From the IMG/VR virus record IMGVR_UViG_3300042308_001511, positions 186,001 to 250,000 of that record: DNA of 64,000 bases; one strand, 5' to 3'. Positions within the stretch are counted from its first letter, which is position 1. Every line of letters starts with the position of its first letter. Shown piece after piece: positions 1-64,000 of this stretch. The position numbers and the translations under genes are program-made. The notes below the pieces were generated by a model. It saw only the letters and a list, made by a program, of their open reading frames with translations. It was not told the DNA's origin and did not search any database.

Positions 1-162
1 TATATGGAATACCAGACGTGGCCTGGTGGATACATTGAAGGTTTTATAAGAATGGATAGTGATGATCCAAGATTTGGTGAGTATATTGTTTGGACTTATA
101 TAAAGATGGATAAACTAAGAGACATAATTGAGAAATTTGAAAATAAAATAAAACTTTTTTAA
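1..162 (+). CDS. Hypothetical protein, 3' end only
   Basis: Frame 1 is open from base 1 to TAA at 160-162, which overlaps the next ATG (TAATG). Confidence 0.6.
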   Translation, partial: YMEYQTWPGGYIEGFIRMDSDDPRFGEYIVWTYIKMDKLRDIIEKFENKIKLF

Positions 163-623
163 TGAGAATTGAATATATCAAAGATATTAATGGTCAAAAT
201 TATTTGGCTATAAAAGTCAAATTATCAAATATACAACCATTTTTGGATAGACTTGAATCTGAATTAGGTGAAGACTTTTTATTATACACTGGTAACCAAA
301 TTGCAAGAGATGGTGGTAAATATCATATAACTGTTATAAACGTTATGGATTACGGAAGATTGGTAAAATCTTTGGGGATGGATAAATTTTTATCAGGACT
401 TGAGCCTATTTTGGAATATGAAATAGATGATTTGGATATGTTAGGTGTTGGAAAAGCAGAGTCTAAAGGTAACACTTCATATTTTGTAGTTTGTGAATCT
501 GATAAATTAGATGCGGTGAGGACAAGATTTGGATTACCTAAACAGGACTTTCATATTACTTTAGGATTTGATAAAAAAGATGTTTTTGGTGTTACTAAGG
601 ACAAAAGTTCTTTGTTAGACTAA
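162..623 (+). CDS. 2H phosphoesterase family protein
   Basis: Two HxT motifs (YHITVI, FHITLGF) about 75 aa apart in a 153-aa protein, the 2H signature. Confidence 0.8.
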   Translation: MRIEYIKDINGQNYLAIKVKLSNIQPFLDRLESELGEDFLLYTGNQIARDGGKYHITVINVMDYGRLVKSLGMDKFLSGLEPILEYEIDDLDMLGVGKAESKGNTSYFVVCESDKLDAVRTRFGLPKQDFHITLGFDKKDVFGVTKDKSSLLD

Positions 624-668
624 AAATGGGTTTTACACTATGATATATAATCAAAAAAATAGACACGA

Positions 669-953
669 ATGAGGCTTTACACTTACTATAGCATCGACGA
701 GTGCAACAATACCAAAAGACTGAAGAAAGAGCTCAATATATATGACCATCAGGGAAAGATTGAGTATGATTTTGACCGTGTTAATTCGATATTGAAAATT
801 GAGGATTTGGATCTTGAGGACAATGATGTAGAATATCTAATTGAATTATTCGAAGATCTTGAGGTGTATCCGAATATGGATATGGATGGTGATGATGGTG
901 ACGACGATGATAATTACGGATACTATGATCGTGATGATGATGACGATTACTAA
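669..953 (+). CDS. Hypothetical protein with acidic C-terminal tail
   Basis: 94-aa ORF after a TATATAA box; D-rich tail. Confidence 0.7.
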   Translation: MRLYTYYSIDECNNTKRLKKELNIYDHQGKIEYDFDRVNSILKIEDLDLEDNDVEYLIELFEDLEVYPNMDMDGDDGDDDDNYGYYDRDDDDDY

Positions 954-955
954 AT

Positions 956-987
956 AAAAAAAGAAGGCGATTGGCCTTCTTTTTTTA
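956..987. terminator. Bidirectional intrinsic terminator
   Basis: AAAAAAAGAAGGC-GATTG-GCCTTCTTTTTTT between convergent genes. Confidence 0.85.
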
Positions 988-990
988 TTA

Positions 991-1218
991 TTAGTGGTTT
1001 ATGATTTCGAAAAGTTGGTCTTTTAGTTTCAACCTTTTTTTTCTCAATAGTGTAAGTTCATCATCTGTGTAAACCTCGTTGGATTCCAACCGATGTATAT
1101 CTTTATCGACTTTATGATAATCGTCGAAAAGTTTTCTGAAGTGATTGTCGCTAATCTTTAAATCGTGTATGCGTTGGTCATGCTTCTCAAATTCGTGGTG
1201 TAAATCGTGCTTTTCCAT
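991..1218 (-). CDS. DUF465/YdcH-like coiled-coil protein
   Basis: HDLHHEF...DNHFRKLFDDYH...LRKKRLKLKD pattern typical of YdcH/DUF465. Confidence 0.75.
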   Translation of the reverse strand: MEKHDLHHEFEKHDQRIHDLKISDNHFRKLFDDYHKVDKDIHRLESNEVYTDDELTLLRKKRLKLKDQLFEIINH

Positions 1219-1296
1219 AATACTTCCTTATTTTTGTATATAAGTTATATACATTATGTGCAGTTTGGTTTTTTCTTAAAATAAATATATAAATCA

Positions 1297-1560
1297 GTGA
1301 AAAATTTGATTTTTGTCATATTGTTGTTTATTAGTCTTTCGACATTGTCACAGAAGACTAAAAAACCTATTGTTAGAGACAGTATAGTTGAGATTATTTA
1401 CACAGATGGAACTCATCGAAAGATGGTTTGGGTAAATGATAGCACCGTAATGTTAGTTATGAGTGATGTTAAAGGTCGTGGCTTCTCTAAGGCATACATA
1501 GATCCGGAATTTGCCACCAGAGAAAAAAGAATTTATTTTATAATAAAATTCGAGGACTAA
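1297..1560 (+). CDS. Secreted hypothetical protein
   Basis: MKNLIFVILLFISLSTLS-Q: Sec signal peptide with Gln at +1, typical of Bacteroidota. Confidence 0.65.
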   Translation: MKNLIFVILLFISLSTLSQKTKKPIVRDSIVEIIYTDGTHRKMVWVNDSTVMLVMSDVKGRGFSKAYIDPEFATREKRIYFIIKFED

Positions 1561-2294
1561 GACATCTTATTACTTTTCCTTAGGTTATCTTCCCAATAAA
1601 GAGGTTGGAAGTTAGTGTAATGGTTTAACTTGTAGACTTCCTCTTCGTTCTGTGCGGACGATATTGGTATGATGTGATCCATATGCCAATAAGTTCCCTG
1701 GTTTTCCCAACACATGTTTTCGTCGAATTGTGATTCGAGATGTAGTTTAAACTCCTCGAAGGTACATCCCAGTATTTCTATGGTCTTTTTTGATTTTTCG
1801 GTAAAGCATCTTTTTACCGAGTTTCTTATAAGTGAACGTATATTGAATTTCATTTTGAAGAAAGGATCGGTTTTGAGTTTTTCGGTTACGTATTCTTTCT
1901 TTTTTTCTTTTTGATTGTTAGTGTGGTAGTTTTCTCTTTTTTTTATTTTTAAGAGCTCTTTTTTATCAGTAGAAAGATTTCGATAATATTCTTTTTTCCT
2001 CTCTGATACTAAGTCTTTATTGTTCTCGCGAAATTCCTTCTGTTTCTCCTTAATCGTATCTGAATTTTTTTCACGATACTCCTTAAAATACTCGTTTCTA
2101 TTGTTTTCCAATTTATATTTTCTATAATACTCTTTATGTTTTTCTTTATTGTTCTGGTAATATGTTGGATCGTACTCCTTTTTATATCTTTCACCAGAAC
2201 ACTTCTTACAATAATAACCTTTCGGTTTATTGTTTTTGAGATAGAAATCCGAATAGTGTTTATCGGTATCACATCCTTTACACCTTCTTTCCAT
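1557..2294 (-). CDS. HNH homing endonuclease
   Basis: N-terminal CxxC...CxxC, K/E-rich helical linker, C-terminal WHMDHIIPIS...HYTNFQPL...DNLRKSN HNH motif. Confidence 0.85.
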   Translation of the reverse strand: MERRCKGCDTDKHYSDFYLKNNKPKGYYCKKCSGERYKKEYDPTYYQNNKEKHKEYYRKYKLENNRNEYFKEYREKNSDTIKEKQKEFRENNKDLVSERKKEYYRNLSTDKKELLKIKKRENYHTNNQKEKKKEYVTEKLKTDPFFKMKFNIRSLIRNSVKRCFTEKSKKTIEILGCTFEEFKLHLESQFDENMCWENQGTYWHMDHIIPISSAQNEEEVYKLNHYTNFQPLYWEDNLRKSNKMS

Positions 2295-2412
2295 TTTTGA
2301 TATTTCTATTTTTTATGCTCCTACGATACATATTTTTACAAGCTCTCCTACAAAATACGGCATGTAATCTCATATCAACTATCTCTTTCTCACACCATTT
2401 ACATTTCTTCAT
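2278..2412 (-). CDS. Small zinc-finger protein (44 aa, not in ORF track)
   Basis: MKKCKWCEKEIVDMRLHAVFCRRACKNMYRRSIKNRNIKNGKKV*; CxxC and FCxxxC; overlaps the HNH start by 17 nt; follows a TATATA box. Confidence 0.6.
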   Translation of the reverse strand: MKKCKWCEKEIVDMRLHAVFCRRACKNMYRRSIKNRNIKNGKKV

Positions 2413-2467
2413 ACGATATATATAAAAATTTATGTATCCCTTTTCGTTTTTATTTGGATGAAATACC

Positions 2468-2479
2468 TATATTTGTAGA
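2468..2479 (+). promoter_or_regulatory. Bacteroidota-type -7 promoter box TATATTTGTAGA
   Basis: Matches TAnnTTTG; the same 12-mer recurs at 5623, and on the minus strand at 58963-58974 and 60083-60094, always upstream of a gene start. Confidence 0.65.
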
Positions 2480-2522
2480 GAAGAAACAATAACACTAATA
2501 ACAAATCTAAAAACGAGATATT

Positions 2523-3146
2523 ATGAGTAACTTATTTGCCAAAGCGAAAAAAACAGCACCAGCCAAAACTACTAAGGCTAAGGAACAAAAAGTTAGAATC
2601 CCGGTTGAGGATCCAGACTTCTTCGAGAAGGTTTCAAAGTTGGAGGAGTTGAATGATAGTATGAAATCTGCCAAAGCTAAAGCTGATCTTATCTCTGATG
2701 AGTTAAAGGGCATCGCCAAAGACAAATGGGTTGAATTGTACCAAGATACGAAAAAGAACCCTGAGTCTGTGATGATTGTACAGGAGAACGCGATTGGTGA
2801 CACAGCACAGTTTATGTTCGTACCTACTGATCGTTATATCACAATCAACGAGGAGCGTGCTGAGGAGTTGAAGGAGGTATACGGTGACGACATCGTAGAC
2901 GAGAAGACTACATTCTCATTCGATGATCTAATGATTGAGAAGTATGGAGAGATTCTTTCTGAGTTGATTGAGAATTGTGATGAAATTCCCGACAAAGATA
3001 AAGAAAAGATTATCAAAGCTACGACTAGCTACTCTGTTGCAAAAGGAACAATTGATAAGTTCTTAGTGTATGGTGAGGCAGTGGAATTGATGGAGACGGT
3101 CAAACCAGTCGTTGCGATCAAGAATGTCGAAGTAATCAAAGGATAA
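2523..3146 (+). CDS. Hypothetical phage protein (probable early gene)
   Basis: 207-aa ORF behind a TATATTTGTAGA box; K-rich N-terminus and acidic body. Confidence 0.8.
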   Translation: MSNLFAKAKKTAPAKTTKAKEQKVRIPVEDPDFFEKVSKLEELNDSMKSAKAKADLISDELKGIAKDKWVELYQDTKKNPESVMIVQENAIGDTAQFMFVPTDRYITINEERAEELKEVYGDDIVDEKTTFSFDDLMIEKYGEILSELIENCDEIPDKDKEKIIKATTSYSVAKGTIDKFLVYGEAVELMETVKPVVAIKNVEVIKG

Positions 3147-3202
3147 CACACTCACGAGTTGGTAATCCGCTGTAAAACAAATTTTTGTTTCTCGTATATA
3201 AT

Positions 3203-3290
3203 GTGCCCGGCAAAGCCTCTTCTCTAACTTATCGTTAGAGAACGTAGCCGGCAGGAGTAGCCCAGAAACGTACTGGGTGACGCCTCCTGA
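3203..3290 (+). ncRNA. Candidate structured RNA, family unassigned
   Basis: GC-rich island after TATATAA with four helices: CCGGC/GCCGG, TTCTCTAAC/GTTAGAGAA, CAGGAG/CTCCTG, CCCAG/CTGGG. Confidence 0.45.
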
Positions 3291-3336
3291 TTATAAAAAA
3301 TATATTTCGAATATGGACTACGTAATAGATAACAAA

Positions 3337-3501
3337 ATGAAAGAAATTATAGTTGGATTAGCTAAGTCTCTTCCGAACGACCAGGATCTCGGAAAACGAT
3401 TCAGAAGTGAACAGGTCTTCCACGGCATCAGCTTGGAATTTCCGAATGATCAGGAATTGGGTAAAGAATTGAGAAAAATATATTTAATATCTAATAAGTA
3501 A
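3337..3501 (+). CDS. Small protein with duplicated PNDQ-x-LG-K motif
   Basis: PNDQDLGKRFR and PNDQELGKELR. Start is more likely ATG 3337 (or 3313) than the GTG at 3277, which lies inside the hairpin. Confidence 0.65.
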   Translation: MKEIIVGLAKSLPNDQDLGKRFRSEQVFHGISLEFPNDQELGKELRKIYLISNK

Positions 3502-3533
3502 TAGAAATATGGTGTCTTTTATATATAGATACT

Positions 3534-5453
3534 ATGACTAGATATGAAATTATTGAGAAAATAACTGGTAATAAACCAGTTTGTGTTAAAGAAAGTTATT
3601 TTTCTAAAAATCATAAAGAAATTTATGATAACATTATTGTGCATTATGACCGGTCAATGGTTATAATGCCTATTTTATTTAAAGAAAAAATATGGCTTTG
3701 GGTAAATGAAAAAAAGGATTTACCGAAGTGTCACTGTGGTAATTATACTAAGTTTAGTAGTTGGAAGGATGGTTATAGAAGAAACTGTTCGGTTAAGTGT
3801 TCATCTATTGATCCACTTCGTGTTGAGAATTGTAAAAAATCTGTATATGAAAAATATGGATCTGAAAGTTATTTCAATAGTGATGATTGTAAAAAGAAGA
3901 CAATTGAAAAAAACTTAGAAAAATGGGGAGTCAATCATTATTCTAAGACAGATGAATATAAAGAAAAAATTAGGGAAACTAATAGAAGTAAATGGGGAGT
4001 TGACCATTATTCTAAGACAGATGAATTTAGAGAAAGGGTAAAAGAAACTAATTTAAAGAATTTGGGAGTTGAGAATCCATTCCAATCGGAAGTTATTAAG
4101 GACAAAATACGTGAAGTTAATATATCAAAATGGGGAGTTGATAATTACACAAAGACTGATGAGTATATAGAAAGGGTAAAAGAGACAAACCAGAATAAAT
4201 GGGGTTCTGAATGGTATACACAAACAGAATACTGGAAAGAGAAAACTAAAGAAACTTCATTGAATAAGTGGGGAGTTGATCATTATTCTAAGACGGATGA
4301 TTTTAAGGAAAAGGTTAAACAGACTTCATTGGATAAGTGGGGAGTTACAAGTTACACTAAAACAGATGAGTATAAGAATAAGACTAAGTTAACAAATATA
4401 CAACGTTGGGGTGATGTAAGTCACACACTAAATGAGATATATCGTGTTGAGAATTATGGTGTTGCACAGAATAAAAATTACATAAAACATTTAGGTAATG
4501 GTTACAACTTATTTGGTTGTGATTGTGGATGTACGCATGAGTTTGAGATATTAACCACTACATATATATCAAGATTTACGTCAGGGTCTTCTTTATGTAC
4601 AATTTGTTATCCAGTTGGTAAGACTAAGTCTTTTATGGAACAAGACGTTTTTGATTTCATTAGTTCTAATTATTCTGGTGAAATCGTTTCTGGTTATAGA
4701 GATGGTTTAGAAATTGATATTTATTTGCCTGAGTTGTCATTGGGTTTCGAATTCAATGGACTTTGGTGGCATTCTGATAAAAGACTGGATAAAGATTATC
4801 ATTACAATAAAATGAAGTATTTCAATAATAAGGGTATTAGAATCTTTAGTATATGGGAAGATGATTGGGTTAGTCGAAAAGATATATTGAAATCTCAGAT
4901 TGTAAATATTTTGAATAATACTGATAAAAGAATATTTGCACGTAAGTGTAGTGTTTGTGAAATTTCGGTAGTGGATATTCGTAAATTTTTAGGTGATAAT
5001 CATATACAGGGTTTTGTAAATAGTGTTGTTAAATTGGGTTTATTTTATGATGGTGAGCTTGTTTCTGTAATGTCATTCGATAAATTTGAAGGTCGTAAAA
5101 AGATGAATGGTGATGACTGGAATTTGAATAGATTCTGTAATAAGTTAGACCATATTGTTGTGGGTGGTGCATCTAAATTGTTTAGTTATTTTGTAAATAA
5201 TTGGAAACCGAACAGGGTTATAAGTTATGCTGATCAGGATTGGAGTGTTGGTAATATGTATATTAAGTTAGGTTTTGAAATTGTTTCTGAGGGTAAACCT
5301 GATTATAAATACCTTATTGGTAAAAAGAGAATTCATAAGTCAAAGTTTAGAAAATCTAAATTAGGTTTATCTGAAAGTAAAGAGATGGAAAAAAGAGGTA
5401 TACCAAAGGTCTGGGATTGTGGTAAAATTAAATTAGAAATTAAATTCAATTAG
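3534..5453 (+). CDS. Hef-like homing endonuclease with ~20-aa tandem repeats and Vsr/DUF559-like nuclease motif
   Basis: About 8 KWGVxxYxKTxExKEKxKET repeats; EIDIYLPELSLGFEFNGLWWH nuclease motif; FARKC...NHIQG...GGASKL...SYAD...WDCG C-terminal domain. Confidence 0.75.
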   Translation: MTRYEIIEKITGNKPVCVKESYFSKNHKEIYDNIIVHYDRSMVIMPILFKEKIWLWVNEKKDLPKCHCGNYTKFSSWKDGYRRNCSVKCSSIDPLRVENCKKSVYEKYGSESYFNSDDCKKKTIEKNLEKWGVNHYSKTDEYKEKIRETNRSKWGVDHYSKTDEFRERVKETNLKNLGVENPFQSEVIKDKIREVNISKWGVDNYTKTDEYIERVKETNQNKWGSEWYTQTEYWKEKTKETSLNKWGVDHYSKTDDFKEKVKQTSLDKWGVTSYTKTDEYKNKTKLTNIQRWGDVSHTLNEIYRVENYGVAQNKNYIKHLGNGYNLFGCDCGCTHEFEILTTTYISRFTSGSSLCTICYPVGKTKSFMEQDVFDFISSNYSGEIVSGYRDGLEIDIYLPELSLGFEFNGLWWHSDKRLDKDYHYNKMKYFNNKGIRIFSIWEDDWVSRKDILKSQIVNILNNTDKRIFARKCSVCEISVVDIRKFLGDNHIQGFVNSVVKLGLFYDGELVSVMSFDKFEGRKKMNGDDWNLNRFCNKLDHIVVGGASKLFSYFVNNWKPNRVISYADQDWSVGNMYIKLGFEIVSEGKPDYKYLIGKKRIHKSKFRKSKLGLSESKEMEKRGIPKVWDCGKIKLEIKFN

Positions 5454-5489
5454 ATTGTAAATTTAGATTTTAGTCGTATATTTGTTCTG

Positions 5490-5559
5490 TGAGTAGGTTG
5501 GTAACGCATGTATAATGTAGGTCGTTGTGGATGTAAAGGTTCGAGTCCTTTCTACTCTT
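5490..5559 (+). tRNA. Degenerate tRNA-like element (pseudo-tRNA), identity unassignable
   Basis: Acceptor-like GAGTAG/CTACTC and a canonical T-arm AAAGG-TTCGAGT-CCTTT; D and anticodon arms do not fold canonically; TATATTTG box at 5477-5484. Confidence 0.4.
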
Positions 5560-5665
5560 TTTATCTAAATTCAATCTGATAAAAAAAATTAGAAAGATTA
5601 GGTTGTAAATAAAAAAAGTAATTATATTTGTAGAGTAAAAATAAACATAAACTAAAAACAGAAAT

Positions 5666-6823
5666 ATGAGTAACGATTTAGCAACAAAGAATATGGAAAA
5701 CACAAAAGTAGGCAGTATGCCACAATGGATGCTTGAGAAGCTCCACTTATTGACAGATAAAGAGAACGAATACTTATCACTTATGTGGCCTAAGTATGGA
5801 GTTTTGTTCATAACTGCGAAGCCCGGTGTTGCGAAGTCTGCGATTGGTTTGTCAATTGCTAAGAAGTTGGGAATGAGATATATCGATATGCGTTTGTCGA
5901 TGTCTGACGAGGGTGACTTCAAATACCCATACTTAGAGGATTTAGAGTATGATGGTAAGACTTACAAAGTTTCTGGCTACGCTGTGCCGAGATGGGCATT
6001 CGATGCTAACCAGACTCCAACAATCATCCACTTTGAAGAGTTGAACCGTGCTCCTCAGTTCGTAAGAAACGCAGCCTTACAAATCTTGTTAGAGCGTGAG
6101 ATTGGAGACTTCAAATTCAACGATAACGTTCTAATGATGGCATCGGGTAACTTAGGTGACGAGGATGCTACAGACGTAGAAGAGTTCGATGCGGCTTTGA
6201 ACAACCGTTTGATTCACATCGACCACGTGTTGGCAGTGAATGAGTGGATTGAAGACTTCGCCACTGAAAAATGTCACCGCTTGGTTGTCCAGTATATCAA
6301 GACTCACCCTGAGCAGTTGTATAAGACATCAGACAACGCGAAAGGATACGCAACACCGCGTTCTTGGACTATGATGTCGAAGTTCATCACTGAGAACTTT
6401 GGAATGGACGCAGACCCGCGAGAGTTCTTACCTCGTTTGAGAAGAGTGGCACACGGCTATGTAGGAAACTCTGCTCACAAGTTCCTTCAATACTGCGAGG
6501 ATATGATGAACATCAACATCCAGGATGTCCTAAACAACTTCGACGGCATCAAAAAGGACTTGGCAAAATACAACCGAGACAAAAACTCAGAGTTGATTCA
6601 GTCCTTGAAAGAGTTGAACATCTCTGACTTCACAGAGAAACAACTTGGCAACATCGTGAAGTTCTTGAACGGCGTGGGTGATGATGAAAAAACAGCATAT
6701 TTGTTGTGGATTCTCGACAACGTGCCGAACATCGGCGAGCCGAAAATCAAGAAGTTCTTACTCAAGTTCGAGGATTTGTTGAGAACGATCAAAAAGATCA
6801 ACAAGCCTGGTTCGGCTAAATAG
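5666..6823 (+). CDS. MoxR-like AAA+ ATPase
   Basis: Variant Walker A (AKPGVAKS), Walker B (IIHFEELNR), sensor-1 (MASGN), LNNRL and ATPRSW motifs. Confidence 0.8.
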   Translation: MSNDLATKNMENTKVGSMPQWMLEKLHLLTDKENEYLSLMWPKYGVLFITAKPGVAKSAIGLSIAKKLGMRYIDMRLSMSDEGDFKYPYLEDLEYDGKTYKVSGYAVPRWAFDANQTPTIIHFEELNRAPQFVRNAALQILLEREIGDFKFNDNVLMMASGNLGDEDATDVEEFDAALNNRLIHIDHVLAVNEWIEDFATEKCHRLVVQYIKTHPEQLYKTSDNAKGYATPRSWTMMSKFITENFGMDADPREFLPRLRRVAHGYVGNSAHKFLQYCEDMMNINIQDVLNNFDGIKKDLAKYNRDKNSELIQSLKELNISDFTEKQLGNIVKFLNGVGDDEKTAYLLWILDNVPNIGEPKIKKFLLKFEDLLRTIKKINKPGSAK

Positions 6824-6850
6824 AAAGAGGCGCGTAAGCGCCTTTTCTTT
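6822..6850 (+). terminator. Intrinsic terminator
   Basis: AGAAAGAGGCGC-GTAA-GCGCCTTTTCTTT immediately after the stop codon. Confidence 0.8.
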
Positions 6851-6957
6851 TAAACATAATCGAACTTTGTGAATATACTGATTGAGATAAGTGATGAACT
6901 TATTAATAAACAGGTTTCGGTCACAACATACACAGATAATTTTAGATATAAACCACA

Positions 6958-7608
6958 ATGACAGATACAATAGACTTCCGTGACAAGTTCAAAAAGTTCG
7001 GTGGTGATTTCATCCCCGATATAGTTGAATACCTCAAAAACTACTTAGTTCAGGACCCTGGAGTTACAATAACTGTGGGTTGTGACTCAATACAACTAAG
7101 ACGTAAGACTGTTTATGCTATGACAGTTATGCTTTACAATACTGATGTCAAAAGAGGAGCACACGTTGTATTTTTCCGTTTATCGTGTGCTAAAATCAGA
7201 GAGAATCAGGAAAGACTTTACAAAGAGGCACAATATCTACATGATCTTGCAGTTTTCCTAAATGACGGATTAGAATCGTTCTACCAAAGAACGGACCTTA
7301 CTGATATGGAGAAGAAGAGGTACAAATATCATCTTGCTAAGTGTGCGGGTGAGTATTCACATGTTCCTTCTCATCAGGAAGAAGGTGTGATTAGAAATCT
7401 TATTTTGACACCATCGGATTTGATGGAACCTAAATTGGTTGATATACATGTTGACTTCAATCCAGAAGAAGGTGTGAATGGTAGGAATAAATCACATATA
7501 GCATATAAGAGTTTTGTTCCGTGGCTTAGAGGTTTAGGTTTCAGGGTTTGGGGCAAGCCGTTGGCCCACGCCAGCACGAGTGCCGCGGATTTATTACTAA
7601 AAGGATAA
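6958..7608 (+). CDS. RNase H-like YkuK (DUF458) family protein
   Basis: ITVGCDS, E-A in the first helix, DIHVD and A-S-AAD motifs. Confidence 0.75.
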   Translation: MTDTIDFRDKFKKFGGDFIPDIVEYLKNYLVQDPGVTITVGCDSIQLRRKTVYAMTVMLYNTDVKRGAHVVFFRLSCAKIRENQERLYKEAQYLHDLAVFLNDGLESFYQRTDLTDMEKKRYKYHLAKCAGEYSHVPSHQEEGVIRNLILTPSDLMEPKLVDIHVDFNPEEGVNGRNKSHIAYKSFVPWLRGLGFRVWGKPLAHASTSAADLLLKG

Positions 7609-7612
7609 TATT

Positions 7613-7777
7613 ATGTACGAAATTAAAAATGATAAAAGATTCAAAGCATATCATGGTGATATGCCATCTGACTTACTAGATAGGATGCAGATTGTATTGG
7701 CTAGTTATGGTCTCGAGATTGTTAAGAAGGAAAAGGGTGATTTTTACACAGAATACGAAATAGAAGTTATAAAATGA
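7613..7777 (+). CDS. Small hypothetical protein (54 aa, not in ORF track)
   Basis: MYEIKNDKRFKAYHGDMPSDLLDRMQIVLASYGLEIVKKEKGDFYTEYEIEVIK*; fills the gap and overlaps the next start via ATGA. Confidence 0.65.
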   Translation: MYEIKNDKRFKAYHGDMPSDLLDRMQIVLASYGLEIVKKEKGDFYTEYEIEVIK

Positions 7778-8376
7778 AAAGAAAACAACTGAAAGTGATG
7801 GGTCTGTCTTACAGTCAGTCACAGATTGGATCATATGTTATCGTTCTTGGTGAGAAGAAGGGTAATCGTAAACTTCCGGTGATTGTTAAACCAAATGAGG
7901 CACAACATATCGCGGTGAAGCTTGAGAATATAAAACCGGGTAGACCACTCACACACGATCTTTTTCAAAGTATGTCGAGTGCATTCGGAATAGAGGTTTA
8001 TGAGGTATTCATACACTCTTTACTCGAGGGTATATTCTATGCTAAAATGATGGCAACAAATGGCGTACATGATGTTGAGATAGAGTGTTCAGTTGGTGAT
8101 GCTATAGCATTTGCATTGGTTTATAAATGTCCTATTTGGATAAATGAAAGTGTTCTTGGTAGTGCTGGAATAGATATAGATGATGATGGAACTACACCAG
8201 TTGGTTCAGAAGAGTTGAATGATGATGATGACGATGATTCTGAGGTAGAAGATGTGGTCACACATGCAAGTGTTGATGATTTGGAACACCTTATGGCCAA
8301 TGCTATTGCTAATGAAGAATACGAAATCGCTGCTGAAATTCGTGATAAGATTCAAAGTATGAAAGATATTGGTTAG
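7774..8376 (+). CDS. Bifunctional nuclease (BFN/DUF151) with C-terminal UVR coiled coil
   Basis: RKLPVIV...RPLTHDLF...EGIFYA...GDAIAFA, then AIANEEYEIAAEIRDKI (UVR). Confidence 0.85.
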   Translation: MKRKQLKVMGLSYSQSQIGSYVIVLGEKKGNRKLPVIVKPNEAQHIAVKLENIKPGRPLTHDLFQSMSSAFGIEVYEVFIHSLLEGIFYAKMMATNGVHDVEIECSVGDAIAFALVYKCPIWINESVLGSAGIDIDDDGTTPVGSEELNDDDDDDSEVEDVVTHASVDDLEHLMANAIANEEYEIAAEIRDKIQSMKDIG

Positions 8377-8723
8377 GAGTAGAGATACTTCTCGTATTTA
8401 GATTCGTCTCTGAGGTTTATCTCCATAGTGGTCTCTTTCATTGGAGTGGTGAACCTTATACCAACAGACCAAATTTCTTTCGGACTCTCTTTACCATCGA
8501 GTAGTTCGTCTAATATTAGGTCTCTTGTTAGTTCTTTGTCGATCCATTCTTCGTATGTCTCGAGTCTTAGTTTTATTTTCCAGGGAAGTCTTTTGGCAAC
8601 GTAACTATATACACTCTGACGGTATACGTTTGGTTGGCGCATCTGTCCTTTGTAGAGGAATATTGCGAATATGACCACTTTGGTTATGTAATTGTGGTAT
8701 ACCTCGTTTATGTCGAGTTTCAT
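8373..8723 (-). CDS. Hypothetical protein
   Basis: 116-aa ORF convergent with the BFN gene; internal TRDLILDELL resembles the tag motif. Confidence 0.65.
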   Translation of the reverse strand: MKLDINEVYHNYITKVVIFAIFLYKGQMRQPNVYRQSVYSYVAKRLPWKIKLRLETYEEWIDKELTRDLILDELLDGKESPKEIWSVGIRFTTPMKETTMEINLRDESKYEKYLYS

Positions 8724-8788
8724 GTGGTTATCTATTAAACATATAGCATCCTTTTGAATATAAAAGAAGTAAAAATCTATAAAAATAA

Positions 8789-9808
8789 ATGAAAGAACTT
8801 AAAGTAATATCTTTGTTTTCTGGGTATGGAACTCAGGAACTTGCTTTGAAATATTGTGGAATAAATTATAGAAATATCGCAAATTGTGATATTTTGAAGA
8901 CTGCTAACATTGTTTATGATGCACTACACGAAACAGAAATTGGAAATCTTGGAGATGTTTCTAAAGTAGATGAAAAAACATTTCCGGAATGTGATTTCCT
9001 TACATATTCTTTCCCTTGTCAGGATATCTCAATCTCTGGTATACAGAGGGGAATTAGAAAAGGAACTCGTTCTGGTTTACTATTTGAAGTGGAAAGGATT
9101 GTCGAACACAACAAGCCTAAATATCTACTTATGGAGAATGTAAAGAACTTAGTTTCTGAAAAACATATGGGTCCATTCCAAGAGTATATAGACAAACTCG
9201 ATGAGTTAGGATATGGAAGTTCTTGGATCGTTCTAAACGGTGCTGACTTCGGATGTCCTCAGAACCGTGAGAGGGTGTTTATGATGTCTGTTCTTGGTGA
9301 GAGTAGTGAGAGTGTTAGAGAAAAACTTTACTCTGTTAAAAAAGTTCCTATGGTCGCAGGAAATACTGTTCCTATGAGACCTTATTTAGAAGAAAACGTT
9401 GGTAATGAATATTATGTTTCTGCACCATATACAAAAAATACACCGAAGGCTAGTAGTGTTTGTAGATTGGTTGCTAGAAGAGATGATATAAAATATGATC
9501 AGACCCGAAGGATCTACTCTGTAGATGGTGCATCACCGTGTCTTACTACTTCAGGTTCTCCTCAAATAATGATGGTGGATGGAAAGTTCAGAACAATTAC
9601 TGCGAGAGAAGGATATAGGTTTATGGGTGTTAGGGATCAAGATATCGATACGATACTTTCTAAAACAACTCTTAGTGATAAGTCACATATCGCACTTGCG
9701 GGGAATTCAATCTGTGTGCCGGTTATGGAAGCGATATTCAATGAATTCTTCCAGGAATACAAAATGACCGAAGTTCCTGCAGACGATGAAGATTTTTCAT
9801 GGAACTAA
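8789..9808 (+). CDS. DNA (cytosine-5)-methyltransferase, orphan
   Basis: Motif I FSGYG, IV SFPCQDIS, VI ENVKNL, VIII PQNRERVF, IX-X TAREGYR...AGNSI. Confidence 0.92.
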   Translation: MKELKVISLFSGYGTQELALKYCGINYRNIANCDILKTANIVYDALHETEIGNLGDVSKVDEKTFPECDFLTYSFPCQDISISGIQRGIRKGTRSGLLFEVERIVEHNKPKYLLMENVKNLVSEKHMGPFQEYIDKLDELGYGSSWIVLNGADFGCPQNRERVFMMSVLGESSESVREKLYSVKKVPMVAGNTVPMRPYLEENVGNEYYVSAPYTKNTPKASSVCRLVARRDDIKYDQTRRIYSVDGASPCLTTSGSPQIMMVDGKFRTITAREGYRFMGVRDQDIDTILSKTTLSDKSHIALAGNSICVPVMEAIFNEFFQEYKMTEVPADDEDFSWN

Positions 9809-9811
9809 AAT

Positions 9812-9842
9812 AAAATCCCACTTCTTAGGTGGGATTTTTTTT
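9812..9842 (+). terminator. Intrinsic terminator
   Basis: AAAATCCCAC-TTCTTAG-GTGGGATTTTTTTT. Confidence 0.8.
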
Positions 9843-9855
9843 GTATCTTAGCGAT

Positions 9856-10275
9856 ATGGATAAACAAAGATTAGAAGAGATGATGCTTAGACTGCAGCTG
9901 GCAGTCAACGAAATCGCAAGAGGTGAAGGAGTAGAGATAAAACTATCTGAGCCAGAACACCTATTCTCGGGTGACAACAACACCTATAAAGTAAGCATGA
10001 CCATTGCAGACGTCGATCCTGTAAAACAGCGTGAGTATGAGGCGATGTGTAAGAAAGTAGGTTTCACACAAAACGTAATCGGTATGTCGTTCACAACTTC
10101 ACACGGATCACTTTACCGAATAGTCAACATAAAGACCAGAAACAGAAAATACCCGGTAATCGCCTCGTCCAGACTGGGTGGACTTTACAAATTCTCTGCG
10201 GAGACCGTTAAGAGACAACTCGGTGGCGACCAGCTTATAAACAGAAACGCTAACTTAGATAAACTAATACCATGA
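9856..10275 (+). CDS. Hypothetical protein with C-terminal tag variant (RNANLDKLIP)
   Basis: Likely start ATG 9856, 4 nt after TATCTTAG; the track's start at 9829 lies inside the terminator. Confidence 0.75.
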   Translation: MDKQRLEEMMLRLQLAVNEIARGEGVEIKLSEPEHLFSGDNNTYKVSMTIADVDPVKQREYEAMCKKVGFTQNVIGMSFTTSHGSLYRIVNIKTRNRKYPVIASSRLGGLYKFSAETVKRQLGGDQLINRNANLDKLIP

Positions 10276-10715
10276 TAATAGCAATAGTAGTACTAGCGCT
10301 GACGACACTCATATTCGGAATTTACATCATACACCTCCACGCCAGACTGTCGGAGGTGATAGCGGACAAAAACAACGCAGAGACGCTCACAGCGACGTTG
10401 AAGAAAAGGACGACCGTCGAGGTATCACCAGGCGACACCGGCCTTATGCCCGGATACAACCTACAACACAACAGGAAGGATGGACCGTATGCGTTCCAGG
10501 TCGACTTCGAGGTCAGCATAATAGAACTATCCGAGAAACGTCTAAAGGTGAGTGCAATTGACTTCACATCCAACGACGCATGGGCGAAGGATCCCACCAA
10601 CAAGCCGGGTATAATAAAATTCTTCCAGAACCAGTGGGTGAACAGGAACGAAGTAGAAATCATCTACGACGATAGAAAACGCAGGAACGACAAACTAAAC
10701 GAATTAGGAATATGA
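10272..10715 (+). CDS. Membrane-anchored hypothetical protein with C-terminal tag (RNDKLNELGI)
   Basis: N-terminal hydrophobic helix; ATGA-coupled at both ends. Confidence 0.75.
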   Translation: MIIAIVVLALTTLIFGIYIIHLHARLSEVIADKNNAETLTATLKKRTTVEVSPGDTGLMPGYNLQHNRKDGPYAFQVDFEVSIIELSEKRLKVSAIDFTSNDAWAKDPTNKPGIIKFFQNQWVNRNEVEIIYDDRKRRNDKLNELGI

Positions 10716-11116
10716 TAACGTTCGAGGAGTTCGCACGCGACATCGGGATGCACCGCGAGGAGGCGATAAAGCGCGAGATACGTGAGATGAAGATAAACAT
10801 ACTCGAGGGTAAGTATATGTGCACCGACGCATACTCTATACCAAAGAATCCAATGATGTGGGAAATGTGTACCGAATGTGGACTGAGACCACTAATCTGG
10901 GAGTTCGACAACGGAAGGGCCACTGCGTGTGGTTGTGGAAAGGACACTTACGAACATCATTCGATACATGCAGAGAGTGTAAGGTCTGTTGTAGAAAGGT
11001 GTGGTGGATCTGCAATGGAATACGATTTAGATGCACTTAGGAATAACTGGAACCAATGGGTAAAAACTGGGAAAGGTGTTATGCACAAAGACCTGAGAGA
11101 CGAAGGAAAATGGTAA
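10712..11116 (+). CDS. Hypothetical protein with CxxC/CxC putative Zn site
   Basis: CTECG...ACGCG; translationally coupled; no C-terminal tag. Confidence 0.75.
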   Translation: MITFEEFARDIGMHREEAIKREIREMKINILEGKYMCTDAYSIPKNPMMWEMCTECGLRPLIWEFDNGRATACGCGKDTYEHHSIHAESVRSVVERCGGSAMEYDLDALRNNWNQWVKTGKGVMHKDLRDEGKW

Positions 11117-11120
11117 TGGA

Positions 11121-11471
11121 ATGAAGACAGACGAATACATACGCGGTGAGATAACCAGACACCTCGACATCCACAAAATAACGTACCGAGAGGCTCAGAT
11201 TGCTGAGATGGTAGAGTCCGTGCTCGGTGGCACTGGTGCGTTCCAAATCATATTCGAACAGGTCTTCGATCCGTTCTGTGAGGACGGAGACGAAATATAC
11301 GTTCTCGAGAAATGTAGAGCACTCGACAGAAGCCTGATCCGTGAAACGACCACACAATTCGGTACTATGTACGCATATGACGGCAAGCGATACCAGTGGT
11401 CCGAAATGGAGACCATACTGATTGACCAGGTGGCATTAAGAGACATCAAGATCAACGAGCTCGGTCTGTAA
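11121..11471 (+). CDS. Hypothetical protein with C-terminal tag (RDIKINELGL)
   Basis: 116-aa ORF in the co-directional array. Confidence 0.75.
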   Translation: MKTDEYIRGEITRHLDIHKITYREAQIAEMVESVLGGTGAFQIIFEQVFDPFCEDGDEIYVLEKCRALDRSLIRETTTQFGTMYAYDGKRYQWSEMETILIDQVALRDIKINELGL

Positions 11472-11519
11472 ACATCCTATACCTAGCTACATATAAAAGT
11501 AAACCAAAAACTTTTACAG

Positions 11520-11735
11520 ATGGCAATCAAAATCACTTGGACAGAGTCCAGCACAACTTACTACCACTACTCCGCCGAGATTACTGAAGAACAGGCAGAT
11601 CTATTCGAGACCGACGAGGCAAAGTTCTTCGACGAAGTAGACTTCCGAAACGATCCAGTTCTCGAATGGGAGGACGTCAAGGACCACGATGCTGAAGACT
11701 TCGAAATCGAAGAAGAAGACGAGGAAGACGAGTAA
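11520..11735 (+). CDS. Small acidic hypothetical protein
   Basis: 71 aa, strongly D/E-rich, A-rich leader. Confidence 0.7.
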   Translation: MAIKITWTESSTTYYHYSAEITEEQADLFETDEAKFFDEVDFRNDPVLEWEDVKDHDAEDFEIEEEDEEDE

Positions 11736-11787
11736 CAAAAAATTAGAAGAGGTCCAAAGTTTGTGCCTTTTTTCGTATATTAGCATT

Positions 11788-12002
11788 ATGTACGAATACC
11801 TAGAACACATAGATAATAACAGATTCAGATTTCGCTGGTCGATGAAGAACGCCAACTTCCTGTGCTGTCAATAGACGAGATTCGTTCTATGATGAAATAC
11901 TACGAGAACATAGAGGCCTACGAGGTCTGTACGTCTATTAATGCCTACATAACCACAATCGAAAGAGATAAAAAACTAGAAGAACTTGGAATAATCGACT
12001 AA
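11788..12002 (+). pseudogene. Frameshifted small tagged gene (…YEVCTSINAYITTIERDKKLEELGIID)
   Basis: ATG 11788 reads MYEYLEHIDNN. The tagged C-terminus lies in another frame (11820-12002). A -1 shift near 11820 joins the two. Confidence 0.5.
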
Positions 12003-12004
12003 GT

Positions 12005-12517
12005 ATGAAAGTAAAAGAAATACTAATAACATTTTTCGGTGCAACCGCTGTACTTTTAGCAATCCTTTTCGGATTGTCCTACTTCGGCAACACTATGTCT
12101 GGCCACATCAACCTTATAATATCGATGTGTGTAGCCACCATAATCGTGGGTATAATGCAGAATGTCGTTCCAGGAATAAGAAAGGTCAAAGCAGAGAAGA
12201 AGGTCAGAACGTTCGTAGAAAATAACTGGCTACCTGGTTTCGAAAAGAAGCACTGGGTGATACGCAACCTCGAAATTATGAATAGAAGAAGCGATCTGTA
12301 CTACGTTATGTTAGACGTCGAGTATCTTCCTCTGGGCAAACGCCATAGTTTCAGTGCAGACGTTAGTTATTCCGATCCTAACTCACACATACACAAAAAC
12401 ATCTCTTACCACCTGAACCGCAAAGAGAAGGAGTGGGCCACTGCAGTGGGAACCGATATGGCAACAATCAGAAAGCAATGGAAAAGAGATAACAGACTAA
12501 ACGAACTAGTGATATGA
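12005..12517 (+). CDS. Two-TM membrane protein with C-terminal tag (RDNRLNELVI)
   Basis: Two N-terminal hydrophobic segments; ATGA overlap with the next gene. Confidence 0.75.
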   Translation: MKVKEILITFFGATAVLLAILFGLSYFGNTMSGHINLIISMCVATIIVGIMQNVVPGIRKVKAEKKVRTFVENNWLPGFEKKHWVIRNLEIMNRRSDLYYVMLDVEYLPLGKRHSFSADVSYSDPNSHIHKNISYHLNRKEKEWATAVGTDMATIRKQWKRDNRLNELVI

Positions 12518-12729
12518 AAGTTATTTGCACACAGGAGACCTACAAACGACACAGAATGGACCTTACGTATGGCAAGGCATACGAAGTCGTCGATGAACAT
12601 CCATTACAAATCAATGACCAAATGTACAAAATAATCGACGACAGAGGAACTTTGGCCTGGTTTGACCGCGAGGTAGTAATACCCCTGGAAGAATGGAGAA
12701 ACAAACAACTAAAAGAACTCGGTATATGA
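12514..12729 (+). CDS. Small SH3-like hypothetical protein with tag (RNKQLKELGI)
   Basis: MKVIC...LTYGKAYEV...YKIIDDRG...WF beta-rich pattern. Confidence 0.75.
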   Translation: MKVICTQETYKRHRMDLTYGKAYEVVDEHPLQINDQMYKIIDDRGTLAWFDREVVIPLEEWRNKQLKELGI

Positions 12730-12974
12730 TGACAATAATCGAAATGTACGGTAGTGAAAAAGTTGCCGGCTCTGGTTACAAGATAACACCAGGTAAGAAA
12801 TACCAGGTAACCGTGTTTCATCAACAGATTTCACCAGACGCCTATCTACAAGAAAAGTTTATATTCACCGACGACTCAGGTGCGAAAGACGAAATAAGCT
12901 ACCTCTGGATCGATAACTGTATGTGTAGTAAAGAAAAATGGAGAGAAACACAAATAAACAAACTCGGAATATGA
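12726..12974 (+). CDS. Small hypothetical protein with tag (RETQINKLGI)
   Basis: Start inferred at the ATGA overlap 12726; ITPGKKYQV...FTDDSG resembles the previous gene. Confidence 0.75.
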   Translation: MMTIIEMYGSEKVAGSGYKITPGKKYQVTVFHQQISPDAYLQEKFIFTDDSGAKDEISYLWIDNCMCSKEKWRETQINKLGI

Positions 12975-13249
12975 TACCAACAATAGGAACACACCTCATC
13001 CGAAGAAACGAAAAGCAATATCTAAATAGTAATGTGGTCGCTGATTGGAGTGGAAAATATATAAAAGGGAAAATAACAGCACTACGAAAATTCCACGAAC
13101 ATGGAGAACTGCACATAGTAATAGAATGGGAAGGTATAGGTCCAGTTCAGTACACCGAAGCGATGTTCTACGAATGTTTACATGAGGGTAAGATAAAGAT
13201 TGACAAACAACATTATAGAAACGAGAAATTTGATCAACTAGGTATATGA
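12971..13249 (+). CDS. Small hypothetical protein with tag (RNEKFDQLGI)
   Basis: Start inferred at the ATGA overlap 12971. Confidence 0.75.
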   Translation: MIPTIGTHLIRRNEKQYLNSNVVADWSGKYIKGKITALRKFHEHGELHIVIEWEGIGPVQYTEAMFYECLHEGKIKIDKQHYRNEKFDQLGI

Positions 13250-13524
13250 AATGGGGAAAAAAATGGAGAAACGGTGAGATGAGGACAATCACCAAGTTCG
13301 CATGGTTGCCGATAAGGATAGATAATAGATGGGAAGGCGCTGAATGGGTCTGGCTCGAGACCGTCAAGATCGAGCAGTGCTATCGAACGAATGTGGGTCT
13401 CAGTAGCACGATGGTGCAAGACTTCAAGGTCTGGTTATTCGGTGGTTACTGGCTCAACGAGAGGTTCGTGCCGAAGACTAAGGACGAGATCAGGAACGAC
13501 AAGCTAGACAAACTGGGAATATAG
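13246..13524 (+). CDS. Small Trp-rich hypothetical protein with tag (RNDKLDKLGI)
   Basis: KFAWLPIRI...WVWLE pattern; ATGA-coupled; ends 1 nt from the glnS stop. Confidence 0.75.
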   Translation: MKWGKKWRNGEMRTITKFAWLPIRIDNRWEGAEWVWLETVKIEQCYRTNVGLSSTMVQDFKVWLFGGYWLNERFVPKTKDEIRNDKLDKLGI

Positions 13525-13525
13525 A

Positions 13526-15130
13526 CTATGCAGTCCAACCCTCTTTTAAACTAACGGTCTTGTTCAACGATCCGTCTTTATCCATAACATAGTAACCCTT
13601 TCTAACCATTTGAACCGGTGTTCCTGGAACACATTCCGTAACACATGGTTCGAATACCGCACTCATATTAACTTTCTTAGACTCCGAGTTCAAATAATAA
13701 AGTATATCACCTTCTTCTTTATCGGGAAATTGAGACGTGAAAAGTTTATCATACTCATTTGTCTTTACATTTATTCCGTGTTCTGTGGATACCCAGTGTA
13801 TTGTTCCTTTTACTTTCCTATCAACCTTCATTCCGGAACGAGTCATTGGATCATATTCACATAATATATGTGTTATATTACCCACATCATCCTTTACAAC
13901 CGAATTAGCTTTTATTATGTAAGCCCCCTTAAGTCTTACCTCACCACCTATCTTAAGTCTGTGAAACTTTCCACCCGCTTCTTCTTTGAAGTCTTCACGC
14001 TCTATATACAACTCACCTGAAAATGGAATCATCCTCTTACCAAATGATTCATCTTCTGGATTGTTTTCTACCTCAACATATTCAGTACCTCCTGACCAGT
14101 TCTCAATCACCAATTTCACCGGATCAAAAACACCCATCACTCTTTTAGCAGATTTGTTTAACTCAACCCTGAGACACTCCTCTAACAATGAATAAGAAAC
14201 TACTGACTCTCTTTTAGTAACCGAAATCTTTTCACAAAACTCTCTTATCGATGCTGGTGTGAAACCCCTTCTTCTCAATCCAGATATAGTAGGCATCCTT
14301 GGATCGTCCCAATCATCAACGTGACCTTCATCCACCAACCTTTTCAATTTTCTTTTAGACATAACCGTCCAGTCAATGTTTAGTCTAGCAAACTCTGTTT
14401 CTTCTGGAAGTGTACCCGATAAATCACAATTTTCAAGAACCCACATATAAAGAGGTCTATGTACCTCAAATTCAAGTGTACAAAGTGAATCTGTTATACC
14501 CTCAGTATAATCTGATAATGGATGTGCAAAATCATACATAGGGTATATTTTCCATTTGTCACCTGTTTTATGATGTGGTCTATCCACAATTCTGTATATC
14601 ACTGGATCCCTCAATATCATATTTGATGATGTCATATCGATATTAGCTCGTAGTGTCTTCGAACCCTCCGGGAATTCTCCATTCCTCATCCTGTTGAAAA
14701 GATCTAAGTTTTCTTCTCGACTTCTACTTTTATATGGTGAATCCTTTCCAGGTAATGTTGGTGTGCCCTTCATTTCTGCCATTTCTTCTGATGTGGAATC
14801 ATCTACATAAGCCAATCCTTTGTTTATCAAAGTCTGTGCACAACCATAAATGAAATCAAAGTAATCTGATGTACAAGCGATAACATTTGGTTCGTAACCA
14901 AGCCACCTAACATCTTCTGTTATAGAGTTTACATATTCCTCTTCCTCAGTACTCGGATTTGTATCATCGAATCGCAAATTGCATTTAGCACCATACTTCT
15001 CGGCCAATCCAAAATTTAGACAGATTGATTTTGCATGCCCTATATGTAAGTATCCGTTTGGTTCTGGTGGAAACCTAAGTGCCAAATTATCAATTCCTTT
15101 TTTCAATATCTTTTCCTCTATGAAGTTCAT
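13526..15130 (-). CDS. glnS: Glutaminyl-tRNA synthetase
   Basis: RFPPEPNGYLHIGH (HIGH), RFDDTNP, YPMYDFAH, SLCTLEF, VMSKR (KMSKS-like), VKGTIHWVS. Start likely at ATG 15130 (MNFIEEK). Confidence 0.95.
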   Translation of the reverse strand: MNFIEEKILKKGIDNLALRFPPEPNGYLHIGHAKSICLNFGLAEKYGAKCNLRFDDTNPSTEEEEYVNSITEDVRWLGYEPNVIACTSDYFDFIYGCAQTLINKGLAYVDDSTSEEMAEMKGTPTLPGKDSPYKSRSREENLDLFNRMRNGEFPEGSKTLRANIDMTSSNMILRDPVIYRIVDRPHHKTGDKWKIYPMYDFAHPLSDYTEGITDSLCTLEFEVHRPLYMWVLENCDLSGTLPEETEFARLNIDWTVMSKRKLKRLVDEGHVDDWDDPRMPTISGLRRRGFTPASIREFCEKISVTKRESVVSYSLLEECLRVELNKSAKRVMGVFDPVKLVIENWSGGTEYVEVENNPEDESFGKRMIPFSGELYIEREDFKEEAGGKFHRLKIGGEVRLKGAYIIKANSVVKDDVGNITHILCEYDPMTRSGMKVDRKVKGTIHWVSTEHGINVKTNEYDKLFTSQFPDKEEGDILYYLNSESKKVNMSAVFEPCVTECVPGTPVQMVRKGYYVMDKDGSLNKTVSLKEGWTA

Positions 15131-15262
15131 TATTAGATTTTTTAATTTCTTTATTTTATATGAAAAAAATGAAAAGTTAAAATATTTTTGTATATTGGTA
15201 AGATAGAGATTAGTGAGCAACACCGTGAGAAACTAAATCTACTCGGAATAATATAAAAAAGG

Positions 15263-15844
15263 ATGAAAGAGATTAGAGACATAAAGATTGATTTACTCAC
15301 TGGAAATAAAAATCCAATCGTAGAACTATTCAACGAAATCACAAAGGACACAATGATAATCAAATGTGATGTCTACCATAAACACGGAATAGAATTCATC
15401 TACCACAATGGTGGCGAGTGGATCTTCTACCAGGATTGCCAAAATGGCGAGTTCTGGTGCAACTACACGAGATATTGGTCGCTTTTCGAATCCAATCTGA
15501 AACTCGAATACCAGGAAATACAAGCGATAACAAAGTACCTGGTGGAAGAAGCACTCAAACGAGAGGTGAGCACACCTCGTGAGGCATTGGAGTCTTTCAA
15601 AGGAGTGGTGGAAGAAGCACTCAAACGAGAGGTGAGCACACCCATAATGAATAATGTAGTTCAGTACTTCGCGGTGGAAGAGGTGCTCAAACGAGAGGTG
15701 AGCACACCAAAATCTCATCTACATAATTCAGCAACGGTGGTGGAAAAAGCACTCAAACGAGAGGTAGGATCAGTTGAATTTGTTGTTTTCACCCCTCCAC
15801 CGGTGGAAGAGTCACTCAAAAGAGAGATAAACCAAACCGAATAA
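15263..15844 (+). CDS. Hypothetical protein with C-terminal conserved-repeat/variable-insert array
   Basis: ~93-aa unique N-terminal domain, then five VEEALKREV units separated by unrelated 9-10-aa segments. Confidence 0.8.
   Translation: MKEIRDIKIDLLTGNKNPIVELFNEITKDTMIIKCDVYHKHGIEFIYHNGGEWIFYQDCQNGEFWCNYTRYWSLFESNLKLEYQEIQAITKYLVEEALKREVSTPREALESFKGVVEEALKREVSTPIMNNVVQYFAVEEVLKREVSTPKSHLHNSATVVEKALKREVGSVEFVVFTPPPVEESLKREINQTE
15541..15837 (+). repeat. CRISPR-like array inside a coding frame: 36-nt repeats, 30-nt spacers
   Basis: GGTGGAAGAAGCACTCAAACGAGAGGTGAGCACACC at 15541 and 15607 (identical), 15673 (3 mismatches), degenerate copies at 15739 and 15802. Spacers are 30, 30, 30 and 27 nt and mutually unrelated. 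Confidence 0.9.
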
Positions 15845-15847
15845 CCA

Positions 15848-16108
15848 ATGGAACTCGACCACATAATACTCGAAAGGATCTGCCTACGAAAATACAACAT
15901 AGACGCAGACCAACCAGCACTCATAAACCTCAGAGACTGGCAAACCACAATACACGACGACACCTGGCATACCGAATGCTTCTTCTCGGTTGGATCAGGC
16001 CCAAGATGGTTCGGCCAAGATAGCCTGGTAGTATACCAAGATGAATACATACGAGAACTTACCACCATACGAAGAGAAGAGAAACTTAATCAACTCGGCA
16101 TCAAATGA
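15848..16108 (+). CDS. Small hypothetical protein with tag (REEKLNQLGIK)
   Basis: 86-aa ORF; ATGA-coupled to the next gene. Confidence 0.7.
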   Translation: MELDHIILERICLRKYNIDADQPALINLRDWQTTIHDDTWHTECFFSVGSGPRWFGQDSLVVYQDEYIRELTTIRREEKLNQLGIK

Positions 16109-16356
16109 TAAACAAAGACATCGCGGTAGAGATAGCACACAACGAATACCACAAGAAGTACAACGACACAGAGGGAACCGTTCTCTCTACTATGTATGTC
16201 AATCAAATGGTTGATGTTGATTACGTCGTAGTAAGTCTACTAGCTCGTAAAGAAGGCGACGACCTGAAAGTCTTCACAATAGACATACCGATGTGGTACT
16301 ACAACGCAGAAGTCCAAAATAAAAGAGATTGCAAAATAGACGAGATATTGGAATGA
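16105..16356 (+). CDS. Small hypothetical protein with tag variant (RDCKIDEILE)
   Basis: 83-aa ORF; coupled at both ends. Confidence 0.7.
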   Translation: MINKDIAVEIAHNEYHKKYNDTEGTVLSTMYVNQMVDVDYVVVSLLARKEGDDLKVFTIDIPMWYYNAEVQNKRDCKIDEILE

Positions 16357-16595
16357 CCAAAGACCAAGAGAAAATCATAAGAGATTGGTTTGAAACCATA
16401 AAGAAAAACCTTCCCGCAGGTGCCGAGATATCCAGCATCAGAGAACACCGGGACGGAAAAACAACCATCGTCTACGAATACGGAAAACACGAGAACACAT
16501 ACAGAGACGGAAAGAGACACGGTCAAATAGAAGTCACCAAAGACCACATAACACAAATAAACCGAGAAAACAAACTAAGAGAACTGGGACTCTAA
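16353..16595 (+). CDS. Small hypothetical protein with tag (RENKLRELGL)
   Basis: Start inferred at the ATGA overlap 16353. Confidence 0.7.
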   Translation: MTKDQEKIIRDWFETIKKNLPAGAEISSIREHRDGKTTIVYEYGKHENTYRDGKRHGQIEVTKDHITQINRENKLRELGL

Positions 16596-17281
16596 TCCTC
16601 ATCCGTGCGTATCCACCTGACGTCCTGCCTCACCTCCAAATGAACGCCCGGGAACTCTTCCGCGACCCTGTCTTTCACAGCCTGGGCGACCTCGTCAGGT
16701 ATCCTTTCCTGGAAGGCGTTTATCGAGTCGCTTCGCATGTGGAACGTCACCAAATACCCGATGCCGTAACTTGAGAAATTCGTCTTCAACCTATTCATGT
16801 TCCTCCTGAAGTCGCGGACCCAGTCGTCTTGAGTACTGCCCTCCTCCATCACACACATAAACACCGTCGGTAGTGAGGCGTGACTGGAAAAGTAACTTTT
16901 ACCTGCTCTGTGATTCCAGACCGCTGCCTGTATCCTGACCTGGTAGCCACTGTCGGTGAGGTCCTCCGCGACAAGCACATCCGACAGGTAGTCGATGAGA
17001 GACATATCGACCCGGCCTGCGAAGTACTCCTCGGCCGAGACCATCGCCGCGTCGACCCTCGCCCGGTCCTCCGCGCTCATCTCCTGCCTGAACGACCAGT
17101 CGGTATCGTCCCAATGACATTCATCCTCCCAACTAACCGAACCATCCGCCAACAATGGCCAAAGATTACCCGTCTCGGTTCCTAACGCAGAACCAACACT
17201 ATCCAAATTAACAATCGGCTCATCCGGAACACCATCCGCTTGTCCCTCTAAGAAGACCTTATACACTTTTAACTTTCTCAT
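16592..17281 (-). CDS. Hypothetical protein, visibly GC-rich
   Basis: 229-aa ORF convergent with the tagged array; composition differs from its flanks. Confidence 0.7.
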   Translation of the reverse strand: MRKLKVYKVFLEGQADGVPDEPIVNLDSVGSALGTETGNLWPLLADGSVSWEDECHWDDTDWSFRQEMSAEDRARVDAAMVSAEEYFAGRVDMSLIDYLSDVLVAEDLTDSGYQVRIQAAVWNHRAGKSYFSSHASLPTVFMCVMEEGSTQDDWVRDFRRNMNRLKTNFSSYGIGYLVTFHMRSDSINAFQERIPDEVAQAVKDRVAEEFPGVHLEVRQDVRWIRTDED

Positions 17282-17373
17282 ACAAAATATATGTATTTAA
17301 TCCATCTCATAAACTATATATAACGAAATTTATATATTATATATAAAAACTCTATAAAAAATAAAAAAAAACT

Positions 17374-18039
17374 ATGTCATACTTAGATAGCGCAAGAAGA
17401 TTCAAAAATTTTGAACCGAGTTGGGACTATAAAAAACAACTTCAATACGTTTCTGAAACACATGATTGGGGCGATGAAGAAATGCAAAAATTACTATTTT
17501 TGGATATTCAAAAAAAAATTAGTAATTCAACGCCATCATTTATTGAATTGGGTTCGGGTGGAACAGACTCATCTGTTTATTCACTATTATTTGAAAAATA
17601 TCACAATTATGAATGTACAATTATTAATACAGAACCAAGGAAAGAATTACTGGATTTGATTAAAAGTGAATGGATGCCAAATCATTTAAAAAATGCCATC
17701 TTATATCATGGTTATAATGGAAGCGGTAACGGCTTAGATAATAAAGAAATTATTCCTAAATTGAAAATTTCTGATATTATGAAAGAATGTAATTTGGAGA
17801 AAGTGGATATTTTACATATGGATATACAGGGTGATGAAGTTGTCGTTTTAGAAGAAATGGAATATGATAATACTATCAGAAAAATTCGTTTTTTCTTTAT
17901 ATCAACTCATAGTCTAAGTATTCATGAGAAATGTTTGGAAATTATAAATAGAAATCTTAAAACACTTTACTATTTTTCGGATCCATATTCTGGTGGGTAT
18001 GGTGATGGACTAATAGTTTTTGAAAACTTAGATTTTTGA
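17374..18039 (+). CDS. FkbM-like SAM-dependent methyltransferase
   Basis: FIELGS (motif I) and VDILHMDIQGDE, FkbM-like. Confidence 0.7.
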   Translation: MSYLDSARRFKNFEPSWDYKKQLQYVSETHDWGDEEMQKLLFLDIQKKISNSTPSFIELGSGGTDSSVYSLLFEKYHNYECTIINTEPRKELLDLIKSEWMPNHLKNAILYHGYNGSGNGLDNKEIIPKLKISDIMKECNLEKVDILHMDIQGDEVVVLEEMEYDNTIRKIRFFFISTHSLSIHEKCLEIINRNLKTLYYFSDPYSGGYGDGLIVFENLDF

Positions 18040-18302
18040 TAAAAGATACTCTTTCAACATTCTCCACTTAATTCACGTTCTATATTGGATGTAATATTTG
18101 TAGAAATAAATTATCTACAATCTCATTATATTGATTTGGTTTTCAAAAACTATATAAATTACTCGACACGGTTTCCAATATTAATTTTTTCATACCGTAC
18201 AAACACAACCCAAAACCGACTGTATAAAAAGAAACTAAATCTAAAACAATAGAATAGATCTCTGGAAATCCAAAATGAACTAAGGTTTTATTTATAATTT
18301 AT

Positions 18303-18330
18303 AAAACCACTCACATTGAGTGGTTTTTTT
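18303..18330. terminator. Intrinsic terminator
   Basis: AAAACCACTCA-CAT-TGAGTGGTTTTTTT. Confidence 0.8.
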
Positions 18331-18356
18331 GTTTATATTTGTCTAAAATAAAAGAT

Positions 18357-19217
18357 ATGGCAGACTATAGTAGAGATAAATTGTTCGAACAACTGGATCA
18401 GTTGAAAATTTACAAATCGGGTGAAAGTGTAATCACTGAGTTTAGAGGTCGTGTTATAAACAACACTGATGTATCGTCTAAATATGAAATTTTTGACATT
18501 GTTAAGTATTTCAAAGAAAGAATTGATGAGATTGAAAAGTCTTTCAAAATTGATAAATACTTTCTTACAATCAAAGGTGGTAAACAAACACTCGACCTTG
18601 TATCTGAGGAGGTTGAAGTTGCTGGAAAGAAATTTCAAAAGACTTTCCATATGCAAAACTCAACCGATAGATCGCGTAGATTAGGTTTCAATACTGGTCT
18701 CTATAACGTAGAGGATAAATATGTTGTGATTAGTGCGGTAAATCAGGTTTCTTTGTATAAGGCACACATTAAGGGTGTAACACAGGCGGCAGAGGAAGCC
18801 AGTAAGGGTATCTCTGGTGAGACGTTTGATGATCAAATCAGTGCATTGAACGATTTGGTTGGTCATAGAGTCGCTTTCTCAAAAATACGAGGTGTTATAC
18901 TGGGTGATGATGAGAAAGTACCACAGATTGCACATAAACGTTTCGATAATTTCGTAGCTTCTCTGAAATCTGCTAGTCGTTCAGGAATAACAAAGGAGGA
19001 CTACACAAAGTATAATATACCGAGACAAAGATCAGAGTATGTGAAGGAGATAAAGTTTGACGAAGACTTCTTCATTGACGGATTCGACACAATAATGTGT
19101 TATTTGAGAGCATTTGGTGGGCAGGAGACACACATCATCAAAAATGAGTCTGAGCGAATTATGAAAATTACCCAATGGTCGGTTAGGAATGATATGTTAG
19201 CGATGCTTGGAATATAA
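18357..19217 (+). CDS. Hypothetical protein (weakly DUF932-like) with tag variant (RNDMLAMLGI)
   Basis: Start likely ATG 18357 after TATATTTG at 18334; NSTDRS resembles the NSxDGS motif of DUF932. Confidence 0.7.
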   Translation: MADYSRDKLFEQLDQLKIYKSGESVITEFRGRVINNTDVSSKYEIFDIVKYFKERIDEIEKSFKIDKYFLTIKGGKQTLDLVSEEVEVAGKKFQKTFHMQNSTDRSRRLGFNTGLYNVEDKYVVISAVNQVSLYKAHIKGVTQAAEEASKGISGETFDDQISALNDLVGHRVAFSKIRGVILGDDEKVPQIAHKRFDNFVASLKSASRSGITKEDYTKYNIPRQRSEYVKEIKFDEDFFIDGFDTIMCYLRAFGGQETHIIKNESERIMKITQWSVRNDMLAMLGI

Positions 19218-19247
19218 ACAAATAAATCTCTCATAAGTATAAAACTT

Positions 19248-20000
19248 ATGAGAGATTATCTTTTAAAGAGGCTTGAATGCTTCAACGACCCAGATTTCAT
19301 ATTCAATCCAGGTCTTCACCGATATACTTACCACGGTGATGTTTTTCAATCGGTTACTACATTAGTTGGTACGTTCCACAAACCATTCGAAACTGAAAAG
19401 ATGTCCAAAAAGAAGGCAGATGAAACTGGATTCGACCAAGAGTGGATAAAGGCCGAGTGGGTTGAAACTAATCGTTATGCGAATGAGGTTGGAACTGCTA
19501 CACATGAATGGATCGAGAATTATTTTTCTGAAATTTGGCAACCATTACCAACCAATCCGGACATCATACACCGAATAAACAAATTCAACAAAATTTTCGC
19601 AAAACAATTGTATAAGTTGGAACCTTTGGCTTTCGAGGTTAGGGTTTTCTCTAAAAAGTGGAAGAAGGCAGGTACAATCGATGCACTCTTTGTTAAAGAT
19701 GGTAAGATTTTTATACTTGACTACAAAACCAATAAAAAGTTTACCGATGATGATCATAAAGATGGTAGGTATCAGAAGTTACTATGGCCATTTGATTCTT
19801 TCTATAAAAACCATCACAATGAGTATTCAATACAATTATCGATTTATGCTGCTATACTCGAAGAGTGGGGCTTTGATGTGGCGGGTGCATACCTTGTCTA
19901 TATAGGACCTGGAGATGAGGAGGCGGAGTTAATAAAGGTGAAGGATATGAGACCTTATATAAATGAGTATTTCGAGAGTCAAAATTTTCTCGGAGAATAA
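19248..20000 (+). CDS. PD-(D/E)XK exonuclease (RecB/Cas4-like)
   Basis: SVTT, GTATHEWIE, AGTIDALF, ILDYKT, QLSIY motifs. No four-Cys Fe-S signature seen. Confidence 0.85.
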   Translation: MRDYLLKRLECFNDPDFIFNPGLHRYTYHGDVFQSVTTLVGTFHKPFETEKMSKKKADETGFDQEWIKAEWVETNRYANEVGTATHEWIENYFSEIWQPLPTNPDIIHRINKFNKIFAKQLYKLEPLAFEVRVFSKKWKKAGTIDALFVKDGKIFILDYKTNKKFTDDDHKDGRYQKLLWPFDSFYKNHHNEYSIQLSIYAAILEEWGFDVAGAYLVYIGPGDEEAELIKVKDMRPYINEYFESQNFLGE

Positions 20001-20053
20001 ACAAAATATTTTTTTCGAATATAAATAAAAACATAAAAACATAAAACATAAAA

Positions 20054-20566
20054 ATGGAGATTAGAGTAGTAGACTTCGACGTTCTTACAAAGAACTACAC
20101 AAAATACCAAGATGGTATGAACAACTTAACATTGGTTAGAGAATCTTTCGTGCGTAAGATGGATCCTATCAAAGAAGAAATGGAATTTATCGTTAAGGCT
20201 GCAAATAGTGGATTAGTTGTAGATCCAAAGACACAACAAGAACAAAATGCAAAGTTTGCAGAACTTCAGGACAATGCTATGGCAATTGATAATGAGTATA
20301 AAGTTGCCATAAGAGCTGAGCAAGATAATCTTAACAAAAAGACATACGAAGAACTTTCGACTATCATCACTGGATGGACTGAAGAAAAGGGTATTGATTT
20401 AGTAATGGGTAAAATGGAGGTTGTTTGGGCTTCTAATCAGGTTGAAATCACAGATTCTATTTTAGATATTCTAAAAGAAAGAGGTGAATATTCTGAATAT
20501 AAAGAGCCTAAAACTGAGAATGTTGAGAATGTTGAGAACAACGTAGTAGTAGAGGATCTTAGATAG
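20054..20566 (+). CDS. OmpH/Skp-like chaperone lacking a signal peptide
   Basis: IRVVDFDVL, long coiled coil, EEKGIDLV...DITDSILDIL; no hydrophobic N-terminus. Confidence 0.65.
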   Translation: MEIRVVDFDVLTKNYTKYQDGMNNLTLVRESFVRKMDPIKEEMEFIVKAANSGLVVDPKTQQEQNAKFAELQDNAMAIDNEYKVAIRAEQDNLNKKTYEELSTIITGWTEEKGIDLVMGKMEVVWASNQVEITDSILDILKERGEYSEYKEPKTENVENVENNVVVEDLR

Positions 20567-20576
20567 AATTTTCTAC

Positions 20577-20611
20577 AAAAAAAGACCACCAAATTTGGTG
20601 GTCTTTTTTTT
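20577..20611. terminator. Bidirectional intrinsic terminator
   Basis: AAAAGACCACCAA-AT-TTGGTGGTCTTTT between convergent genes. Confidence 0.85.
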
Positions 20612-21581
20612 ATGCCTTAAGCCAAGCAATAGCTTGTTCGTATCTCTTTATTAGATTTGCATCCTCTGATAGTTTTGGATCGGAATATGCGAATGCTGCT
20701 TTTGTACCATCTACTCTATCGGCCATCACAACTATTTTTTTCAGTCCAAGTGCTTTTCTTACGGCAGTACTATATATGTAGAACTTTGGATCGTCCGACT
20801 CATAAACATCCTCTTCCTTCAATGTTCCTAATAGGTCATCTCTTTTTACATAGAGTCTGTATAAAAAGTTATTATACGGTTCTTTTGTTTTTATGTCTAT
20901 TATGTAAGCACCACCGTGTCCGGTAGGTATTTGTGAATCGTATGTTGTTGTAGATTCGGTTGTTCTGTCTATAGATTTCACCATAGTTACGTTTTTTGGT
21001 GGTGTTGAATATGTTGCCCAATCAGCTCTTTTAATGTTGATATTGTATATCTTGTTGTCCAAAATTTGTAATGTTAACATTTCACCTGAGTTGGTTAGTC
21101 CTATTTTGTTTGGTATACTAGTGGCGGTGAGTCCTGTAGTTAGTGTAGGTGAGAGTTCGAGACTTGCCATTTTATAGGAGTTACTCCTTATCTCATATCC
21201 CTGTTGATACACTCCTGTGGATGAGTATAAATTCTTTAAATCTTGTACTACTGGGTCGGCTGTATTTTGCATTATTGCTTTCCAGGTGGCGGCTTTCATC
21301 TCGGATATTCCTGAGAACTTATTGATATCTACTGAGTAGTAGTTGCTTAGACAATCGTTGAGTGCTGATGTATCACCATTAGTTATAGTCTCGTCAAACC
21401 ACCTGTTATATTCAGATTCGTTCATCGATCCTCCTCTGGCTAACTTTTCAATGTCTTTTTTAATATTATTAACACTTGTCGCTACTGATTTGGATGTGTC
21501 AACATCACCGATGTTCATTGTAATCGGTTTGCTTAAGTTTTTAATAATTTTGGTTTTTTTACGCCATGGCCAAAGTCCCAT
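20610..21581 (-). CDS. Hypothetical protein (probable virion/late)
   Basis: 323-aa ORF co-directional with two genes carrying the CTS-like motif. Confidence 0.75.
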   Translation of the reverse strand: MGLWPWRKKTKIIKNLSKPITMNIGDVDTSKSVATSVNNIKKDIEKLARGGSMNESEYNRWFDETITNGDTSALNDCLSNYYSVDINKFSGISEMKAATWKAIMQNTADPVVQDLKNLYSSTGVYQQGYEIRSNSYKMASLELSPTLTTGLTATSIPNKIGLTNSGEMLTLQILDNKIYNINIKRADWATYSTPPKNVTMVKSIDRTTESTTTYDSQIPTGHGGAYIIDIKTKEPYNNFLYRLYVKRDDLLGTLKEEDVYESDDPKFYIYSTAVRKALGLKKIVVMADRVDGTKAAFAYSDPKLSEDANLIKRYEQAIAWLKA

Positions 21582-21590
21582 ATCTTATAA

Positions 21591-23045
21591 TTACGTTTGT
21601 TTGAGTTTACTTAACTCATCTTCAATCATATCACCGATAGTTTTGACATCATCTTTTCCACCATTCTTCAGAAAGTCTGCATAAGACGCAACCTTCTTCA
21701 TCTTCTCTGGATCATCCTTTATCTCTGCTAGATTGTTTTTCGCTTCTTCTGCTTCCTCTGCAACGTTTGGAAATCCTACTATCCTATTGTAACCAGCTTT
21801 GAACTCCTTGCCGTCGTGTTCGAAAGTAATACTCTCGTCGTTATTTTTGTCGTCAATTAATTTCATCTTACCTACTCCAACAACATCCTTCTGTTCTTCG
21901 GGCTTCTTCTTGGCATCGTATGCGGTTGCATCAACACCTGGTAGTAAAAATATTACTTCTTGTCCATTATCGAAGATAGGTTTGAGTTTTTCATAACTCA
22001 ATGCTGGCTCTTCTTTGCCTGTATTTCCCTCACCGAATTTGTGACTTTCTACTTCTTTACCATCGACCTTAATCTGGTCTAATACACCTGTTTCGTATTC
22101 TGACTTACCGTCAATCTCAAATACTTGACCATCTGCTGTTCCTGATGTAAGTCCTGTGAGTTTTATTGTTGCACCTTTTTTAGCTTCGCCTGAAATATCT
22201 GCGAATATTTTTTTACCTTCTGCAACTACTAACTTTTGACTACTTGATCTGGTTACTTCGTATTTAGTGGTACCCTCTACTGGTGCTTTAAGTTCAATCT
22301 CTACGTTTTTCCATTTAAGTACTATCGTACCTTTTCCTTCACCCTCACCGGAGAACTTGTCGACCTCTTGTTCGTTCAATGCGTCTGAGAACTTGTACAT
22401 CTGTGGTAGAACCGTGGTTTCTATCCACTTAATTACTTCACCCTTCTTTTTGTCGTCAGTCAGTGGTGCTATGAGTTTTTTAAGAAGTGGAAGGTGATCC
22501 GTTGTGTCGATGAAGTTCTTTCCGTCTTGTGTCCTCTCTATTGCTTCACCTGATTTAGCATCGAGTTTTATTGCTGGTTTAGGTAGTGGTTGTCCTATTT
22601 TGAAATTTTTGGCAACCTGACCACCGTAGTTTAGGAACACCATCATATTGTTCCTCATCTTCTCGAGCATGTATGACCACATCTTTTTTTCACCCTCAGT
22701 CTTCCTCTCTGCAACGAATCCCTGTATTGCAGTCTGTGAGAGTACTCCGTCGTCCGGATCCACGATTTTACTGATAAGGTCGAAACAATCCTGATCATTG
22801 AACTGTGTCTTAGCTTTATACTCTTTAAATAGTGGTGCGAGTAAGCTGTCTGCACTCGTAGGATTCAGTATGTCGGTCTTGATGAACTTCTTCTGTGCCA
22901 CAAAGTCTTCACCGAGTTTGTCTATTTTGGCACTAAGTCTTTTGTATATACCCTTGAACAGGTTTGCCAATGCTTTGAAGATGAATTCTTCTTTTACTGG
23001 TTCGATACCTCTGAACGACTCGTAGTTCTTTACAATTTTACCCAT
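21591..23045 (-). CDS. Hypothetical protein with CTS-like N-terminus (probable head-internal)
   Basis: MGKIVKNYESF...; TATATA box upstream. Confidence 0.8.
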   Translation of the reverse strand: MGKIVKNYESFRGIEPVKEEFIFKALANLFKGIYKRLSAKIDKLGEDFVAQKKFIKTDILNPTSADSLLAPLFKEYKAKTQFNDQDCFDLISKIVDPDDGVLSQTAIQGFVAERKTEGEKKMWSYMLEKMRNNMMVFLNYGGQVAKNFKIGQPLPKPAIKLDAKSGEAIERTQDGKNFIDTTDHLPLLKKLIAPLTDDKKKGEVIKWIETTVLPQMYKFSDALNEQEVDKFSGEGEGKGTIVLKWKNVEIELKAPVEGTTKYEVTRSSSQKLVVAEGKKIFADISGEAKKGATIKLTGLTSGTADGQVFEIDGKSEYETGVLDQIKVDGKEVESHKFGEGNTGKEEPALSYEKLKPIFDNGQEVIFLLPGVDATAYDAKKKPEEQKDVVGVGKMKLIDDKNNDESITFEHDGKEFKAGYNRIVGFPNVAEEAEEAKNNLAEIKDDPEKMKKVASYADFLKNGGKDDVKTIGDMIEDELSKLKQT

Positions 23046-23068
23046 TTTACTTATTTGTTTTATATTCG

Positions 23069-23725
23069 TTATATATTAATCTTCTCGAGCTTGAAAAGAC
23101 CTAACATCGTAGGGCTGTTCTCTGGTAAGTCCAATTCTGTCTTTAACATATCGACCAGTGACCATCTTAGCTCACTGATGTAATATTCGAGGTCACTGTA
23201 CCATATCCCGTCCGGTCCTTTTCCGTAGTCTATGTTGAGACTGATGTGGAAAAGTGGCCTTATGGTTTGTGTATTAAGCAGTTTTTCGTTATGTGTTGAT
23301 GCACGTACGGAATCAACCTTTACCGAATCCACGAGTTCTATCTCGTTTACTAGCTCTTTGGTGAAATCTTTTTCCGCGTCCTCTGACTCATCTACCCGAT
23401 TGATTAAACTGCTATGTGCCTTCTGGATCCATTTGTCGATTGTTTGTATTAATGTTCTTTTGTCGTAGATTACCAAAGTTAGTCTCCTATCAATACGGTA
23501 ATTTGTAAAGACCGACATATTGCAGTCACCAAGCCTCTGTTCTAGTACTCCTATTGCGTCTAGTAGCTCTTGGTCGTTTGTCTCTTCTGGTATTAGTGTC
23601 ATGTAGAATTTGACACCGTCCATCTCAACGTGTTTGTATTCACCTTCCAGGTTCAGTTCCTCGAAGAATGCAGTGGTTATCATATCAGAGTCGTTGAACT
23701 CCTCAAACAGTTTTATCCATTTCAT
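23069..23725 (-). CDS. Hypothetical protein with CTS-like N-terminus
   Basis: MKWIKLFEEF...; AATATATAG immediately upstream. Confidence 0.8.
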   Translation of the reverse strand: MKWIKLFEEFNDSDMITTAFFEELNLEGEYKHVEMDGVKFYMTLIPEETNDQELLDAIGVLEQRLGDCNMSVFTNYRIDRRLTLVIYDKRTLIQTIDKWIQKAHSSLINRVDESEDAEKDFTKELVNEIELVDSVKVDSVRASTHNEKLLNTQTIRPLFHISLNIDYGKGPDGIWYSDLEYYISELRWSLVDMLKTELDLPENSPTMLGLFKLEKINI

Positions 23726-23765
23726 AAACTATATATTAGCTTCTGTTTATAAGAAATAAAAAACT

Positions 23766-24239
23766 ATGTCAGAATATTTAGAAAAAGTCGCCGAGTTTCA
23801 CAAAACATTTGGTGCGCCTATACTCGCTACACCTCAAATACCATCTGAGGAAAGATGTAAATTGAGAGTTAACCTTCTACAGGAAGAGTTGAACGAGTTA
23901 TCCGATGCTATAAAGGCAGGTGATATCGTAGAGATTGCAGATGCACTCGCAGATTTGCAATATGTTCTATCAGGTGCAGTTTTAGAGTTTGGTTTGAAAG
24001 ATAGGTTTGATCCACTTTTCGATGAAGTACAAAGATCAAATATGAGTAAAGCATGTTCTACTCAACAAGAGGCAATAGAGACTCTTTTACACTATAAACA
24101 AAAGGATGGTACGGAAGGAACATATCAACAAATTGGTGATGTTTATGTTGTGAATAGGAACGGAGACAACAAAGTATTAAAGTCTGTGGCCTATTCACCT
24201 GCAAATCTAAAACCAATAATTTATGAAGAGTCCGTATAG
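23766..24239 (+). CDS. MazG-like NTP pyrophosphohydrolase (PRA-PH/DR2231-like)
   Basis: VAEFHKTFG, LLQEELNEL, IADALADLQYV, FDEVQRSNMSK. Confidence 0.88.
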   Translation: MSEYLEKVAEFHKTFGAPILATPQIPSEERCKLRVNLLQEELNELSDAIKAGDIVEIADALADLQYVLSGAVLEFGLKDRFDPLFDEVQRSNMSKACSTQQEAIETLLHYKQKDGTEGTYQQIGDVYVVNRNGDNKVLKSVAYSPANLKPIIYEESV

Positions 24240-24558
24240 TAAAGCCTTACTAGAAAAATTAATGTTGATATACGGTGAAAAAGTAATTAATTTATATACG
24301 GTAAAGATTGATAAAATGGTATCTGAATTAGAGTCGGGATTCGTAGGACCATACATTTATAAAATTGAATGGGGTGGTGGTAAACCTGTTGAAATAAAGC
24401 CTATATTCTGTGACGAATTCATAAAATCCGGTATGGACACTTGGGTCGCACTTAGAGAAGGTAAGTACATATCTTCACATTCTTTTCACCAGTTCATAGA
24501 TTGTAGATCTGAAATACACCGTGAAAGACAACTGAACGAATTACTCGAGAATGAATAA
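24223..24558 (+). CDS. Hypothetical protein with tag variant (RERQLNELLENE)
   Basis: 111-aa ORF overlapping its neighbours. Confidence 0.7.
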   Translation: MKSPYSKALLEKLMLIYGEKVINLYTVKIDKMVSELESGFVGPYIYKIEWGGGKPVEIKPIFCDEFIKSGMDTWVALREGKYISSHSFHQFIDCRSEIHRERQLNELLENE

Positions 24559-24808
24559 GAATTCTTATTACGACATACTGATGACGGAGGTAACGGTTAG
24601 TGTTGCCTACCGTGTATTCGGTCTGGAAAGATTCGATGAAGGACAGAGAGTTTTTCTACATAGTCATCCCAGGATTACAAGATGGTTCTGCTTCGATCGT
24701 GATTATATTTTATACACACCTAGTGAATATGAACGTATGAAATACTTCATTGATGAGACAGAGTGGAGAGATGAAAGAATAGATACAATACTAAAAAAGA
24801 AAGAATGA
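24551..24808 (+). CDS. Hypothetical protein with tag variant (WRDERIDTIL)
   Basis: 85-aa ORF. Confidence 0.7.
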   Translation: MNKNSYYDILMTEVTVSVAYRVFGLERFDEGQRVFLHSHPRITRWFCFDRDYILYTPSEYERMKYFIDETEWRDERIDTILKKKE

Positions 24809-24812
24809 AATT

Positions 24813-25178
24813 ATGATGGTAATGCTTATTGACATCGATGGCACGTGTTGTACGGATATAATGAACGAGGATTCGCACCTATATCCAACTGCGGAAGTTA
24901 TTGATGGCTCACTCGAACAGATAAACAAATGGTATGACGAGGGTCACCATATTACGTTTTTTACAGCGAGAGAAGAGAAAGACCGACAGGTTACAATTGA
25001 TTGGCTTGATAAAAATGGTTTCAAATATCATGGTTTGATAATGGGTAAACCGAGATGTGTGAATCCGGTGGATGAGTATGTTTGGATAGACAACAGAAAG
25101 GTGAGGGGTGTTACCTATGACAATGTTTGGGGTGACTTAAAGACGGTGACTAAGGATATATTAACTTTCGGAGAATGA
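24813..25178 (+). CDS. HAD-family phosphatase
   Basis: IDIDGT (DxDGT), FFTAR, MGKPR and WIDN motifs. Confidence 0.8.
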   Translation: MMVMLIDIDGTCCTDIMNEDSHLYPTAEVIDGSLEQINKWYDEGHHITFFTAREEKDRQVTIDWLDKNGFKYHGLIMGKPRCVNPVDEYVWIDNRKVRGVTYDNVWGDLKTVTKDILTFGE

Positions 25179-26044
25179 AAATATTAGATGGGAAGGCAGT
25201 CTCTGAGAAAATACTCTCTGAGACAAAGGTAAAGATAGACACTATGTGTCATAACAACGCTATTCCGAGACCAAGTCTCGCGATAGTGATAGTTGGTAAC
25301 AATCCAGCATCAGAGACTTATGTTAAAGCTAAGATAAGGGCTTGTGAGAATGCTGGTATATCGTCAAAACTTATAAGATTTGACGAATCTATTGGGAATT
25401 TTGAACTATTCAACGAAGTTTCCAAACTAAACTCTTCGCACTTTGATGGTTTTATAGTACAACTCCCGTTGCCGGAACATATAGATGTAGATGCTATAAT
25501 TGGACACATAGATCCAGATAAAGACGTGGATGGTTTTCACCCTCTAAATTTTGGAAGGATGGCTATAGGTCAACCATCAATGCGACCTGCGACTCCATAT
25601 GGAATACTTAAGTTGATACAGTACTATGACATAGAGACTAAGGGTAAGCATGTAGTTGTAATAGGTAGATCTAACCTCGTAGGTAAACCGATATCTATTA
25701 TGCTTGGTAATGACTTCGGTATTGGTAGATCTACGGTTACTTCGTGTGATATCAACACTCCATATGATCTTTTAGTATCTCAGACTAAGATGGCAGACAT
25801 TGTGATAGTTGCTGTTGGCAAACCAGGTCTTCTTACTTCAGATATGATAAGACCGGGTGCTGTTGTTATAGACGTCGGTATAAACAGGAACGAAGAAGGT
25901 AAGTTGGTTGGTGACGTAGATTTTGATACGGTTTCTGATATTGCTGGTTGGATAACTCCGGTGCCTGGTGGAGTGGGTCCTATGACTGTGGCTGGTTTGA
26001 TGCTCAACACATTTGAATCTTGGCGAAGTAGGTGTTTCGATTAG
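25175..26044 (+). CDS. folD: Methylenetetrahydrofolate dehydrogenase/cyclohydrolase
   Basis: ASETYVKAK, VQLPLP, KDVDGFHP, PATPYG, GRSNLVGKP, TPVPGGVGPMT. Confidence 0.95.
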   Translation: MKILDGKAVSEKILSETKVKIDTMCHNNAIPRPSLAIVIVGNNPASETYVKAKIRACENAGISSKLIRFDESIGNFELFNEVSKLNSSHFDGFIVQLPLPEHIDVDAIIGHIDPDKDVDGFHPLNFGRMAIGQPSMRPATPYGILKLIQYYDIETKGKHVVVIGRSNLVGKPISIMLGNDFGIGRSTVTSCDINTPYDLLVSQTKMADIVIVAVGKPGLLTSDMIRPGAVVIDVGINRNEEGKLVGDVDFDTVSDIAGWITPVPGGVGPMTVAGLMLNTFESWRSRCFD

Positions 26045-26105
26045 ATTTTTGTAAATATACATCTATTTGATAAAGAACAATTTATAAAAAAATATTATAA
26101 TATTT

Positions 26106-26732
26106 ATGAAGTTATATACTACATTTACACCATCACATCGTCAAATGTATGACGAATATTTCTTACCTACGTTAAATGGATCTGATAACTTTGAATTGGT
26201 ATCTGTTGAGATACCTCAGGAGTGTGCAACTGGTAAGTTCTATGAAGAGGGTTGGTCTCTGACCTGTTTCAGAAAGGTGGAACTTTTCGTTGATGCGTGT
26301 CGTCAGAATATGGGTGACATTTTCGTTTACTCTGATGTTGATATACAATTTTTCGGACCAATTAAGGATGTTTTGATTGAAGAACTTGGTGAATATGATA
26401 TGGCAGTACAAAATGATACTGCACATTACTATTGTTCAGGATTCTTCATTTGTCGTGCAAATGAAAGAACTTTGGCTATGTTTGAGGCTATGAGAGATAA
26501 CTACCAGAGTGAGGATCAAACTACATTAAACAGGCATATACACCTATGTCGTTCTAAATTCCTTTCTAAACGTTTTTTCACTATTGCACATCTTACGGGG
26601 ACGGTATGGGACGGAAGTGAACTTCCTATACCATCTGATATACTTATGCATCATGCAAATTGGACTTCTGGGGTTGATAATAAAATAAAGATGATGGAGA
26701 TGGTTAAGAAAAAAATTAATTCATATGGATAG
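26106..26732 (+). CDS. Nucleotide-diphospho-sugar transferase (GT77-like)
   Basis: YSDVDIQFF DxD motif, CSGFF, DQ, HANW...K. Confidence 0.7.
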   Translation: MKLYTTFTPSHRQMYDEYFLPTLNGSDNFELVSVEIPQECATGKFYEEGWSLTCFRKVELFVDACRQNMGDIFVYSDVDIQFFGPIKDVLIEELGEYDMAVQNDTAHYYCSGFFICRANERTLAMFEAMRDNYQSEDQTTLNRHIHLCRSKFLSKRFFTIAHLTGTVWDGSELPIPSDILMHHANWTSGVDNKIKMMEMVKKKINSYG

Positions 26733-27576
26733 TTATCAGAAAAATCTTTACGAAAAGTTTGAAAGATTCAGACCTAGTCCATCGTACCCTACGTATCCAC
26801 CTTATCATAAAGGTCTGTATCTCGAGGATTACTTTATAGAACGTTATTCTTCTGAAGATTTAGATGTTTCTAGGTATCTAATACCGGTATCTTGGACTAC
26901 TTGTTATGTTGAGAACAAAATAAATGGATTACAACAATTGATTGATTCACTCGATCGAACTAAAAAATACTTTACAGTTGCACAACATGATGATGCAATA
27001 CGTGAGATTTTACCTCCGGATACCTTATGTTTCAATGCTGGTGGTAATGGTGGTGGTGTACCTATTCCACTTATATGTTCGCCTATCTCTACAGAAGAAA
27101 TAGAAGATGTTGATAGGGACATATTCTGTTCTTTTGTTGGATCGATAACACATCCAATACGTTCGTATCTTTTACAATCACTTGGTAACAAAGAAGGATA
27201 TTATTTCTCTGCTAGGAATTGGACATCATCGGTTTCTGATGGTGAATTACAGAATTTTATCTCAATTACTAAGAGGAGTATATTTGCATTAGTTCCTAGA
27301 GGATATGGTAGAAGTTCTTTCAGACTTTATGAGGTTATGCAGCTGGATGCTATACCAGTTTTTGTTTATGATGAGCCGTGGTTTCCTTTTGAGGGTGATT
27401 TAGATTGGGACAGCTTCAGTGTTAGAGTACACGTTTCACAAATTGAAAAAATTGATCAGATATTAAAATCTATTGACGTTGATACTATCAATTCTATGAG
27501 ACGAAGTCTTAGTTCGGTTTGGTCTGAAAATTTTAATATGAATTCTGTTTATAAAATTATTTTAAGTAAGATATGA
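26725..27576 (+). CDS. Exostosin-like glycosyltransferase (GT47)
   Basis: FALVPRGYGRSSFRLYEVMQLDAIPV...PF motif. Confidence 0.8.
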   Translation: MDSYQKNLYEKFERFRPSPSYPTYPPYHKGLYLEDYFIERYSSEDLDVSRYLIPVSWTTCYVENKINGLQQLIDSLDRTKKYFTVAQHDDAIREILPPDTLCFNAGGNGGGVPIPLICSPISTEEIEDVDRDIFCSFVGSITHPIRSYLLQSLGNKEGYYFSARNWTSSVSDGELQNFISITKRSIFALVPRGYGRSSFRLYEVMQLDAIPVFVYDEPWFPFEGDLDWDSFSVRVHVSQIEKIDQILKSIDVDTINSMRRSLSSVWSENFNMNSVYKIILSKI

Positions 27577-28313
27577 AGGTAGCAATTATTATTATGGAAA
27601 CTAATCGTATTAGTACATTTGATACATTTTTCAGAAAGAGTCTACAGAATTATTGTGACGTAAACAAATATGAACTTATAGTTTTGGATAAGGCATTGGA
27701 TGGATGTGCGGATTCTGGTAAAAAGTTTTTCTGGCAAAGAATGTTATTACCTTCTGTTTATAACGAATATGATTATGTTATATCGATGGATTCGGATATT
27801 TACATAAGCCCTAATGCACCAGCAATACCATTTGATGAAATACCTGAAGGTAAGATTGCGGCGATTAATGAAAGAAAGTATTTTGGTAACTATGAATGGC
27901 GTGAAGGAGTACAGATTAAAAATGGGTGGGAGAAGACTGGAAGAGATTGGCATATGTTATCTGGATTTGATAGAAAATATAACGATCATATAAATGGTGG
28001 TTTGGTTGTATATCAACCTAAATATCATGCCGATATTTTCAAAAAGTTATATTATGATAATATTGAAAATTATATGAGATATCATCAAGATGATCAATCG
28101 ATAATATCTGTTTTCGGAATTGATAATAATTTGATACACTGGTTAGATGAGAGATTTAATAGAATATGGAGTTTCTGGAGAGATATAATGTACCCTGGTT
28201 TTGATTCACTTTCAGATGATTTGAAAAGAGTATATGTGAAAAACTTTATAGAATTGAATTATTTCACTCACTTCACTGGAAGGACTGATATACAATATTT
28301 ACCTAAATTATAA
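27573..28313 (+). CDS. GT-A glycosyltransferase (GT8-like)
   Basis: MDSDIY (DxD), INGGL, DQS, HFTG motifs. Confidence 0.7.
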   Translation: MKVAIIIMETNRISTFDTFFRKSLQNYCDVNKYELIVLDKALDGCADSGKKFFWQRMLLPSVYNEYDYVISMDSDIYISPNAPAIPFDEIPEGKIAAINERKYFGNYEWREGVQIKNGWEKTGRDWHMLSGFDRKYNDHINGGLVVYQPKYHADIFKKLYYDNIENYMRYHQDDQSIISVFGIDNNLIHWLDERFNRIWSFWRDIMYPGFDSLSDDLKRVYVKNFIELNYFTHFTGRTDIQYLPKL

Positions 28314-28325
28314 AAAATATGTAAA

Positions 28326-29009
28326 ATGAGAAAATGTCTGTGTATATCTGGTCAGATAAGAAGTTGGAATTTGGTAAAGAGTAATTGGTTTAAGAACTTT
28401 TTAGACATCAACGATGTTGATGTCTTTTGTCACTTTTGGCATAATTCTGACAATTCATATTATGTAACAAACAGAGGTAATGGTGTTATGGACGAATATG
28501 GTGATGTCCCAAGTGAACATCTTTTGGGAAGATATGGTGATTATGATATAAGTGATATACTAAATTCATTCAGACCTAAATCATTTCAAATAGAACATCC
28601 ATTAGATTCGAGCATACCTAATACAAACAGTATGTTTCATTCTATACAAAGATGTAACAATATAAAGAATAATTACGAGAAGGATCACAATTTTAAGTAT
28701 GATTTGGTTATAAGGTCAAGATTTGATTTACTTTTTACAGATCCGGTTGTTATTGAAGAAGTTAATATGAATACTTTATATGTTAAGAATAGACCCGGTG
28801 GTTGTGGTGGATTGAATGACTGGTTTGCTTATGGTGATTCTTATGTTATGGATTTGTATAGTAATATAATAAACTCTTTAGATAATTATAATTTGGAAGG
28901 TAATTGTGCGGAGGGTGTAATTGGGGAAGTTGTTGCCAATAATGGCTTAAGTGTTTCTTATTTATCTGATAGTTTTAGAATAATGAGAAATAATGGTCAT
29001 ATGGTATAA
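28326..29009 (+). CDS. Putative glycosyltransferase
   Basis: CISGQIR, DVFCHFW, YDLVIRSRFDL, NDWFAYG, E-G motif set common in phage glycan loci. Confidence 0.65.
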   Translation: MRKCLCISGQIRSWNLVKSNWFKNFLDINDVDVFCHFWHNSDNSYYVTNRGNGVMDEYGDVPSEHLLGRYGDYDISDILNSFRPKSFQIEHPLDSSIPNTNSMFHSIQRCNNIKNNYEKDHNFKYDLVIRSRFDLLFTDPVVIEEVNMNTLYVKNRPGGCGGLNDWFAYGDSYVMDLYSNIINSLDNYNLEGNCAEGVIGEVVANNGLSVSYLSDSFRIMRNNGHMV

Positions 29010-29025
29010 AAATAAAAAATAGAAT

Positions 29026-29697
29026 ATGATTAACATAAAAGATGTCTATGTCGTACATTATACGAAACTTGAGGAGAGACGTAGGAAAATAATTTCTCAA
29101 TTTGATGGTATTGTAGATAATATGGTTTATATAACAGATTATGACCAAGAAAATCTTAGTGATGAGGTTTTGGATAAATTCTACAAATATTCTGTTGATG
29201 ATTGGAATAGAAAAGTTTCTGACCTATGGGACCTTTATCAACATCAACCTAGAATACTTAACATAGCGGAAATATCATGTACGATAAAACATATAGAGGC
29301 TATCGATATGGTTGCGAAAAATGGTGATGCGCTAATAATAGAGGATGATTTGATAATAAAAGAAAACTTTGTCGAATATTTCAATTTTATGATAGAATCT
29401 TTGCCCGATGATTGGGATGTAATTATGGTTGGAACTGGATGTGAGATGACTGCTAAAATTGAAACCGGTAAAATACTTTATAAAATGCCACATCCTGCAA
29501 CTAGATGTCTTGACTCTTATCTAATAAGTCAGAGTGCTGCACAGAAGATTATTTCTACGATAAAACCTTTTCAATTAGTCTCGGACTGGGAGGTAGCGTA
29601 TCATATGTATTTACACAATCTTAATGTATATTGGCTTGAGCCATCACCTTGCTTCCAGGGTTCAGAAAAGGGAGTTTATAAATCAACACTTAGATAA
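29026..29697 (+). CDS. GT25 family glycosyltransferase
   Basis: ERRR, EISCTIKH, LIIEDD, SYLIS...A, D motifs. Confidence 0.75.
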   Translation: MINIKDVYVVHYTKLEERRRKIISQFDGIVDNMVYITDYDQENLSDEVLDKFYKYSVDDWNRKVSDLWDLYQHQPRILNIAEISCTIKHIEAIDMVAKNGDALIIEDDLIIKENFVEYFNFMIESLPDDWDVIMVGTGCEMTAKIETGKILYKMPHPATRCLDSYLISQSAAQKIISTIKPFQLVSDWEVAYHMYLHNLNVYWLEPSPCFQGSEKGVYKSTLR

Positions 29698-29698
29698 T

Positions 29699-30601
29699 AT
29701 GACAAAAATATCATTTTTAGATTTCTGGCACAATTTCGATGTGAACAACAATTTCTTCGTACATATGATGTCGAAGATTAAAGATAACGTTGTAGTTACA
29801 TCACCTAATGATTGTGATATATTATTCTTTTCATGTTATGGGGATTCTAACAATTTACCACAATTTAGAGATAAATATAGAATTTTTTACACTGGGGAGA
29901 ATTTGAGACCTGTATTCGACAATAATGCAATTAGGAATTATAACACTTTCACAGGTAGATGTGACCTTGCACTATCCTTCGACTATGAAGATTATGACGG
30001 TAGAAACATTCGTTTACCTTTGTGGTTATTACAGATAGATTGGTTCGAAAAAGTTAGTTTTGTAAATCCGAAGTTTATGATTCCATATAACGAGATATAC
30101 GATAATAGATTTTCAAATAAACCAAAAGATAAATTCTGTTGTATGGTTTTTAATTCGAATTCACCACATAGATATGAGATTCTTGAAGAATTGTCTAAAT
30201 ACAAACAGGTTGATTGTTATGGACAACCTTTCGGTAACTGGTTCGATGGTGAGGATATGAAACTTGATGTGATATCAAATTATAAATTTAATATCTGCTT
30301 TGAGAATTCTGTTACTAAAGGGTATTATACGGAGAAACCTATACATGCCAAGTTGGCAGGATGTGTTCCTGTGTATTGGTCTGATAAAAGTCTATCACTG
30401 GATATGAACTACGATGCATTCATAAACCTTTCCGACTTCGGAGGTGTCAGAGAACTTGTGGATTATATTATTGATTTGGATAACAATCAACAGAAGTATG
30501 ATGATATTAAGAACCAACGTATTTTCGATGATAATCAGGACCCTAAAAAATTATTCGATAATATAATGTCAAAGATGAATGAAAAAATAAGTGTATTGTA
30601 A
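29699..30601 (+). CDS. GT10 family fucosyltransferase-like protein
   Basis: YTGEN, YKFNICFENS...GYYTEK...G-VPVYW (GT10 motif). Start ATG 29699. Confidence 0.85.
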   Translation: MTKISFLDFWHNFDVNNNFFVHMMSKIKDNVVVTSPNDCDILFFSCYGDSNNLPQFRDKYRIFYTGENLRPVFDNNAIRNYNTFTGRCDLALSFDYEDYDGRNIRLPLWLLQIDWFEKVSFVNPKFMIPYNEIYDNRFSNKPKDKFCCMVFNSNSPHRYEILEELSKYKQVDCYGQPFGNWFDGEDMKLDVISNYKFNICFENSVTKGYYTEKPIHAKLAGCVPVYWSDKSLSLDMNYDAFINLSDFGGVRELVDYIIDLDNNQQKYDDIKNQRIFDDNQDPKKLFDNIMSKMNEKISVL

Positions 30602-31170
30602 TGAAAAGAAAAGTTTATTTAGATATAGGTGGTAATAAAGGACAGGGACTTCGTAAATTTATGGCGATGTACCAAATGGATGAATCTTGGACAATAGAAA
30701 CTTTTGAACCAGAAATTCTATGTGATTTAGAAAATTGTATATCTGATATAAAAAATGTAAAAGTCAATAAAGTTGCAGTTTGGACACACACTGGAAAGGT
30801 GACTTTTTCCAGATATGAAAAAAATTTAGAAGGTGGTTCTGTAGAATGTCTTATGTCTGAGGGTTATTGTTCTGATCCTGGTAGTGAAGGATATAGGGCA
30901 CATGATAATAAAATAGACGTCGATTGTATCGATATATCCGAACTATTGAAAAATTATGACAATGATGATTTTATAGTTGTTAAGATGGACGTAGAGGGTG
31001 CGGAATTTGATATACTCCGAAAAATATTGTCAGATAAAACTATATGTAAAATTGATGACCTCTATGTTGAGTTTCACACTAATCATGTTAAGAATGAGAA
31101 TCAATATTCTGTCTATGAAATAAAAAGACAAATCGTAAATTTAGGAATTCGATTCTTTGAATGGTATTAA
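30601..31170 (+). CDS. FkbM family methyltransferase
   Basis: LDIGGNKG, FEP, VAVW, VKMDVEGAEF. Confidence 0.85.
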   Translation: MKRKVYLDIGGNKGQGLRKFMAMYQMDESWTIETFEPEILCDLENCISDIKNVKVNKVAVWTHTGKVTFSRYEKNLEGGSVECLMSEGYCSDPGSEGYRAHDNKIDVDCIDISELLKNYDNDDFIVVKMDVEGAEFDILRKILSDKTICKIDDLYVEFHTNHVKNENQYSVYEIKRQIVNLGIRFFEWY

Positions 31171-31227
31171 ACAAAACATTCTTTATTTATAGAACGAATA
31201 CTAATTTCTAAAAAAATAAAAAAAAAT

Positions 31228-31938
31228 ATGGATTATAAAGTAAATCTAAAAAAAATGAATTTAGAAATATCTAACCCTTTCGAAAATTGGAAAGCAGTTA
31301 ATAACGAGTATTTCGTTCTATCAGAAAATGGTATAATTCAGCCATACGAATATGTTCTTAATCTTTTAGGTAAACCAAGTGGATTATTCTACGTTGATAT
31401 AGGTGCACATGATGGATTATCCTGTTCCAATTCTGCATATATGGAGTTTTTATTAGGGTGGGATGGTATCTGTATTGAACCTCATCCTGAATTGTTTTCA
31501 CTTTTAGAGGAGAGTAGATCTTGTAAATTATACAATTGTTGTATAAGTGATGTTGACGAGTTTATGGACTTTGTGGTCATAAGTGGTGATGGTGATGCAT
31601 TAAGTGGAATACTTTCAAATATGGACGACGAACATAAAAAAAGATATCAGGAACATGTTGTTAAATTTGGCGGAGGATTTGAAGTTAAGAAGATTATGTC
31701 TAAGACTTTAAATTCAATTCTTGATGAAAATTCGGTTTCGAAAATTGATTATTTATCAATTGATACAGAAGGATCTGAGTATAAAATAATTACTTCTATT
31801 GATTATGATAGATTTGATATAACGGTTATAAGTGCAGAAAACAACACAGGTGATTCGAGTGTTAGAGACTTTCTCGAAAGTAAAGGATATGAATACGTTA
31901 CAAAGTGTTGTTCTGATGAAATTTTTATAAAGAGATGA
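31228..31938 (+). CDS. FkbM family methyltransferase
   Basis: VDIGAHDG, IEPHP, IDYLSIDTEGSE. Confidence 0.88.
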   Translation: MDYKVNLKKMNLEISNPFENWKAVNNEYFVLSENGIIQPYEYVLNLLGKPSGLFYVDIGAHDGLSCSNSAYMEFLLGWDGICIEPHPELFSLLEESRSCKLYNCCISDVDEFMDFVVISGDGDALSGILSNMDDEHKKRYQEHVVKFGGGFEVKKIMSKTLNSILDENSVSKIDYLSIDTEGSEYKIITSIDYDRFDITVISAENNTGDSSVRDFLESKGYEYVTKCCSDEIFIKR

Positions 31939-33008
31939 GAATTGCATTTTGTAAGTTCGCGGGTTTGGCTAATGGTGGTGTTGAGAAATATCTACAGACT
32001 ATAGCATTGATATACAAAAAAAACGGACATGAAGTTGATTATTACTACACAAACGCAGCACCAATAACAAGTAGTGGTTGGGTTCATCCTGATAATGATA
32101 CTGGAAGAAAAAACTTAATGATTGAAAATGGTATAAATTTGATACCAGTTCACGTTGATTCGAGACATCATAACGAATGGATTGGTACTGATTTTTTTGA
32201 TAAGTTTGATGAATCTAAATATGACCTTCTTATGATTGGTGGTAATGGTGAATCTGAATTCCCATATAATAGGTTGCACAATATAAAAATTATACATACT
32301 GTGCATGGTGACCATCTATTCAATCAATCAAATGTTGTTAAGTATGTTCTTTTGTGTAATTGGCAGGCTAAAAGATGGTTGGATAATGGTGGAGATGGTT
32401 CTAAATTGAATATAATACCTACGGTTGTATATGTTCCTGAACAACATTCTAAATCAATGCGAGAAATTTACGGAATACCTAAAGATGCTTTTGTTTATGG
32501 TCTACACCAAAGAAACGATCTTACTATATCATCGACATTAGTTTTGGATGCATTTTCTCGTTTGGTTGAAGATGGTGTTTACTTTGCACTTCTAGGTGGA
32601 ACAGAAATTCATAAAAATTATGTGAGAGAGAATGGAATCAAAAATGTTATTTTTTGTGACTATACATCAGACGTTAATGAAATTCATAGTTTTTTAGACG
32701 GATTAGATGTTTATACTCATTGTAGAATCGATGGTGAAGTTTGTTCCGCTGCTATTATAGAAGCTATGTCACATTACAAACCAATTATTTCCTATCCAGG
32801 ACATAATATGGGTCATGCTGAACAAATAGACGGATGTGGAATTATGACATATTCGTTGGAACAATATACTGATGCTATGATTAAACTTAGAACAGATTAT
32901 AATTTTTATGATGAACTTTCGCAGAAGACAAAGGAAAAATATCATAGTTTATATGATTTTAGGTTAGTAGAAAATAAGATAATTAGTCTTCTTAATAATA
33001 TTCTATAA
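31935..33008 (+). CDS. GT4 (GT-B) glycosyltransferase
   Basis: GGVE N-terminus, HTVH, GEVCSAAIIEAM (EX7E-like), KPII. Confidence 0.8.
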   Translation: MRIAFCKFAGLANGGVEKYLQTIALIYKKNGHEVDYYYTNAAPITSSGWVHPDNDTGRKNLMIENGINLIPVHVDSRHHNEWIGTDFFDKFDESKYDLLMIGGNGESEFPYNRLHNIKIIHTVHGDHLFNQSNVVKYVLLCNWQAKRWLDNGGDGSKLNIIPTVVYVPEQHSKSMREIYGIPKDAFVYGLHQRNDLTISSTLVLDAFSRLVEDGVYFALLGGTEIHKNYVRENGIKNVIFCDYTSDVNEIHSFLDGLDVYTHCRIDGEVCSAAIIEAMSHYKPIISYPGHNMGHAEQIDGCGIMTYSLEQYTDAMIKLRTDYNFYDELSQKTKEKYHSLYDFRLVENKIISLLNNIL

Positions 33009-33015
33009 AATAGAA

Positions 33016-33969
33016 ATGATAATAACAACAACTTGTCCACTTAGGATATCTTTAGTAGGTGGATCAACCGATCATCCACATTACCTTGACAAATACGGTG
33101 TTGGTAGTGTTATAAGTTTTCCGTGTAATCTTAAGACCTATATAACTATACATAAAGACGTTTTTGGAATAAATTCTATTGGTAAAAGATTCATACTTAA
33201 CTACTCCGTTAGAGAAGAGGTTGATACTATTGAAGAGATAAAAAACGAACTTATTAAGAATTGTTTTGATAGATTGGACGTATCACACATAAATCTTTTC
33301 CTTACTTCCGATGTTTATTCAAGTGGTTCTGGTTTAGCTACCTCCTCTGCATATCTTATGGCATTGATAAAATCTATATATGTTATGAGAGATCAGAATA
33401 TAACAGAAAGTGAGATATGTAAAATTGCTATGAGTATAGAGAAAACTTTTAATCCTCTTGTTGGACAACAAGATTTTTATGGAAGTATGGGAGGTTTTAA
33501 AAGAATAAATTTTCACAAAAATGAATCTCCGAGTATAAAGTATCTGGATACTAAAATATTTGATGATATGGATATGTATTTGATATACACTGGTATCGCT
33601 CGAAACTCAACTGATATATTGAAGACTGTCAACATAGATAATAGTAAATATTTGATTGAGGAAGTGGAGAAATTAGAGAGTGCAATTAATACTTCTAATT
33701 TTAGTTTATTTCATGATACAATCAGAACTGCATGGGAGAAAAAGAAAAACATATCAACGGATATTTGTTCAAATAAATATTTGATAGAACTGGATAATAA
33801 AATAGAGAGTGATAAAAACATATTATCACATAAATTATTGGGCGCGGGAAATGGTGGATACTTCCTTATTTTCACAAAAAAAGAAAAAGAAATTGAAATA
33901 TCAAAAACTTATCCGAATTCCAAAAAAATAAGTATATCAGATAGAGGAATATCATATAATAAAATTTAG
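33016..33969 (+). CDS. GHMP-family sugar kinase (HddA-like heptose-7-phosphate kinase)
   Basis: PLRISLVGGSTD, GSGLATSSA, GQQDFY, LLGAGNGGY. Confidence 0.85.
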   Translation: MIITTTCPLRISLVGGSTDHPHYLDKYGVGSVISFPCNLKTYITIHKDVFGINSIGKRFILNYSVREEVDTIEEIKNELIKNCFDRLDVSHINLFLTSDVYSSGSGLATSSAYLMALIKSIYVMRDQNITESEICKIAMSIEKTFNPLVGQQDFYGSMGGFKRINFHKNESPSIKYLDTKIFDDMDMYLIYTGIARNSTDILKTVNIDNSKYLIEEVEKLESAINTSNFSLFHDTIRTAWEKKKNISTDICSNKYLIELDNKIESDKNILSHKLLGAGNGGYFLIFTKKEKEIEISKTYPNSKKISISDRGISYNKI

Positions 33970-33971
33970 GA

Positions 33972-34469
33972 ATGGACTTATTAGAATTACAGAGTTGTAT
34001 AAATAATATAGATTTAGTAAAAATTTCAGATTTGAATAGAATCGTATTATCACATAAATCAATATTAATTCTCGGAAATGGTGGTAGTAACTCAGTTGCT
34101 TCTCACATTTCACAGGACTATAGTAAGAAGCTTGGAATAAAATCACTCTCTTTCTCAGATCCATCACGACTGACATGTTACATAAATGACTATGGTATGG
34201 AATGGGCATATATAAAGTTCGTAGAGGATTTTTATGTAGATGAAACACTCGTTATTTTAATATCATCATCTGGAAATTCTAAAAATATAACGAATTTGGC
34301 AGATTATTGTGTAGCTAATTCTATAGACTTCATAACATTGTCGGGTTTTTCGAAAGAAAACAATCTTAACTCTTATTCGGACAAAGCGGTGTTGAGTTTT
34401 TGGGTGGATAGTTGTGATTATGGTGTCGTTGAAATAACACATGAGTCTATTTTACATTCAATTGTGTAA
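33972..34469 (+). CDS. SIS-domain phosphosugar isomerase (GmhA-like)
   Basis: GNGGSNSVASH, ISSSGNSKNI, N-L, YGVVE motifs. Confidence 0.85.
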   Translation: MDLLELQSCINNIDLVKISDLNRIVLSHKSILILGNGGSNSVASHISQDYSKKLGIKSLSFSDPSRLTCYINDYGMEWAYIKFVEDFYVDETLVILISSSGNSKNITNLADYCVANSIDFITLSGFSKENNLNSYSDKAVLSFWVDSCDYGVVEITHESILHSIV

Positions 34470-34490
34470 AAAAAAATAAAAATAAATAAA

Positions 34491-35114
34491 ATGAGAGTAA
34501 TAACAAATTATCCTGTTGCGATAGATTCACCAGATCACATTTTCCCATTTGGGACAGCAGAAAATAACACAACCGATTTAGGTTTTATTGATGAAATAGA
34601 AAATTATTTTGGAGGTAATAAAATAAAAACTTTAGATGTTGGCTGTGCTGGTGGACAATTAACAGTTGACTTTCATAATAGAGGACATTTGGCAATTGGG
34701 ATAGAGGGTAGTGATTATTCGGTAATCACCAGAAGAGCTAATTGGCCAAATTATTACGATAATATCTTATTCACATGTGATGCGACAAAACCTTACGAAA
34801 TTGTTGATGATAATGATAATAGAATTATTTTCGATTTGATAACATCGTGGGAGGTAGTAGAACACATACATAATGATGATTTATCTAATTTCTTTTCTAA
34901 TATGACTGAACATATGAATGAAAATTCCATTTTTTGTGCAAGTATTGCACCGGTACCCGATGTTCAACAGGGTCATATTTTACATCAGTCGGTTCATTCT
35001 AAGGAAGTATGGATGTCTGAAATATTACCAAAATACTTCTCTGATATTAAGGAACTTCCATTTAATAACAAAGTTAGATATGGTTCTAGCTTTCATGTAA
35101 TGTGTAAAAAATAG
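34491..35114 (+). CDS. Class I SAM-dependent methyltransferase
   Basis: LDVGCAGG, FDLITSWEVVEH. Confidence 0.85.
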   Translation: MRVITNYPVAIDSPDHIFPFGTAENNTTDLGFIDEIENYFGGNKIKTLDVGCAGGQLTVDFHNRGHLAIGIEGSDYSVITRRANWPNYYDNILFTCDATKPYEIVDDNDNRIIFDLITSWEVVEHIHNDDLSNFFSNMTEHMNENSIFCASIAPVPDVQQGHILHQSVHSKEVWMSEILPKYFSDIKELPFNNKVRYGSSFHVMCKK

Positions 35115-35135
35115 TACATAAATAAAATATTTTTT

Positions 35136-36044
35136 ATGAAAGTAATTGTTACGGGTGGTTGTGGTTTTATCGGTAGTCATATAGTCGATAAATTAGTTGA
35201 GATGTGTTATGATGTCATTGTAATTGATGATTTGTCTGCTTCTGAGAATGAGAAATTTTACTTCAATGATTCTGCCACTTATCATAAGTTAGATATATCA
35301 AACTTTGAAGATATAGAACCATTTTTTGAGGGTGTTGACTATGTTTTCCACCTTGCTGCGGAGTCACGTATACAACCTGCGATAAAAAACCCATCGAGAG
35401 CTTATAAAGTAAATGTAATAGGTACTCTAAATATATTGGAATCTTCGAAAAAACATAATATTAAAAGAGTTATTTATTCTTCTACTTCTTCGGTTTATGG
35501 TCTTAGTTGTGAATTACCTACCAAAGAGACTGAGAGTATAGATTGTCTAAATCCTTACTCTCACTCTAAATTCCAAGGAGAGGAACTATTTCGACAATAC
35601 TACAAAATGTACGGTCTCGATAGTGTAATATTCAGATATTTCAACGTATTTGGAGAGAGATCACCAGTTAAAGGACAATATGCACCTGTTGTTGGTATAT
35701 TTATTAATCAGATGAAACAAAGTAAACCGTTAACAATTGTCAGTGATGGATTAAGAAAAAGAGATTTTATTTACGTCGGTGATATAGTAGATGTAAATGT
35801 TTCTGGTATATTTTATGATGGTGTTATAGGTGCATCTACTTTCAATATAGGTTCTGGTGAGAATATTAGTATTTATGATATTGCCAGAATTATATCGGAT
35901 AATTGTATTCATCTGGAGGATAGACCTGGTGAGGCAGATAATACACTTGCTAACATATCTAAAGCTAAAGAAGTTTTAGGATTTAGTCCTAAAACTGATG
36001 TTACAAATTGGATAATAAATAATATTAATAATATTAATAAATGA
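35136..36044 (+). CDS. NAD-dependent epimerase/dehydratase (extended SDR)
   Basis: TGGCGFIGSH, HLAA, YSHSK (YxxxK), RYFNVFG, RDFIYV. Confidence 0.92.
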   Translation: MKVIVTGGCGFIGSHIVDKLVEMCYDVIVIDDLSASENEKFYFNDSATYHKLDISNFEDIEPFFEGVDYVFHLAAESRIQPAIKNPSRAYKVNVIGTLNILESSKKHNIKRVIYSSTSSVYGLSCELPTKETESIDCLNPYSHSKFQGEELFRQYYKMYGLDSVIFRYFNVFGERSPVKGQYAPVVGIFINQMKQSKPLTIVSDGLRKRDFIYVGDIVDVNVSGIFYDGVIGASTFNIGSGENISIYDIARIISDNCIHLEDRPGEADNTLANISKAKEVLGFSPKTDVTNWIINNINNINK

Positions 36045-37144
36045 AAGTTGCTATAATAACTGGTTCATCGGGTCTTATTGGTTCCCAGGCTTCTAATTTT
36101 TTACATAAAAAGGGATACAGAGTCATAGGTTTAGATAATGATATGAGATCCTATTTTTTTGGAAAATCTGCATCTACTATAAATTCCACTAAAGTTTTAA
36201 GTAGAGACTTAGAAAACTATTTACATTATTCTGTTGATATAAGAGATTACGTAGAGTTGGAGAAAATATTTAAAGAGTATTCTTCTGATATAGATATAGT
36301 TATACATACTGCAGCACAACCATCTCACGATTGGGCGGCCAAAGAACCTCTGACTGATTTCGGAATAAATGCGGTTGGTACTATGAATTTACTCGAGTTG
36401 ACGAGACTCTACTGTAAGGATGCGACATTTATATTCACATCGACAAACAAAGTATATGGAGATAGACCAAACTATCTGAATCTTATTGAGACTGATAGTA
36501 GGTTTGACATAGACCAGGATAGTTACAATTATGTAGAAAGAGACTATTTCTTCGACGGAATAGGATTGGATGGTAGTATAAATGAGTTTATGTCTATTGA
36601 TAATACTAAACACTCTGTATTTGGTGCATCAAAGGTTGCTGCGGATGTGATGTGTCAGGAATATGGAAAGTATTTCGATATGAATGTAGGAATTTTCAGA
36701 GGAGGATGTCTTACAGGTCCCAACCATGCGGGTGCTGAATTACATGGTTTTCTTTCCTATTTGGTTAAGTGTATTGTGAATGATTTACCATACACTATAC
36801 ATGGTTACAAAGGAAAACAGGTTAGAGACAATATACATTCATCTGACCTTGTAAATATGTTCTGGCAATTTCATCTGAAACCTAAGAAGGGTGAGGTTTA
36901 TAACGTAGGTGGTGGTAGACAAAACTCAACATCTATAATAGAGGCAATATCAACAATAAACAATATTGCGGAAACAAACTGGTCGAAATGGACACTGAGT
37001 GGTGAGAATCGTATTGGTGATCACATTTGGTATATAACTGACTTATCTAAGTTCAAAAAAGATTATCCTGATTGGGAAATTGAAATTGGATTGGAAGAAA
37101 CTATACGACAGATGGTCGAATTTGAAAAACAAAGTCGTGATTGA
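36041..37144 (+). CDS. NAD-dependent epimerase (CDP-paratose 2-epimerase-like)
   Basis: TGSSGLIG, AAQPSHD, STNKVYG, FGASK, GKQVRDNIH. Confidence 0.88.
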   Translation: MKVAIITGSSGLIGSQASNFLHKKGYRVIGLDNDMRSYFFGKSASTINSTKVLSRDLENYLHYSVDIRDYVELEKIFKEYSSDIDIVIHTAAQPSHDWAAKEPLTDFGINAVGTMNLLELTRLYCKDATFIFTSTNKVYGDRPNYLNLIETDSRFDIDQDSYNYVERDYFFDGIGLDGSINEFMSIDNTKHSVFGASKVAADVMCQEYGKYFDMNVGIFRGGCLTGPNHAGAELHGFLSYLVKCIVNDLPYTIHGYKGKQVRDNIHSSDLVNMFWQFHLKPKKGEVYNVGGGRQNSTSIIEAISTINNIAETNWSKWTLSGENRIGDHIWYITDLSKFKKDYPDWEIEIGLEETIRQMVEFEKQSRD

Positions 37145-37173
37145 ATTCATATAAAATAAAAAAAATATATTAA

Positions 37174-38352
37174 ATGGGAAAATTAGCACTAAACTTTATA
37201 TGTAAAGATGAGTCTCATGTAATCGAGACGATGCTTGAGAGTGCAAAAGGACTTGTAGACCTTATAGTCGTTAATGATACAGGATCTACGGATGGCACAC
37301 AACAAATAATTAAAAACTTCGGTGAGAAGTACAACATACCGACTTACGTATTTGAACGTCCATTTGATGACTTCGAAAAGAGTCGAAACCACGCTATGCA
37401 AATGTTGAGAGATGTGGTCAAAGATTTGGGTTGGGACGCATCTAAAGTCCATGGTTTTTGGTTTGATTGTGATGAGACGTTAGTTATTGATACTAAATTC
37501 AATAAAGACCAGTTCACAAAGGATCTTTATATGATCAACACATATATTGGTCAGATGAAGTATACCAGGAACACGTTCTTCAAAGTTTCTAAGCCTTTTA
37601 GATGGTATGGACCTGTGCATGAGTTCATTGTGTGTGACGAACAAAATATAACTTCTGGTCTGGCAGAAGGAATTAGTGTTGATGTTAAGATGACTGGTTC
37701 TTCTTGGCAGGGTGATATATCTAAGAAGTATCTTTCACATGCACACAAACTTGAGGCATATATTGCTGAAAATAGACAAGATCCTAGATGGATATTCTAC
37801 ACAGCACAATCTTTTCACGACTCAGCATCTATGAAAGATAATAAAGATGAGAACGATGAACGTCTTAGACGAGCAATACACTATTATCGTGAAAGGGTTA
37901 GTCGTAACGACGGATATCCAGAAGAACTTTACTACTCACAATACAGAATAGGAACTATTATGCGTATACTCGATGAGCCGTGGAATATGACACACCAGGA
38001 ACTTTTGAAGGCATATGCGATGGATCCACTTCGAGCAGAGTCTATCAAAGTTATAATAGACTACTACCTTCAGATGAATGAATGGCATATGGCATACCTT
38101 TATACAAAATTTGCCAAAACTAACTTTCATATGAAGAACCCATATCCATCACGTCTTCTTTTCGTTGATGAGGCAACTTATGTTTGGAAAATTGCCGAGG
38201 CACACTCTGCGGCGTGTTACTACACTAATAGAATGGAGGAAGCCAAATCTGCTTATATGGATATTCAACAGGCGATGAAGACACATCCACATTGTTTCAC
38301 ATCGGATGACATCGTCAAGATAAATATGAACGCACAATTTTTCAACAAATAG
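37174..38352 (+). CDS. GT2-like glycosyltransferase with TPR-like C-terminus
   Basis: ICKDESHVI, DTGSTDGT, F-RN-A, DCDE, GPVHE; helical repeat tail. Confidence 0.85.
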   Translation: MGKLALNFICKDESHVIETMLESAKGLVDLIVVNDTGSTDGTQQIIKNFGEKYNIPTYVFERPFDDFEKSRNHAMQMLRDVVKDLGWDASKVHGFWFDCDETLVIDTKFNKDQFTKDLYMINTYIGQMKYTRNTFFKVSKPFRWYGPVHEFIVCDEQNITSGLAEGISVDVKMTGSSWQGDISKKYLSHAHKLEAYIAENRQDPRWIFYTAQSFHDSASMKDNKDENDERLRRAIHYYRERVSRNDGYPEELYYSQYRIGTIMRILDEPWNMTHQELLKAYAMDPLRAESIKVIIDYYLQMNEWHMAYLYTKFAKTNFHMKNPYPSRLLFVDEATYVWKIAEAHSAACYYTNRMEEAKSAYMDIQQAMKTHPHCFTSDDIVKINMNAQFFNK

Positions 38353-38353
38353 T

Positions 38354-38830
38354 ATGATTACGGTTATAGCGGCAATGTCTAAAAATGGTGTCATTGGTAA
38401 AGAAAACAAACTTATATGGAATCTACCTAGTGATATGGTTTATTTTAAAGAGACTACTACGGGTGGAACTGTGGTGATGGGTCGTAAGACCTTTGAATCT
38501 ATAGGTAGGCCTTTACCTAACCGTAGAAATATAGTTGTTTCCCGTACAGGTTTTACACATAATGGTGTTGAGGTAGTAAGTTCTATCGAGAATGCTTTAG
38601 AGATATGTGACAAAGTATGTTTCGTTATTGGTGGTGGTGAATTATATAGACAGACTTTACCAATTGCGGACAAACTATTGTTGACTGTTGTTGATTGTGA
38701 AGTTGATGGTGATACGTATTTTCCTGATGTGTCAGAAGGTTGGATTAAGATTTCTGATAAGAAGGTTGATGCTGATTTGAAAAATGAATATTCACATACG
38801 TTTATTGAATATGAAAAATGTCGTTTTTAG
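38354..38830 (+). CDS. folA: Dihydrofolate reductase
   Basis: IAAMSKNGVIG, WNLPSDM, VMGRKTFESIGRPLPNRRNIV, IGGGELY, GDTYFP. Confidence 0.95.
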   Translation: MITVIAAMSKNGVIGKENKLIWNLPSDMVYFKETTTGGTVVMGRKTFESIGRPLPNRRNIVVSRTGFTHNGVEVVSSIENALEICDKVCFVIGGGELYRQTLPIADKLLLTVVDCEVDGDTYFPDVSEGWIKISDKKVDADLKNEYSHTFIEYEKCRF

Positions 38831-38874
38831 TAAACAACTTGATTTGAATTTATATAAAAAAAAACAAATATTTT

Positions 38875-39120
38875 ATGGCTACTAATAGTAAACACAGAAA
38901 AAACCACAAAGAGCGAGTTCAGGCACGCAAAAATAGACTTGCTAATGAAAAGATGGCAGCACAGAAAAAGCAGAGAGAGTTTATAATGAACTTAATCAAG
39001 CAAGAACAAGAAAGAGGTATGTTCGAAAACACCACTGCAATTGACGGACCAGTTATTGATGGACCAATTGTCGACGGACCGGTTATTGATGGACCAATTA
39101 TCGACGGACCAACGGTCTGA
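38875..39120 (+). CDS. Small basic protein with (I/V)DGP pentapeptide repeats
   Basis: Basic N-terminus, then IDGPV-IDGPI-VDGPV-IDGPI-IDGPT. Confidence 0.75.
   Translation: MATNSKHRKNHKERVQARKNRLANEKMAAQKKQREFIMNLIKQEQERGMFENTTAIDGPVIDGPIVDGPVIDGPIIDGPTV
39040..39114 (+). repeat. 15-nt tandem repeat x5 (30-nt higher-order period)
   Basis: ATTGACGGACCAGTT ATTGATGGACCAATT GTCGACGGACCGGTT ATTGATGGACCAATT ATCGACGGACCAACG. Confidence 0.85.
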
Positions 39121-39221
39121 TAATCGATTTGATTAGTTTGGTCCGTGCCTTTGGCCGGACCTTTCTTTTTTAATATGATAAACTTAGACATAAGTATAAC
39201 ATAAAAAAATAAACATTATAT

Positions 39222-40907
39222 ATGAAGAGAAAGATTAAATCTGCACTTATTTCAGTTTGGGATAAAGAGGGTCTTGATACGGTTGTGAGCAAATTGAATG
39301 AATTGGGAATTCAGATAATATCAACTGGAGGTACATACGAATACATAAAAAATCTGGACATACCAGTTTTATCGGTGGAAGAATTAACAGGTCAACCTGA
39401 AATTATGGGTGGTAGAGTTAAGACTTTACATCCTAAGATATTTGGTGGTATACTATATCAGAGGTCTTCTAAATCTGATAAAAAGGATCTTTCTACTAAC
39501 AATATGAAAGGTATAGACCTAGTTATTGTTGATTTATATCCTTTTGAACAAACAATCGCCAATATGGAGAATGAGGGATTGACTGATGATGATGCTATTG
39601 AGAAGATAGATATCGGTGGTGTTTCGCTTATAAGGGCAGCTGCAAAAAACCATAAAGATGTTTTGGTTATTGGTCATAAAGATCAATATAGCCTACTTAT
39701 GCAGGTTCTTGATAATGGTGGAAGTACTGAGTTTGAAGAGAGAAGAGAGTTTGCAATTGATGCATTCAACATAACTTCAAATTACGATGCTGATGTATTT
39801 AAATATCTTTTGGGTGATTCTGCGGAAGACCTTTCTGGCCTCACTGGTTACTTACCGACACAAGAAGATGGTCTTAGATTTTCGTCAGATGATAATAATC
39901 TAAATGACTTCCTTATTTGTTGGAAAAGGTTTGGATCTAGGCCTAACAGGATATTGATTGAGAATGCATATTCTTCAAAACTTGTTGGTGATGCAATTTC
40001 TGACATAATAAAGGAGAAGAATGTTTTCACTGAGGTTATACCTGATGGTGAAAGTCTGATAATAAATGATAGAGTTTTTGTTAGACTTGAGGATGAACTT
40101 TATTTATCTTATGTTGTAATTGATAGAAATAGTGAGAGTTCTTTCATAGATTCTATGCTCTTTTTGTACAAAGAAGGTTTTGATGGAGTACAAGACTACG
40201 TTGATTTGTTGAACGAGTGTCTTATAGACTTTCAAGAAGACACTGGTAATAAAATAAACGCGATGGTTTTGTCACCTTCTGGTCTTGAGATTGAGACTGT
40301 TGGAATAACTGATTATGATTCTGAGAATATAGAGACATACTATTCTGGTAAAACATTCAAAGCTATGGAAAAGGCAGTGAAGCGTATAAAAGGTTCGAAA
40401 AGAGGAATGACAATTCTTTATGGGCCTAGAGGTACTGGAAAAACAACCTCTATAAATTACATAGCAGATGGTCTTGATCGTATTGTCATATTCATTCCAA
40501 ACAATATGATAGAACATACTATAAATAATCCTGATTTTAGGAAATTTCTAAAGAGATTTGATCAACCTATAATAGTAATAGATGATTGTGAGTTGGCATT
40601 GAACGAGATATACAACAAATCTAACGTTACAACGACCAATCTTGTTCAGATGGTTGATGGTTTCTTGGCAGGTACTACTGATGTTAGTATTGTTGCGATA
40701 TTCAATACTGATAGTGAGGATGATATAGATCACAACCTTTTAGATTGTAATAGTTTGTTGGATGTTGTTGAGTTTACAGAACTTTCGACGGCTGAGTGTA
40801 ATGACCTTTCTAAAATTGTAGATGGTCGAAAGTATAAATCCTCTGCAAAAATGATTGACGTAGTTAAGAAAAGAAAGGGTGAGCAAAAAGAGAAAGTGGG
40901 GTTTTAA
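39222..40907 (+). CDS. PurH IMP-cyclohydrolase (MGS-like) domain fused to an AAA ATPase
   Basis: ALISVWDK, ISTGGT, GRVKTLHP, DLYPFE, IDIGGVSLIRAAAKN over ~195 aa; later GPRGTGKT and IIVIDDCE. No AICAR transformylase domain. Confidence 0.85.
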   Translation: MKRKIKSALISVWDKEGLDTVVSKLNELGIQIISTGGTYEYIKNLDIPVLSVEELTGQPEIMGGRVKTLHPKIFGGILYQRSSKSDKKDLSTNNMKGIDLVIVDLYPFEQTIANMENEGLTDDDAIEKIDIGGVSLIRAAAKNHKDVLVIGHKDQYSLLMQVLDNGGSTEFEERREFAIDAFNITSNYDADVFKYLLGDSAEDLSGLTGYLPTQEDGLRFSSDDNNLNDFLICWKRFGSRPNRILIENAYSSKLVGDAISDIIKEKNVFTEVIPDGESLIINDRVFVRLEDELYLSYVVIDRNSESSFIDSMLFLYKEGFDGVQDYVDLLNECLIDFQEDTGNKINAMVLSPSGLEIETVGITDYDSENIETYYSGKTFKAMEKAVKRIKGSKRGMTILYGPRGTGKTTSINYIADGLDRIVIFIPNNMIEHTINNPDFRKFLKRFDQPIIVIDDCELALNEIYNKSNVTTTNLVQMVDGFLAGTTDVSIVAIFNTDSEDDIDHNLLDCNSLLDVVEFTELSTAECNDLSKIVDGRKYKSSAKMIDVVKKRKGEQKEKVGF

Positions 40908-40928
40908 AAATAATAATATATACATACT

Positions 40929-41261
40929 ATGATATCTAAACTCAGTGATAATGATGCTTTGGACCTTCTTATGACATCTGAGTTCCAAGACGATATTTCG
41001 CCGAAAGAACTTAAGGAGATGCTTTTAAGATACCGGTATTTCTACAGGATTTTGCATGCAAAAATGGATAGGATCTCTCAGGATGGTGATTTTGAGAAGA
41101 GTAAGCTTATGGAGAGGTGTGATCTTCTCAACGGAATGATTATGGAGATGCAGATTAAGTGTGTCACAAAAGACGATAAAATTGAGAGGCTTAGAAAAAG
41201 AAAGCTGACATTTAAAGAAAGAATTTTAGGAAAAATAATAGAAGAAGATGAAGATAAGTGA
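40929..41261 (+). CDS. Coiled-coil hypothetical protein
   Basis: 110-aa helical ORF. Confidence 0.7.
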   Translation: MISKLSDNDALDLLMTSEFQDDISPKELKEMLLRYRYFYRILHAKMDRISQDGDFEKSKLMERCDLLNGMIMEMQIKCVTKDDKIERLRKRKLTFKERILGKIIEEDEDK

Positions 41262-42372
41262 CTTTGATAAACTCGAGAAGAAGCTGAATGGACAGAACTT
41301 CCACGAAAGCTATGGTAACATAAATAAGGTTATGACTGGATTGTCCTATTTTGGACATATCGCGTCTATATTTCTTGCATTTTTTATGCTTAAAAAGATA
41401 CTTTTGGGTGTTATGGATAACGAGATTATTGTTTATATCGTTACGGTCATAATACTTTCGGCTATTGAGTTATTGAAACGAGATATATTCCATAAATTTT
41501 CTGTTCTTTATTTGAAACTACGTTCCTTCACTAAGGACGTTTTACCACTTTTTTTCCTTAGTATTACAATAATTGGTATATCATTTTACTCATCTATAAA
41601 AGGTGCCAGTGAGTATTCGGACCTAGCTGATAAAATTGAACAAACAAAAATTGATAATAATAAAAGTTATGAGGATAGTTTGACTAAATCTTTCACTGCT
41701 AAAGAAATAAAACCTTTTGAAATTGAGATAAAAGAAGAAAAGGAATTATTCAAATCTAAAGATGAGAAGTTGGATATATTGAAATCAAAAACTAAACTTT
41801 CAAAAGATGAAAGAGTAACTAGGGATGATTTAAAATTAGAAAAAAAAGAGTCAGATGATAGAATATCTGTCTTAGAACAGAAAATAAACGAAAAAAAGGA
41901 ATCACTTAAATCTTTAATTCAAAAACATCACTTAGAATCAGAGAAAGAAACTAAAAAGAAGAAAAATGACAATTCTTCGAACTCTATAGCATTCATATTA
42001 TTCTCTACGTTGATAGAGATAAGTATACTCGCTGGGGTATATTTCAACGACTATTATGATGTAAGATCGTATAGAGAAAAAAGAAGTCAGTTAGAAAAAG
42101 ATCCAGGATTCCAGAAGTGGAAACTTTACAATCAGATGTTAGAGGTTATATACACAGAAGAAACTAAGATTAACCAGAAACTTCCGTCCAATAAAGGAAT
42201 AATTGATATGTGTAAGTTAAACGACATAATAGTTTTACCGAAAGATGTTACTGAGTTCCTAAAGATTATGGCTTCTATGGGTATAATCAAAGTATCTGGT
42301 AGTACTCGATACATAAACAAATTGAGGGATCAGTCCTTTGAAACATTAAGTAACCACTTTAATATAGTCTAA
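41248..42372 (+). CDS. Multi-pass membrane protein with long coiled coil
   Basis: Three N-terminal hydrophobic segments, K/E coiled coil, a further TM segment. Confidence 0.75.
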   Translation: MKISDFDKLEKKLNGQNFHESYGNINKVMTGLSYFGHIASIFLAFFMLKKILLGVMDNEIIVYIVTVIILSAIELLKRDIFHKFSVLYLKLRSFTKDVLPLFFLSITIIGISFYSSIKGASEYSDLADKIEQTKIDNNKSYEDSLTKSFTAKEIKPFEIEIKEEKELFKSKDEKLDILKSKTKLSKDERVTRDDLKLEKKESDDRISVLEQKINEKKESLKSLIQKHHLESEKETKKKKNDNSSNSIAFILFSTLIEISILAGVYFNDYYDVRSYREKRSQLEKDPGFQKWKLYNQMLEVIYTEETKINQKLPSNKGIIDMCKLNDIIVLPKDVTEFLKIMASMGIIKVSGSTRYINKLRDQSFETLSNHFNIV

Positions 42373-42374
42373 GT

Positions 42375-42650
42375 ATGAAACCGGATATTGGATCCGTTTA
42401 TGTGTGTGTTAATAGTGACACAAATGGGCGATTAGGTCCAAAGGGTCTTAAAGTTGGTGAATTATTTTTAATAAATCGTGTCATTGAGATGTACGATGTA
42501 GATAATTACGATGATGGATATAGATATGCTATCTTTATAAATAATATAGATTCTAAATCTGAATCTATATTCTACATAAAAGATTTTTTAAGGTGTTTCG
42601 TATCTATAGAGGATTGGAGAGAATCTCGATTAAAAGGATTAGAATTGTAG
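42375..42650 (+). CDS. Small hypothetical protein with tag variant (WRESRLKGLEL)
   Basis: 91-aa ORF; isolated copy of the tag. Confidence 0.7.
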   Translation: MKPDIGSVYVCVNSDTNGRLGPKGLKVGELFLINRVIEMYDVDNYDDGYRYAIFINNIDSKSESIFYIKDFLRCFVSIEDWRESRLKGLEL

Positions 42651-45600
42651 GTCGAAATATAGGTCTTTATTATCGGACATAAAATCTTTCAACTCTGCAT
42701 AATCTGTTATAACTTTCTTCTCACCATTTTCTAATGTAACTTCATATACAAATAAATTTTTTGCATCTTGTATTGCAAGTGGATTCGTACTGGTTACTTC
42801 AGTTACATCACCTTCATCAGATTCATCGGATTCTAAACTTCCATCGGATACTCTATTTTTCTCGGCGGCAGACTTTTCTTTACATAATTTTATGTGTGGT
42901 GCTGGTATAATTACCTCTATACCGAGTAGTGCCCAGACGAAATCTATAAATGCATTTATCAATTTCTCGATAAGACACAATGGTGGTTTTAGAAAGTCGA
43001 ATGGTAATAGTGGATTCATTCTTATGTCGTAGGATGAGTATGTCGGAAGACTTGGTAAGAAAGCTATACTTATTAATTTATTTATATCGGCCAATGGAAA
43101 ATTATCTGGAAGTGCAAATTTTCCACAATGTGGTTTTATATTTTTCAATAAATTACTCTTATTGATTGGGAATCCACCATTCATTTTTATTTCTGGTGGT
43201 TTAATATCAATCTTTATATCAGACTTTTTCAAATTTATGTCTGGTGTCTTCAAATCTACTTTCGGAATATCTATTTTAACTTTGTCTCCTACTAAATCGG
43301 CTGCAACCGAACCAGTAACTGTTATTAGGTCTCCTACTTTAGGCATAGTTACATTGGGTAGTTTTATTTCTGGTTTTGGTATCTTAATATCCAACCCACC
43401 GGTAGGTATACCACCTACACATGGTAAGTTTAAGTTTGGCATACTTGACAATGTTGCCCACTCTTTGGCTATACTTGGATCGAACTTTATACCAAATGCA
43501 CCGAGTAATCCTTCTGGTGAGAAGAACTTCATTATCCATTTGAATGATAGGAACTCTATTATTTTTGATGGTAAAGTCATCGGATTGGTTAGACTCTTAA
43601 AGAAGTCGAGTATCCACTCTACTATACAAGTAATTATTTTTAGTGGAGATGAAACCATACCTAATACAAACTTCAGAACTGGTTGTGAATTCATCAACCT
43701 TTTCTGTATAATGTCCATTATCTGTTTTAGTTTGTTTCTAAGTGCCTCATTATCAGGATCCTTTTTTAACTCGTTCTCTACTTTTTCTTTGGCCAACATT
43801 ACATCCTCATCTGAAACATCTTTCTTTTCAGGTATTATTTTAGAGTCTGGTGCTATTAGTGTAGATGTTGAACCTGGATTTATTAGTTCATCAACTTCTT
43901 TCAGAGCTACTGCTTGATCTTCCGTTATGTAAGTGTATGTGTAATCCGTACCCTTTACAAATTGACCAGTGGAATACCATATAGTAGAAACTTGATAAGT
44001 ATTACTATTTGTTGTCTTTTTTGTAGGTTGGGTTTCGACCTTTGAACCATTTGTAAGTTCTTTTAAGTAGTCATCGTTAGAAAGTCCTTTTTCTTTGGTT
44101 TCTACATCTGTCTTACCGCAACCTTTGAATTTTGCTTTACCAATTTTACCTTTTATTAGTCTAAATGGTGAACTTACTTTGGGTAGTGTTATGTTCGGTA
44201 TTCCTATATTTGGTATTGCAATATTGGGTAAATCTGGCATCTTTGGTAGTGATTTTGGTAATCCGTTAACTGATGCGTTTATACCACCATTTTTGTCTAA
44301 ACTCACATTCGCAGATAACTTAACATCTGGTATATTAATCTTCGAAATATCTACCTTAGGTATATCTACTTTTGGTAGGTCTGGAACTTTCACTTCGGGT
44401 ATTTTTGGTATAAGATTTGACATTTTAAATTCAACACCGAATGGTATACTCTTTCCGAATATCTCGAATGGAACCATAGCTACACCATCAAATAAGAATT
44501 TAAATTCTCCTGGGTTTTTGATGTTGAACCTATCTACATAAACGTGGTTTACTAATGGTGATGTGTTGAAATTTCTCTTCACCTTCGAAACATATTCTGA
44601 GTTACCCATATCTTTTTTTAGGGTATCAACTTTTTTGTCAATTATCTCTTTTGTACTTTTGAATTTTTCGAATGCTTTTTCGCTAAGTATTGAGAACGCT
44701 TCTCCTAATTTTTCTTTTACAATGTCGATTATGAAACTTACCGGATCTTTAACCAATTTCAAAAACTTTGATATGTTCGGGAATAGTTTTGTACCTAATT
44801 CTATTAGAAACTTCAAGAATGGTATGAATGCACCTATTGCATGTGGTAGTCTGTACCATTTACTTCCATTGTCACCACTTGCATCGGCGTCTTTCTTCTC
44901 ACCGATAAGAAACCCTTCGATAACGTAATATGATTCTGTATCCAAATCCGTTTTTGAGAACCTCTTCAAAATTTCTAAATCCATAGGATCGTCAGGGGTT
45001 CCGTTTCCGTATCTTCCTTTAGATAGTAAATCTTCTGTAGAAAGTGCACTATTATCAATCGAATCTGGGTATATAACTACACCATTCTCGGAGTTACTAC
45101 TTGTGACTTTCAGAGAGTATAATGGTATTGTTTTTTCACTAGATTTGATTGTTTCTGTGTTCATATTCACAGTTAATGTCTTAGATACACCGAAGTCTGG
45201 TAGATTGTCAACACCTAATACTTTTGTAAATTTCTTTTCTAACGAACTTATTTTTATTTCGTATTTATTTGTGGAGTTTACGGAACCATTCTCAAAGTTC
45301 CAGTTCTCTATACTGTATTCCGTAACACCTTTTACATTTGCTATAGTTGATCCGTTCTTAGTAACCTCTATGTCAAATTTTTCTTTATTATTCAAATTTA
45401 TTACGACGATGTTCTTTACAAATGACTTTATGTTAGAAGACAATATTGGAGTACCCTTTGCATCAATATAGTTTACTAATGTTGATGGGTCTATTCGCAT
45501 TATCTTCAAATCGTAGTCGGACTCAGGATCAACCCAAATCATTCCGTCTCCTTCTAAATCGGGATCCGATTTTGCGTCAGGGTTATGAACTTTGAATGGC

Positions 45601-47807
45601 ATAAAAGACCTTTTCATTGCCGCCGGAATTCCGGGTTTTTTGTAAACACTATTCTTACAAGAACCATAAAGAAAAACATTTTGTAAGTGAGATTGAACGT
45701 CTAACTTCGACATTATATCGGATAGTAAATCCGATTTTTCTTTATCGGTTAGGTCTTTTTTATTTTTTGTTTTTGATTTTATGTATTCGGTAAAGTATTT
45801 CAAGAACTCGGTGGTGTCTGTTCCTTCAAACCTTGTGATTATTGGATCTCCCTCTAATGCATCTATATCTGTGTTTATTATGTTTTTATCACCCTTTTTG
45901 TATCTCTTTATGGAATAGTTATCACCAGGTTTTGTCTTACTCTGTGTTGTTATACCAAATGGACCTTCCCATACATATATTGGGTCACCAAGCGTAGGCC
46001 ATATATAATCATTACCACTGAACCTCCATTTACTGGATTTGTATATCCAATCTGCAACTTCGAATGGTGTGGTTGTACTTTGTGATAGTACACCATTTGT
46101 TGATATAGTCTTCAGTTTTTCCCTTGGGTTAAGTGGTGATCCATCTGATTTGAATATACCTAATATTATTTTCTTTGGTTTATATTTATCATACGGACTA
46201 ACAGGTTCCTCGTCTTCTTGTAAAGGCTCTGTTGGTGATTCACCTTCTGTGGGAAGGTAGATGTATTCGTATTTATACTCTACGGTAGGATCAAAATTAC
46301 CGGTTGAATACCTAACACTATTTATATTCCAATTGGCAACTAAATCACTCAATTTGGATGTTACATCAAGTACTTTTTTACGTTTTGGTGAAACTGTGGC
46401 ATTACCTTCTTTATCTACATCTATTCCTAACCCTTCTTTTGAAATCTTCTGTAATTCTGATAATGCTTTTTTGAATTCTAATCCTCCCTTAAATCCTATA
46501 GCTTTGGTTCCATTTGAGTTTCCGTCTTTAACCATTGGTTTTTCTGATTTAGAGGTTAGTGGATTTGTGGCGAGTATTGGCATTACCCTGGCTATTACAT
46601 CTTCTATTGAAACTATCGAATTTAGTATAGATTTCACTATCTCAACATATGGTTTTTGTGTTTCGAATATAGATTGTAATATAGTCTTCTCTACTGACTT
46701 TAGTCCCAAATCTTCAAATACGTAAGGTATCTTAACTTCTGGAAGTGGTATTCTAATCTTTCCAGATGCGTCTCTATATTTTCCTATGTCTGGCAACTCC
46801 ATATTGAACGCTTCACCCATCTTCTTTATTATCTTCTCATCAAATTTTTCAAATTTGGATAAATCAGGAGTTGGTATCTTCGTTAGTCGGTCAGCATTTA
46901 GATTGATATCAGACTTCAGTTTATTTGCTTTTGCTGCCAGTTCGTCTGCCTTAGTGGTTGTTTTACCTAAAAGGTTTCCTGCACTTCCTGCCAGTTCGTT
47001 TGCCTTTCCTGTCAGATTGTTCGCCATTCCGGTTGTTTTACCTAAAAGGTTTCCTGCACTTCCCGCCAGTTCGTTTGTTTTGTTTAAAAGATTTCCAGCA
47101 CTATCAACACCAGTATCCTTTAACGTATTTGCCTTACCTAATAAATCATTTGCGGTGCTTTTAGTTTTGTCAACTAATTTACCTGCAAGTCCTGTAGTTG
47201 GTACATTTTTTGGTACTTCACCGTTTAGTATTTGATTAGTTGTTTTTTGTTTATCTGATAAGTTATTACTTAATTGACTGGTGGCATTTCCAAGTTGATT
47301 TGTGGCATTACTTATTTGTCCAGTAATTTGTCCGGTAATTTGTCCGGCCGCTGCACCGATTTGTCCAGTAGCATTACTTATTTGACCTGTAATTTGTCCG
47401 GTAGCATTAGTGATTTGTCCAGTAGCATTACTTATTTGTCCAGTAATTTGTCCAGTGGTATCAGTGATTTGGTTTGTCAAACCATTCAGTTGGTCAGTTG
47501 GTATTTTTGGTGGTTTTGGTATCTCTATTGGTGGAACCTTTGGTATTGGTGGAATTGGTGGCACTGTTGGTAAAAGTGTTGCCAATGAATTTATTTGACT
47601 TTGTATGAAAGATTTAACAAACTTATCAGAGATTCCAACATCACCCTTTATGAATTTTGTTAGGAAGTCAGTGTTTGGGACAAGTAGAAGAGTCTCTGCA
47701 TCTACACCAATTGATTTGGAAATCTTACTCTTTATACCTGGAAGAGCAAGTGATACGTGAGAGGGTCCTTGTAAAATACTTTCTCTGTATAATGGCCAAA
47801 ATGACAT
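42639..47807 (-). CDS. Giant (1722 aa) probable virion/tail-associated protein with low-complexity repeats
   Basis: TGQI repeats, duplicated AGSAGNLLGKTT, Pro-rich (P/K)xI repeats, hydrophobic helices; TATATA box upstream. Confidence 0.8.
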   Translation of the reverse strand: MSFWPLYRESILQGPSHVSLALPGIKSKISKSIGVDAETLLLVPNTDFLTKFIKGDVGISDKFVKSFIQSQINSLATLLPTVPPIPPIPKVPPIEIPKPPKIPTDQLNGLTNQITDTTGQITGQISNATGQITNATGQITGQISNATGQIGAAAGQITGQITGQISNATNQLGNATSQLSNNLSDKQKTTNQILNGEVPKNVPTTGLAGKLVDKTKSTANDLLGKANTLKDTGVDSAGNLLNKTNELAGSAGNLLGKTTGMANNLTGKANELAGSAGNLLGKTTTKADELAAKANKLKSDINLNADRLTKIPTPDLSKFEKFDEKIIKKMGEAFNMELPDIGKYRDASGKIRIPLPEVKIPYVFEDLGLKSVEKTILQSIFETQKPYVEIVKSILNSIVSIEDVIARVMPILATNPLTSKSEKPMVKDGNSNGTKAIGFKGGLEFKKALSELQKISKEGLGIDVDKEGNATVSPKRKKVLDVTSKLSDLVANWNINSVRYSTGNFDPTVEYKYEYIYLPTEGESPTEPLQEDEEPVSPYDKYKPKKIILGIFKSDGSPLNPREKLKTISTNGVLSQSTTTPFEVADWIYKSSKWRFSGNDYIWPTLGDPIYVWEGPFGITTQSKTKPGDNYSIKRYKKGDKNIINTDIDALEGDPIITRFEGTDTTEFLKYFTEYIKSKTKNKKDLTDKEKSDLLSDIMSKLDVQSHLQNVFLYGSCKNSVYKKPGIPAAMKRSFMPFKVHNPDAKSDPDLEGDGMIWVDPESDYDLKIMRIDPSTLVNYIDAKGTPILSSNIKSFVKNIVVINLNNKEKFDIEVTKNGSTIANVKGVTEYSIENWNFENGSVNSTNKYEIKISSLEKKFTKVLGVDNLPDFGVSKTLTVNMNTETIKSSEKTIPLYSLKVTSSNSENGVVIYPDSIDNSALSTEDLLSKGRYGNGTPDDPMDLEILKRFSKTDLDTESYYVIEGFLIGEKKDADASGDNGSKWYRLPHAIGAFIPFLKFLIELGTKLFPNISKFLKLVKDPVSFIIDIVKEKLGEAFSILSEKAFEKFKSTKEIIDKKVDTLKKDMGNSEYVSKVKRNFNTSPLVNHVYVDRFNIKNPGEFKFLFDGVAMVPFEIFGKSIPFGVEFKMSNLIPKIPEVKVPDLPKVDIPKVDISKINIPDVKLSANVSLDKNGGINASVNGLPKSLPKMPDLPNIAIPNIGIPNITLPKVSSPFRLIKGKIGKAKFKGCGKTDVETKEKGLSNDDYLKELTNGSKVETQPTKKTTNSNTYQVSTIWYSTGQFVKGTDYTYTYITEDQAVALKEVDELINPGSTSTLIAPDSKIIPEKKDVSDEDVMLAKEKVENELKKDPDNEALRNKLKQIMDIIQKRLMNSQPVLKFVLGMVSSPLKIITCIVEWILDFFKSLTNPMTLPSKIIEFLSFKWIMKFFSPEGLLGAFGIKFDPSIAKEWATLSSMPNLNLPCVGGIPTGGLDIKIPKPEIKLPNVTMPKVGDLITVTGSVAADLVGDKVKIDIPKVDLKTPDINLKKSDIKIDIKPPEIKMNGGFPINKSNLLKNIKPHCGKFALPDNFPLADINKLISIAFLPSLPTYSSYDIRMNPLLPFDFLKPPLCLIEKLINAFIDFVWALLGIEVIIPAPHIKLCKEKSAAEKNRVSDGSLESDESDEGDVTEVTSTNPLAIQDAKNLFVYEVTLENGEKKVITDYAELKDFMSDNKDLYFDLQF

Positions 47808-47857
47808 ACCTTAATAACTTTCCCTTATATATAAAGGTAGTTCTTTACCCTCGATGT

Positions 47858-49231
47858 TTATTGTTCTGACCTTTTGGATACAATCTGGTTAAAGTTGTCT
47901 GCTAGATTGAATTTATATTTCGCACCTAATTTGCCGGACATTTCACCACCTGTAAACTTTATGGATACTAGAAGATCCATCAATTTTTCCTCTTCGATTT
48001 CTATTACTATCTTCATCGGAAAATCATTCATATCCTCATCCTCACTGACTTCAAATTTTACGTGGTAGTCAAATTTTAGTTCCATATCATCGTAGTTATT
48101 TCTGAAGAATGACCTAGCAGGAACCAAACTTAGTATACTTCCGTTATTATTGAGATACCAAACAGATCTTTCGGTACAACCGAGTTTCTCTACTGCCGCT
48201 TTGAAGAGTTTCATCTTTACAGTTCCTCCTGCAATTTTTAGGTTGTTGTCTTCTGTCAATTGTATATCTTCTGGGAACTCAGTCTTTATAGATGATGTGA
48301 ATATATTCTCGAGTATTTTACTATTGAGTAGAACTATTTTTGTCTCTGTCCATTCTTTTTTTACCCTTTCAGGATCCATAAAACACTCATCAATATTTTT
48401 CCATATCTCACTCATAAGGTCTGATAGCTTCAATATATTTTTGTCGAATTGTGGTATTAGTTCACCTAAATGTTTAAAATTTGGATCACCGTGTTTCACA
48501 TCAAAATACTCGAAATAGCCAATTGTTTCTATCCTTTCAGGTTGTATAAACTTCTCGATATGTCTTTGTATATCTTTGTTGGCATTTTCGTAGATTGTCT
48601 TAACCCATTCCTGTGTTAACTTGTTCCAGTGTTTCATATATGCTTCTGAAAAAAGCTTCTCGGTATTTTCTCCTATTAGCTCGTCAGCGAACGAGTTGAA
48701 ACTAGCACTTTTCTGTGTAGACAAACTTTTATTTAGAACAATAGACATTTGTCTATCATCATTCAACTCTATAACTAAGTCTTCGCTGTGTTCTTTGTCT
48801 TTGTTAGGACCGAGCCAATATACCTTTCTTATTATCTCCGGTGTCATTTTTTCTGTAGGTAATATCTTATCGATTATAGCTCTTGCACATACACGTGCAT
48901 TTGATAATTTGTCCCAGTCTTTTTCGATACTAAAATCAGTATTCTCGAATATACCACTGGTTTTTCCAATTTCGTTATCATCTACACATCTTTCACCTTC
49001 AAACTTCCCCAAACATAATCTATTTTTAGCAATAAGTAGGTTTTTAAGATCCGTTAAGAATATTCCTGAGTCTTCGGAATACCTCGCTTTTAGACCTCGG
49101 TCCAGTATATTATCCAGGAACTCGTTGTTTAGTAATACCATTGCGGTACATATTTCACTTACGAGATTCTTTCCGTTATACTCGTTAGATTTGGATTCTT
49201 TGAATAGTTTGTAGTTTCTTAACCACCTCAT
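47858..49231 (-). CDS. Hypothetical protein with CTS-like N-terminus
   Basis: MRWLRNYKLFKES; divergent from 49278 across a palindrome. Confidence 0.8.
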   Translation of the reverse strand: MRWLRNYKLFKESKSNEYNGKNLVSEICTAMVLLNNEFLDNILDRGLKARYSEDSGIFLTDLKNLLIAKNRLCLGKFEGERCVDDNEIGKTSGIFENTDFSIEKDWDKLSNARVCARAIIDKILPTEKMTPEIIRKVYWLGPNKDKEHSEDLVIELNDDRQMSIVLNKSLSTQKSASFNSFADELIGENTEKLFSEAYMKHWNKLTQEWVKTIYENANKDIQRHIEKFIQPERIETIGYFEYFDVKHGDPNFKHLGELIPQFDKNILKLSDLMSEIWKNIDECFMDPERVKKEWTETKIVLLNSKILENIFTSSIKTEFPEDIQLTEDNNLKIAGGTVKMKLFKAAVEKLGCTERSVWYLNNNGSILSLVPARSFFRNNYDDMELKFDYHVKFEVSEDEDMNDFPMKIVIEIEEEKLMDLLVSIKFTGGEMSGKLGAKYKFNLADNFNQIVSKRSEQ

Positions 49232-49245
49232 ATTAGAGATTACAT

Positions 49246-49263
49246 TTTTAATATATATTAAAA
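49246..49263. promoter_or_regulatory. 18-bp perfect palindrome, probable bidirectional late promoter
   Basis: TTTTAATATATATTAAAA between two divergent genes. Confidence 0.55.
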
Positions 49264-49277
49264 CTCTAAGCCCGTTT

Positions 49278-49928
49278 ATGCGTTACTTGAAAGATTATAA
49301 AGGTTATATGGAATCGTTGGTTATAAACCTTGCGACTGCACTCGATCTGATGGAGTCTCTAAACATATGGCATGATACTTTGTTAGATGCAATTGGGGCA
49401 CAGAAAGTAGATATATTCGACGTTCTGAGTCTTTCGAAAGATGATTACAGAAACGATAAATTGGACCTTGATTACTTATGTGGTGGTGGAGAAAAAGATC
49501 CAGATGAAAGGTTTGTAAACTCTCTTAGTAGTATAAAGATGAAAAAGTCTGAGGTTCAGAACACGGAAGATTATGAAACATTTTTGAACAAACCGTGTAA
49601 ATTTATGTTTATATACGGCGCAGAATCGAACGAGTTAGAGAATCCTATTTACCTAATGTTCCAGGTCTGGAATGAAACGGCGGATGAGTGGTCTCCTGCT
49701 GCTTTATATAAAGTGAATGGTGATGCTAAAAAGTTTTACGATAAACTTTCCTCTAAAACGATAGAGATTATTGATGGTGATGAGAACTATATATACACAA
49801 CATCTAATGGTAATGAATGGACTTTGAAGAATCCGAACAAAGAGAATGACTTTTGGAAAAAGGTTTTACGTAAAGAAGATTTACAGGCAGTTGTAAATGA
49901 TCGAAACGTTAGTATAACTATCATCTAA
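49278..49928 (+). CDS. Hypothetical protein with CTS-like N-terminus
   Basis: MRYLKDYKGYMES. Confidence 0.8.
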   Translation: MRYLKDYKGYMESLVINLATALDLMESLNIWHDTLLDAIGAQKVDIFDVLSLSKDDYRNDKLDLDYLCGGGEKDPDERFVNSLSSIKMKKSEVQNTEDYETFLNKPCKFMFIYGAESNELENPIYLMFQVWNETADEWSPAALYKVNGDAKKFYDKLSSKTIEIIDGDENYIYTTSNGNEWTLKNPNKENDFWKKVLRKEDLQAVVNDRNVSITII

Positions 49929-50527
49929 CTTATTTGTCTAGCAACATATCTGAGTATTATTTCATCCTTTATTCTTTGATCTTCACAATGATACCATACC
50001 CACGTATTTGTAGACTCAAGCATTCCAATTCTGTCTTTTATTTCGGATATTCTGATACGCATCATTTCTATCTCTTTTTCCGCCACATCATATTTTATAC
50101 CTAATTGATCACATATAGAGTATAATTCGATGGCTTCATTTCCATTGTAAGATATACCAGCTCTTACGTAAATATCATTCAATCTTGTATCGGTTGTTTT
50201 GTCTGGGTGTGTTATTTTAACTATTTCTCTGTATATCTTCTTTAGTGCTGGGTTTTCATCAATTGTTTTGGTTTCGTCCTCGATGTTCTCGGTATTCTGA
50301 TCTACATTTTGTTCAGTACTTTGTTGTACAGCCTTTTGTATCCTAGCATCCATAGTTTTATCATATTCCTTCTTTAGTTCGGGTTGTTGTTCTAAAAAAT
50401 CAGAGACTTCACGCATAAACCCACCGTCGGCTTCTTGTACAATCTCTGTTTTATAATCTAGGTCTATACGGAGGTATTCAAGCTCCTTTATTAGTTTTTT
50501 GACCTCCAGTTGTGTCAACTTGCTCAT
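49925..50527 (-). CDS. J-domain (DnaJ-like) co-chaperone
   Basis: LKKIYREIVKITHPDK with the HPD motif, flanked by coiled coils. Confidence 0.8.
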   Translation of the reverse strand: MSKLTQLEVKKLIKELEYLRIDLDYKTEIVQEADGGFMREVSDFLEQQPELKKEYDKTMDARIQKAVQQSTEQNVDQNTENIEDETKTIDENPALKKIYREIVKITHPDKTTDTRLNDIYVRAGISYNGNEAIELYSICDQLGIKYDVAEKEIEMMRIRISEIKDRIGMLESTNTWVWYHCEDQRIKDEIILRYVARQIS

Positions 50528-50575
50528 GTTTAACTTATATTTGTACTTTATATATAAACAAAGGTATTTCTAAAC

Positions 50576-50849
50576 ATGGATGTAGACAGTAAAAATGAGG
50601 ACAAATGTAAGAAAATATTTGAGCATTCTTGTGGTTCAGGGCACCTACAGGAAATGGTTTCTCTCAAAGAAGAGAAGCTTTGAGATACATTTTTACTATA
50701 CTCCTGTAAAAAAGAAGATAATTGACTATAAATCTGAGGGAGTTACATTATATATTTTGGGACTAGGTCAGATAATAGGTGATGATGTTTCTTCTATTCA
50801 GGTTTGGGCAGAGGAGAAAGGATATACAACTTCGCATATACTGAAATAA
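50576..50849 (+). CDS. Hypothetical protein, possibly made through a +1 frameshift at CTT-TGA
   Basis: ATG 50576 is open to CTT TGA (50678-50683); the +1 frame continues EIHFYYTP... to 50849. Alternative simple start at 50595. Confidence 0.55.
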
Positions 50850-50861
50850 ATATATAAGTGT

Positions 50862-51269
50862 ATGGAATATTTACTTGAATTCGGGCAGTTGTTTGAAGAC
50901 TCTGCAACAGGTGGTCCAGCTGGTGCTGTATCTGGTGGTGGTTATGTTAACTCACAACCAGCCTCTTTACCAGGCGTGACTACTAATCCTACCTATACTG
51001 CGACAGGTGGTACGGATGGTGACTACATATCAGTTCCTTATAACGCGGGTGGCAAACTTGCCAAATATGATGTTATGGGAAAAGGGCATGGTGCAATGAC
51101 TGGAAAGAAGTCTCGAACCAAAAGACTCGATATGAAAGCATTGAAAAATATTTTTGCAAAAAGACAGGATTATACTGCTGGTCAGGATGAAGTCAAAAAA
51201 CAAAGAGTTATGGACTTTGATGATTTCCAGAAGGCAGACCTTACACAGGTAAAAAGACAACAACAATAA
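50862..51269 (+). CDS. Hypothetical Gly-rich protein with CTS-like N-terminus
   Basis: MEYLLEFGQLFED followed by a Gly/Ala-rich segment; TATATAAG upstream. Confidence 0.75.
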   Translation: MEYLLEFGQLFEDSATGGPAGAVSGGGYVNSQPASLPGVTTNPTYTATGGTDGDYISVPYNAGGKLAKYDVMGKGHGAMTGKKSRTKRLDMKALKNIFAKRQDYTAGQDEVKKQRVMDFDDFQKADLTQVKRQQQ

Positions 51270-51817
51270 TGAAAAAATTGAAAAGATACGACGAGTTCCT
51301 TATAGAAGAAATTAACATCAAACAGGTATTATTGGGTGGTGCAATCACTGCTGGGTCTTTATTATCGAACCCGTCGTTGTCCTCAGAGCCGGTTAAGAAG
51401 GCACCAACAGATACTACTTATTCAACGGAAAAAAGTGGAGATTTAGAACTATTTGTGGATACATTGGAATCTGAAAACCCAGATATATTCACAAATGATT
51501 CACCAGTAGATGGACAAATGATAGAGTTCGGTCATTTTGAGAGGATAGAATACCTAATAAACAAAAAAGATGAATACGAACAAAGTATCGGTAGGAAAAT
51601 AGACCTAAATCTTCTTTCTGGATCAAATAGTAGAATTCCTTTTACTATAAACTATTTCTTTGTTAGAGGTCTCGATAATATAGATAAAGGTCCATTCCTA
51701 ATACAAATGTTGAGTTTGGATTACAACGCTATGATTAAGATGGGTAGACACGACATTATGTTCAACTTTACACGTGTACAGAATGTGAATACACTTGGTG
51801 TCAAGGTCAACTTCTAA
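51269..51817 (+). CDS. Hypothetical protein with CTS-like N-terminus followed by a hydrophobic segment
   Basis: MKKLKRYDEFLIEE, then VLLGGAITAGSLL. Confidence 0.75.
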   Translation: MKKLKRYDEFLIEEINIKQVLLGGAITAGSLLSNPSLSSEPVKKAPTDTTYSTEKSGDLELFVDTLESENPDIFTNDSPVDGQMIEFGHFERIEYLINKKDEYEQSIGRKIDLNLLSGSNSRIPFTINYFFVRGLDNIDKGPFLIQMLSLDYNAMIKMGRHDIMFNFTRVQNVNTLGVKVNF

Positions 51818-51845
51818 GTAATTTTTTTTATAACTAAAAAGACAA

Positions 51846-52451
51846 ATGATGTCACAATTCGACGAATACAGAACTACTAAAATACCAGTGGTGCCAATTC
51901 ATGATAAAAAAGAAAAACTTATTGTTCTTGGGAAATCTGGATCGGGGAAAGACTTTATGATAAGACAGATGTCTAAAAAGGGTCTACTTGCTGGTATTAA
52001 AACAACCAGTCGCCCACCGAGGAAAGGTGAGGTTCAATGGGAAACATATGAATTCGTTGCGGACTGGACTTTCAAAGAGATGATTGAAAACGATGAGTTT
52101 ATAGTTCGCCAGGATTTCCTTGTGACACCAGTGGATAGAGCACCAGAGACTTGGTATTATGGACTCACAAAGAAAGAGTTTGAAAGAGCCCAGGCATTTA
52201 TAATGACACCCGCAGAATTTCTGATGATTGATCCAGAGACACGTAAAGGTTGTTTTGTAGTTTATTTAGATATTGATCGTAGTGTAAGAGAAGATAGGGT
52301 TCTAAGAAGAAGAGATATGAACGATTCTATAAAACGTAGGATGGATGCCGACGATGAGGACTTCAAAGAATTCAATAAAAGTGGAGACTATGATTTAAGA
52401 GTTACTGATGAGGATTTCAACGCAGACGACGTCTGGGCTCTTATGATTTGA
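51846..52451 (+). CDS. Guanylate kinase-like protein
   Basis: GKSGSGKD P-loop, TTSRPPRKGE, YYG motif. Confidence 0.85.
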   Translation: MMSQFDEYRTTKIPVVPIHDKKEKLIVLGKSGSGKDFMIRQMSKKGLLAGIKTTSRPPRKGEVQWETYEFVADWTFKEMIENDEFIVRQDFLVTPVDRAPETWYYGLTKKEFERAQAFIMTPAEFLMIDPETRKGCFVVYLDIDRSVREDRVLRRRDMNDSIKRRMDADDEDFKEFNKSGDYDLRVTDEDFNADDVWALMI

Positions 52452-52508
52452 GTATAAATCTAATCGGGAGAGGTTATTTTTATATATAATCGAAAAATAA
52501 ACCTTTTC

Positions 52509-52844
52509 ATGAATCTCAAGTCCAACATAAACAAAATACATTCGGACCTTCTGATGTTAGAAGGAATAGGCGAGACGGTAAATATCGAAGAAAAGTCATC
52601 TTTTGAATTTGGTAACTACGTTGAAATATCGGCTATGTACCTTGGATTAACAGCAAAGATAGTTATAGAAAAATCTGAAATAGAGAGTAACCAATTCAGA
52701 TGGAGATATTATTCGAATCCTAAAAATGAATCCATTGGTTTGGTTGAAAGGATTTCTACAATTGAAGGTTTCGTTACGGATGTTATTGACATTTTTGAAA
52801 AAAGAAGGTTCGACTCCGACTACCTGACAGAAATAAAAGATTAA
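52509..52844 (+). CDS. Hypothetical protein
   Basis: 111-aa ORF upstream of the baseplate gene, after TATATAA. Confidence 0.75.
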   Translation: MNLKSNINKIHSDLLMLEGIGETVNIEEKSSFEFGNYVEISAMYLGLTAKIVIEKSEIESNQFRWRYYSNPKNESIGLVERISTIEGFVTDVIDIFEKRRFDSDYLTEIKD

Positions 52845-52848
52845 GGTA

Positions 52849-54540
52849 ATGGATTTTACTAGCTTCAGATTTTCTTACATAAAGGAAGAGATAGAGACTT
52901 TTCTTAAGAAAGAGTACAGTAAAGCGAGTCTGTTGTTCAGCAACGCTTCTCCTTATGGACAAATATTGTCTGTTTTGGAGAATCTACATCAACTTTCGTT
53001 TTTATACCTAAAGAATGCAATAAACTCATTCGATATGAGTTTGCCAAACTCTTTGAATAGACGAACTATAAGGAATGCCGCAATAAATGCGGGTCACATA
53101 CCGAGTAGGTCTATTAGTGCTACAGGTACACTTCAAATTAAGGTGAAACCTGCTGCAGATTTAGAGACAGAGATTAGAGATTCTCGAATTACAATATCAC
53201 CGAGACTTTTGATGCGTAATAAAACTAATGGACTTGTTTATTGTGCAGATATAGGTGCCTTACCTTTAACTTATAAAGTTACTAAGAGTACTTCTTTCTT
53301 TCTTCCGATAGTACAGGGTGAATGGAAATCGAAAAGCTATACTGGTGTGGGTGAACCAATACAGAGTTTTAGTGTTAGTGAAGTAGCCAAAGACATAGAG
53401 AACTTTCATGTTCAAGTTTTGGTAGACTATGAGAGTTGGGAGGTGAAACGTAGTATATATGATATGTACCAAGACGAGAAGGCAGTTGTTGTCAGGACTG
53501 GATATAATAATGGTATAGAGATAATATTCGGTAATGGATCTTTTGGTATGATGCCACCATTAGGATCTAATATAACAGTTAGATATATTTTGACTGATGG
53601 ATCTTTGGGTAATATATTTAGAAGAACTCCAAACGATTGGAGTATAATGGGTGATGTGACTGATGGATCTGGTTTTCCGATATCTTTTGATCGTATATTT
53701 GATGTTTACATCTACAACGATATAAACTTCGGTAGTGAAGGTGAGAGTCCTTCTTTCACACGTTCTCTCTTACCATTTGTAACTAATAATGCTGTTTTGG
53801 CGCTACCACAACACTTCACCTATGAGATAAAGAAATTGGGTATTTTTTCTTATGTTAGTGCTTATGAGAAATCTGGCACAATATACATTACGGTTACACC
53901 AAATGTAAACCTATTTAAAAATAAAAGTCAGAATTACTTTACGGTGGATCTCGGTGCTTTTGTTTTAGATTCGTATGAGAAGAAGAAGATAGACATATAC
54001 CTAAGATCCAATGGTCTTATAATGCTTACTAAAAAGTACATAATATCATCACCATCACTTTCGTTTTATTCGGTAAACATATTCATAATGACTTATTCGG
54101 ATGCCACAGACGATAGTGTTAATTCACAGATAATAAACTCTATATCTGGATACTTCTTCGATTTAACAAGGGTATCTAGGATACCAAAAGCAGATATTGT
54201 AAGATCTCTTTCGTTCATAAGTGATATACATTCAGTTGACATACAATTTGTTTGTAAAAAGAATGAAGATTATCACAAAGATCAAATTATGAAAATGGGT
54301 AAACAAATGAATAGTTTTGGTACTAATCCGAGTGGGCAACCATATGATCCAAATCAGATGGTTGGATTGGACCCAGTACTTGGTGATATACTTTTCGAAG
54401 AAAATGAGATTCCTGTTATGAGAGGAGGTTGGTATGATAGGAATGGTGCATTTTATAGTGATGATATAGAGTCTAACGGACTAAAAGCAGTTAATATCTT
54501 CAAACAGGGTGTTATAGATGCTAAAAAAAGACCTTCATAG
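52849..54540 (+). CDS. Baseplate wedge subunit (T4 gp6-like)
   Basis: N-terminal QILSVL...A..RR.I...A...GHIP.R..SA.G and IIFGNGSFGMMPP.GS.I.V.Y..TDGS.GN patterns typical of gp6-like proteins. Confidence 0.8.
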   Translation: MDFTSFRFSYIKEEIETFLKKEYSKASLLFSNASPYGQILSVLENLHQLSFLYLKNAINSFDMSLPNSLNRRTIRNAAINAGHIPSRSISATGTLQIKVKPAADLETEIRDSRITISPRLLMRNKTNGLVYCADIGALPLTYKVTKSTSFFLPIVQGEWKSKSYTGVGEPIQSFSVSEVAKDIENFHVQVLVDYESWEVKRSIYDMYQDEKAVVVRTGYNNGIEIIFGNGSFGMMPPLGSNITVRYILTDGSLGNIFRRTPNDWSIMGDVTDGSGFPISFDRIFDVYIYNDINFGSEGESPSFTRSLLPFVTNNAVLALPQHFTYEIKKLGIFSYVSAYEKSGTIYITVTPNVNLFKNKSQNYFTVDLGAFVLDSYEKKKIDIYLRSNGLIMLTKKYIISSPSLSFYSVNIFIMTYSDATDDSVNSQIINSISGYFFDLTRVSRIPKADIVRSLSFISDIHSVDIQFVCKKNEDYHKDQIMKMGKQMNSFGTNPSGQPYDPNQMVGLDPVLGDILFEENEIPVMRGGWYDRNGAFYSDDIESNGLKAVNIFKQGVIDAKKRPS

Positions 54541-54542
54541 AT

Positions 54543-54797
54543 ATGCTTTACGAGGAGAAAGATATACCTGAGATTCATTTTATGAAACACAGACACAACA
54601 ACGACAAAGATTTTCTTGATTATGAGAAGAACATACTCAGTAACAAATTATCACCTTATATATACAAAAACGATCTAATGAACTCATTTTTAACAATGTT
54701 ACAACCTTTGGTTGCTAAACTTTTCGATCAGATGAATGTCATTAAGAACTTCCAGAACTATATGGTTGATAAATATTACTACAAACATCCAAAATAA
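54543..54797 (+). CDS. Hypothetical protein (probable baseplate-associated)
   Basis: 84 aa, directly after the gp6-like gene. Confidence 0.7.
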   Translation: MLYEEKDIPEIHFMKHRHNNDKDFLDYEKNILSNKLSPYIYKNDLMNSFLTMLQPLVAKLFDQMNVIKNFQNYMVDKYYYKHPK

Positions 54798-54859
54798 CTA
54801 TAAATTTAAAAACCAAATTAGTAGTTTAATATATAAAAGAACAATAAAAGATAATTAGT

Positions 54860-55495
54860 ATGGCAGACAGAAAGATTACGAGCTTCAAAAGGTTCTCGGA
54901 CATAAAGAATCCAAAGATTGATGAGGTCGAGTTGAACTCGAGACCGGAGACCGATTCGGATCTTCCTGCGAACCCTAACACACCAGAGACTGCCGATACC
55001 AGTAGTATAGAAAAACCTATTTCTAGGAAAGGTGTACAACCATTCGAACAGGATGTAAATTTACCATCTGGTGATGATAATGAGTTTGATGACAAAATCG
55101 AAGATACAAATGAATCGAAAGTTGAGACAATTGGAAAAATTGCAAAGTTTCCTAAGAACGTAAATGCATCGAAAGCATATAACTTCCTTGAGAATGTAAA
55201 GGTCAGCAAGAAATCAATTTGGTACATTATGGTTGAAAAACAAGATAATGAACTACAGATGGTTAAGTACAATTATAAAGAAGGTGTTGATTTGGGTAAG
55301 TTTGTTAACGAATTGAAAACTTATTACATAAAGAAATATTCTAAAGAGTCTAAAGTATGTGAAATGATAGAATCGATATCTGTTGATGGTAATGATAAAT
55401 ATTCGATGATAAAGAATATACCTTTAGTAACTGTTGATGGTAGAAAAATGATTTCTATAATCACTGAAGATTTGATAAGACTTCTTTCTAAATAA
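54860..55495 (+). CDS. Hypothetical protein
   Basis: 211 aa; disordered acidic N-half starting KITSFKRF; TATATAAAA upstream. Confidence 0.75.
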   Translation: MADRKITSFKRFSDIKNPKIDEVELNSRPETDSDLPANPNTPETADTSSIEKPISRKGVQPFEQDVNLPSGDDNEFDDKIEDTNESKVETIGKIAKFPKNVNASKAYNFLENVKVSKKSIWYIMVEKQDNELQMVKYNYKEGVDLGKFVNELKTYYIKKYSKESKVCEMIESISVDGNDKYSMIKNIPLVTVDGRKMISIITEDLIRLLSK

Positions 55496-55502
55496 ATAAA
55501 AA

Positions 55503-55578
55503 ACCACACCAGAGATAGTATCTCTGGCCTGACCCAGACTAAGAATGGACGCACTCTTATTGTCTGGGTTTCTTTTTT
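55503..55578. ncRNA. Candidate two-hairpin structured RNA or compound terminator
   Basis: CCAGAGAT/ATCTCTGG and ACCCAGAC-TAAGA/TCTTA-GTCTGGGT helices, with an A-run on the left and a T-run on the right. Confidence 0.4.
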
Positions 55579-55632
55579 AAATCTTATCCGAATTCTATTT
55601 TTAATATATACATAAAATAAATTGTAGGAGAT

Positions 55633-55848
55633 ATGGAAAACATTGATAAGTTGGAGTGTTTAATTAAGATACTCACGGAGGAAAACGATATAGATGGAAA
55701 GAAATACCTCCTAAGTGAAGACTTTGAAAAATTCTATATCGGTGGTAACAAAAGAGCAGGAACACGTATACGTAAAATAATGCAACGTATCAGGAGTGCA
55801 GCACAGGATGTCAGAACTGATATTCAAGAATACAAAAAGAACATATAA
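55633..55848 (+). CDS. Hc1-like (histone H1-like) small DNA-binding protein
   Basis: GNKRAGTRIRKIMQ matches the GNKxAGTRxRK motif of Bacteroidota Hc1-like proteins. Confidence 0.7.
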   Translation: MENIDKLECLIKILTEENDIDGKKYLLSEDFEKFYIGGNKRAGTRIRKIMQRIRSAAQDVRTDIQEYKKNI

Positions 55849-55885
55849 AAAAGAGATCATATAATGGTCTAAAAAAAGAAATAAT

Positions 55886-56467
55886 ATGAAAAAGTTCAGC
55901 AATATAACAAATCAAAAAATCGGAAAGGAACCAGATACTAAAGAAGTTAAAATGAATGAAGAGGAATCCTTTCATTTTGCATTGATGGGCTTGATGGACA
56001 AATACTTACACATACAAACGTATGGTCCAATTGATAGATACCTAAGAGCAGGGACTATAAAAATAACAGGTAAGGAGGCACTTGCCGAAGCGCTTTCAGA
56101 ATTGATGTCTAATAAGTCTACTTTTGAGAAGACGATTTTATTAGAAAGTCTTAAATCTAAAGTAGGTGATTGGGAAGCAATCGATGAAACGATAGTGGAA
56201 GTTGAAAATAAATTGACCGCAAATAAGTCAGCCAAAGAGTTTGCAAATCATAAAAAAAGAATTGATGAGTTACTCGAAAAATATGGCCAGGATGAAGAGA
56301 TTTTGATTGAGATGGCTAACAGGTCGGCAGAGAGAATAAAGTCTCACAAAACTGCCAAAATGAGGTCTATTGTGGCTGAACAAATGCACACTGAGCTTGG
56401 TAGTGATTACCTTCTAAGGTTATCGACTATTTACTCGGATAGGGCAAACATTTTGTCCGACAAATAG
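55886..56467 (+). CDS. Hypothetical protein
   Basis: 193-aa helical ORF starting MKKFSNI. Confidence 0.75.
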   Translation: MKKFSNITNQKIGKEPDTKEVKMNEEESFHFALMGLMDKYLHIQTYGPIDRYLRAGTIKITGKEALAEALSELMSNKSTFEKTILLESLKSKVGDWEAIDETIVEVENKLTANKSAKEFANHKKRIDELLEKYGQDEEILIEMANRSAERIKSHKTAKMRSIVAEQMHTELGSDYLLRLSTIYSDRANILSDK

Positions 56468-56478
56468 AAAAATACGAT

Positions 56479-57075
56479 ATGGTTGACTTATTCAAATCGG
56501 TGTTCAACGATGAGATGTTCCTCGACGTTTATTACGTCGATTCTAACCCCGCAATCGTGGAAACATTCGCCGTCAAAAAAATAGACGGTAAAGTAATAAC
56601 AGAGTCTTCTTTGAAGACATACTATCTGAACAATCTTAGTGAAGACCGACAGGATTTCGATTTATTGTGTCGTTTCTTTGTGAAGATGAATTTCCAGTGG
56701 CACCCTACATATGTGAAATATTTCAAAGGAGGTATAATATCTTGGCTTAAGGGACGTAGAAATCCGGAAAGATTAGTTGAGTTTATTTCAGACTATGATT
56801 GGGCAATTGTTTCTAGTGATGTTCTTGCCGAGATTTCAAAACTACCGGGGTATATGATTGAAAGTGATTGTAATGTACAACTTGCACATGTTGGAAATAT
56901 AGTCGGAACCCAGGTTTATTTGATACCGGAACAATTAGAAAAGGCACATGGATATAGTAGGGTAATTTATACCGGAAAACGCAGATCTATTACACCGGTT
57001 ATACACACAGGTGATAGAATGTATGATTTCCAAGTTAATGTTGGTCCAGATATCAAAAAATACATATTGTTATGA
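56479..57075 (+). CDS. Hypothetical protein
   Basis: 198-aa ORF in operon context. Confidence 0.75.
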   Translation: MVDLFKSVFNDEMFLDVYYVDSNPAIVETFAVKKIDGKVITESSLKTYYLNNLSEDRQDFDLLCRFFVKMNFQWHPTYVKYFKGGIISWLKGRRNPERLVEFISDYDWAIVSSDVLAEISKLPGYMIESDCNVQLAHVGNIVGTQVYLIPEQLEKAHGYSRVIYTGKRRSITPVIHTGDRMYDFQVNVGPDIKKYILL

Positions 57076-57317
57076 TATCGTTGAGCGACGAGCAGATGGA
57101 TATTTTTCTGGAGCTTGTCGAAATACACTTAGAGTGCTTCACCAAACACTACCCAGAGTATAACATAACCTACGAAAATGTATTAGAGCTTAACCACACT
57201 AAGATAATAGAGGTTATGGAGGATCTTATAGAGGGTGATGAAGAGTTTATAGATTATATTTTAGAACAACTTATGTTTGAGTACAAACAGATATTAAAAA
57301 GAGAAGGCACCGATTAG
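57072..57317 (+). CDS. Small acidic hypothetical protein
   Basis: 81 aa; ATGA-coupled; followed by the hairpin GAAGGCACC-GATTA-GGTGCCTTTC. Confidence 0.7.
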   Translation: MISLSDEQMDIFLELVEIHLECFTKHYPEYNITYENVLELNHTKIIEVMEDLIEGDEEFIDYILEQLMFEYKQILKREGTD

Positions 57318-57343
57318 GTGCCTTTCTCATTACTTTTTGAGAA

Positions 57344-58093
57344 TTACTTTTTGAGAACTTCTTTTGTGTAATAGTCCTCAAACCCATCCATCAATGATTT
57401 GACATCGTAGGTCTTCTCATTCGTAATCACCTCATCAATGAAACCGAATTCTAATGCTTCATACGCACTCAACCATTTGTCACGACGTGCAGCATCAAGA
57501 ACATATTGAAAATCTCTTCCACTATTCTCAGCAAGCATTTTGAACAAGATGTAGTTGTACTTCTCAGACTCCATTTGAGAGATTCTGTTGTCCGCAACAT
57601 GACCTTGTGCGCCAGAACTAACTTGGTGTATCATAACCCTCGAGAAGTTTAAAGATGAACGTTTACCCTTTGTTCCAGAAGATAAAAGAATAGAACCCAT
57701 AGATGCGGCCAATCCTACATTGATTGTCTCAATATCTGAGTTAACATACCTCATAAGATCGACAATACCTAAACCGTGAAGTACTGATCCACCTGGTGAA
57801 TTAATGTGCATTTTGATATCTTGCTTCGCAATTGAGTCAAGATACATAATTTGTGCTTGTAAAACGTCACACATTTGTTGGTTGACAACACCAGATACCC
57901 AAAGAATTCTATCACGCATCAAACGTGAGAAGATATCCATCTGTGTTACCCTCATTTCTCTCTCCTCTAAAATGTACGGAGTTAGACTTGCTTCCGGAAC
58001 TGAGTTCTCTAAATTCTTCTCGAAGTAGTGCATGTTCAATGAGCTTACGCCTTTGTCTAATGCGTACTTTTTAAAATCCTTACTGTAATCCAT
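57344..58093 (-). CDS. clpP: ATP-dependent Clp protease proteolytic subunit
   Basis: LTPYILEERE, DIFSRLMRDRI, INSPGGSV, GLAASMGS (Ser), MIHQ (His), RDKWLSA. Confidence 0.95.
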   Translation of the reverse strand: MDYSKDFKKYALDKGVSSLNMHYFEKNLENSVPEASLTPYILEEREMRVTQMDIFSRLMRDRILWVSGVVNQQMCDVLQAQIMYLDSIAKQDIKMHINSPGGSVLHGLGIVDLMRYVNSDIETINVGLAASMGSILLSSGTKGKRSSLNFSRVMIHQVSSGAQGHVADNRISQMESEKYNYILFKMLAENSGRDFQYVLDAARRDKWLSAYEALEFGFIDEVITNEKTYDVKSLMDGFEDYYTKEVLKK

Positions 58094-58155
58094 ATTTAGC
58101 TTTGTTTTTGTTTACATTATATAAAAAGATTTTCATTTTCGCCAAAAGTCGAAAA

Positions 58156-58449
58156 TTATTTATCGAATTTGTTTTTCAACCTCAAATATTCGTTGTACTC
58201 TGGATCCTGGCGGAAGAAATACTTTTGCCAAATTGTCGGAACCTCGACCTCCGTTTCAAAATCTATTTCAAGTGGTAAAAAATTTACCGCGTCGGCGTGT
58301 GCTTTGAATCCTAATACGAAAAACTCAAAATTAGTTTCCAACTTCGAAGCTCCACCATCACCGTGTTCACCACCATACGCTGCACTGGTTCTCATTTCAT
58401 TAGCCTTCTGTGTGATTGTCTCAACAATCTGTCTCAAAGTTCTTTTCAT
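58156..58449 (-). CDS. Hypothetical protein
   Basis: 97-aa ORF with a DGGAS motif and a C-terminal EYLRLKNKF. Confidence 0.7.
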   Translation of the reverse strand: MKRTLRQIVETITQKANEMRTSAAYGGEHGDGGASKLETNFEFFVLGFKAHADAVNFLPLEIDFETEVEVPTIWQKYFFRQDPEYNEYLRLKNKFDK

Positions 58450-58453
58450 TTTA

Positions 58454-58948
58454 TTATATGTTAGTGTTGAATATAACCTGACCCTCTTCCAAATTAGACT
58501 TCACCTTTTCTAATAAGTTCTCAATCGCTTTCTGACCAGAAGCAGTCTTTTTGATATCCTCTAACTTAGGTTTTCCTTTGAAACCGATGAAGCTGTAAGA
58601 CATTCCACCAGGAATACCATAAACGATATTTGTAAGACAAAGTTTGTCAATCTTCTTTTGTTCTTTCTCCTGCATTTTCTCATTCAAAAGATCCTCAATC
58701 ACAGACTCAAGGTCGTTTTCGAACTCACCGAAGTCGTAAACTCTCTTAGGTAATGTCTTGCAGTACTTCTCAACCTCAGCCAACTCAGATCTCTTCTCAG
58801 GATACGCACCGATGAAAGTACACCCACCACGTCCGTCGTTCTCTGCATAAGCAACTTTCTTACCGTTCACAAATACATCCGCTTTGAAACAGATTGTTTC
58901 TTCACTGAATGAGTCATTTATCTTTACGTTCTTTAGTTGGATCTTCAT
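58454..58948 (-). CDS. Hypothetical phage protein (probable early gene)
   Basis: SEETICFKAD...AENDGRGG motif; TATATTTGTAGAAACAAAA upstream. Confidence 0.75.
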   Translation of the reverse strand: MKIQLKNVKINDSFSEETICFKADVFVNGKKVAYAENDGRGGCTFIGAYPEKRSELAEVEKYCKTLPKRVYDFGEFENDLESVIEDLLNEKMQEKEQKKIDKLCLTNIVYGIPGGMSYSFIGFKGKPKLEDIKKTASGQKAIENLLEKVKSNLEEGQVIFNTNI

Positions 58949-59114
58949 ATTTCGTTTTTGTTTCTACAAATATAGCCAATCATTCGAGAATTTTACAAAA
59001 AAAGTCGAAAAAAACTACAAAAAAACTATAAACCTAGCAAACTCGTATATAAACACTGCGTATAATACACATACGGTTCGAAAACGAAACCGTAATAAAA
59101 ATAATAATCTAAGG

Positions 59115-59387
59115 ATGAATAAAACTGAATTAGTAGAGGCTATCGCTAACGAAACTGGCTTAACAAAAGCTAAATCTGGCGAGGTGATTGCAACAATCGT
59201 AAACACAATCACTGAAACTCTTAAGAAAGGTGAGAAAGTTTCATTAGTAGGATTTGGTACTTGGTCTACAAGCACACGTGCAGAGAGAAAAGGTAGAAAC
59301 CCAAAGACTGGTGAAGAGATTACTATCGCTGGAAAAACAGTTGCTAAGTTCAAAGCCGGAAACGAGTTGAACAAAAGCGTGAACTAA
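59115..59387 (+). CDS. hup: HU family DNA-binding protein
   Basis: MNKTELVEAIA...GFGTW...RKGRNPKTGE...FKAG; true start ATG 59115. Confidence 0.93.
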   Translation: MNKTELVEAIANETGLTKAKSGEVIATIVNTITETLKKGEKVSLVGFGTWSTSTRAERKGRNPKTGEEITIAGKTVAKFKAGNELNKSVN

Positions 59388-59400
59388 GATAATCTTAGCT

Positions 59401-59430
59401 CAAAAAGAAAAGACCCGAAAGGGTCTTTTT
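59401..59430. terminator. Bidirectional intrinsic terminator
   Basis: AAAAGACCC-GAAA-GGGTCTTTTT between convergent genes. Confidence 0.85.
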
Positions 59431-59435
59431 CTGTT

Positions 59436-60068
59436 TTAAGCATCAACCTCGTCTGATAAGAACTCGGTGTAAAATGGGAAGTCCTCATAGACACAATCTT
59501 TCCAATCAAAACCTTCGAAGTTGTTTATGAAGTACCAAGTTAAGAACGCAGAGATTTCACGCACATCACCTTCTCTGATACCTTCAATCAATCCATCAAG
59601 AGTGTTCGCAGTGAATGAAATGAACCCGTCATATGATGTGTAGTTGTCTTTCAAAAACTTCGCTAGACCATTGTCGTAGAATTCATTCTCAACCTTTCGT
59701 GCTAAATTTTCTGTGAAGTTTTCATCAACAATCAAATCGAAGTAAAGTTCGTCAGTGCTGAAGTTGTAATATTTAGGTGATACTATGTCGTGTACAACTA
59801 CGTCAGTGATACCGAAACCCAGATCCACCAAGAATGGTTTGATCTCGTCAGTGATATAGTCACTTGCTCTTTTTCGTATCTCGGTAACGAACTTAGAGTT
59901 GTCGTATCTGTCCCAGAAACCTTCTGAATCGAAGTCTACGTGTCCTTCTGAGAAGTCCTCGTCAATACAATAAGAATCGATGAAACGGTTTACGTCACAA
60001 GTCTGACCTTCGTAGGTGCCAACCTGAACAATTGGAAAAAGAGATGATGTTAGCTGAAGTGTTTTCAT
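59436..60068 (-). CDS. Hypothetical acidic phage protein (probable early gene)
   Basis: SPKYYNFSTD and YTSYDGFISF motifs; same 19-nt promoter-leader as 58454-58948. Confidence 0.75.
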   Translation of the reverse strand: MKTLQLTSSLFPIVQVGTYEGQTCDVNRFIDSYCIDEDFSEGHVDFDSEGFWDRYDNSKFVTEIRKRASDYITDEIKPFLVDLGFGITDVVVHDIVSPKYYNFSTDELYFDLIVDENFTENLARKVENEFYDNGLAKFLKDNYTSYDGFISFTANTLDGLIEGIREGDVREISAFLTWYFINNFEGFDWKDCVYEDFPFYTEFLSDEVDA

Positions 60069-60114
60069 AATGGGATTTTGTTTCTACAAATATAAACAAA
60101 AATACGAAACGGAA

Positions 60115-60291
60115 CTACTTTTTGTCGTATTTCCAGGGACAATGTCTGCAACCTGATTTACAACAGATTATTCTAACTTGTTTCAAATACTCTTCTGTGA
60201 ATACACGATAACGAATACCTTCTTCTTCTACCCAGTAGAAATCGACTCCTTCGATCAAATCTTTAGTTTTAAACCTTTTATTGGTACACAT
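60115..60291 (-). CDS. DUF5522-like small Cys-rich protein
   Basis: EGVDFY...VFTEEYL...CCKSGCRHCPW; start chosen at ATG 60291. Confidence 0.7.
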   Translation of the reverse strand: MCTNKRFKTKDLIEGVDFYWVEEEGIRYRVFTEEYLKQVRIICCKSGCRHCPWKYDKK

Positions 60292-60301
60292 AGTGTATAT
60301 A

Positions 60302-60907
60302 TTATCTAACATAACCAGCAATTTTACAGGTTTGGTAGAAAAATATTGCAAAGAATATAGCCAGTATGGGTTCTTTTAAAAGTAATACCGCAATAAACCC
60401 GAACACACAAAATGTTAATGATGTTTTATTTGCAATATCTGCAGCTTTCCTACGATCACGCATATTCAACATAAGTAAGTCTCTGAATGCCATCCCACCA
60501 TCCATAGGATAGATTGGAAGTATATTGAAGATGAATAGGAAAATATTGACGGCAATAAAAGTCAACATAAATGAAAAATATGGAACAAGTGGTAATGCAA
60601 TTAGTGCCAATAAAATGTTCGATATAGGTCCTGCTAGACTCACCCAAAGAGAATCTCGTTGATGCATATTCGAGTCGACTGATGCGGCACCTGCGAATAA
60701 GTCTATGTCAATACCATATACATTATAACCTTTACGTCTCGCAACTAAGGCGTGTGCCATCTCATGTACAAGTATTGCCACAAAAATTGAAACAAACATT
60801 TTGATGTCGAAACCCAATATAGGTAACAAAAGAAAAAAAAGTAGGCTCAACCTTACGGGAGCACCAACAAAATTGAAAATTTTGAATTTTGGACCGTCTA
60901 AAATCAT
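60302..60907 (-). CDS. Site-2 protease (M50) intramembrane metalloprotease
   Basis: HEMAH, LAGP-SN, FNILPIYPMDGG and multiple TM helices. Confidence 0.9.
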   Translation of the reverse strand: MILDGPKFKIFNFVGAPVRLSLLFFLLLPILGFDIKMFVSIFVAILVHEMAHALVARRKGYNVYGIDIDLFAGAASVDSNMHQRDSLWVSLAGPISNILLALIALPLVPYFSFMLTFIAVNIFLFIFNILPIYPMDGGMAFRDLLMLNMRDRRKAADIANKTSLTFCVFGFIAVLLLKEPILAIFFAIFFYQTCKIAGYVR

Positions 60908-60959
60908 TTGTATTTTTTTTTACTAAATTAGAAATAAAAAGTAATAATAAAAACTATTA

Positions 60960-61565
60960 TCAATCTTTTGGTGCCAACTTCCTGAATTGTGTCATAACAT
61001 TAGCACGTTCTTCACGGAATCTTTTGTCTAAAGAGTTCCAGTCCCATTCTTTTGATATAAGTTCATCCCATATGTGGTTCGCTAAAGAAAAGTCGGTTAT
61101 TTTACCATTAGTTGCTATGTCACTTCCCATCATTGGGATTCTTATAGAATGGAATATTGATTTTATAGCAGTCCTGTATTCACCATCTGTCAATTTTTTC
61201 TTACACTTAACCCAAGAGTTTGATGAGACGTGTGCGAACGCGTGTCTGAGTCTTGCATTATTTATCTCCAAACTTATTTCATTTTCGTCCATCAGTTTAG
61301 CCCAATCAGGAGAGAAGTGACACTCCAAACACTTTGGTGTGTGCCATTCTAAATCTTTTTTCCACCTTTCTGGTGTGTATATGTGTATATTGAGGTCTGC
61401 ATTTTTAACTTCCCTGGCTTCTATTGATGAATTGGCAACAACAACTACATCCCAATCAGATTCTGTGTCGTTAGTTCCATATACCCTAGAACCGAATAAA
61501 CATACATACTTAGCTCTTTTTGTATGTATTTTTGCCACATCCAATATTTCTTCTAATGTCTTCAT
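60960..61565 (-). CDS. Nucleotidyltransferase domain protein
   Basis: FGSRVYGT...SDWDV (GS..DxD) followed by a helical domain. Confidence 0.8.
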   Translation of the reverse strand: MKTLEEILDVAKIHTKRAKYVCLFGSRVYGTNDTESDWDVVVVANSSIEAREVKNADLNIHIYTPERWKKDLEWHTPKCLECHFSPDWAKLMDENEISLEINNARLRHAFAHVSSNSWVKCKKKLTDGEYRTAIKSIFHSIRIPMMGSDIATNGKITDFSLANHIWDELISKEWDWNSLDKRFREERANVMTQFRKLAPKD

Positions 61566-61626
61566 TTTTGTAAAATTATGGAAAGAATTTGATTTTTATA
61601 TATAGTGGATAAAATTATTATAGTTC

Positions 61627-63273
61627 ATGCCGACGCAAATAATAGACGGGTTCAAGTTAAGTTCTTCAACTCCAATCGATAGTAGGATGGTTGCCTCTGG
61701 TTCCATCGCAAGAAATTCAATACAATACAAATATGAGGGTCTAAAGGTATATGATACTTCGGACAAAATAACTTACGTTTGGGGCGGTACCGATTGGGTA
61801 CAAGATGGTGGTGGATCTGGTGGATCTGGTGCTGGTGGAGGTGGTGTTTATATTGGTGTAGTAAATAGAATTCCAAAGTATTTCGCAGGTGGTTTAACTA
61901 ATAGTGTGATATATGATAGTTCTACATCAAACACAATAAGAGTTGGTATAGGTAAGTCTGCGTTCACTTATGCATTGGAAGTAAATGGGACTATTCAGGG
62001 AAGTACACTTATAGGAAGTTATGATGGAAAGGGACTCATAGAATCTAGTGTTTTGGTTAATAAAATTGAAAAACCTACGGTAGCAGGAACTTATGTTCTA
62101 AAATCTATAGGTAGTAAAAATCAGTGGGTACTTGAGAGTACTAGTGCACTTAGTGTCGGTGTGGCAAATAACACAACATTGAATCCGGGTTATCTTACAT
62201 TTACTTCTGGATCTTCTGCGGGTTCTTCTTTATCCATAAACAATGTTAGTGGTAATAAAGCAATAGCATTAGATGCATCAACCTCTCAGCTTTTGGCTAG
62301 TAGTGATACTACTAATTCTTCGAGTAAACCAGGTTATTCATTCTTAGGTGCTTCTAGTACAGGTCTTTATGCAAGTACTACAGAAGTTGGTATTTCATTG
62401 GGTGGTTCTAAAACTATTTATTCAACATCTACTTCGACTAAAATTAGTGTTGCTGGTTTGGAAGTTGCTAAGTTTGAAGGTACTGCTATATTTCTAAACA
62501 AGGGTACTACCATATCAGGTGGTACTACAACTATAACAGGTGGTCTTTTAGTTGCATCTACTTTTGGATATACTTTCGGAACTCCAGGTACTGGAAAAGT
62601 ATTGACATCTGATTCCACGGGTAACGCACTATGGTCTTCGTTAGGTATGCCTTATGGAACAATAATAATGTGGGCATTTGATGCTGGTTCGATACCACCG
62701 GATTTTAAGATTTGTAATGGTGTTGGATTTATTTTTGTAAATGGTGCGTATAAAGCTATACCTGATCTTAGGGATAGAAACATATCAGCTTCGAGTGATA
62801 ATTCAACGGGTCCATATGGAAGTCTTACACCTACTACACAACAAACCGTTACTCTTTCGAATAGTCATTTACCACAACACTACCACAGTATTGACACTGC
62901 TGTAAAAAATTATGCAGGTGAGAACGGTGGTGCTATAGTAGCTGCTTGGTCCACATTTACAGAGACAACGAATGGTGGTGCAGGACATACACACACTTTA
63001 AATTCAAGAGATGGATGTGCGGATAATTCTAGTTCCAGAAACTTTGGAAGTCATACGGGTGACTGTACTAGGTACACAGGTTATACTAAAATAACCGGAT
63101 CGGTTACAACATCACTCGATGGTTACACTGGTGGTCTGACTAGGTGGCAAGGTGCTGGTAATGTAAACCAACCATTCGCCGTACCATTTCTGAGAGGTTA
63201 TAAACTTATATTTTTGATAAAGTTTAACCCTGATGCAAATGCTAGCCAAAGTGGACATTATAAAGCAACTTAA
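61627..63273 (+). CDS. Tail fibre-like protein with tail-collar domain
   Basis: Gly/Ser/Thr-rich beta body; MPYGTIIMW...IPPDFKICNG...IPDLRDR collar; LPQHYH and GHTH His motifs. Confidence 0.8.
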   Translation: MPTQIIDGFKLSSSTPIDSRMVASGSIARNSIQYKYEGLKVYDTSDKITYVWGGTDWVQDGGGSGGSGAGGGGVYIGVVNRIPKYFAGGLTNSVIYDSSTSNTIRVGIGKSAFTYALEVNGTIQGSTLIGSYDGKGLIESSVLVNKIEKPTVAGTYVLKSIGSKNQWVLESTSALSVGVANNTTLNPGYLTFTSGSSAGSSLSINNVSGNKAIALDASTSQLLASSDTTNSSSKPGYSFLGASSTGLYASTTEVGISLGGSKTIYSTSTSTKISVAGLEVAKFEGTAIFLNKGTTISGGTTTITGGLLVASTFGYTFGTPGTGKVLTSDSTGNALWSSLGMPYGTIIMWAFDAGSIPPDFKICNGVGFIFVNGAYKAIPDLRDRNISASSDNSTGPYGSLTPTTQQTVTLSNSHLPQHYHSIDTAVKNYAGENGGAIVAAWSTFTETTNGGAGHTHTLNSRDGCADNSSSRNFGSHTGDCTRYTGYTKITGSVTTSLDGYTGGLTRWQGAGNVNQPFAVPFLRGYKLIFLIKFNPDANASQSGHYKAT

Positions 63274-64000
63274 TCAAAGAACCTCTCTAGCAATCCTGAC
63301 GAAACCATCAACACGACCCATTGTGTAGTAGTGTAAACAAGGTGCTCCTCTCTTTATTAGATCCTTCGATTGTTCTACACACCAACGTTCGCCAAGCGTT
63401 CGTATTGCGGTATCGTCTTTACACAATAAAGCTTCTTTGTGTAAAGCCTCAGGTATGTCAATCGAGAAAACACGTGGAATCATCGAAATCTGTGCCTTAC
63501 TTGCTAATGGTTTCAAACCCGGTATAATTGGAACCGTAATACCTGCTACACGACACTTAGCAACAAAGTCGAAGTATTTATCATTGTCATAGAATAGTTG
63601 TGTCACTACATAGTCAGCACCTGCATCCACCTTTGCTTTCAACCAATCAATGTCACTTGTTGGATTCACCGCCTCTGCGTGTTTTTCAGGATAACCAGCA
63701 ACACCCATACAGAAGTTAGTAGAAACCCCATTCAAATCTTCTTCAAGATAAACACCTTTGTTCAAATCAGATACTTGTCTAACTAAATCAATCGCATGAG
63801 AATGACCACCCGGCTCCGCTGAAAATACCTTTTCATTCTTAGTAGGGTCTCCTCTCAATACTAACATATTTTCAATACCTAAATAATGAAGATCCAAAAG
63901 TGCATCCTCGGTCTCCTCTTTGGTAAAACCACCACAGATAATGTGTGGTACCGTATCGACACCATATTTATGTGTGATTGAAGAACATATTCCGACCGTC
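63274..64000 (-). CDS. metF: 5,10-methylenetetrahydrofolate reductase (5' end outside window)
   Basis: VPHIICGGFTKEETE, LRGDP, GVAGYPEKH, LKAKVDAGADYVVTQLFYD, HYYTM. Confidence 0.93.
   Translation of the reverse strand, partial: TVGICSSITHKYGVDTVPHIICGGFTKEETEDALLDLHYLGIENMLVLRGDPTKNEKVFSAEPGGHSHAIDLVRQVSDLNKGVYLEEDLNGVSTNFCMGVAGYPEKHAEAVNPTSDIDWLKAKVDAGADYVVTQLFYDNDKYFDFVAKCRVAGITVPIIPGLKPLASKAQISMIPRVFSIDIPEALHKEALLCKDDTAIRTLGERWCVEQSKDLIKRGAPCLHYYTMGRVDGFVRIAREVL

What the first reader, a model, noticed from the sequence alone, without database searches (positions are those of the whole stretch)
9856..19217. A shared C-terminal peptide tag on about 16 unrelated small proteins
Seen: C-termini RNANLDKLIP (9856), RNDKLNELGI (10272), RDIKINELGL (11121), RDKKLEELGIID (12002 end), RDNRLNELVI (12005), RNKQLKELGI (12514), RETQINKLGI (12726), RNEKFDQLGI (12971), RNDKLDKLGI (13246), REEKLNQLGIK (15848), RDCKIDEILE (16105), RENKLRELGL (16353), RNDMLAMLGI (18357), and outliers at 24223, 24551 and 42375. 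The bodies differ (membrane, SH3-like, Trp-rich) and the tag codons vary synonymously, so selection acts on the peptide. Inference: an amphipathic-helix address label that docks many accessory proteins onto one hub (a host or phage complex, a compartment or the virion) or acts as a degron, possibly for the phage ClpP.
Basis: partly seen in the sequence, partly recalled or inferred. Interest (0 to 1): 0.8.

Follow-up and report, generated by a model that had tools for sequence, protein, structure and literature searches.

The report
Shared C-terminal tag on phage proteins
Dozens of otherwise unrelated, mostly small proteins of a group of giant bacterial viruses all end in the same ten-residue peptide (R-x-x-K-L-x-E-L-G-I), which selection keeps intact at the protein level and which most likely serves as an address label for one still unidentified common partner.

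Summary
In the window, 11 ORFs end in R-x-x-[KQR]-[LIF]-x-x-L-[GV]-[ILV]. All are on the + strand and 0-2 residues from the stop. There are also one orphan tag and five weaker variants. The window is part of a 344-kb IMG/VR contig related to the 634-642-kb 'Mahaphage' genomes, whose predicted hosts are Bacteroidetes. The same tag occurs on 421 ORFs in about 125 contigs from lake, groundwater and marine metagenomes, and about 54 times in the complete 642-kb genome LR756502.1. It occurs in 596 Gb of cellular genomes only at the level expected by chance. With the tag removed, the bodies fall into 148 BLAST clusters, including SH3-like barrels, membrane anchors, an ACP-like domain and a conserved 292-aa protein. 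Between orthologues, the Leu and Gly codons of the tag differ often, and almost always synonymously, so selection acts on the peptide. Structure models show a terminal helix ending in a Gly cap. I found no description of it in Pfam, NCBIfam, PHROGs or the literature. The best reading is a strictly C-terminal docking motif for one cytoplasmic receptor. A degron or Clp-protease handle is the main rival. The receptor is unknown.

The parts
9856..10275 (+). Gene with a weak tag variant, RNANLDKLIP (tag codons 10243-10272). Orthologues end RNANL[DNE]KL[LI]GND.
10272..10715 (+). 147-aa protein with an N-terminal membrane anchor. Tag RNDKLNELGI at 10683-10712. The stop overlaps the next start (ATGA).
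11121..11471 (+). 116-aa protein. Tag RDIKINELGL at 11439-11468.
11862..12002 (+). 46-aa protein. Tag RDKKLEELGI at 11964-11993, followed by two extra residues (ID).
12005..12517 (+). 170-aa protein with two transmembrane segments. Tag RDNRLNELVI at 12485-12514. The tag is predicted to be cytoplasmic by the positive-inside rule.
12514..12729 (+). 71-aa SH3-like barrel with a C-terminal helix. Tag RNKQLKELGI at 12697-12726. It belongs to the largest body cluster (95 members).
12726..12974 (+). Small protein (the start could also be 12693). Tag RETQINKLGI at 12942-12971.
12971..13249 (+). Small protein (the start could also be 12938). Tag RNEKFDQLGI at 13217-13246.
13246..13524 (+). 92-aa Trp-rich protein. 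Tag RNDKLDKLGI at 13492-13521. It is the last gene of the first array.
15221..15253 (+). Orphan tag HREKLNLLGII* in a 27-aa ORF, next to the minus-strand GlnRS gene. It is probably the remnant of a truncated tagged gene.
15848..16108 (+). 86-aa protein. Tag REEKLNQLGI at 16073-16102, followed by one extra residue (K).
16105..16356 (+). 83-aa protein with a weak variant, RDCKIDEILE (16324-16353).
16353..16595 (+). Small protein (the start could also be 16329). Tag RENKLRELGL at 16563-16592.
18339..19217 (+). Conserved 292-aa protein, possibly DUF932-like. Tag RNDMLAMLGI at 19185-19214. All 120 listed homologues end VRNxxLExLGI or a close variant.
24223..24555 (+). Outlier with a weak variant, RERQLNELLENE.
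24551..24805 (+). Outlier with a weak variant, RDERIDTILKKKE.
42375..42647 (+). Outlier with a weak variant, RESRLKGLEL, on an SH3-like-looking 91-aa protein.

Best explanation
The tag is a short linear docking motif: a terminal helix (R-[EDN]-x-K-L-x-E-L) closed by a Gly cap, followed by a last hydrophobic residue with a free carboxylate. Huge phages of the Mahaphage group append it to many fast-evolving accessory proteins, which are encoded in translationally coupled arrays, and to at least one conserved 292-aa protein. All tagged proteins are thereby recognised in the cytoplasm by one common receptor with a pocket for a C-terminal peptide. What is shown: the motif exists, it is strictly terminal, it is modular, it is selected at the peptide level, it is restricted to viruses, and it is predicted to be a helix. 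What is inferred: that a single receptor exists, that the tag acts in the cytoplasm, and that docking rather than destruction is the purpose. The receptor's identity is unknown.
For: Position: 405 of 448 PSSM hits in 125 loci end exactly at the stop and 437 lie within 3 residues. In the complete genome LR756502.1, 54 of 61 hits are terminal, against 0-2 hits in shuffles. This fits recognition of the free C-terminus.
Modularity: the bodies form 148 BLAST clusters, 87 of them singletons. The folds differ: an SH3-like barrel, a 292-aa alpha/beta protein, membrane anchors and an ACP-like domain. The tagged proteins tested have almost no Pfam, PHROGs or NCBIfam match.
Selection: between orthologues with 25-85% body identity, the codons of L5, L8 and G9 differ in 52%, 69% and 40% of pairs, and 92-98% of those differences are synonymous. 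Ile is kept with ATA, ATT or ATC when there is no ATGA overlap. The six core positions stay about 88-97% identical while bodies fall to 20-40% identity. Untagged genes in the arrays stay untagged in orthologues.
Structure: the tag is the end of a helix. Confidence is low (pLDDT below 50) in the 292-aa model, as expected for a tail that orders on a partner.
Conserved family: the 292-aa family carries a tag-like terminal helix far beyond this clade, with endings such as ..RNEKISELFA..RNNKIDQILNSI and ..RETxRILxxI. This looks like an old interaction helix rather than a disposable degron.
Distribution: the DNA pattern hit at least 120 metagenome loci against 4 in 596 Gb of cellular genomes, which is about the level expected by chance.
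Topology: by the positive-inside rule, both membrane-anchored members in the window place the tag in the cytoplasm.
Against: No receptor was found, and co-folding could not be run. No linker separates tag and body in the two models, unlike many targeting peptides. A non-degradative hub that binds about 50 different partners per genome is not obvious. The test for covariation of 'dialects' was negative or uninformative: the 21-kb locus encoding the ..ELFA-tailed homologue (L145) holds no small-gene array, and an ELFA-pattern scan of IMG/VR gave only single, chance-like hits. Heterogeneity of the variable tag positions between loci is significant but modest, and is confounded by relatedness. The tags were collected with a motif model, so their conservation statistics are partly affected by ascertainment.
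Confidence: 0.45

Rival explanations
1. The tag is a degron or protease handle. It delivers tagged proteins to an AAA+ protease (host ClpXP/ClpAP or Lon, or the phage ClpP-like protein), so that a whole class of early or accessory proteins is removed on schedule. Alternatively it docks them directly onto the ClpP ring.
For: The tag is strictly C-terminal with a non-polar ending, hydrophobic-Gly-hydrophobic-COOH. From established knowledge: non-polar C-termini and ssrA (..LAA) or MuA (..RRKKAI) tails are ClpX degrons; Clp ATPases dock onto ClpP through [ILV]-G-[FL] loops; and the HslU and proteasomal HbYX tails dock through their free C-termini. The phage encodes a ClpP-like protein with the GLAASMG serine motif at 57347-58093. 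It is conserved in LR756502.1 (43%) and LR745206.1 (71%).
Against: The resemblance is only of pattern, and no known degron matches. The tag is modelled as part of a helix directly abutting the fold. R1 and K4, ten and seven residues from the end, are as conserved as the terminal residues. A conserved core-like 292-aa protein keeps a similar helix, with different last residues, over large distances. The same ClpP-like gene is found in Lak phages, for which no tag was shown, and PHROGs also labels it a head maturation protease.
Confidence: 0.25
2. The tag is a virion-loading signal. It anchors cargo proteins to the inside of the HK97-type capsid or to a scaffold, so that they are packaged and injected with the DNA, in the way cargo-loading peptides work in encapsulins.
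For: The analogy comes from established knowledge: encapsulin cargo proteins of unrelated folds share a short C-terminal peptide that binds the inner face of an HK97-fold shell. Huge capsids package many proteins, and injected anti-defence proteins are known (T4 IPI, P1 Dar). About 54 tagged proteins per genome would fit an 'effector' set.
Against: About 8% of tagged proteins are membrane-anchored. The tagged arrays sit among DNA-metabolism and methylase genes, not in the structural module. The tagged 292-aa protein lies next to a PD-(D/E)XK exonuclease. The sequence does not match encapsulin peptides, and there is no linker.
Confidence: 0.08
3. The tag has an intrinsic role and no external receptor. 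It could be a helix-capping or stabilising element, or a self-association helix through which tagged proteins form homo- or hetero-oligomers. For example, they might co-assemble with the 292-aa protein that carries the same helix.
For: L-x-x-L-G-hydrophobic is a common helix C-cap pattern, and the same string occurs inside an MGS-like domain at 39282. The 292-aa family has the helix as a native feature.
Against: A generic cap would not need an invariant Arg, the Lys or the exact terminal position. It would also not be confined to one virus group or absent from neighbouring genes in the arrays.
Confidence: 0.1
4. The conservation is a signal at the nucleic-acid level, or a relic. It could be a translational-coupling or initiation region for the next gene, or a recombination site or remnant of cassette shuffling, with the peptide a by-product.
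For: 301 of 421 tags end ATA TGA with the next ATG overlapping. The arrays are mobile: the array at 9.8-18.3 kb is missing at the syntenic site of LR756502.1 and has a different GC content. Orphan tags exist.
Against: Third codon positions carry little information, and Leu uses both TTA and CTN codons. Differences at the conserved residues are almost all synonymous. The peptide is equally conserved in the 29% of tags with no overlapping start. DNA identity is too low for homologous recombination.
Confidence: 0.04

Closest known systems
Encapsulin cargo-loading (targeting) peptides
   Same: A short, conserved C-terminal peptide shared by unrelated proteins. It binds one receptor surface, which is an HK97-fold shell, the fold of phage capsids.
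   Different: The consensus differs and a flexible linker normally precedes it. There are only a few cargos per locus, not about 50. Here the genes are not next to a shell gene, and some members are membrane proteins.
ssrA tag with the SspB/ClpX system, and other C-terminal ClpX degrons (MuA)
   Same: A peptide of about 10-11 residues at the very C-terminus with a non-polar end. In ssrA the upstream part binds an adaptor and the last residues bind the unfoldase. A ClpP-like gene is present in the phage.
   Different: ssrA is added during translation by tmRNA, whereas this tag is encoded in each gene. There is no sequence similarity, and the tag is helical and contiguous with the fold. Degradation is untested.
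Poxvirus PRANC/F-box-like C-terminal domain on ankyrin proteins
   Same: A virus equips many variable binding proteins with one common C-terminal module that plugs them into a single cellular machine.
   Different: PRANC is a folded domain of about 30-50 residues on one repeat family in a eukaryotic virus. Here the module is a 10-residue motif on unrelated folds in phages.
C-terminal translocation signals of Dot/Icm and other type IV secretion effectors
   Same: Tens to hundreds of unrelated effectors share a loosely defined C-terminal signal read by one receptor.
   Different: Those signals are degenerate and defined by composition. This tag is a sharp motif with six nearly invariant positions, and no secretion apparatus is implicated.
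Hub-binding tails: beta-clamp-binding motif (QL[SD]LF; Pol IV ..QLVLGL-COOH), SSB C-terminal tail, PDZ class II ligands (hydrophobic-x-hydrophobic-COOH)
   Same: Short terminal peptides that dock many different proteins on one hub. The ..L-G-I-COOH ending fits the class II PDZ pattern and recalls the Pol IV tail.
   Different: The Leu spacing differs from clamp motifs (L-x-x-L-G-I against L-x-L-G-L). No polymerase-sized protein carries the tag: the largest tagged ORF has 305 aa. No PDZ or clamp partner was identified.

Membership tests
Simple paralogous protein family | Full-length sequence similarity among members | tested here: not met
   384 bodies with the tag removed fall into 148 blastp clusters (E<1e-3), of which 87 are singletons. 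The folds differ.
C-terminal short linear motif / targeting peptide (generic) | Fixed position at the C-terminus, on unrelated proteins, conserved beyond the flanking sequence | tested here: met
   405 of 448 hits end at the stop. The six core positions stay 88-97% identical while bodies are 20-100% identical. The conserved codons differ almost only synonymously.
C-terminal short linear motif / targeting peptide (generic) | A cognate receptor that binds the peptide | not testable with these tools
   No multimer prediction or binding assay was available, and no candidate was identified.
ClpX-type C-terminal degron (ssrA/MuA-like) | Exposed, unstructured tail with a recognised terminal sequence (..LAA, ..KKAI) | tested here: not met
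   The consensus is R-[ED]-x-K-L-[NK]-E-L-G-I. The tag is modelled as a helix contiguous with the fold.
ClpX-type C-terminal degron (ssrA/MuA-like) | Tag-dependent degradation by an AAA+ protease | not testable with these tools
   This needs an experiment. Only the presence of a ClpP-like gene is shown.
Encapsulin cargo-loading peptide | Consensus around G-S-L / L-x-I-G-S-L after a flexible linker, with the gene adjacent to an encapsulin shell gene | tested here: not met
   The consensus differs. There is no linker in the models. The neighbours are methylases, GlnRS and an exonuclease.
Beta-clamp-binding motif | QL[SD]LF or QLxLxL, present on polymerases and repair enzymes | tested here: not met
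   The spacing is L-x-x-L-G-I. No tagged ORF exceeds 305 aa among the 421 ORFs plus the 54 tags of the complete genome.
T4-type capsid targeting sequence | N-terminal peptide removed by the prohead protease | tested here: not met
   The motif is C-terminal in every case.
Membrane-targeting amphipathic helix (MinD/FtsA type) | Strongly amphipathic, hydrophobic-rich and basic terminal helix | tested here: not met
   Only 3 of 10 consensus residues are hydrophobic, and two positions are acidic. This was judged from the sequence; no hydrophobic moment was computed.
DUF932 (PF06067), for the 292-aa tagged protein only | Match to the Pfam model above its threshold | tested here: not met
   The ESM Atlas neighbours are DUF932 clusters (score 0.97). 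However, none of 45 family members hits PF06067 even at E<=0.1. This remains a lead only.

The most novel reading that the evidence does not exclude
Huge phages of the Mahaphage group run their own protein-addressing system. A genetically encoded ten-residue C-terminal 'postcode' sits on about 8% of their proteins (a rough estimate). A dedicated, phage-encoded receptor reads it and gathers dozens of accessory or host-takeover proteins at one site, such as a replication factory, a membrane platform or a proteolytic chamber. This would be comparable in logic to PTS1/Pex5 or to effector sorting in secretion systems, and has not been described in bacterial viruses.
Probability: 0.3. Interest if true: 0.9.

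Novelty: new variant of a known kind. Interest (0 to 1): 0.8.

Why it matters
Most genes of huge phages are small ORFans with no handle for study. A shared, sharply defined tag identifies a functional class of about 50 proteins per genome at once. It predicts a single receptor that can be fished out with one peptide, and it gives a sequence rule for finding such proteins in metagenomes, where hundreds are already visible. If the receptor is a protease, the tag would be a virus-encoded timing device. If it is a hub or a compartment, the tag would be the first proteome-scale addressing code in a phage. Either way it could serve as a portable tag for work in Bacteroidota.

Tried and rejected
1. 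Database names: Pfam, PHROGs and NCBIfam scans of 10 window proteins and 47 cluster representatives found nothing except one ACP-like domain.
2. Literature: full-text searches for the peptide string, for shared C-terminal motifs in (jumbo or huge) phages and for DUF932 found nothing relevant. The Nature 2020 huge-phage paper does not contain the word 'C-terminal'.
3. Megablast of the region against GenBank phages gave no match.
4. Fold search of the 292-aa model found nothing significant. The Rad52 hits at E of about 0.2 and TM of about 0.1 were rejected as noise.
5. ESM Atlas searches with a 92-aa tagged protein and with the last 24 residues of another were uninformative.
6. 'Dialect covariation': I looked for small proteins ending ..ELFA around relatives of the 292-aa protein that end that way and in IMG/VR. 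No arrays were found, so the test was uninformative.
7. Lineage assignment: PHROGs scans of ten large ORFs from five tag-bearing contigs that lack homology to LR756502.1 found no hallmark genes.
8. Explanations at the DNA level (recombination site, initiation region) were rejected on codon evidence.
9. The sigma-70 promoter scan of the array was no better than shuffles.


Full report
OBSERVATION. A regular expression for R-x-x-[KQRM]-[LIFM]-x-x-[LIM]-[GVL]-[ILV] matches 11 times in the six-frame translation of the whole 64-kb window. All 11 matches are on the + strand and 0-2 residues from a stop codon. A position-specific score built from them separates these 11 (24-32 bits) from everything else (15 bits or less). 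Twenty shuffled windows gave only 0-9 hits at or above the 8-bit cut-off. Five further genes carry a looser version with the same R-x-x-[KRQN]-[LI]-x-x-[LI] skeleton and another ending: 9856, 16105, 24223, 24551 and 42375. One tag, HREKLNLLGII*, stands alone in a 27-aa ORF beside the minus-strand glutaminyl-tRNA synthetase gene.

WHERE THE WINDOW COMES FROM. The window is part of IMGVR_UViG_3300042308_001511, a 344-kb viral contig. It encodes a C5 DNA methyltransferase-like ORF (recognised from its sequence motifs; not scanned against a family library), GlnRS, a homing endonuclease, a PD-(D/E)XK exonuclease, a baseplate wedge protein, a ClpP-like protein, an M50 peptidase, and folate and sugar-nucleotide enzymes. 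About 45 of its proteins have 25-75% identical counterparts in LR756502.1, in largely conserved order. Its ClpP-like protein is 71% identical to that of LR745206.1 and 41% identical to those of the Prevotella Lak megaphages. LR756502.1 (642,428 bp) and LR745206.1 (634,780 bp) match the 642-kb and 634-kb complete genomes of the Mahaphage clade. The authors predicted that clade to replicate in Bacteroidetes (PMC7162821). That the accessions are those genomes is my inference from their lengths.

THE TAG IS WIDESPREAD AND VIRUS-SPECIFIC. A back-translated DNA pattern found the tag in two other IMG/VR contigs, of 171 kb and 29 kb, and in further clusters of the same 344-kb contig. Three consecutive small ORFs of the 171-kb contig end ..RDEKLNELGI..RDNKLNELGI and ..RERKLNELGI. 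The known 80 kb of the window's own genome already hold at least 26 strong tags. Their record names point to lakes, groundwater and sea water, including GOS, TARA and Trout Bog. Over the 125 loci (705 kb), the score found 448 hits of at least 16 bits. Of these, 405 end exactly at the stop codon and 437 lie within three residues, and 124 of the 125 loci hold at least one terminal tag. The 421 tagged ORFs have a median length of 86 aa and a maximum of 305. The consensus is R(100%)-[E47 D31 N12]-x-K(82%)-L(92%)-[N47 K30]-E(60%)-L(93%)-G(97%)-I(90%)-COOH. Collection with a motif score inflates these percentages somewhat. The same DNA pattern hit only four places in 596 Gb of bacterial and archaeal genomes. 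My estimate from the information content of the pattern is about 5 chance hits there. Two of the four lie in ORFs of 11 and 19 aa. One is a 3.5-kb contig with four tags binned into a MAG, which is probably a phage fragment.

AN UNBIASED GENOME-WIDE COUNT. I read the complete 642-kb genome LR756502.1 in 13 pieces. It has 61 hits of at least 12 bits, and 54 of them are within two residues of a stop. Three shuffled genomes gave 0-2 hits. At roughly one gene per kb, this would be about 8% of the genes; that figure is a rough inference. The tags are strongly clustered at 4-20 kb on the + strand and 585-640 kb on the - strand. These are the two sides of the minimum of cumulative GC skew at coordinate 0, and the genes are transcribed away from it. 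A 40-kb stretch of the more distant 462-kb genome LR756500.1 has no tag, and its homologue of the 292-aa protein ends ..ETNRILNIITI.

THE BODIES ARE UNRELATED. With the tag removed, 384 complete bodies fall into 148 single-linkage BLAST clusters at E<1e-3. The largest has 95 members and 87 are singletons. The eleven window proteins fall into ten clusters. The 71-aa protein 12514-12729 is modelled with mean pLDDT 84 as a small beta-barrel followed by a helix at residues 58-68, which is the tag. The barrel resembles SH3 domains (Foldseek probability up to 0.98, TM about 0.5). The 292-aa protein is an alpha/beta protein whose last helix (264-289) runs into the tag; pLDDT is below 50 for residues 284-292. 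Thirty-one of 380 tagged proteins have a predicted membrane segment. In the two window examples, the positive charges follow the last membrane segment, which places the tag in the cytoplasm; this is inferred from the positive-inside rule. Ten window proteins (eight with a strong tag, one with a weak variant) gave no significant Pfam match and a single PHROG of unknown function. Of 47 large cluster representatives, only one matched a Pfam or NCBIfam family. That one is an ACP-like domain in which the usual Ser is replaced, reading GIDELD.

SELECTION ACTS ON THE PEPTIDE. I used the 284 tags that could not have been picked up by the DNA pattern. Among them, third codon positions carry far less information than first and second positions, and Leu is written with TTA as well as CTN. 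Ile is ATA when the stop is TGA, but ATA, ATT or ATC when the stop is TAA or TAG. In about 300 orthologue pairs with 25-85% body identity, the codons of L5, L8 and G9 differ in 52%, 69% and 40% of pairs. The difference is synonymous in 49, 61 and 39 percentage points and non-synonymous in only 4, 8 and 1. In the ten codons upstream, non-synonymous changes dominate. Orthologues with 20-40% identical bodies still share about 88% of the six core positions. Untagged genes inside the arrays (the acidic 71-aa protein, the repeat protein at 15263 and the Cys-rich 134-aa protein) are untagged in their orthologues too. The homologues of the 71-aa protein keep the tag, though a few end ..RLNEIL.

GENE ORGANISATION. 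301 of 421 tags end ATA TGA with the ATG of the next gene overlapping. The tagged genes therefore form translationally coupled arrays. The remaining 29% keep the peptide without such an overlap. The window array at 9.8-13.5 kb has 43% GC and GC3 up to 0.68, against 35.5% GC for the window and GC3 of about 0.27-0.37 in the flanking core genes. Strong hairpins bracket it, and it is missing at the syntenic position of LR756502.1, where homologues of its genes lie elsewhere. Together with the orphan tags, this shows that the arrays are mobile and turn over quickly.

A CONSERVED PROTEIN WITH THE SAME TAIL. The 292-aa protein has more than 300 relatives, on contigs of up to 598 kb. All 120 listed end in VRN-x-x-L-E-x-L-G-I or a close variant. 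A profile search of 1.84 billion representative proteins shows that more distant members end ..VRNEKISELFA..IRNNKIDQILNSI or ..IRKEKLSSILSL, and still more distant ones end ..RETxRILxxI. A terminal helix of the type R-x-x-[KR]-[LI]-x-x-[LI]-hydrophobic is therefore old in this family, and ..LGI is the form used in the tag-bearing clade. The weak variants in the window look like the intermediate forms. The function of the protein is unknown. Language-model neighbours are DUF932 clusters, but the Pfam model does not match, and there is no significant structural match. It lies next to a PD-(D/E)XK exonuclease.

INTERPRETATION. The data show a strictly terminal peptide that is transferable between folds and actively conserved. 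That is the signature of a short linear motif read by something else. The near-absolute requirement to be the last residues suggests that the free carboxylate is part of what is read, as with PDZ, TPR, ClpX or proteasome-type pockets (established knowledge). The conservation of Arg1 and Lys4 suggests a binding surface of about three helical turns rather than only the last three residues. I therefore favour docking to one cytoplasmic receptor (confidence 0.45).

The main rival is a degradation or Clp handle (0.25). The ending, hydrophobic-Gly-hydrophobic, recalls both non-polar C-terminal degrons and the [ILV]-G-[FL] loops with which Clp ATPases dock on ClpP, and the phage has a ClpP-like gene. 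This is resemblance only. The deep conservation of a similar helix with other endings in the 292-aa family argues somewhat against a pure degron. Virion loading (0.08) is disfavoured by the membrane-anchored members and by the genomic neighbourhood. An intrinsic capping or oligomerisation role (0.10) does not explain the invariant Arg and the terminal position. Explanations at the nucleic-acid level (0.04) are contradicted by the codon data.

KNOWN OR NEW. No Pfam, PHROGs or NCBIfam model describes the tag, and the full-text searches returned nothing. The paper describing the related genomes does not mention it. The logic of one terminal peptide on many unrelated proteins is known from encapsulin cargo peptides, microcompartment encapsulation peptides, ssrA, the poxvirus PRANC domain and effector secretion signals. 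I therefore rate it a new variant of a known kind, while noting that nothing comparable in scale has, to my knowledge, been reported for a phage.

LIMITS. The receptor is not identified. The timing of expression is unknown. The host is inferred only from relatedness to Mahaphage genomes. About half of the tag-bearing contigs could not be linked to LR756502.1 or the window by a shared large ORF, so restriction to a single lineage is not proven. The conservation figures for the tag are inflated by the way the tags were collected, although the synonymous-versus-non-synonymous contrast is not.

Noticed in passing
window 13526-15223 (-) and 15221-15253 (+): A complete glutaminyl-tRNA synthetase gene (68% identical to that of LR756502.1) sits between two tagged arrays. 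Beside its 5' end is an orphan tag in a 27-aa ORF, as if the insertion or a deletion had truncated a tagged gene.
   Followed up: partly
window 15263-15844 (+): A 193-aa untagged protein contains about five tandem copies of a 'VEEALKREVSTP'-like unit. Homologues in five other loci are also untagged and differ in their C-terminal parts.
   Followed up: partly
window 16592-17281 (-): An ORF of 229 aa has 54% GC in a 35.5% GC window. It has no family match and looks like a recent foreign acquisition.
   Followed up: no
window 9829-13524: The tagged array has 43% GC and GC3 up to 0.68, against about 0.27-0.37 in flanking core genes. It is absent from the syntenic site of LR756502.1, so the array looks laterally acquired.
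   Followed up: partly
window 9812-9838, 18303-18327, 19225-19257: Strong, partly bidirectional hairpins followed by T-runs bracket the array and the 292-aa gene. They are likely terminators.
   Followed up: no
window 57347-58093 (-) and 60305-60907 (-): There is a ClpP-like protein with a GLAASMG serine motif and an N-terminal extension of about 45 residues. It is shared with Mahaphage and Lak genomes, and PHROGs also labels it a head maturation protease. An M50-family peptidase lies 2 kb away.
   Followed up: partly
window 39222-40907 (+): An unusual fusion joins an MGS-like/AICARFT-type N-terminal domain to a classical AAA ATPase domain. It contains an internal tag-like string, VVSKLNELGI, at 39282, which is probably an ordinary helix-to-strand junction.
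   Followed up: no
window 3534-5453 (+): A large homing-endonuclease-like gene (DUF7487, HNH PHROGs) is 45% identical to one in LR756502.1, where it lies at a non-syntenic position.
   Followed up: no
L107:393-755 (-): A tagged acyl-carrier-protein-like domain has the phosphopantetheine-attachment Ser replaced, reading GIDELD instead of G-x-D-S-L-D.
   Followed up: no
LR756502.1 (L131-L143), 4-20 kb and 585-640 kb: Most tagged genes of the complete 642-kb genome lie on both sides of the minimum of cumulative GC skew. This point is the putative replication origin and the start of the record. The genes are transcribed away from it.
   Followed up: partly
L129 (CAYVOK010000113.1, 3.5 kb): A contig binned into an Acidimicrobiaceae MAG carries four tagged ORFs. 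It is probably a mis-binned phage fragment rather than evidence about the host.
   Followed up: no

Follow-up and report, generated by a model that had tools for sequence, protein, structure and literature searches.

Do the genes of an uncultured huge phage that begin with nearly the same short peptide carry a counterpart of the capsid targeting sequence (CTS), the N-terminal tag with which phage T4 loads proteins into its head? The question arose from a 64,000-nucleotide stretch (the window; positions 186,001 to 250,000) of the 344-kb virus record IMGVR_UViG_3300042308_001511. There, a first-pass annotation listed seven open reading frames (ORFs) with T4 CTS-like N-termini on late genes, inferred that their products are head-internal, ejected proteins, and suggested that, together with a C-terminal tag, the genome may use two separate peptide address systems. 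The observation was confirmed and proved larger than first seen: all seven N-termini are present, an eighth lies in the same window, and 48-71 of about 490 ORFs across the record, or about one gene in eight, begin with M-[KR]-x-[IL]-K-x-[FY]-E-x-F-x-[E]. Its interpretation was partly supported, since the resemblance to the T4 CTS, the T4-related lineage and, by promoter inference, late expression hold, while entry into heads, cleavage and ejection remain inferences.

The tagged genes of the window were scored with a 10-column core matrix. For the three minus-strand genes among the seven, the originally listed coordinate was the low (3′) end, and the N-termini lie at 23045, 23725 and 49231. The gene missed at first, at 16592-17281 (minus strand; 229 aa), starts with MRKLKVYKVFLEG at 17281 (14.1 bits) and has the promoter-like element [AT]ATATATA at 17315-17322. 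The gene at 21591-23045 (minus strand; 484 aa) starts with MGKIVKNYESF at 23045 (10.6 bits), with the element at 23070-23077, 24 nt upstream; its orthologue in LR745206 starts MKYVRTFESF (12.2 bits). The gene at 23069-23725 (minus strand; 218 aa) starts with MKWIKLFEEF at 23725 (19.0 bits), and its element, at 23730-23737, is only 4 nt from the ATG. Scans of the seven originally listed proteins against Pfam and PHROG found nothing, and neither megablast of 8.5 kb of the window nor tblastn of the 218-aa protein found a match among isolated phages.

The gene at 47858-49231 (minus strand; 457 aa), starting with MRWLRNYKLFKES at 49231 (13.8 bits), is a highly conserved core gene of the clade with more than 1000 homologues at 63-75% identity. 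In their alignment, M1, W3, Y7, F10 and E12 are invariant and are followed by a linker of variable length. Residues 1-18 are disordered in an AF2 monomer model, although this model was mediocre (pLDDT 62) and gave no PDB fold match at E <= 0.001; ESM Atlas look-ups of the 457-aa and 484-aa proteins returned only unnamed viral clusters or nothing. The tag also has a raised helical hydrophobic moment. The 46-bp divergent intergenic region at 49232-49277 contains the palindrome TTTTAATATATATTAAAA, located 20 nt from the ATG of each of the two flanking tagged genes, and is a probable bidirectional late promoter. The second of these genes, at 49278-49928 (plus strand; 216 aa), starts with MRYLKDYKGYMES (12.1 bits), and its LR745206 orthologue (56% identity) starts with MRYIKSYKTFKES (16.0 bits).

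Further downstream, the weakly tagged gene at 50862-51269 (plus strand; 135 aa) starts with MEYLLEFGQLFED (8.2 bits) and has the element at 50849-50856, 5 nt from the ATG. The gene at 51269-51817 (plus strand; 182 aa) starts with MKKLKRYDEFLIEE (16.4 bits); its start overlaps the previous stop and it has no promoter element of its own, while its orthologue in locus L020 starts with MRNIKRYNDFLNEE (16.5 bits). A baseplate wedge subunit gene at 52849-54540 (plus strand; 563 aa; phrog_219, E = 6.3e-22), in an operon whose start at 52509 is preceded by the element, shows that the 47.8-57 kb block is a late virion module. Another weakly tagged gene, at 54860-55495 (plus strand; 211 aa), starts with MADRKITSFKRFSD, with MADRKITSFKRF scoring 9.8 bits and the element at 54828-54835, 24 nt upstream. 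Both of the weakest examples are supported by orthologues: MEYLLEF of the 135-aa protein corresponds to MEHLKKFEDYLINED (10.0 bits) in locus L020, and MADRKITSFKRF corresponds to a conserved ...VGFKKFSD, kept after a short insertion in the LR745206 orthologue (66% identity).

To determine whether the motif exceeds chance, N-termini were compared with internal sequence. A loose regular expression picked up hydrophobic false positives and was therefore replaced by scoring matrices. Genome-wide, 57 of 495 N-termini score above 10 bits, against 5 of 1838 internal Met-started windows, and an earlier 12-column matrix placed 40 of 41 hits within the first 25 residues. A pattern taken from T4 alone (K-x-[FY]-x-E-F) is about 80-fold enriched at N-termini (7 hits in 4455 positions against 2 in 101551). 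A set of 66 tagged proteins was curated by eye, so its within-genome statistics are partly circular, whereas the T4-derived pattern, the cross-genome scans and the orthologue test are not. With the first 18 residues removed, 57 of these 66 proteins are singletons by BLASTP, and the bodies belong to different families, including PolyA_pol/CCA-adding (from residue 39), GATase, GNAT, P-loop NTPase, DUF2793 and NFACT-R. The tag is kept in 13 of 22 orthologue pairs, against 4 of 153 for untagged genes (OR 54, p = 6.5e-11). Synonymous codons vary freely at the conserved columns (F: TTT 32, TTC 49; K: AAA 19, AAG 23; E: GAA 32, GAG 35), and ten different codons are used at the I/L column, indicating selection at the peptide rather than the nucleotide level.

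The resemblance to the T4 CTS is objective. A matrix built only from this genome and run over the N-termini of 267 T4 ORFs ranks gp61.1, ipII, ipIII and ipI first to fourth, with 16.2, 16.2 and 14.9 bits for ipII, ipIII and ipI, which are known CTS proteins of T4; the next annotated gene scores below 9 bits. However, gp61.1 is annotated only as a hypothetical protein, so the motif alone may not be sufficient; it showed no similarity beyond the tag to the 135-aa protein of the window. The T4 sequence MKTYQEFIAE aligns column for column with I-K-L-Y-E-E-F-x-x-E; in both cases a tag of about 10 residues lies directly at the initiator Met and is attached to unrelated proteins, and a cleavage-like Glu-small-residue site, as in T4, follows it in part of the tagged proteins here. 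In contrast to T4, the tag is three residues longer at the N-terminus (M-[KR]-x- before the I/L), occurs on 48-85 genes per genome against 3-4, is carried by mostly acidic bodies that include enzymes, and has a likely cleavage register of F-x-E as often as [LI]-x-E.

The lineage itself is T4-derived. Relatives identified by the 1052-aa protein are huge uncultured phages, PTm1, PAU and Lak, and published work places Lak and PTm1 among T4-derived jumbo phages (PMC7824862). Complete relatives carry a gp20 portal, a gp23 capsid protein and a gp21-type protease fused to a scaffold, and 57-85 tagged genes each, against 2-5 in T4 and PTm1. The head module of the clade has Portal_T4 (gp20; 192 bits), Gp23 (93 bits) and a gp21-type protease whose consensus keeps stretches resembling T4 gp21 around its His and Ser, as read by eye; the protease is fused, for example at L081:8001-10139, to a scaffold built of repeats that each carry [IL]-A-E. 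A Peptidase_S77 match was found in PTm1, LR745206, PAU, Lak-A1 and LR756501, and a gp21-type protease in every complete relative tested, although the S77 score of the clade's protease is below the Pfam cut-off (18.8-24 bits). No portal, protease, capsid or terminase gene was found in the 344-kb record, which lacks the whole head and packaging block, so the protease is known only from relatives; BLASTP, tblastn and phmmer searches with PTm1 and T4 head proteins returned only neck-like and giant-protein homologues. This is read as a partial record, not as absence of the head genes from the phage. A ribosomal S21 gene, a marker of a published Bacteroidota huge-phage group, was not found. In the LR745206 and L081 head modules, two tagged genes sit directly after the capsid gene, and orthologues of both recur across the 80 head-module loci (43 and 38 BLASTP hits).

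Co-expression with head genes was assessed by promoter inference only. The element [AT]ATATATA lies within 60 nt upstream of 45 of the 66 tagged genes, against 48 of 429 others (OR 17, p = 3e-22), and the same element precedes neck, baseplate and giant structural genes in this record, as well as portal, protease and capsid genes in LR745206. For cleavage-like sites, read from sequence alone, 88 of 151 tagged proteins have [LIVFMY]-x-E within 0-5 residues of the conserved F, against 19% background, and the next residue is S, A or G in 48%, against 14.5%, but in this genome only 33 of the 66 tagged proteins have a clear site. Co-folding of the clade's protease-scaffold with a tagged 129-aa protein gave no answer and is not evidence either way. 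As for the proposed second address system, a C-terminal ...R-x-x-K-L-x-E-L-G-I ending exists on 58 small ORFs and never co-occurs with the N-terminal tag, but nothing here shows that it is an address.

Two other lineages offer partial parallels. In phiKZ-like giant phages such as SPN3US (PMC5694885 and PMC10052503), many proteins (about 50 head proteins in SPN3US) are loaded into the head and a T4-related prohead protease removes propeptides of ejection and inner-body proteins after Glu; however, those propeptides are mostly 80-130 residues long and are not a shared short consensus tag, and that lineage is unrelated (phiKZ-type capsid, own RNA polymerases). In Sphingomonas phage PAU, a T4-derived jumbo phage, a variant N-terminus MKTL-x-x-LFES with the same architecture (M-K, hydrophobic, F-E-S) was observed on about 7 ORFs, one of them just upstream of the S77 protease, but the consensus differs, there is no expansion, and these ORFs score below 10 bits on the matrix from this genome.

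The explanation favored with moderate confidence is that the motif is a portable N-terminal address peptide of about 10-13 residues, the counterpart in this huge-phage lineage of the T4 CTS, whose existence and removal in T4 are already described, in massively expanded form. In this view, tagged proteins would be made late from the same promoter type as the head genes, the short amphipathic tag would dock them through its hydrophobic face (I/L, F/Y, F) onto the scaffolding core of the assembling prohead, the scaffold-fused gp21-type serine protease would clip the tag after a nearby Glu, and the mature proteins would stay in the head with the DNA or be degraded with the core. The analysis itself establishes that the tag exists, is almost confined to N-termini, is selected as a peptide, sits on unrelated bodies, is kept across orthologues, matches the T4 CTS, shares a promoter-like element with head genes and belongs to a T4-type lineage with the protease, whereas docking, cleavage, retention and ejection are inferred. 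Several features fit this model less well: 48-85 different cargo proteins per genome would be unprecedented, given that T4 has three internal proteins whose N-termini match this tag, plus Alt and other core proteins; the mature parts are acidic (median pI 4.8 against 5.9), whereas the internal proteins of T4 are basic; and several tagged genes, including those in the window, lie in a baseplate or tail block.

The last point raises the possibility, considered unlikely but the most serious alternative, that the tag addresses something other than the prohead, such as the tail or baseplate, an intracellular phage compartment, a protease that times degradation, or the Hsp70/DnaJ chaperone pair that the phage encodes. 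An exposed, disordered amphipathic peptide, cytoplasmic-type cargo enzymes (a CCA-adding enzyme, a GATase and a GNAT) and a number of tagged genes far above any known capsid cargo set would be compatible with this scenario. It is disfavored by the specific match to T4's internal proteins, the enriched Glu-Ser/Ala site after the tag, the conservation of tagged genes right after the capsid gene and the promoter shared with head genes; in addition, the motif contains acidic residues, which are disfavored in Hsp70-binding peptides. A by-product of translation or mRNA constraints at the 5′ end of late messages appears very unlikely. In 27 of 45 tagged genes, the promoter-like element ends only 4-6 nt before the ATG, suggesting leaderless or near-leaderless mRNAs, and the consensus residues can be encoded by AT-rich codons. 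However, the freely varying synonymous sites lean towards G/C-ending codons, substitutions are conservative at the protein level (I/L, F/Y, K/R), and the tag occurs equally with 4-6 nt leaders, with 17-33 nt leaders and on operon-internal genes. Moreover, most short-leader genes in LR745206 lack the tag, which is invariant across orthologues at 63% identity while the adjacent linker varies in length. Equally improbable is descent from one diverged paralogous family without a signalling role: a few subfamilies do share sequence beyond the tag, for instance four proteins continuing ...D-x-V-M-M-S-I-C-D and related ones at 259-313 kb, but the bodies belong to different Pfam superfamilies that cannot be paralogues, most are singletons without the tag, and the tag is retained independently of body divergence.

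A more far-reaching hypothesis, compatible with the evidence but tentative and judged less likely than not, is that huge T4-derived phages (340-735 kb) use an expanded CTS to load 50-85 different proteins into each capsid, including a tRNA CCA-adding enzyme, an acetyltransferase, NTPases and an NFACT-R RNA-binding protein, and inject them with the DNA as a ready-made takeover and counter-defence proteome. The tagged repertoire would then scale with capsid size (T4 3-4, PAU about 7, huge phages 57-85).

If the tag works as in T4, sequence alone would give a readable list of the proteins carried inside the heads of huge phages, none of which has been cultured and whose injected proteins are unknown. 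It would also point to candidate injected counter-defence enzymes and offer a natural tag for loading cargo into large phage capsids. The CTS would be extended from a T-even curiosity on three small proteins to a lineage-wide sorting system covering about a tenth of the proteome, and the finding would suggest why very large capsids may be useful, namely as room for protein cargo.

The window comprises bases 186001-250000 of a single linear IMG/VR virus record of 344,083 bp with a GC content of 0.37. In a tblastn search with a conserved 1052-aa protein, the nearest relatives of the record were huge uncultured phages, namely LR745206 (635 kb) and LR756502 (642 kb) at 53% identity and LR756501 (735 kb) at 35% identity, followed by Tenacibaculum phages PTm1 and PTm5, Sphingomonas phage PAU, and the Prevotella Lak phages. 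Published comparative work places Lak and PTm1 in the jumbo-phage group derived from T4-like ancestors, a group with a gp23-type capsid protein and phage sigma factors (PMC7824862). Among other genes, the phage encodes its own full-length Hsp70 (record 138004-139902, minus strand; 829 bits) and a DnaJ with J, zinc-finger, and C-terminal domains (record 120659-121705, plus strand), as well as a Ro60-like protein (TROVE domain plus Ro60 vWA domain) located next to tagged genes (record 48608-50122, minus strand). Two large paralogous homing-endonuclease-like genes (phrog_3339, E about 1e-118) lie close together at record positions 127767-129584 and 132671-134479, both on the minus strand. Folate and purine genes are present at window positions 39222-40907, 25175-26044, and 38354-38830, all on the plus strand: FolD, DHFR, and an odd fusion of the N-terminal part of PurH (MGS plus the start of AICARFT/IMPCHase) to an AAA ATPase, the fusion being conserved in a 537-kb relative.

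The first-pass annotation had reported a capsid-targeting-like N-terminal motif on seven genes of the window, and this observation was confirmed: all seven N-termini are present, although for the minus-strand genes the coordinate given was that of the 3′ end. An eighth example lies at window positions 16592-17281 on the minus strand, and the pattern extends over the entire record. About 66 ORFs, selected by eye, begin with M-[KR]-x-[IL]-K-x-[FY]-E-x-F-x-[E], while objective matrix thresholds give 48-71. The motif is essentially confined to N-termini, as 57 of 495 N-termini score above 10 bits, compared to 5 of 1838 internal Met-started windows, and a pattern taken from T4 alone is 80-fold enriched at N-termini.

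To determine what kind of feature the motif represents, the first 18 residues were removed from the 66 proteins, after which 57 of them had no BLASTP relative among the others. The few bodies with recognizable domains belong to unrelated families, including a CCA-adding tRNA nucleotidyltransferase (domain from residue 39), a class-I glutamine amidotransferase, a GNAT acetyltransferase, a P-loop NTPase, DUF2793, and a DnaJ-type zinc finger. Conservation is at the peptide level, since synonymous codons vary freely at the conserved columns and ten codons encode the I/L column. For the 457-aa protein encoded within the window, more than 1000 homologs were found at 63-75% identity; in these, M1, W3, Y7, F10, and E12 are invariant and are followed by a linker of variable length, and in the AF2 model of this protein the first 18 residues are disordered. 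Between this record and LR745206 (median 47% identity), the tag is kept in 13 of 22 ortholog pairs of tagged genes, compared to 4 of 153 for untagged genes. Thus, the tag is a portable peptide under its own selection.

For comparison with T4, a 10-column matrix built only from the N-termini of this genome was used to scan the N-termini of all 267 T4 ORFs. Ranks 1-4 were occupied by gp61.1, ipII, ipIII, and ipI (16.7, 16.2, 16.2, and 14.9 bits, respectively), whereas rank 5 was a spurious ORF over tRNA genes and the next real gene scored below 9 bits; the calculated chance that all three internal proteins fall in the top four is about 1e-6. The T4 sequence MKTYQEFIAE aligns column for column with I-K-L-Y-E-E-F-x-x-E, such that the tag described here is the T4 core with three extra residues in front. 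In T4, the capsid targeting sequence (CTS) loads the internal proteins into the scaffolding core and is then cut off by the gp21 protease. The best CTS-like N-terminus in T4 (MKTFKEFIKED) belongs to gp61.1, a 54-aa protein encoded next to the primase gene (NC_000866, 18966-19130) and annotated only as hypothetical, showing that the motif can occur on a protein with no more specific annotation.

The T4-type head machinery was not found in this record: searches by Pfam, BLAST, and phmmer revealed no portal, prohead protease, major capsid, large terminase, or sheath homolog. Relatives keep these genes in one block; in LR745206, they lie together at 168-202 kb, a stretch that has almost no homologs in this record, although 175 ORFs of this record match elsewhere in that genome. 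It was concluded that the record is a partial genome and that its 91% completeness estimate is misleading; relatives have contigs of 537-735 kb. In contrast, every complete relative tested has a Peptidase_S77 match (PTm1, PAU, Lak-A1, LR745206, and LR756501). Eighty IMG/VR head-module loci (L079-L158) were recovered. In LR745206 and in one of these loci, L081, the gene order is portal, protease-scaffold, capsid, a tagged NFACT-R protein (129 aa), a 451-aa protein, and a tagged acidic 164-aa protein, and orthologs of the two tagged genes recur across the 80 loci. The tagged NFACT-R protein (L081:12033-12419), which carries an NFACT-R RNA-binding domain (PF05670, 59 bits), sits directly after the capsid gene in both. 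Pfam scores for L081 are 192 bits for Portal_T4, 93 bits for Gp23, and 18.8 bits for S77. The protease consensus keeps stretches that, read by eye, resemble T4 gp21 around its His and Ser. In L081 (8001-10139) and 42 further distinct orthologs among these loci, the prohead protease is fused to a long scaffold made of tandem repeats of about 14 residues (...S-E-Y-[IL]-A-E-N-L-D-K-N-I...), each carrying [IL]-A-E, the T4-type cleavage signature, followed by a poly-Glu/Asp stretch and a conserved C-terminal domain.

The sequences following the tag were examined for cleavage-like sites. Of 151 tagged proteins from this record and LR745206, 88 have [LIVFMY]-x-E starting 0-5 residues from the conserved F, compared to a background of 19%, and the next residue is S, A, or G in 48%, compared to 14.5%; in this record alone, however, the fraction is only 33 of 66.

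With respect to timing, a promoter-like element, [AT]ATATATA, lies within 60 nt upstream of 45 of 66 tagged genes, compared to 48 of 429 others (OR 17, p = 3e-22). The same element precedes the baseplate operon, the neck-protein homologs, and the giant structural-type genes in this record, as well as the portal, protease-scaffold, and capsid genes in LR745206, and it resembles the T4 late promoter TATAAATA. The assignment of these genes as late in the first-pass annotation is therefore a reasonable inference, resting on promoter-like sequence alone. The distance of the element to the ATG is bimodal, at 4-6 nt or 17-25 nt, both genome-wide (including the elements at window positions 23730-23737 and 50849-50856) and in LR745206, and the short class implies leaderless or near-leaderless late mRNAs. 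A 46-bp divergent intergenic region at window positions 49232-49277 holds the perfect palindrome TTTTAATATATATTAAAA, located 20 nt from both ATGs, and looks like a bidirectional promoter.

The distribution of the tag was assessed at a matrix threshold of 10 bits with strict starts. Tagged ORFs accounted for 48 of 479 in this record, 83 of 911 in LR745206, and 57 of 778 in the 580 kb of LR756501 that were scanned, compared to 5 of 253 in T4, 2 of 300 in PTm1, and 0 of 281 in PAU. The PAU genome (JQ362498) has its own recurrent N-terminus, MKTL-x-x-LFES, on about seven ORFs (e.g., 100248-101029, 110913-111383, and 159561-159938), one of which lies immediately upstream of its S77 protease. The expansion is therefore a trait of the huge-genome clade. 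No paper mentioning these N-termini was found in the literature searched.

The first-pass annotation had also suggested that a C-terminal tag might constitute a second peptide address system. The ending ...R-x-x-K-L-x-E-L-G-I occurs on 58 small ORFs (median 100 aa), which are concentrated at 280-340 kb of the record but also include examples within the window (ORF ends at 10715, 11471, 12517, 16108, 16595, 19217, 24558, and 42650). Only 2 of the 58 have the late element and none carries the N-terminal tag, such that this ending marks a separate gene class that is probably not late, and nothing in the present data shows that it is an address.

The proposal that the N-terminally tagged proteins are head-internal and ejected was only partly supported. 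One copy of each of the 66 proteins totals 15,849 residues, or about 1.7 MDa by calculation, which is small beside the roughly 1000 internal-protein molecules of T4 or the more than 40 MDa of ejection proteins in SPN3US. However, the mature parts are acidic (median pI 4.8 compared to 5.9, p = 3e-10), unlike the basic internal proteins of T4, and some may be core components that are degraded rather than ejected; moreover, the examples within the window sit in a baseplate block. On balance, the reading of the motif as a prohead address tag is moderately favored, while a different destination or recognition partner remains a possible but less likely alternative, and both an mRNA-level artifact and a paralog remnant are considered very unlikely. 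The analysis itself establishes the presence of the tag, its N-terminal position, its portability, its conservation as a peptide, and its match to the internal proteins of T4, whereas late expression and any function in loading proteins into heads, including removal of the tag there, are inferred from sequence and by analogy with T4. These results describe what would be a form of the already known T4 capsid targeting sequence that differs from it in being lengthened by three residues and expanded to about a tenth of the proteome in uncultured huge phages.

What the first reader, a model, noticed from the sequence alone, without database searches (positions are those of the whole stretch)
39222..40907. 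PurH cyclohydrolase domain fused to an AAA ATPase instead of AICAR transformylase
Seen: one uninterrupted 561-aa ORF with a complete PurH N-terminal MGS-like/IMP cyclohydrolase domain, a linker, then Walker A GPRGTGKT and Walker B IIVIDDCE. Known: PurH normally pairs this domain with AICAR transformylase. Inference: the domain may have been repurposed as a purine-nucleotide (IMP/ZMP-like) sensor regulating an ATPase, or this is a recent chance fusion of two genes.
Basis: partly seen in the sequence, partly recalled or inferred. Interest (0 to 1): 0.6.

Follow-up and report, generated by a model that had tools for sequence, protein, structure and literature searches.

The report
Phage IMP cyclohydrolase–BCS1-like ATPase fusion
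One lineage of giant freshwater phages has permanently joined an intact, host-type purine enzyme domain (IMP cyclohydrolase) to a phage BCS1-like ring ATPase, which is a real, conserved and apparently undescribed architecture whose benefit is still unknown.

Summary
Window 39222-40907 (+) is one 561-aa ORF with four parts:
- a complete PurH-type IMP cyclohydrolase (IMPCH) domain, aa 1-200;
- a disordered, hypervariable linker, aa 201-221;
- an AAA core, aa 376-540.

The last two parts together resemble Bcs1 and YjoB. The window lies in a 344-kb freshwater jumbo phage.

It is not an artefact or a recent accident. More than 120 protein clusters (54-98 % identity) from independent assemblies keep the fusion. 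Contigs from independent studies cross the junction without indels. Natural variants are almost all synonymous.

In a tree of the ATPase part, the fused forms are one clade (support 100) inside a large family of free-standing ~350-aa phage ATPases. That points to a single fusion event. The family was already described as jumbo-phage BCS1 orthologues.

The IMPCH half is at least as conserved as the ATPase half. Its active-site residues are all in place, and 69 of 72 positions conserved in both match cellular PurH. The phage has no AICAR transformylase but does encode FolD, DHFR and ThyA.

The most likely reading is a working enzyme flexibly tethered to an assembly chaperone ring. A purine-sensing role is not excluded. 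This is a new variant of known kinds, of moderate interest.

The parts
39140..39171 (+). Terminator-like bulged hairpin plus U-tract, lying between the upstream 81-aa ORF and the fusion gene. It suggests the fusion gene is not simply co-transcribed with DHFR.
   Evidence: RNA fold -15.7 kcal/mol, z -4.6, 0 of 200 shuffles as good. The simple consensus scan missed it because of the bulge.
39222..40907 (+). Whole fusion gene, 561 aa (P0001).
39222..39821 (+). IMP cyclohydrolase domain (aa 1-200): MGS-like fold plus the first part of AICARFT_IMPCHas. Pocket residues K15, S34-T38, R65, K67, T68, Y106, D130 and K142 are invariant or nearly so across 120 homologues.
   Evidence: pLDDT 80-94
39822..39884 (+). 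Linker (aa 201-221). It is hypervariable, tolerates indels and is predicted to be disordered.
   Evidence: Mean column entropy 2.03 against 0.77-0.87 in the domains. pLDDT 34-38.
39885..40346 (+). Beta-rich middle domain (aa 222-375), homologous to the N-terminal part of the free-standing ~350-aa phage ATPases. In whole-length Foldseek alignments it occupies the position of the Bcs1 middle domain and the YjoB NTD.
   Evidence: (YjoB aligned over model residues 23-354)
40347..40841 (+). AAA core plus lid (aa 376-540). Walker A is at 40422-40445 and Walker B 'DDCE' lies within 40569-40592. The sensor-1 Asn495 is invariant. There is no Arg at the expected arginine-finger positions.
40842..40904 (+). 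Variable basic tail ending in Gly-Phe, invariant in 120/120 homologues and preceded by a hydrophobic residue (Ile in 110 of 120, Val here).
40929..41261 (+). 110-aa coiled-coil-like protein that always directly follows the ATPase, in fused and free-standing relatives down to about 30 % identity.
   Evidence: weak DUF465 hit
41248..42372 (+). 374-aa protein with about 4 hydrophobic (TM-like) segments, conserved downstream in the megaphage relatives.
42639..47807 (-). Giant 1722-aa repeat-rich protein. In relatives its homologue lies directly upstream of the ATPase on the same strand. Here it is inverted and lies downstream.
   Evidence: (weak tape-measure hit)

Best explanation
This is a genuine, anciently fixed gene fusion in one clade of freshwater jumbo/megaphages.

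How it arose (shown). The 5' half of a cellular purH, the IMP cyclohydrolase domain, was captured. Its nearest cellular relatives are the N-terminal halves of ordinary bifunctional PurH. It was joined through a floppy ~20-aa linker to the N-terminus of a phage BCS1/YjoB-like AAA+ ATPase. That ATPase is a core gene of a conserved module: giant protein, ~75-aa protein, ATPase, ~110-aa partner, membrane protein.

How it works (inferred). Most likely each half keeps its ancestral job.
- The IMPCH domain cyclises FAICAR to IMP as an auxiliary metabolic activity. This irreversible step would pull the host AICAR transformylase reaction forward. That reaction is fed with 10-formyl-THF, which the phage's own FolD helps to supply.
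- The ATPase assembles into a ring (6- or 7-mer) that acts as a chamber-type chaperone or translocase for folded phage proteins during virion assembly.
- The fusion mainly secures co-expression and displays several enzyme copies on the ring. Tight allosteric coupling is not required.

Status of the steps.
- Shown: the fusion is real, it has a single origin, both halves are under purifying selection, the pocket is canonical, and the ATPase has a BCS1-like fold.
- Inferred: catalytic activity, ring formation, the assembly role and the lack of coupling.
For: Reality and conservation.
- More than 120 clusters at 54-98 % identity cover 100 % of the query at 554-568 aa with the same Pfam set, on contigs up to 687 kb.
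- Independent contigs cross the junction without indels.
- 21 of the 24 natural substitutions listed in the ORF are synonymous.

Single origin.
- Of the top 150 representatives of the ATPase half at 50 % clustering, only one is fused. The other full-length entries are ~330-430 aa and free-standing; shorter entries are fragments.
- In the tree the fused forms are one clade, SH-aLRT 100, nested among free forms.
- The unfused megaphages LR745206 and LR756502 share the same downstream synteny and have no IMPCH anywhere.

The enzyme half looks intact.
- It is as conserved as the ATPase half or more so: entropy 0.77 against 0.80-0.87, and 60-81 % against 47-67 % identity to P0001 for non-near-identical members of the same sequence set.
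- All pocket residues are invariant or nearly so. They match the active-site list in PMC9525906.
- 69 of 72 positions conserved in both fused and cellular PurH N-domains are identical.
- The two apparent oddities are not fusion-specific. Asp104 is shared by all 120 nearest IMPCH/PurH sequences, including 54 confirmed bifunctional PurH N-terminal parts. An aromatic at position 13 is known from active fungal and mycobacterial PurH (PMC9525906).
- Each PurH half works in isolation, and stand-alone PurH2 exists (PMC3261824; cyanophage P-SSM2 purH2).

Metabolic context.
- FolD and DHFR lie in the window and ThyA elsewhere in the genome.
- Fused relatives carry a PurN-like gene.

ATPase half.
- The AF2 model has pLDDT 79.
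- The Foldseek top 15 hits are all Bcs1 or YjoB over 324-403 aligned columns, E 1e-13 to 1e-10.
- VIA gives Z 12.9 to the Bcs1 AAA domain.
- The family profile hits only Bcs1 among PDB sequences.
- Iyer et al. 2021 describe BCS1 orthologues in jumbo phages and propose a membrane-proximal assembly role.

Flexible tether.
- The linker is hypervariable, has pLDDT 34-38, and the whole-chain pTM is 0.40. The ESM Atlas model has pTM 0.43.
Against: - No activity of either half has been measured.
- A fusion kept in every sampled member of the clade, with no reversion, hints at some functional advantage beyond co-expression.
- Six positions are constrained only in the fused clade: Y39, K84, K88, I179, D180, N183. 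They could mark a new interface and therefore some coupling.
- The phage lacks AICAR transformylase, IMPDH, PurA and PurN, so the enzyme would depend entirely on host-made FAICAR.
- The AAA domain lacks arginines at the canonical finger positions and has DD rather than DE in Walker B. It may therefore be a slow or switch-like ATPase rather than a motor.
- The assembly role of phage BCS1-like proteins is a published proposal, not a tested fact.
- The statement that the AICARFT reaction is unfavourable and unchannelled rests on my recall of the ATIC kinetics literature, not on a paper read here.
Confidence: 0.5

Rival explanations
1. Purine-nucleotide sensor. The IMPCH domain no longer works mainly as an enzyme. 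Instead it binds IMP, XMP, FAICAR or ZMP, and so gates ring assembly or ATPase activity of the BCS1-like unit. This would couple a late assembly or translocation step to the purine supply of the infected cell.
For: - The ligand pocket is strictly conserved.
- The domain sits at the N-terminus of the chamber-forming middle domain.
- The fusion has never reverted in the sampled clade.
- A handful of surface positions are constrained only in fused proteins.
- From general knowledge: the MGS-like fold also serves as the IMP/UMP-binding allosteric domain of carbamoyl-phosphate synthetase.
Against: - Residues needed for chemistry are kept as strictly as those needed for binding, and 69 of 72 jointly conserved positions equal cellular PurH. 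Nothing marks a loss of catalysis.
- The linker is hypervariable, tolerates indels and is predicted to be disordered, and no fixed inter-domain arrangement is predicted.
- Free-standing family members, which are the great majority, work without any such domain.
Confidence: 0.25
2. Non-enzymatic structural use. The IMPCH domain serves as an oligomerisation, adaptor or client-like module on the ring. For example, it could take the topological place of the Bcs1 membrane anchor, or recruit a host purine enzyme.
For: - In Bcs1 the segment N-terminal to the middle domain is the membrane anchor. Here that position is taken by IMPCH, and the protein has no TM segment.
- Constrained surface positions lie in two helices.
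Against: - Strict conservation of the buried catalytic pocket is not expected for a mere scaffold.
- Free-standing relatives in the same gene module have no N-terminal extension at all.
Confidence: 0.1
3. Altered chemistry. The domain cyclises or hydrolyses a non-canonical purine precursor, as ForH does in formycin biosynthesis. This could serve a modified nucleotide.
For: - The stand-alone IMPCH homologue ForH is among the PDB matches, E 6e-25.
- The phage is rich in sugar and methyl-transfer genes.
Against: - The pocket is indistinguishable from that of the nearest cellular bifunctional PurH.
- The domain is far closer to PurH (E 1e-44) than to ForH.
Confidence: 0.07
4. Artefact or recent accident: an assembly chimera, a sequencing error that removed a stop, or a very recent neutral read-through of two adjacent genes.
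For: Free-standing versions of both parts exist in other phages.
Against: - Independent contigs from several studies cross the junction with no indels.
- More than 120 clusters down to 54 % identity are fused.
- The fused forms are one clade with support 100.
- Both halves are under purifying selection.
Confidence: 0.01

Closest known systems
Bifunctional PurH / ATIC (AICAR transformylase / IMP cyclohydrolase)
   Same: - The N-terminal ~200 aa are a complete IMPCH domain, about 40-45 % identical to solved PurH structures and 50-58 % to the nearest cellular PurH.
- It has the same motifs and pocket residues.
   Different: - The C-terminal AICAR transformylase domain is absent from the protein and from the whole phage.
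- The NCBIfam PurH equivalog scores (239 and 218 bits) are far below their cut-offs (402 and 528) because only the first ~200 positions match.
- The C-terminal partner is an unrelated AAA+ unit.
Stand-alone IMP cyclohydrolases: cyanophage PurH2 (P-SSM2, phrog_30501), archaeal PurH2, ForH
   Same: An IMPCH domain without a covalently attached transformylase, carried by a phage as an auxiliary metabolic gene.
   Different: - Those are free proteins of ~196-216 aa. In P-SSM2 the gene sits next to a separate transformylase gene.
- Here the domain is fused to an ATPase, and no transformylase is encoded.
Jumbo-phage BCS1 orthologues (Iyer et al. 2021, PMC7824862), with mitochondrial Bcs1 and B. subtilis YjoB as structural references
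   Same: - Residues 222-561 are a member of a large family of ~350-aa phage ATPases.
- The model's best structural matches are Bcs1 and YjoB over its whole length. The family profile hits only Bcs1 in the PDB.
- Cultured relatives (PA5oct, XacN1, MIJ3) are annotated 'ATPase' or 'AAA+ ATPase and BCS1 domain protein'.
   Different: - There is no TM anchor and no Pfam BCS1_N hit.
- There are no arginines at the SRH finger positions, and Walker B reads DDCE.
- It carries an N-terminal metabolic enzyme domain, which that paper does not mention.

Membership tests
PurH-type IMP cyclohydrolase domain (PurH2/PurJ; MGS-like fold) | Pfam MGS plus the N-terminal part of AICARFT_IMPCHas, both above gathering score, covering the ~200-aa domain | tested here: met
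   MGS 67.3 bits (cut-off 24.1). AICARFT_IMPCHas 49.4 bits (cut-off 25), profile positions 1-65. Aligned over query 5-196 to solved PurH structures.
PurH-type IMP cyclohydrolase domain (PurH2/PurJ; MGS-like fold) | Active-site residues: Arg, Lys and Thr of GGRVKTLHP, Tyr of LYPF, Asp-Ile-Gly of IDIGG, Lys of AAKN, and the STGGT phosphate loop | tested here: met
   All are invariant or nearly so in 120 homologues. The residue list comes from PMC9525906. The Lys of AAKN (human Lys137) is from my recall of the ATIC literature.
PurH-type IMP cyclohydrolase domain (PurH2/PurJ; MGS-like fold) | FAICAR to IMP cyclohydrolase activity | not testable with these tools
   Needs an enzyme assay.
Bifunctional PurH (NCBIfam TIGR00355 / NF002049 equivalogs) | C-terminal AICAR transformylase domain, and a whole-protein score above the equivalog cut-off | tested here: not met
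   Scores of 239 and 218 bits against cut-offs of 402 and 528. Only profile positions 1-202 match. There is no further PF01808 match anywhere in the phage genome.
BCS1/YjoB-like AAA+ ATPases (including jumbo-phage BCS1 orthologues) | Single classical AAA core with Walker A, Walker B and a sensor-1 Asn, closest in structure to Bcs1 | tested here: met
   PF00004 30.6 bits (cut-off 21.2). The motifs are invariant. Foldseek's top 15 hits are Bcs1 or YjoB. VIA Z 12.9, rmsd 3.2 over 186 residues to the Bcs1 AAA domain, though statistically tied with other classical AAA proteins. The profile hits only Bcs1 in PDB sequences, E 1e-3.
BCS1/YjoB-like AAA+ ATPases (including jumbo-phage BCS1 orthologues) | Chamber-forming N-terminal/middle domain directly preceding the AAA core | tested here: inconclusive
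   - A beta-rich domain (aa 222-375) is present and well modelled.
- It is included in the whole-length Foldseek alignments to Bcs1 and YjoB and in the VIA alignment to YjoB, model residues 23-354.
- However, TM-scores are only 0.4-0.5, the domain was not searched on its own, and Pfam BCS1_N gives no hit.
BCS1/YjoB-like AAA+ ATPases (including jumbo-phage BCS1 orthologues) | N-terminal transmembrane anchor (mitochondrial Bcs1 only) | tested here: not met
   No hydrophobic segment in P0001. A separate conserved downstream protein has about 4 such segments.
BCS1/YjoB-like AAA+ ATPases (including jumbo-phage BCS1 orthologues) | Arginine finger(s) in the second region of homology | tested here: not met
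   - The segment after sensor 1 reads I-D-x-x-L-L-[ED]-C-N-[NS]-L in all 120 homologues, with no Arg or Lys.
- The profile alignment to Bcs1 ends just before this segment.
- The position of the Bcs1 arginines is from recall.
BCS1/YjoB-like AAA+ ATPases (including jumbo-phage BCS1 orthologues) | Hexameric or heptameric ring, and ATP-dependent handling of folded clients | not testable with these tools
   Needs SEC-MALS or cryo-EM, and biochemistry.
MGS-like allosteric nucleotide-sensor domains (such as the CPSase allosteric domain) | Binds the nucleotide without turning it over, and transmits the signal to an attached catalytic unit | not testable with these tools
   Only indirect evidence: a canonical catalytic pocket, a disordered linker and a low whole-chain pTM.

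The most novel reading that the evidence does not exclude
The IMPCH domains form a crown of purine-nucleotide sensors on a BCS1-like ring. Occupancy by IMP, XMP, FAICAR or ZMP would switch ring assembly or client translocation on or off. The phage would then time a late, membrane-proximal virion-assembly step to the purine status of the infected cell. That would be a metabolic checkpoint built from a former biosynthetic enzyme.
Probability: 0.2. Interest if true: 0.75.

Novelty: new variant of a known kind. Interest (0 to 1): 0.45.

Why it matters
Both building blocks are known: phage-borne IMP cyclohydrolase genes, and BCS1-like ATPases of jumbo phages. Neither has been studied biochemically in phages. 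I found no description of their covalent union in the searched literature; database entries call these proteins 'hypothetical'.

The fusion has been kept without reversal across a widespread clade of freshwater mega/jumbo phages, with genomes from 344 kb to over 600 kb.

It gives a handle on two open questions:
- What do the enigmatic phage BCS1-like ATPases do?
- Why do phages carry only the last, cyclohydrolase step of purine synthesis?

If the two halves talk to each other, this would be a rare case of a biosynthetic enzyme domain controlling a virion-assembly machine. If they do not, it is a tidy example of an auxiliary metabolic gene being carried along by a core phage gene.

Tried and rejected
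1. Docking test (complex prediction), IMPCH domain against middle+AAA unit, with matched family alignments. After five 'busy' errors it ran. Verdict: 'no answer', score 0.01 against a mark of 0.32, and the controls were not folded.

2. Search for a pre-fusion state with adjacent but separate IMPCH and ATPase genes. The closest 'stand-alone' IMPCH proteins on long contigs (P0128, P0150, P0152) turned out to be ordinary bacterial purH genes split by frameshifts, in purH-mreB-mreC-PBP2 synteny. No split intermediate was found.

3. The search for related loci in genome contigs with the N-domain. It gave only two distant MAG hits at 44 % identity and was uninformative about the donor.

4. I first took Asn-to-Asp104 and Ser-to-aromatic13 for fusion-specific pocket changes. 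I rejected this. All 120 nearest IMPCH/PurH sequences have the Asp, and the aromatic is known in active PurH.

5. PADLOC defence models: only sub-threshold P-loop noise.

6. PHROGs and NCBIfam for the ATPase half and its two downstream partners: nothing informative.

7. Annotated neighbourhoods of distant relatives in PA5oct and XacN1: the genes are called only 'ATPase', with no functional clue.

8. Literature searches for the fusion, or for purH in huge phages: nothing relevant.

9. Internal start for a separate ATPase. There is no ATG between residues 163 and 312. The only in-frame alternative start near the junction is a TTG at Leu197, which lies just before the variable linker. I did not pursue this.
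Full report
**1. What is there**

Window 39222-40907 (+) is a single uninterrupted 561-aa ORF, P0001.

Pfam places three families above their gathering scores:
- MGS at aa 20-134.
- The first 65 of the 311 positions of AICARFT_IMPCHas at aa 140-204.
- AAA (PF00004) at aa 398-508.

The first ~200 residues align end to end with solved PurH structures, E 1e-44 to 1e-37. They also match phrog_30501, a family of ~196-aa stand-alone phage IMP cyclohydrolases, E 2e-47.

The window is positions 186001-250000 of a 344,083-bp IMG/VR virus record, estimated to be 91 % complete. The DNA occurs in lake, river and other freshwater metagenomes from about 14 studies.

**2. Is it an artefact?**

No. The evidence:
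- Logan contigs from two independent studies (X2 record 12, 3.8 kb; X3 record 20, 17 kb) each span 38800-41300 in one piece, with 13 and 19 substitutions and no indels. A third study tiles the junction with overlapping contigs. A contig from a metatranscriptome library lies on 39822-40033.
- Of the 24 substitutions listed inside the ORF, 21 are synonymous when taken one at a time. Two of the 24 hit the same codon.

**3. Is the fusion shared?**

Yes.
- The word-index search returned more than 120 clusters at 54-98 % identity. All cover 100 % of the query at 554-568 aa with the same Pfam set, from JGI, ENA, NCBI and Logan assemblies. Some are recorded on contigs of 617-687 kb.
- A 172-kb IMG/VR contig (L004) and contigs of 537 kb and 107 kb (L025, L026) show the fused gene in the same gene order: giant protein, ~75-aa ORF, fused gene, ~110-aa ORF, ~380-aa membrane protein, and further on an Hc1-like gene.

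**4. What is the ancestral state?**

Free-standing.
- In the ~640-kb megaphages LR745206 and LR756502, the part equivalent to aa ~210-561 is a separate gene of 354-355 aa (48-50 % identity). It sits in the same synteny.
- Those two genomes have no IMPCH at all.
- The exhaustive search with aa 205-561 found 2,610 representatives (E <= 1e-3) at 50 % clustering. Among the best 150, only one (P0055, 562 aa) is fused. The remaining full-length entries are ~330-430 aa; shorter entries are fragments.
- A maximum-likelihood tree of 36 fused and 79 free ATPase parts puts all fused proteins in one clade. Support is SH-aLRT 100, and one change of state explains the distribution. The clade is nested among free forms and lies next to the two megaphages.
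- Caveats: the tree used the quick method, was midpoint-rooted for drawing only, and the fused rows carried ~17 linker residues.

So there was one fusion event, and no reversal in the sample.

**5. The enzyme half**

Conservation:
- Across 120 fused homologues, mean column entropy is 0.77 for aa 1-200, 0.87 for aa 222-375 and 0.80 for aa 376-540. It is 2.03 for the linker, aa 201-221.
- For the same 36 sequences (excluding the one near-identical relative at 93-94 %), identity to P0001 is 60-81 % in the N-domain and 47-67 % in the ATPase part.
- The phosphate loop (STGGT), GGRVKTLHP, LYPF, IDIGG and AAKN are all invariant or nearly so. These include the residues listed as the IMPCH active site in PMC9525906.

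Two features that looked unusual are not:
- Asp in 'VDLYPF', where the solved PurH structures aligned have Asn. The Asp is shared by all 120 nearest IMPCH/PurH sequences. These include 54 N-terminal parts of ordinary bifunctional PurH and entries named from Bacteroidales/Paludibacter.
- An aromatic in place of human Ser12. This occurs in active fungal and mycobacterial PurH.

Comparison with cellular PurH:
- Of 72 positions conserved in both fused and cellular N-domains, 69 are identical. The three that differ are E/S60, T/S185 and L/F196.
- E at position 60 also occurs in solved bacterial PurH.
- Six positions are constrained only in the fused clade: Y39, K84, K88, I179, D180 and N183. They may mark a new contact surface.

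Origin:
- The closest cellular relatives (about 55-58 %) are purH genes in purH-mreB-mreC-PBP2 synteny.
- The ESM Atlas structural neighbour is a PurH cluster labelled Bacteroidota.
- Together with the Bacteroidales/Paludibacter names, this suggests capture from a Bacteroidota-type host. No formal donor test was done.

**6. The ATPase half**

Structure:
- An AF2 model of aa 205-561 built on the family alignment has mean pLDDT 79. It shows a beta-rich domain followed by an AAA core and lid.
- Foldseek's first 15 PDB hits are all heptameric Bcs1 or B. subtilis YjoB, aligned over 324-403 columns (E 1e-13 to 1e-10). The next hits are proteasomal and p97-type AAA proteins.
- The Foldseek-independent VIA search gives Z 12.9 (rmsd 3.2, 186 residues) to the Bcs1 AAA domain. 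This is tied with other classical AAA proteins. YjoB aligns over model residues 23-354.
- The family profile hits only Bcs1 among all PDB sequences, E 1e-3.

Published background:
- Iyer et al. 2021 (PMC7824862) reported BCS1 orthologues in all three major jumbo-phage groups. They proposed that these bind and translocate folded proteins during membrane-proximal head assembly. That paper contains neither 'purH' nor 'cyclohydrolase'.
- YjoB is a hexameric chamber chaperone (PMC9565160).

Differences from Bcs1:
- No TM anchor.
- No Pfam BCS1_N hit.
- Walker B reads D-D-C-E and is invariant.
- No Arg or Lys in the segment after sensor 1, where classical AAA proteins carry their arginine fingers. 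The position of those fingers is from recall.
- The C-terminus ends in an invariant Gly-Phe preceded by a hydrophobic residue, mostly Ile.

Neighbours:
- The universally conserved neighbour is a ~103-112-aa protein directly downstream.
- In the megaphage subgroup, a ~375-aa protein with about 4 hydrophobic segments follows it.

**7. Are the halves coupled?**

- The full-length AF2 model has well-folded domains (pLDDT 80-94), a disordered linker (aa 201-223, pLDDT 34-38) and pTM 0.40.
- The ESM Atlas model has pTM 0.43.
- These results fit a flexible tether but do not exclude contacts in the oligomer.
- The dedicated docking job gave 'no answer' and is not used as evidence.

**8. Metabolic context**

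- The phage has no AICAR transformylase, IMPDH, PurA or PurN.
- It does encode FolD at 25175-26044, DHFR at 38354-38830 and ThyA elsewhere in the genome.
- FolD makes 10-formyl-THF, the cofactor of AICAR transformylase.
- Two fused relatives carry a PurN-like formyltransferase.
- FolD also occurs in one unfused megaphage, so it is not specific to the fusion.
- Each PurH half is catalytically competent on its own, and free PurH2 exists in archaea (PMC3261824) and in cyanophage P-SSM2, where it sits beside a separate transformylase gene.
- A hairpin with a U-tract at 39140-39171 (-15.7 kcal/mol, z -4.6) separates the fusion gene from the DHFR-81-aa unit upstream.
- In relatives the gene sits in the giant-protein/ATPase module, not among metabolic genes.

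**9. Verdict**

- The fusion is real, has a single origin, is widespread in one clade of freshwater mega/jumbo phages, and is selected in both halves.
- The most likely mechanism (about 0.5) is an active IMP cyclohydrolase flexibly tethered to a BCS1/YjoB-like assembly chaperone ring, with each half doing its ancestral job.
- The recent-accident and artefact idea is refuted.
- Both components are known kinds. Their union appears undescribed, so I rate it a new variant of a known kind, with moderate interest.

Noticed in passing
window 25175-26044 (+); 38354-38830 (+); G000:C1:87311-88096 (-): The phage encodes a full FolD (methylene-THF dehydrogenase / methenyl-THF cyclohydrolase), a DHFR and a ThyA. 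This is a one-carbon/folate toolkit alongside the lone IMPCH domain.
   Followed up: partly
window 26106-38352 (+): A ~12-kb run of sugar and glycan genes in a phage. It includes nucleotide-sugar transferase, a GT47/exostosin-like gene, GT25, a GT10 fucosyltransferase with FucT_N, two FkbM methyltransferases, GT1/GT4, a GHMP kinase, a SIS-like gene, a SAM methyltransferase, two NAD epimerase/dehydratases and a GT2.
   Followed up: no
window 13526-15223 (-), within the GC bump at 10-18 kb: A class I Glu/Gln-type aminoacyl-tRNA synthetase (catalytic domain plus both anticodon-binding domains, E 3e-101). It lies in a stretch of higher GC (0.39-0.45 against 0.30-0.36 in most other bins). No tRNA genes are present in the window.
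   Followed up: no
window 8789-9808 (+): C-5 cytosine DNA methylase, E 4e-61. Relatives carry a Dam-like (MethyltransfD12) gene downstream of the ATPase module.
   Followed up: no
window 38875-39120 (+), repeats at 39040-39112: An 81-aa ORF whose C-terminus is a tandem array of a 5-aa [VI]DGP[VI]-type unit (15-nt period, ~5 copies). It is followed by the terminator-like hairpin at 39140-39171.
   Followed up: partly
window 42639-47807 (-): A giant 1722-aa protein with degenerate TGQI-type repeats near its N-terminus, two C-terminal hydrophobic segments and a weak tape-measure hit. In relatives its homologue is directly upstream of the ATPase on the same strand. Here it is inverted, so there has been a local rearrangement.
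   Followed up: partly
L010 (MT835698.1, 'Bacteriophage sp.', human faecal sample): This phage-database record looks like a bacterial fragment, flanked by ClpB, MreB and a probable MreC-type ORF. It carries a 197-aa IMPCH-only gene with just 178 nt before mreB. That makes it an apparently genuine transformylase-less IMPCH in a cellular genome. NCBI also names a 220-aa 'IMP cyclohydrolase [Bacteroidales bacterium]'.
   Followed up: partly
L015, L017, L018, L025, L026: A ~71-aa Hc1 (chlamydial histone H1-like, PF07432) gene recurs a few genes downstream of the ATPase, in both fused and free-standing relatives.
   Followed up: no
L020 (Xanthomonas phage XacN1): The distant BCS1-like 'ATPase' (ORF406) lies three genes upstream of a GMP reductase (ORF403). 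This is another purine-interconversion gene near this ATPase family, and may be coincidence.
   Followed up: no
P0001 aa 559-561 (window 40896-40904): The extreme C-terminus is an invariant Gly-Phe (120/120) preceded by a hydrophobic residue (Ile in 110 of 120, Val here), after a variable basic tail. It is reminiscent of C-terminal docking motifs of other ring ATPases. It is also present in the free-standing megaphage homologue LR745206; LR756502 ends in Gly-Leu.
   Followed up: no
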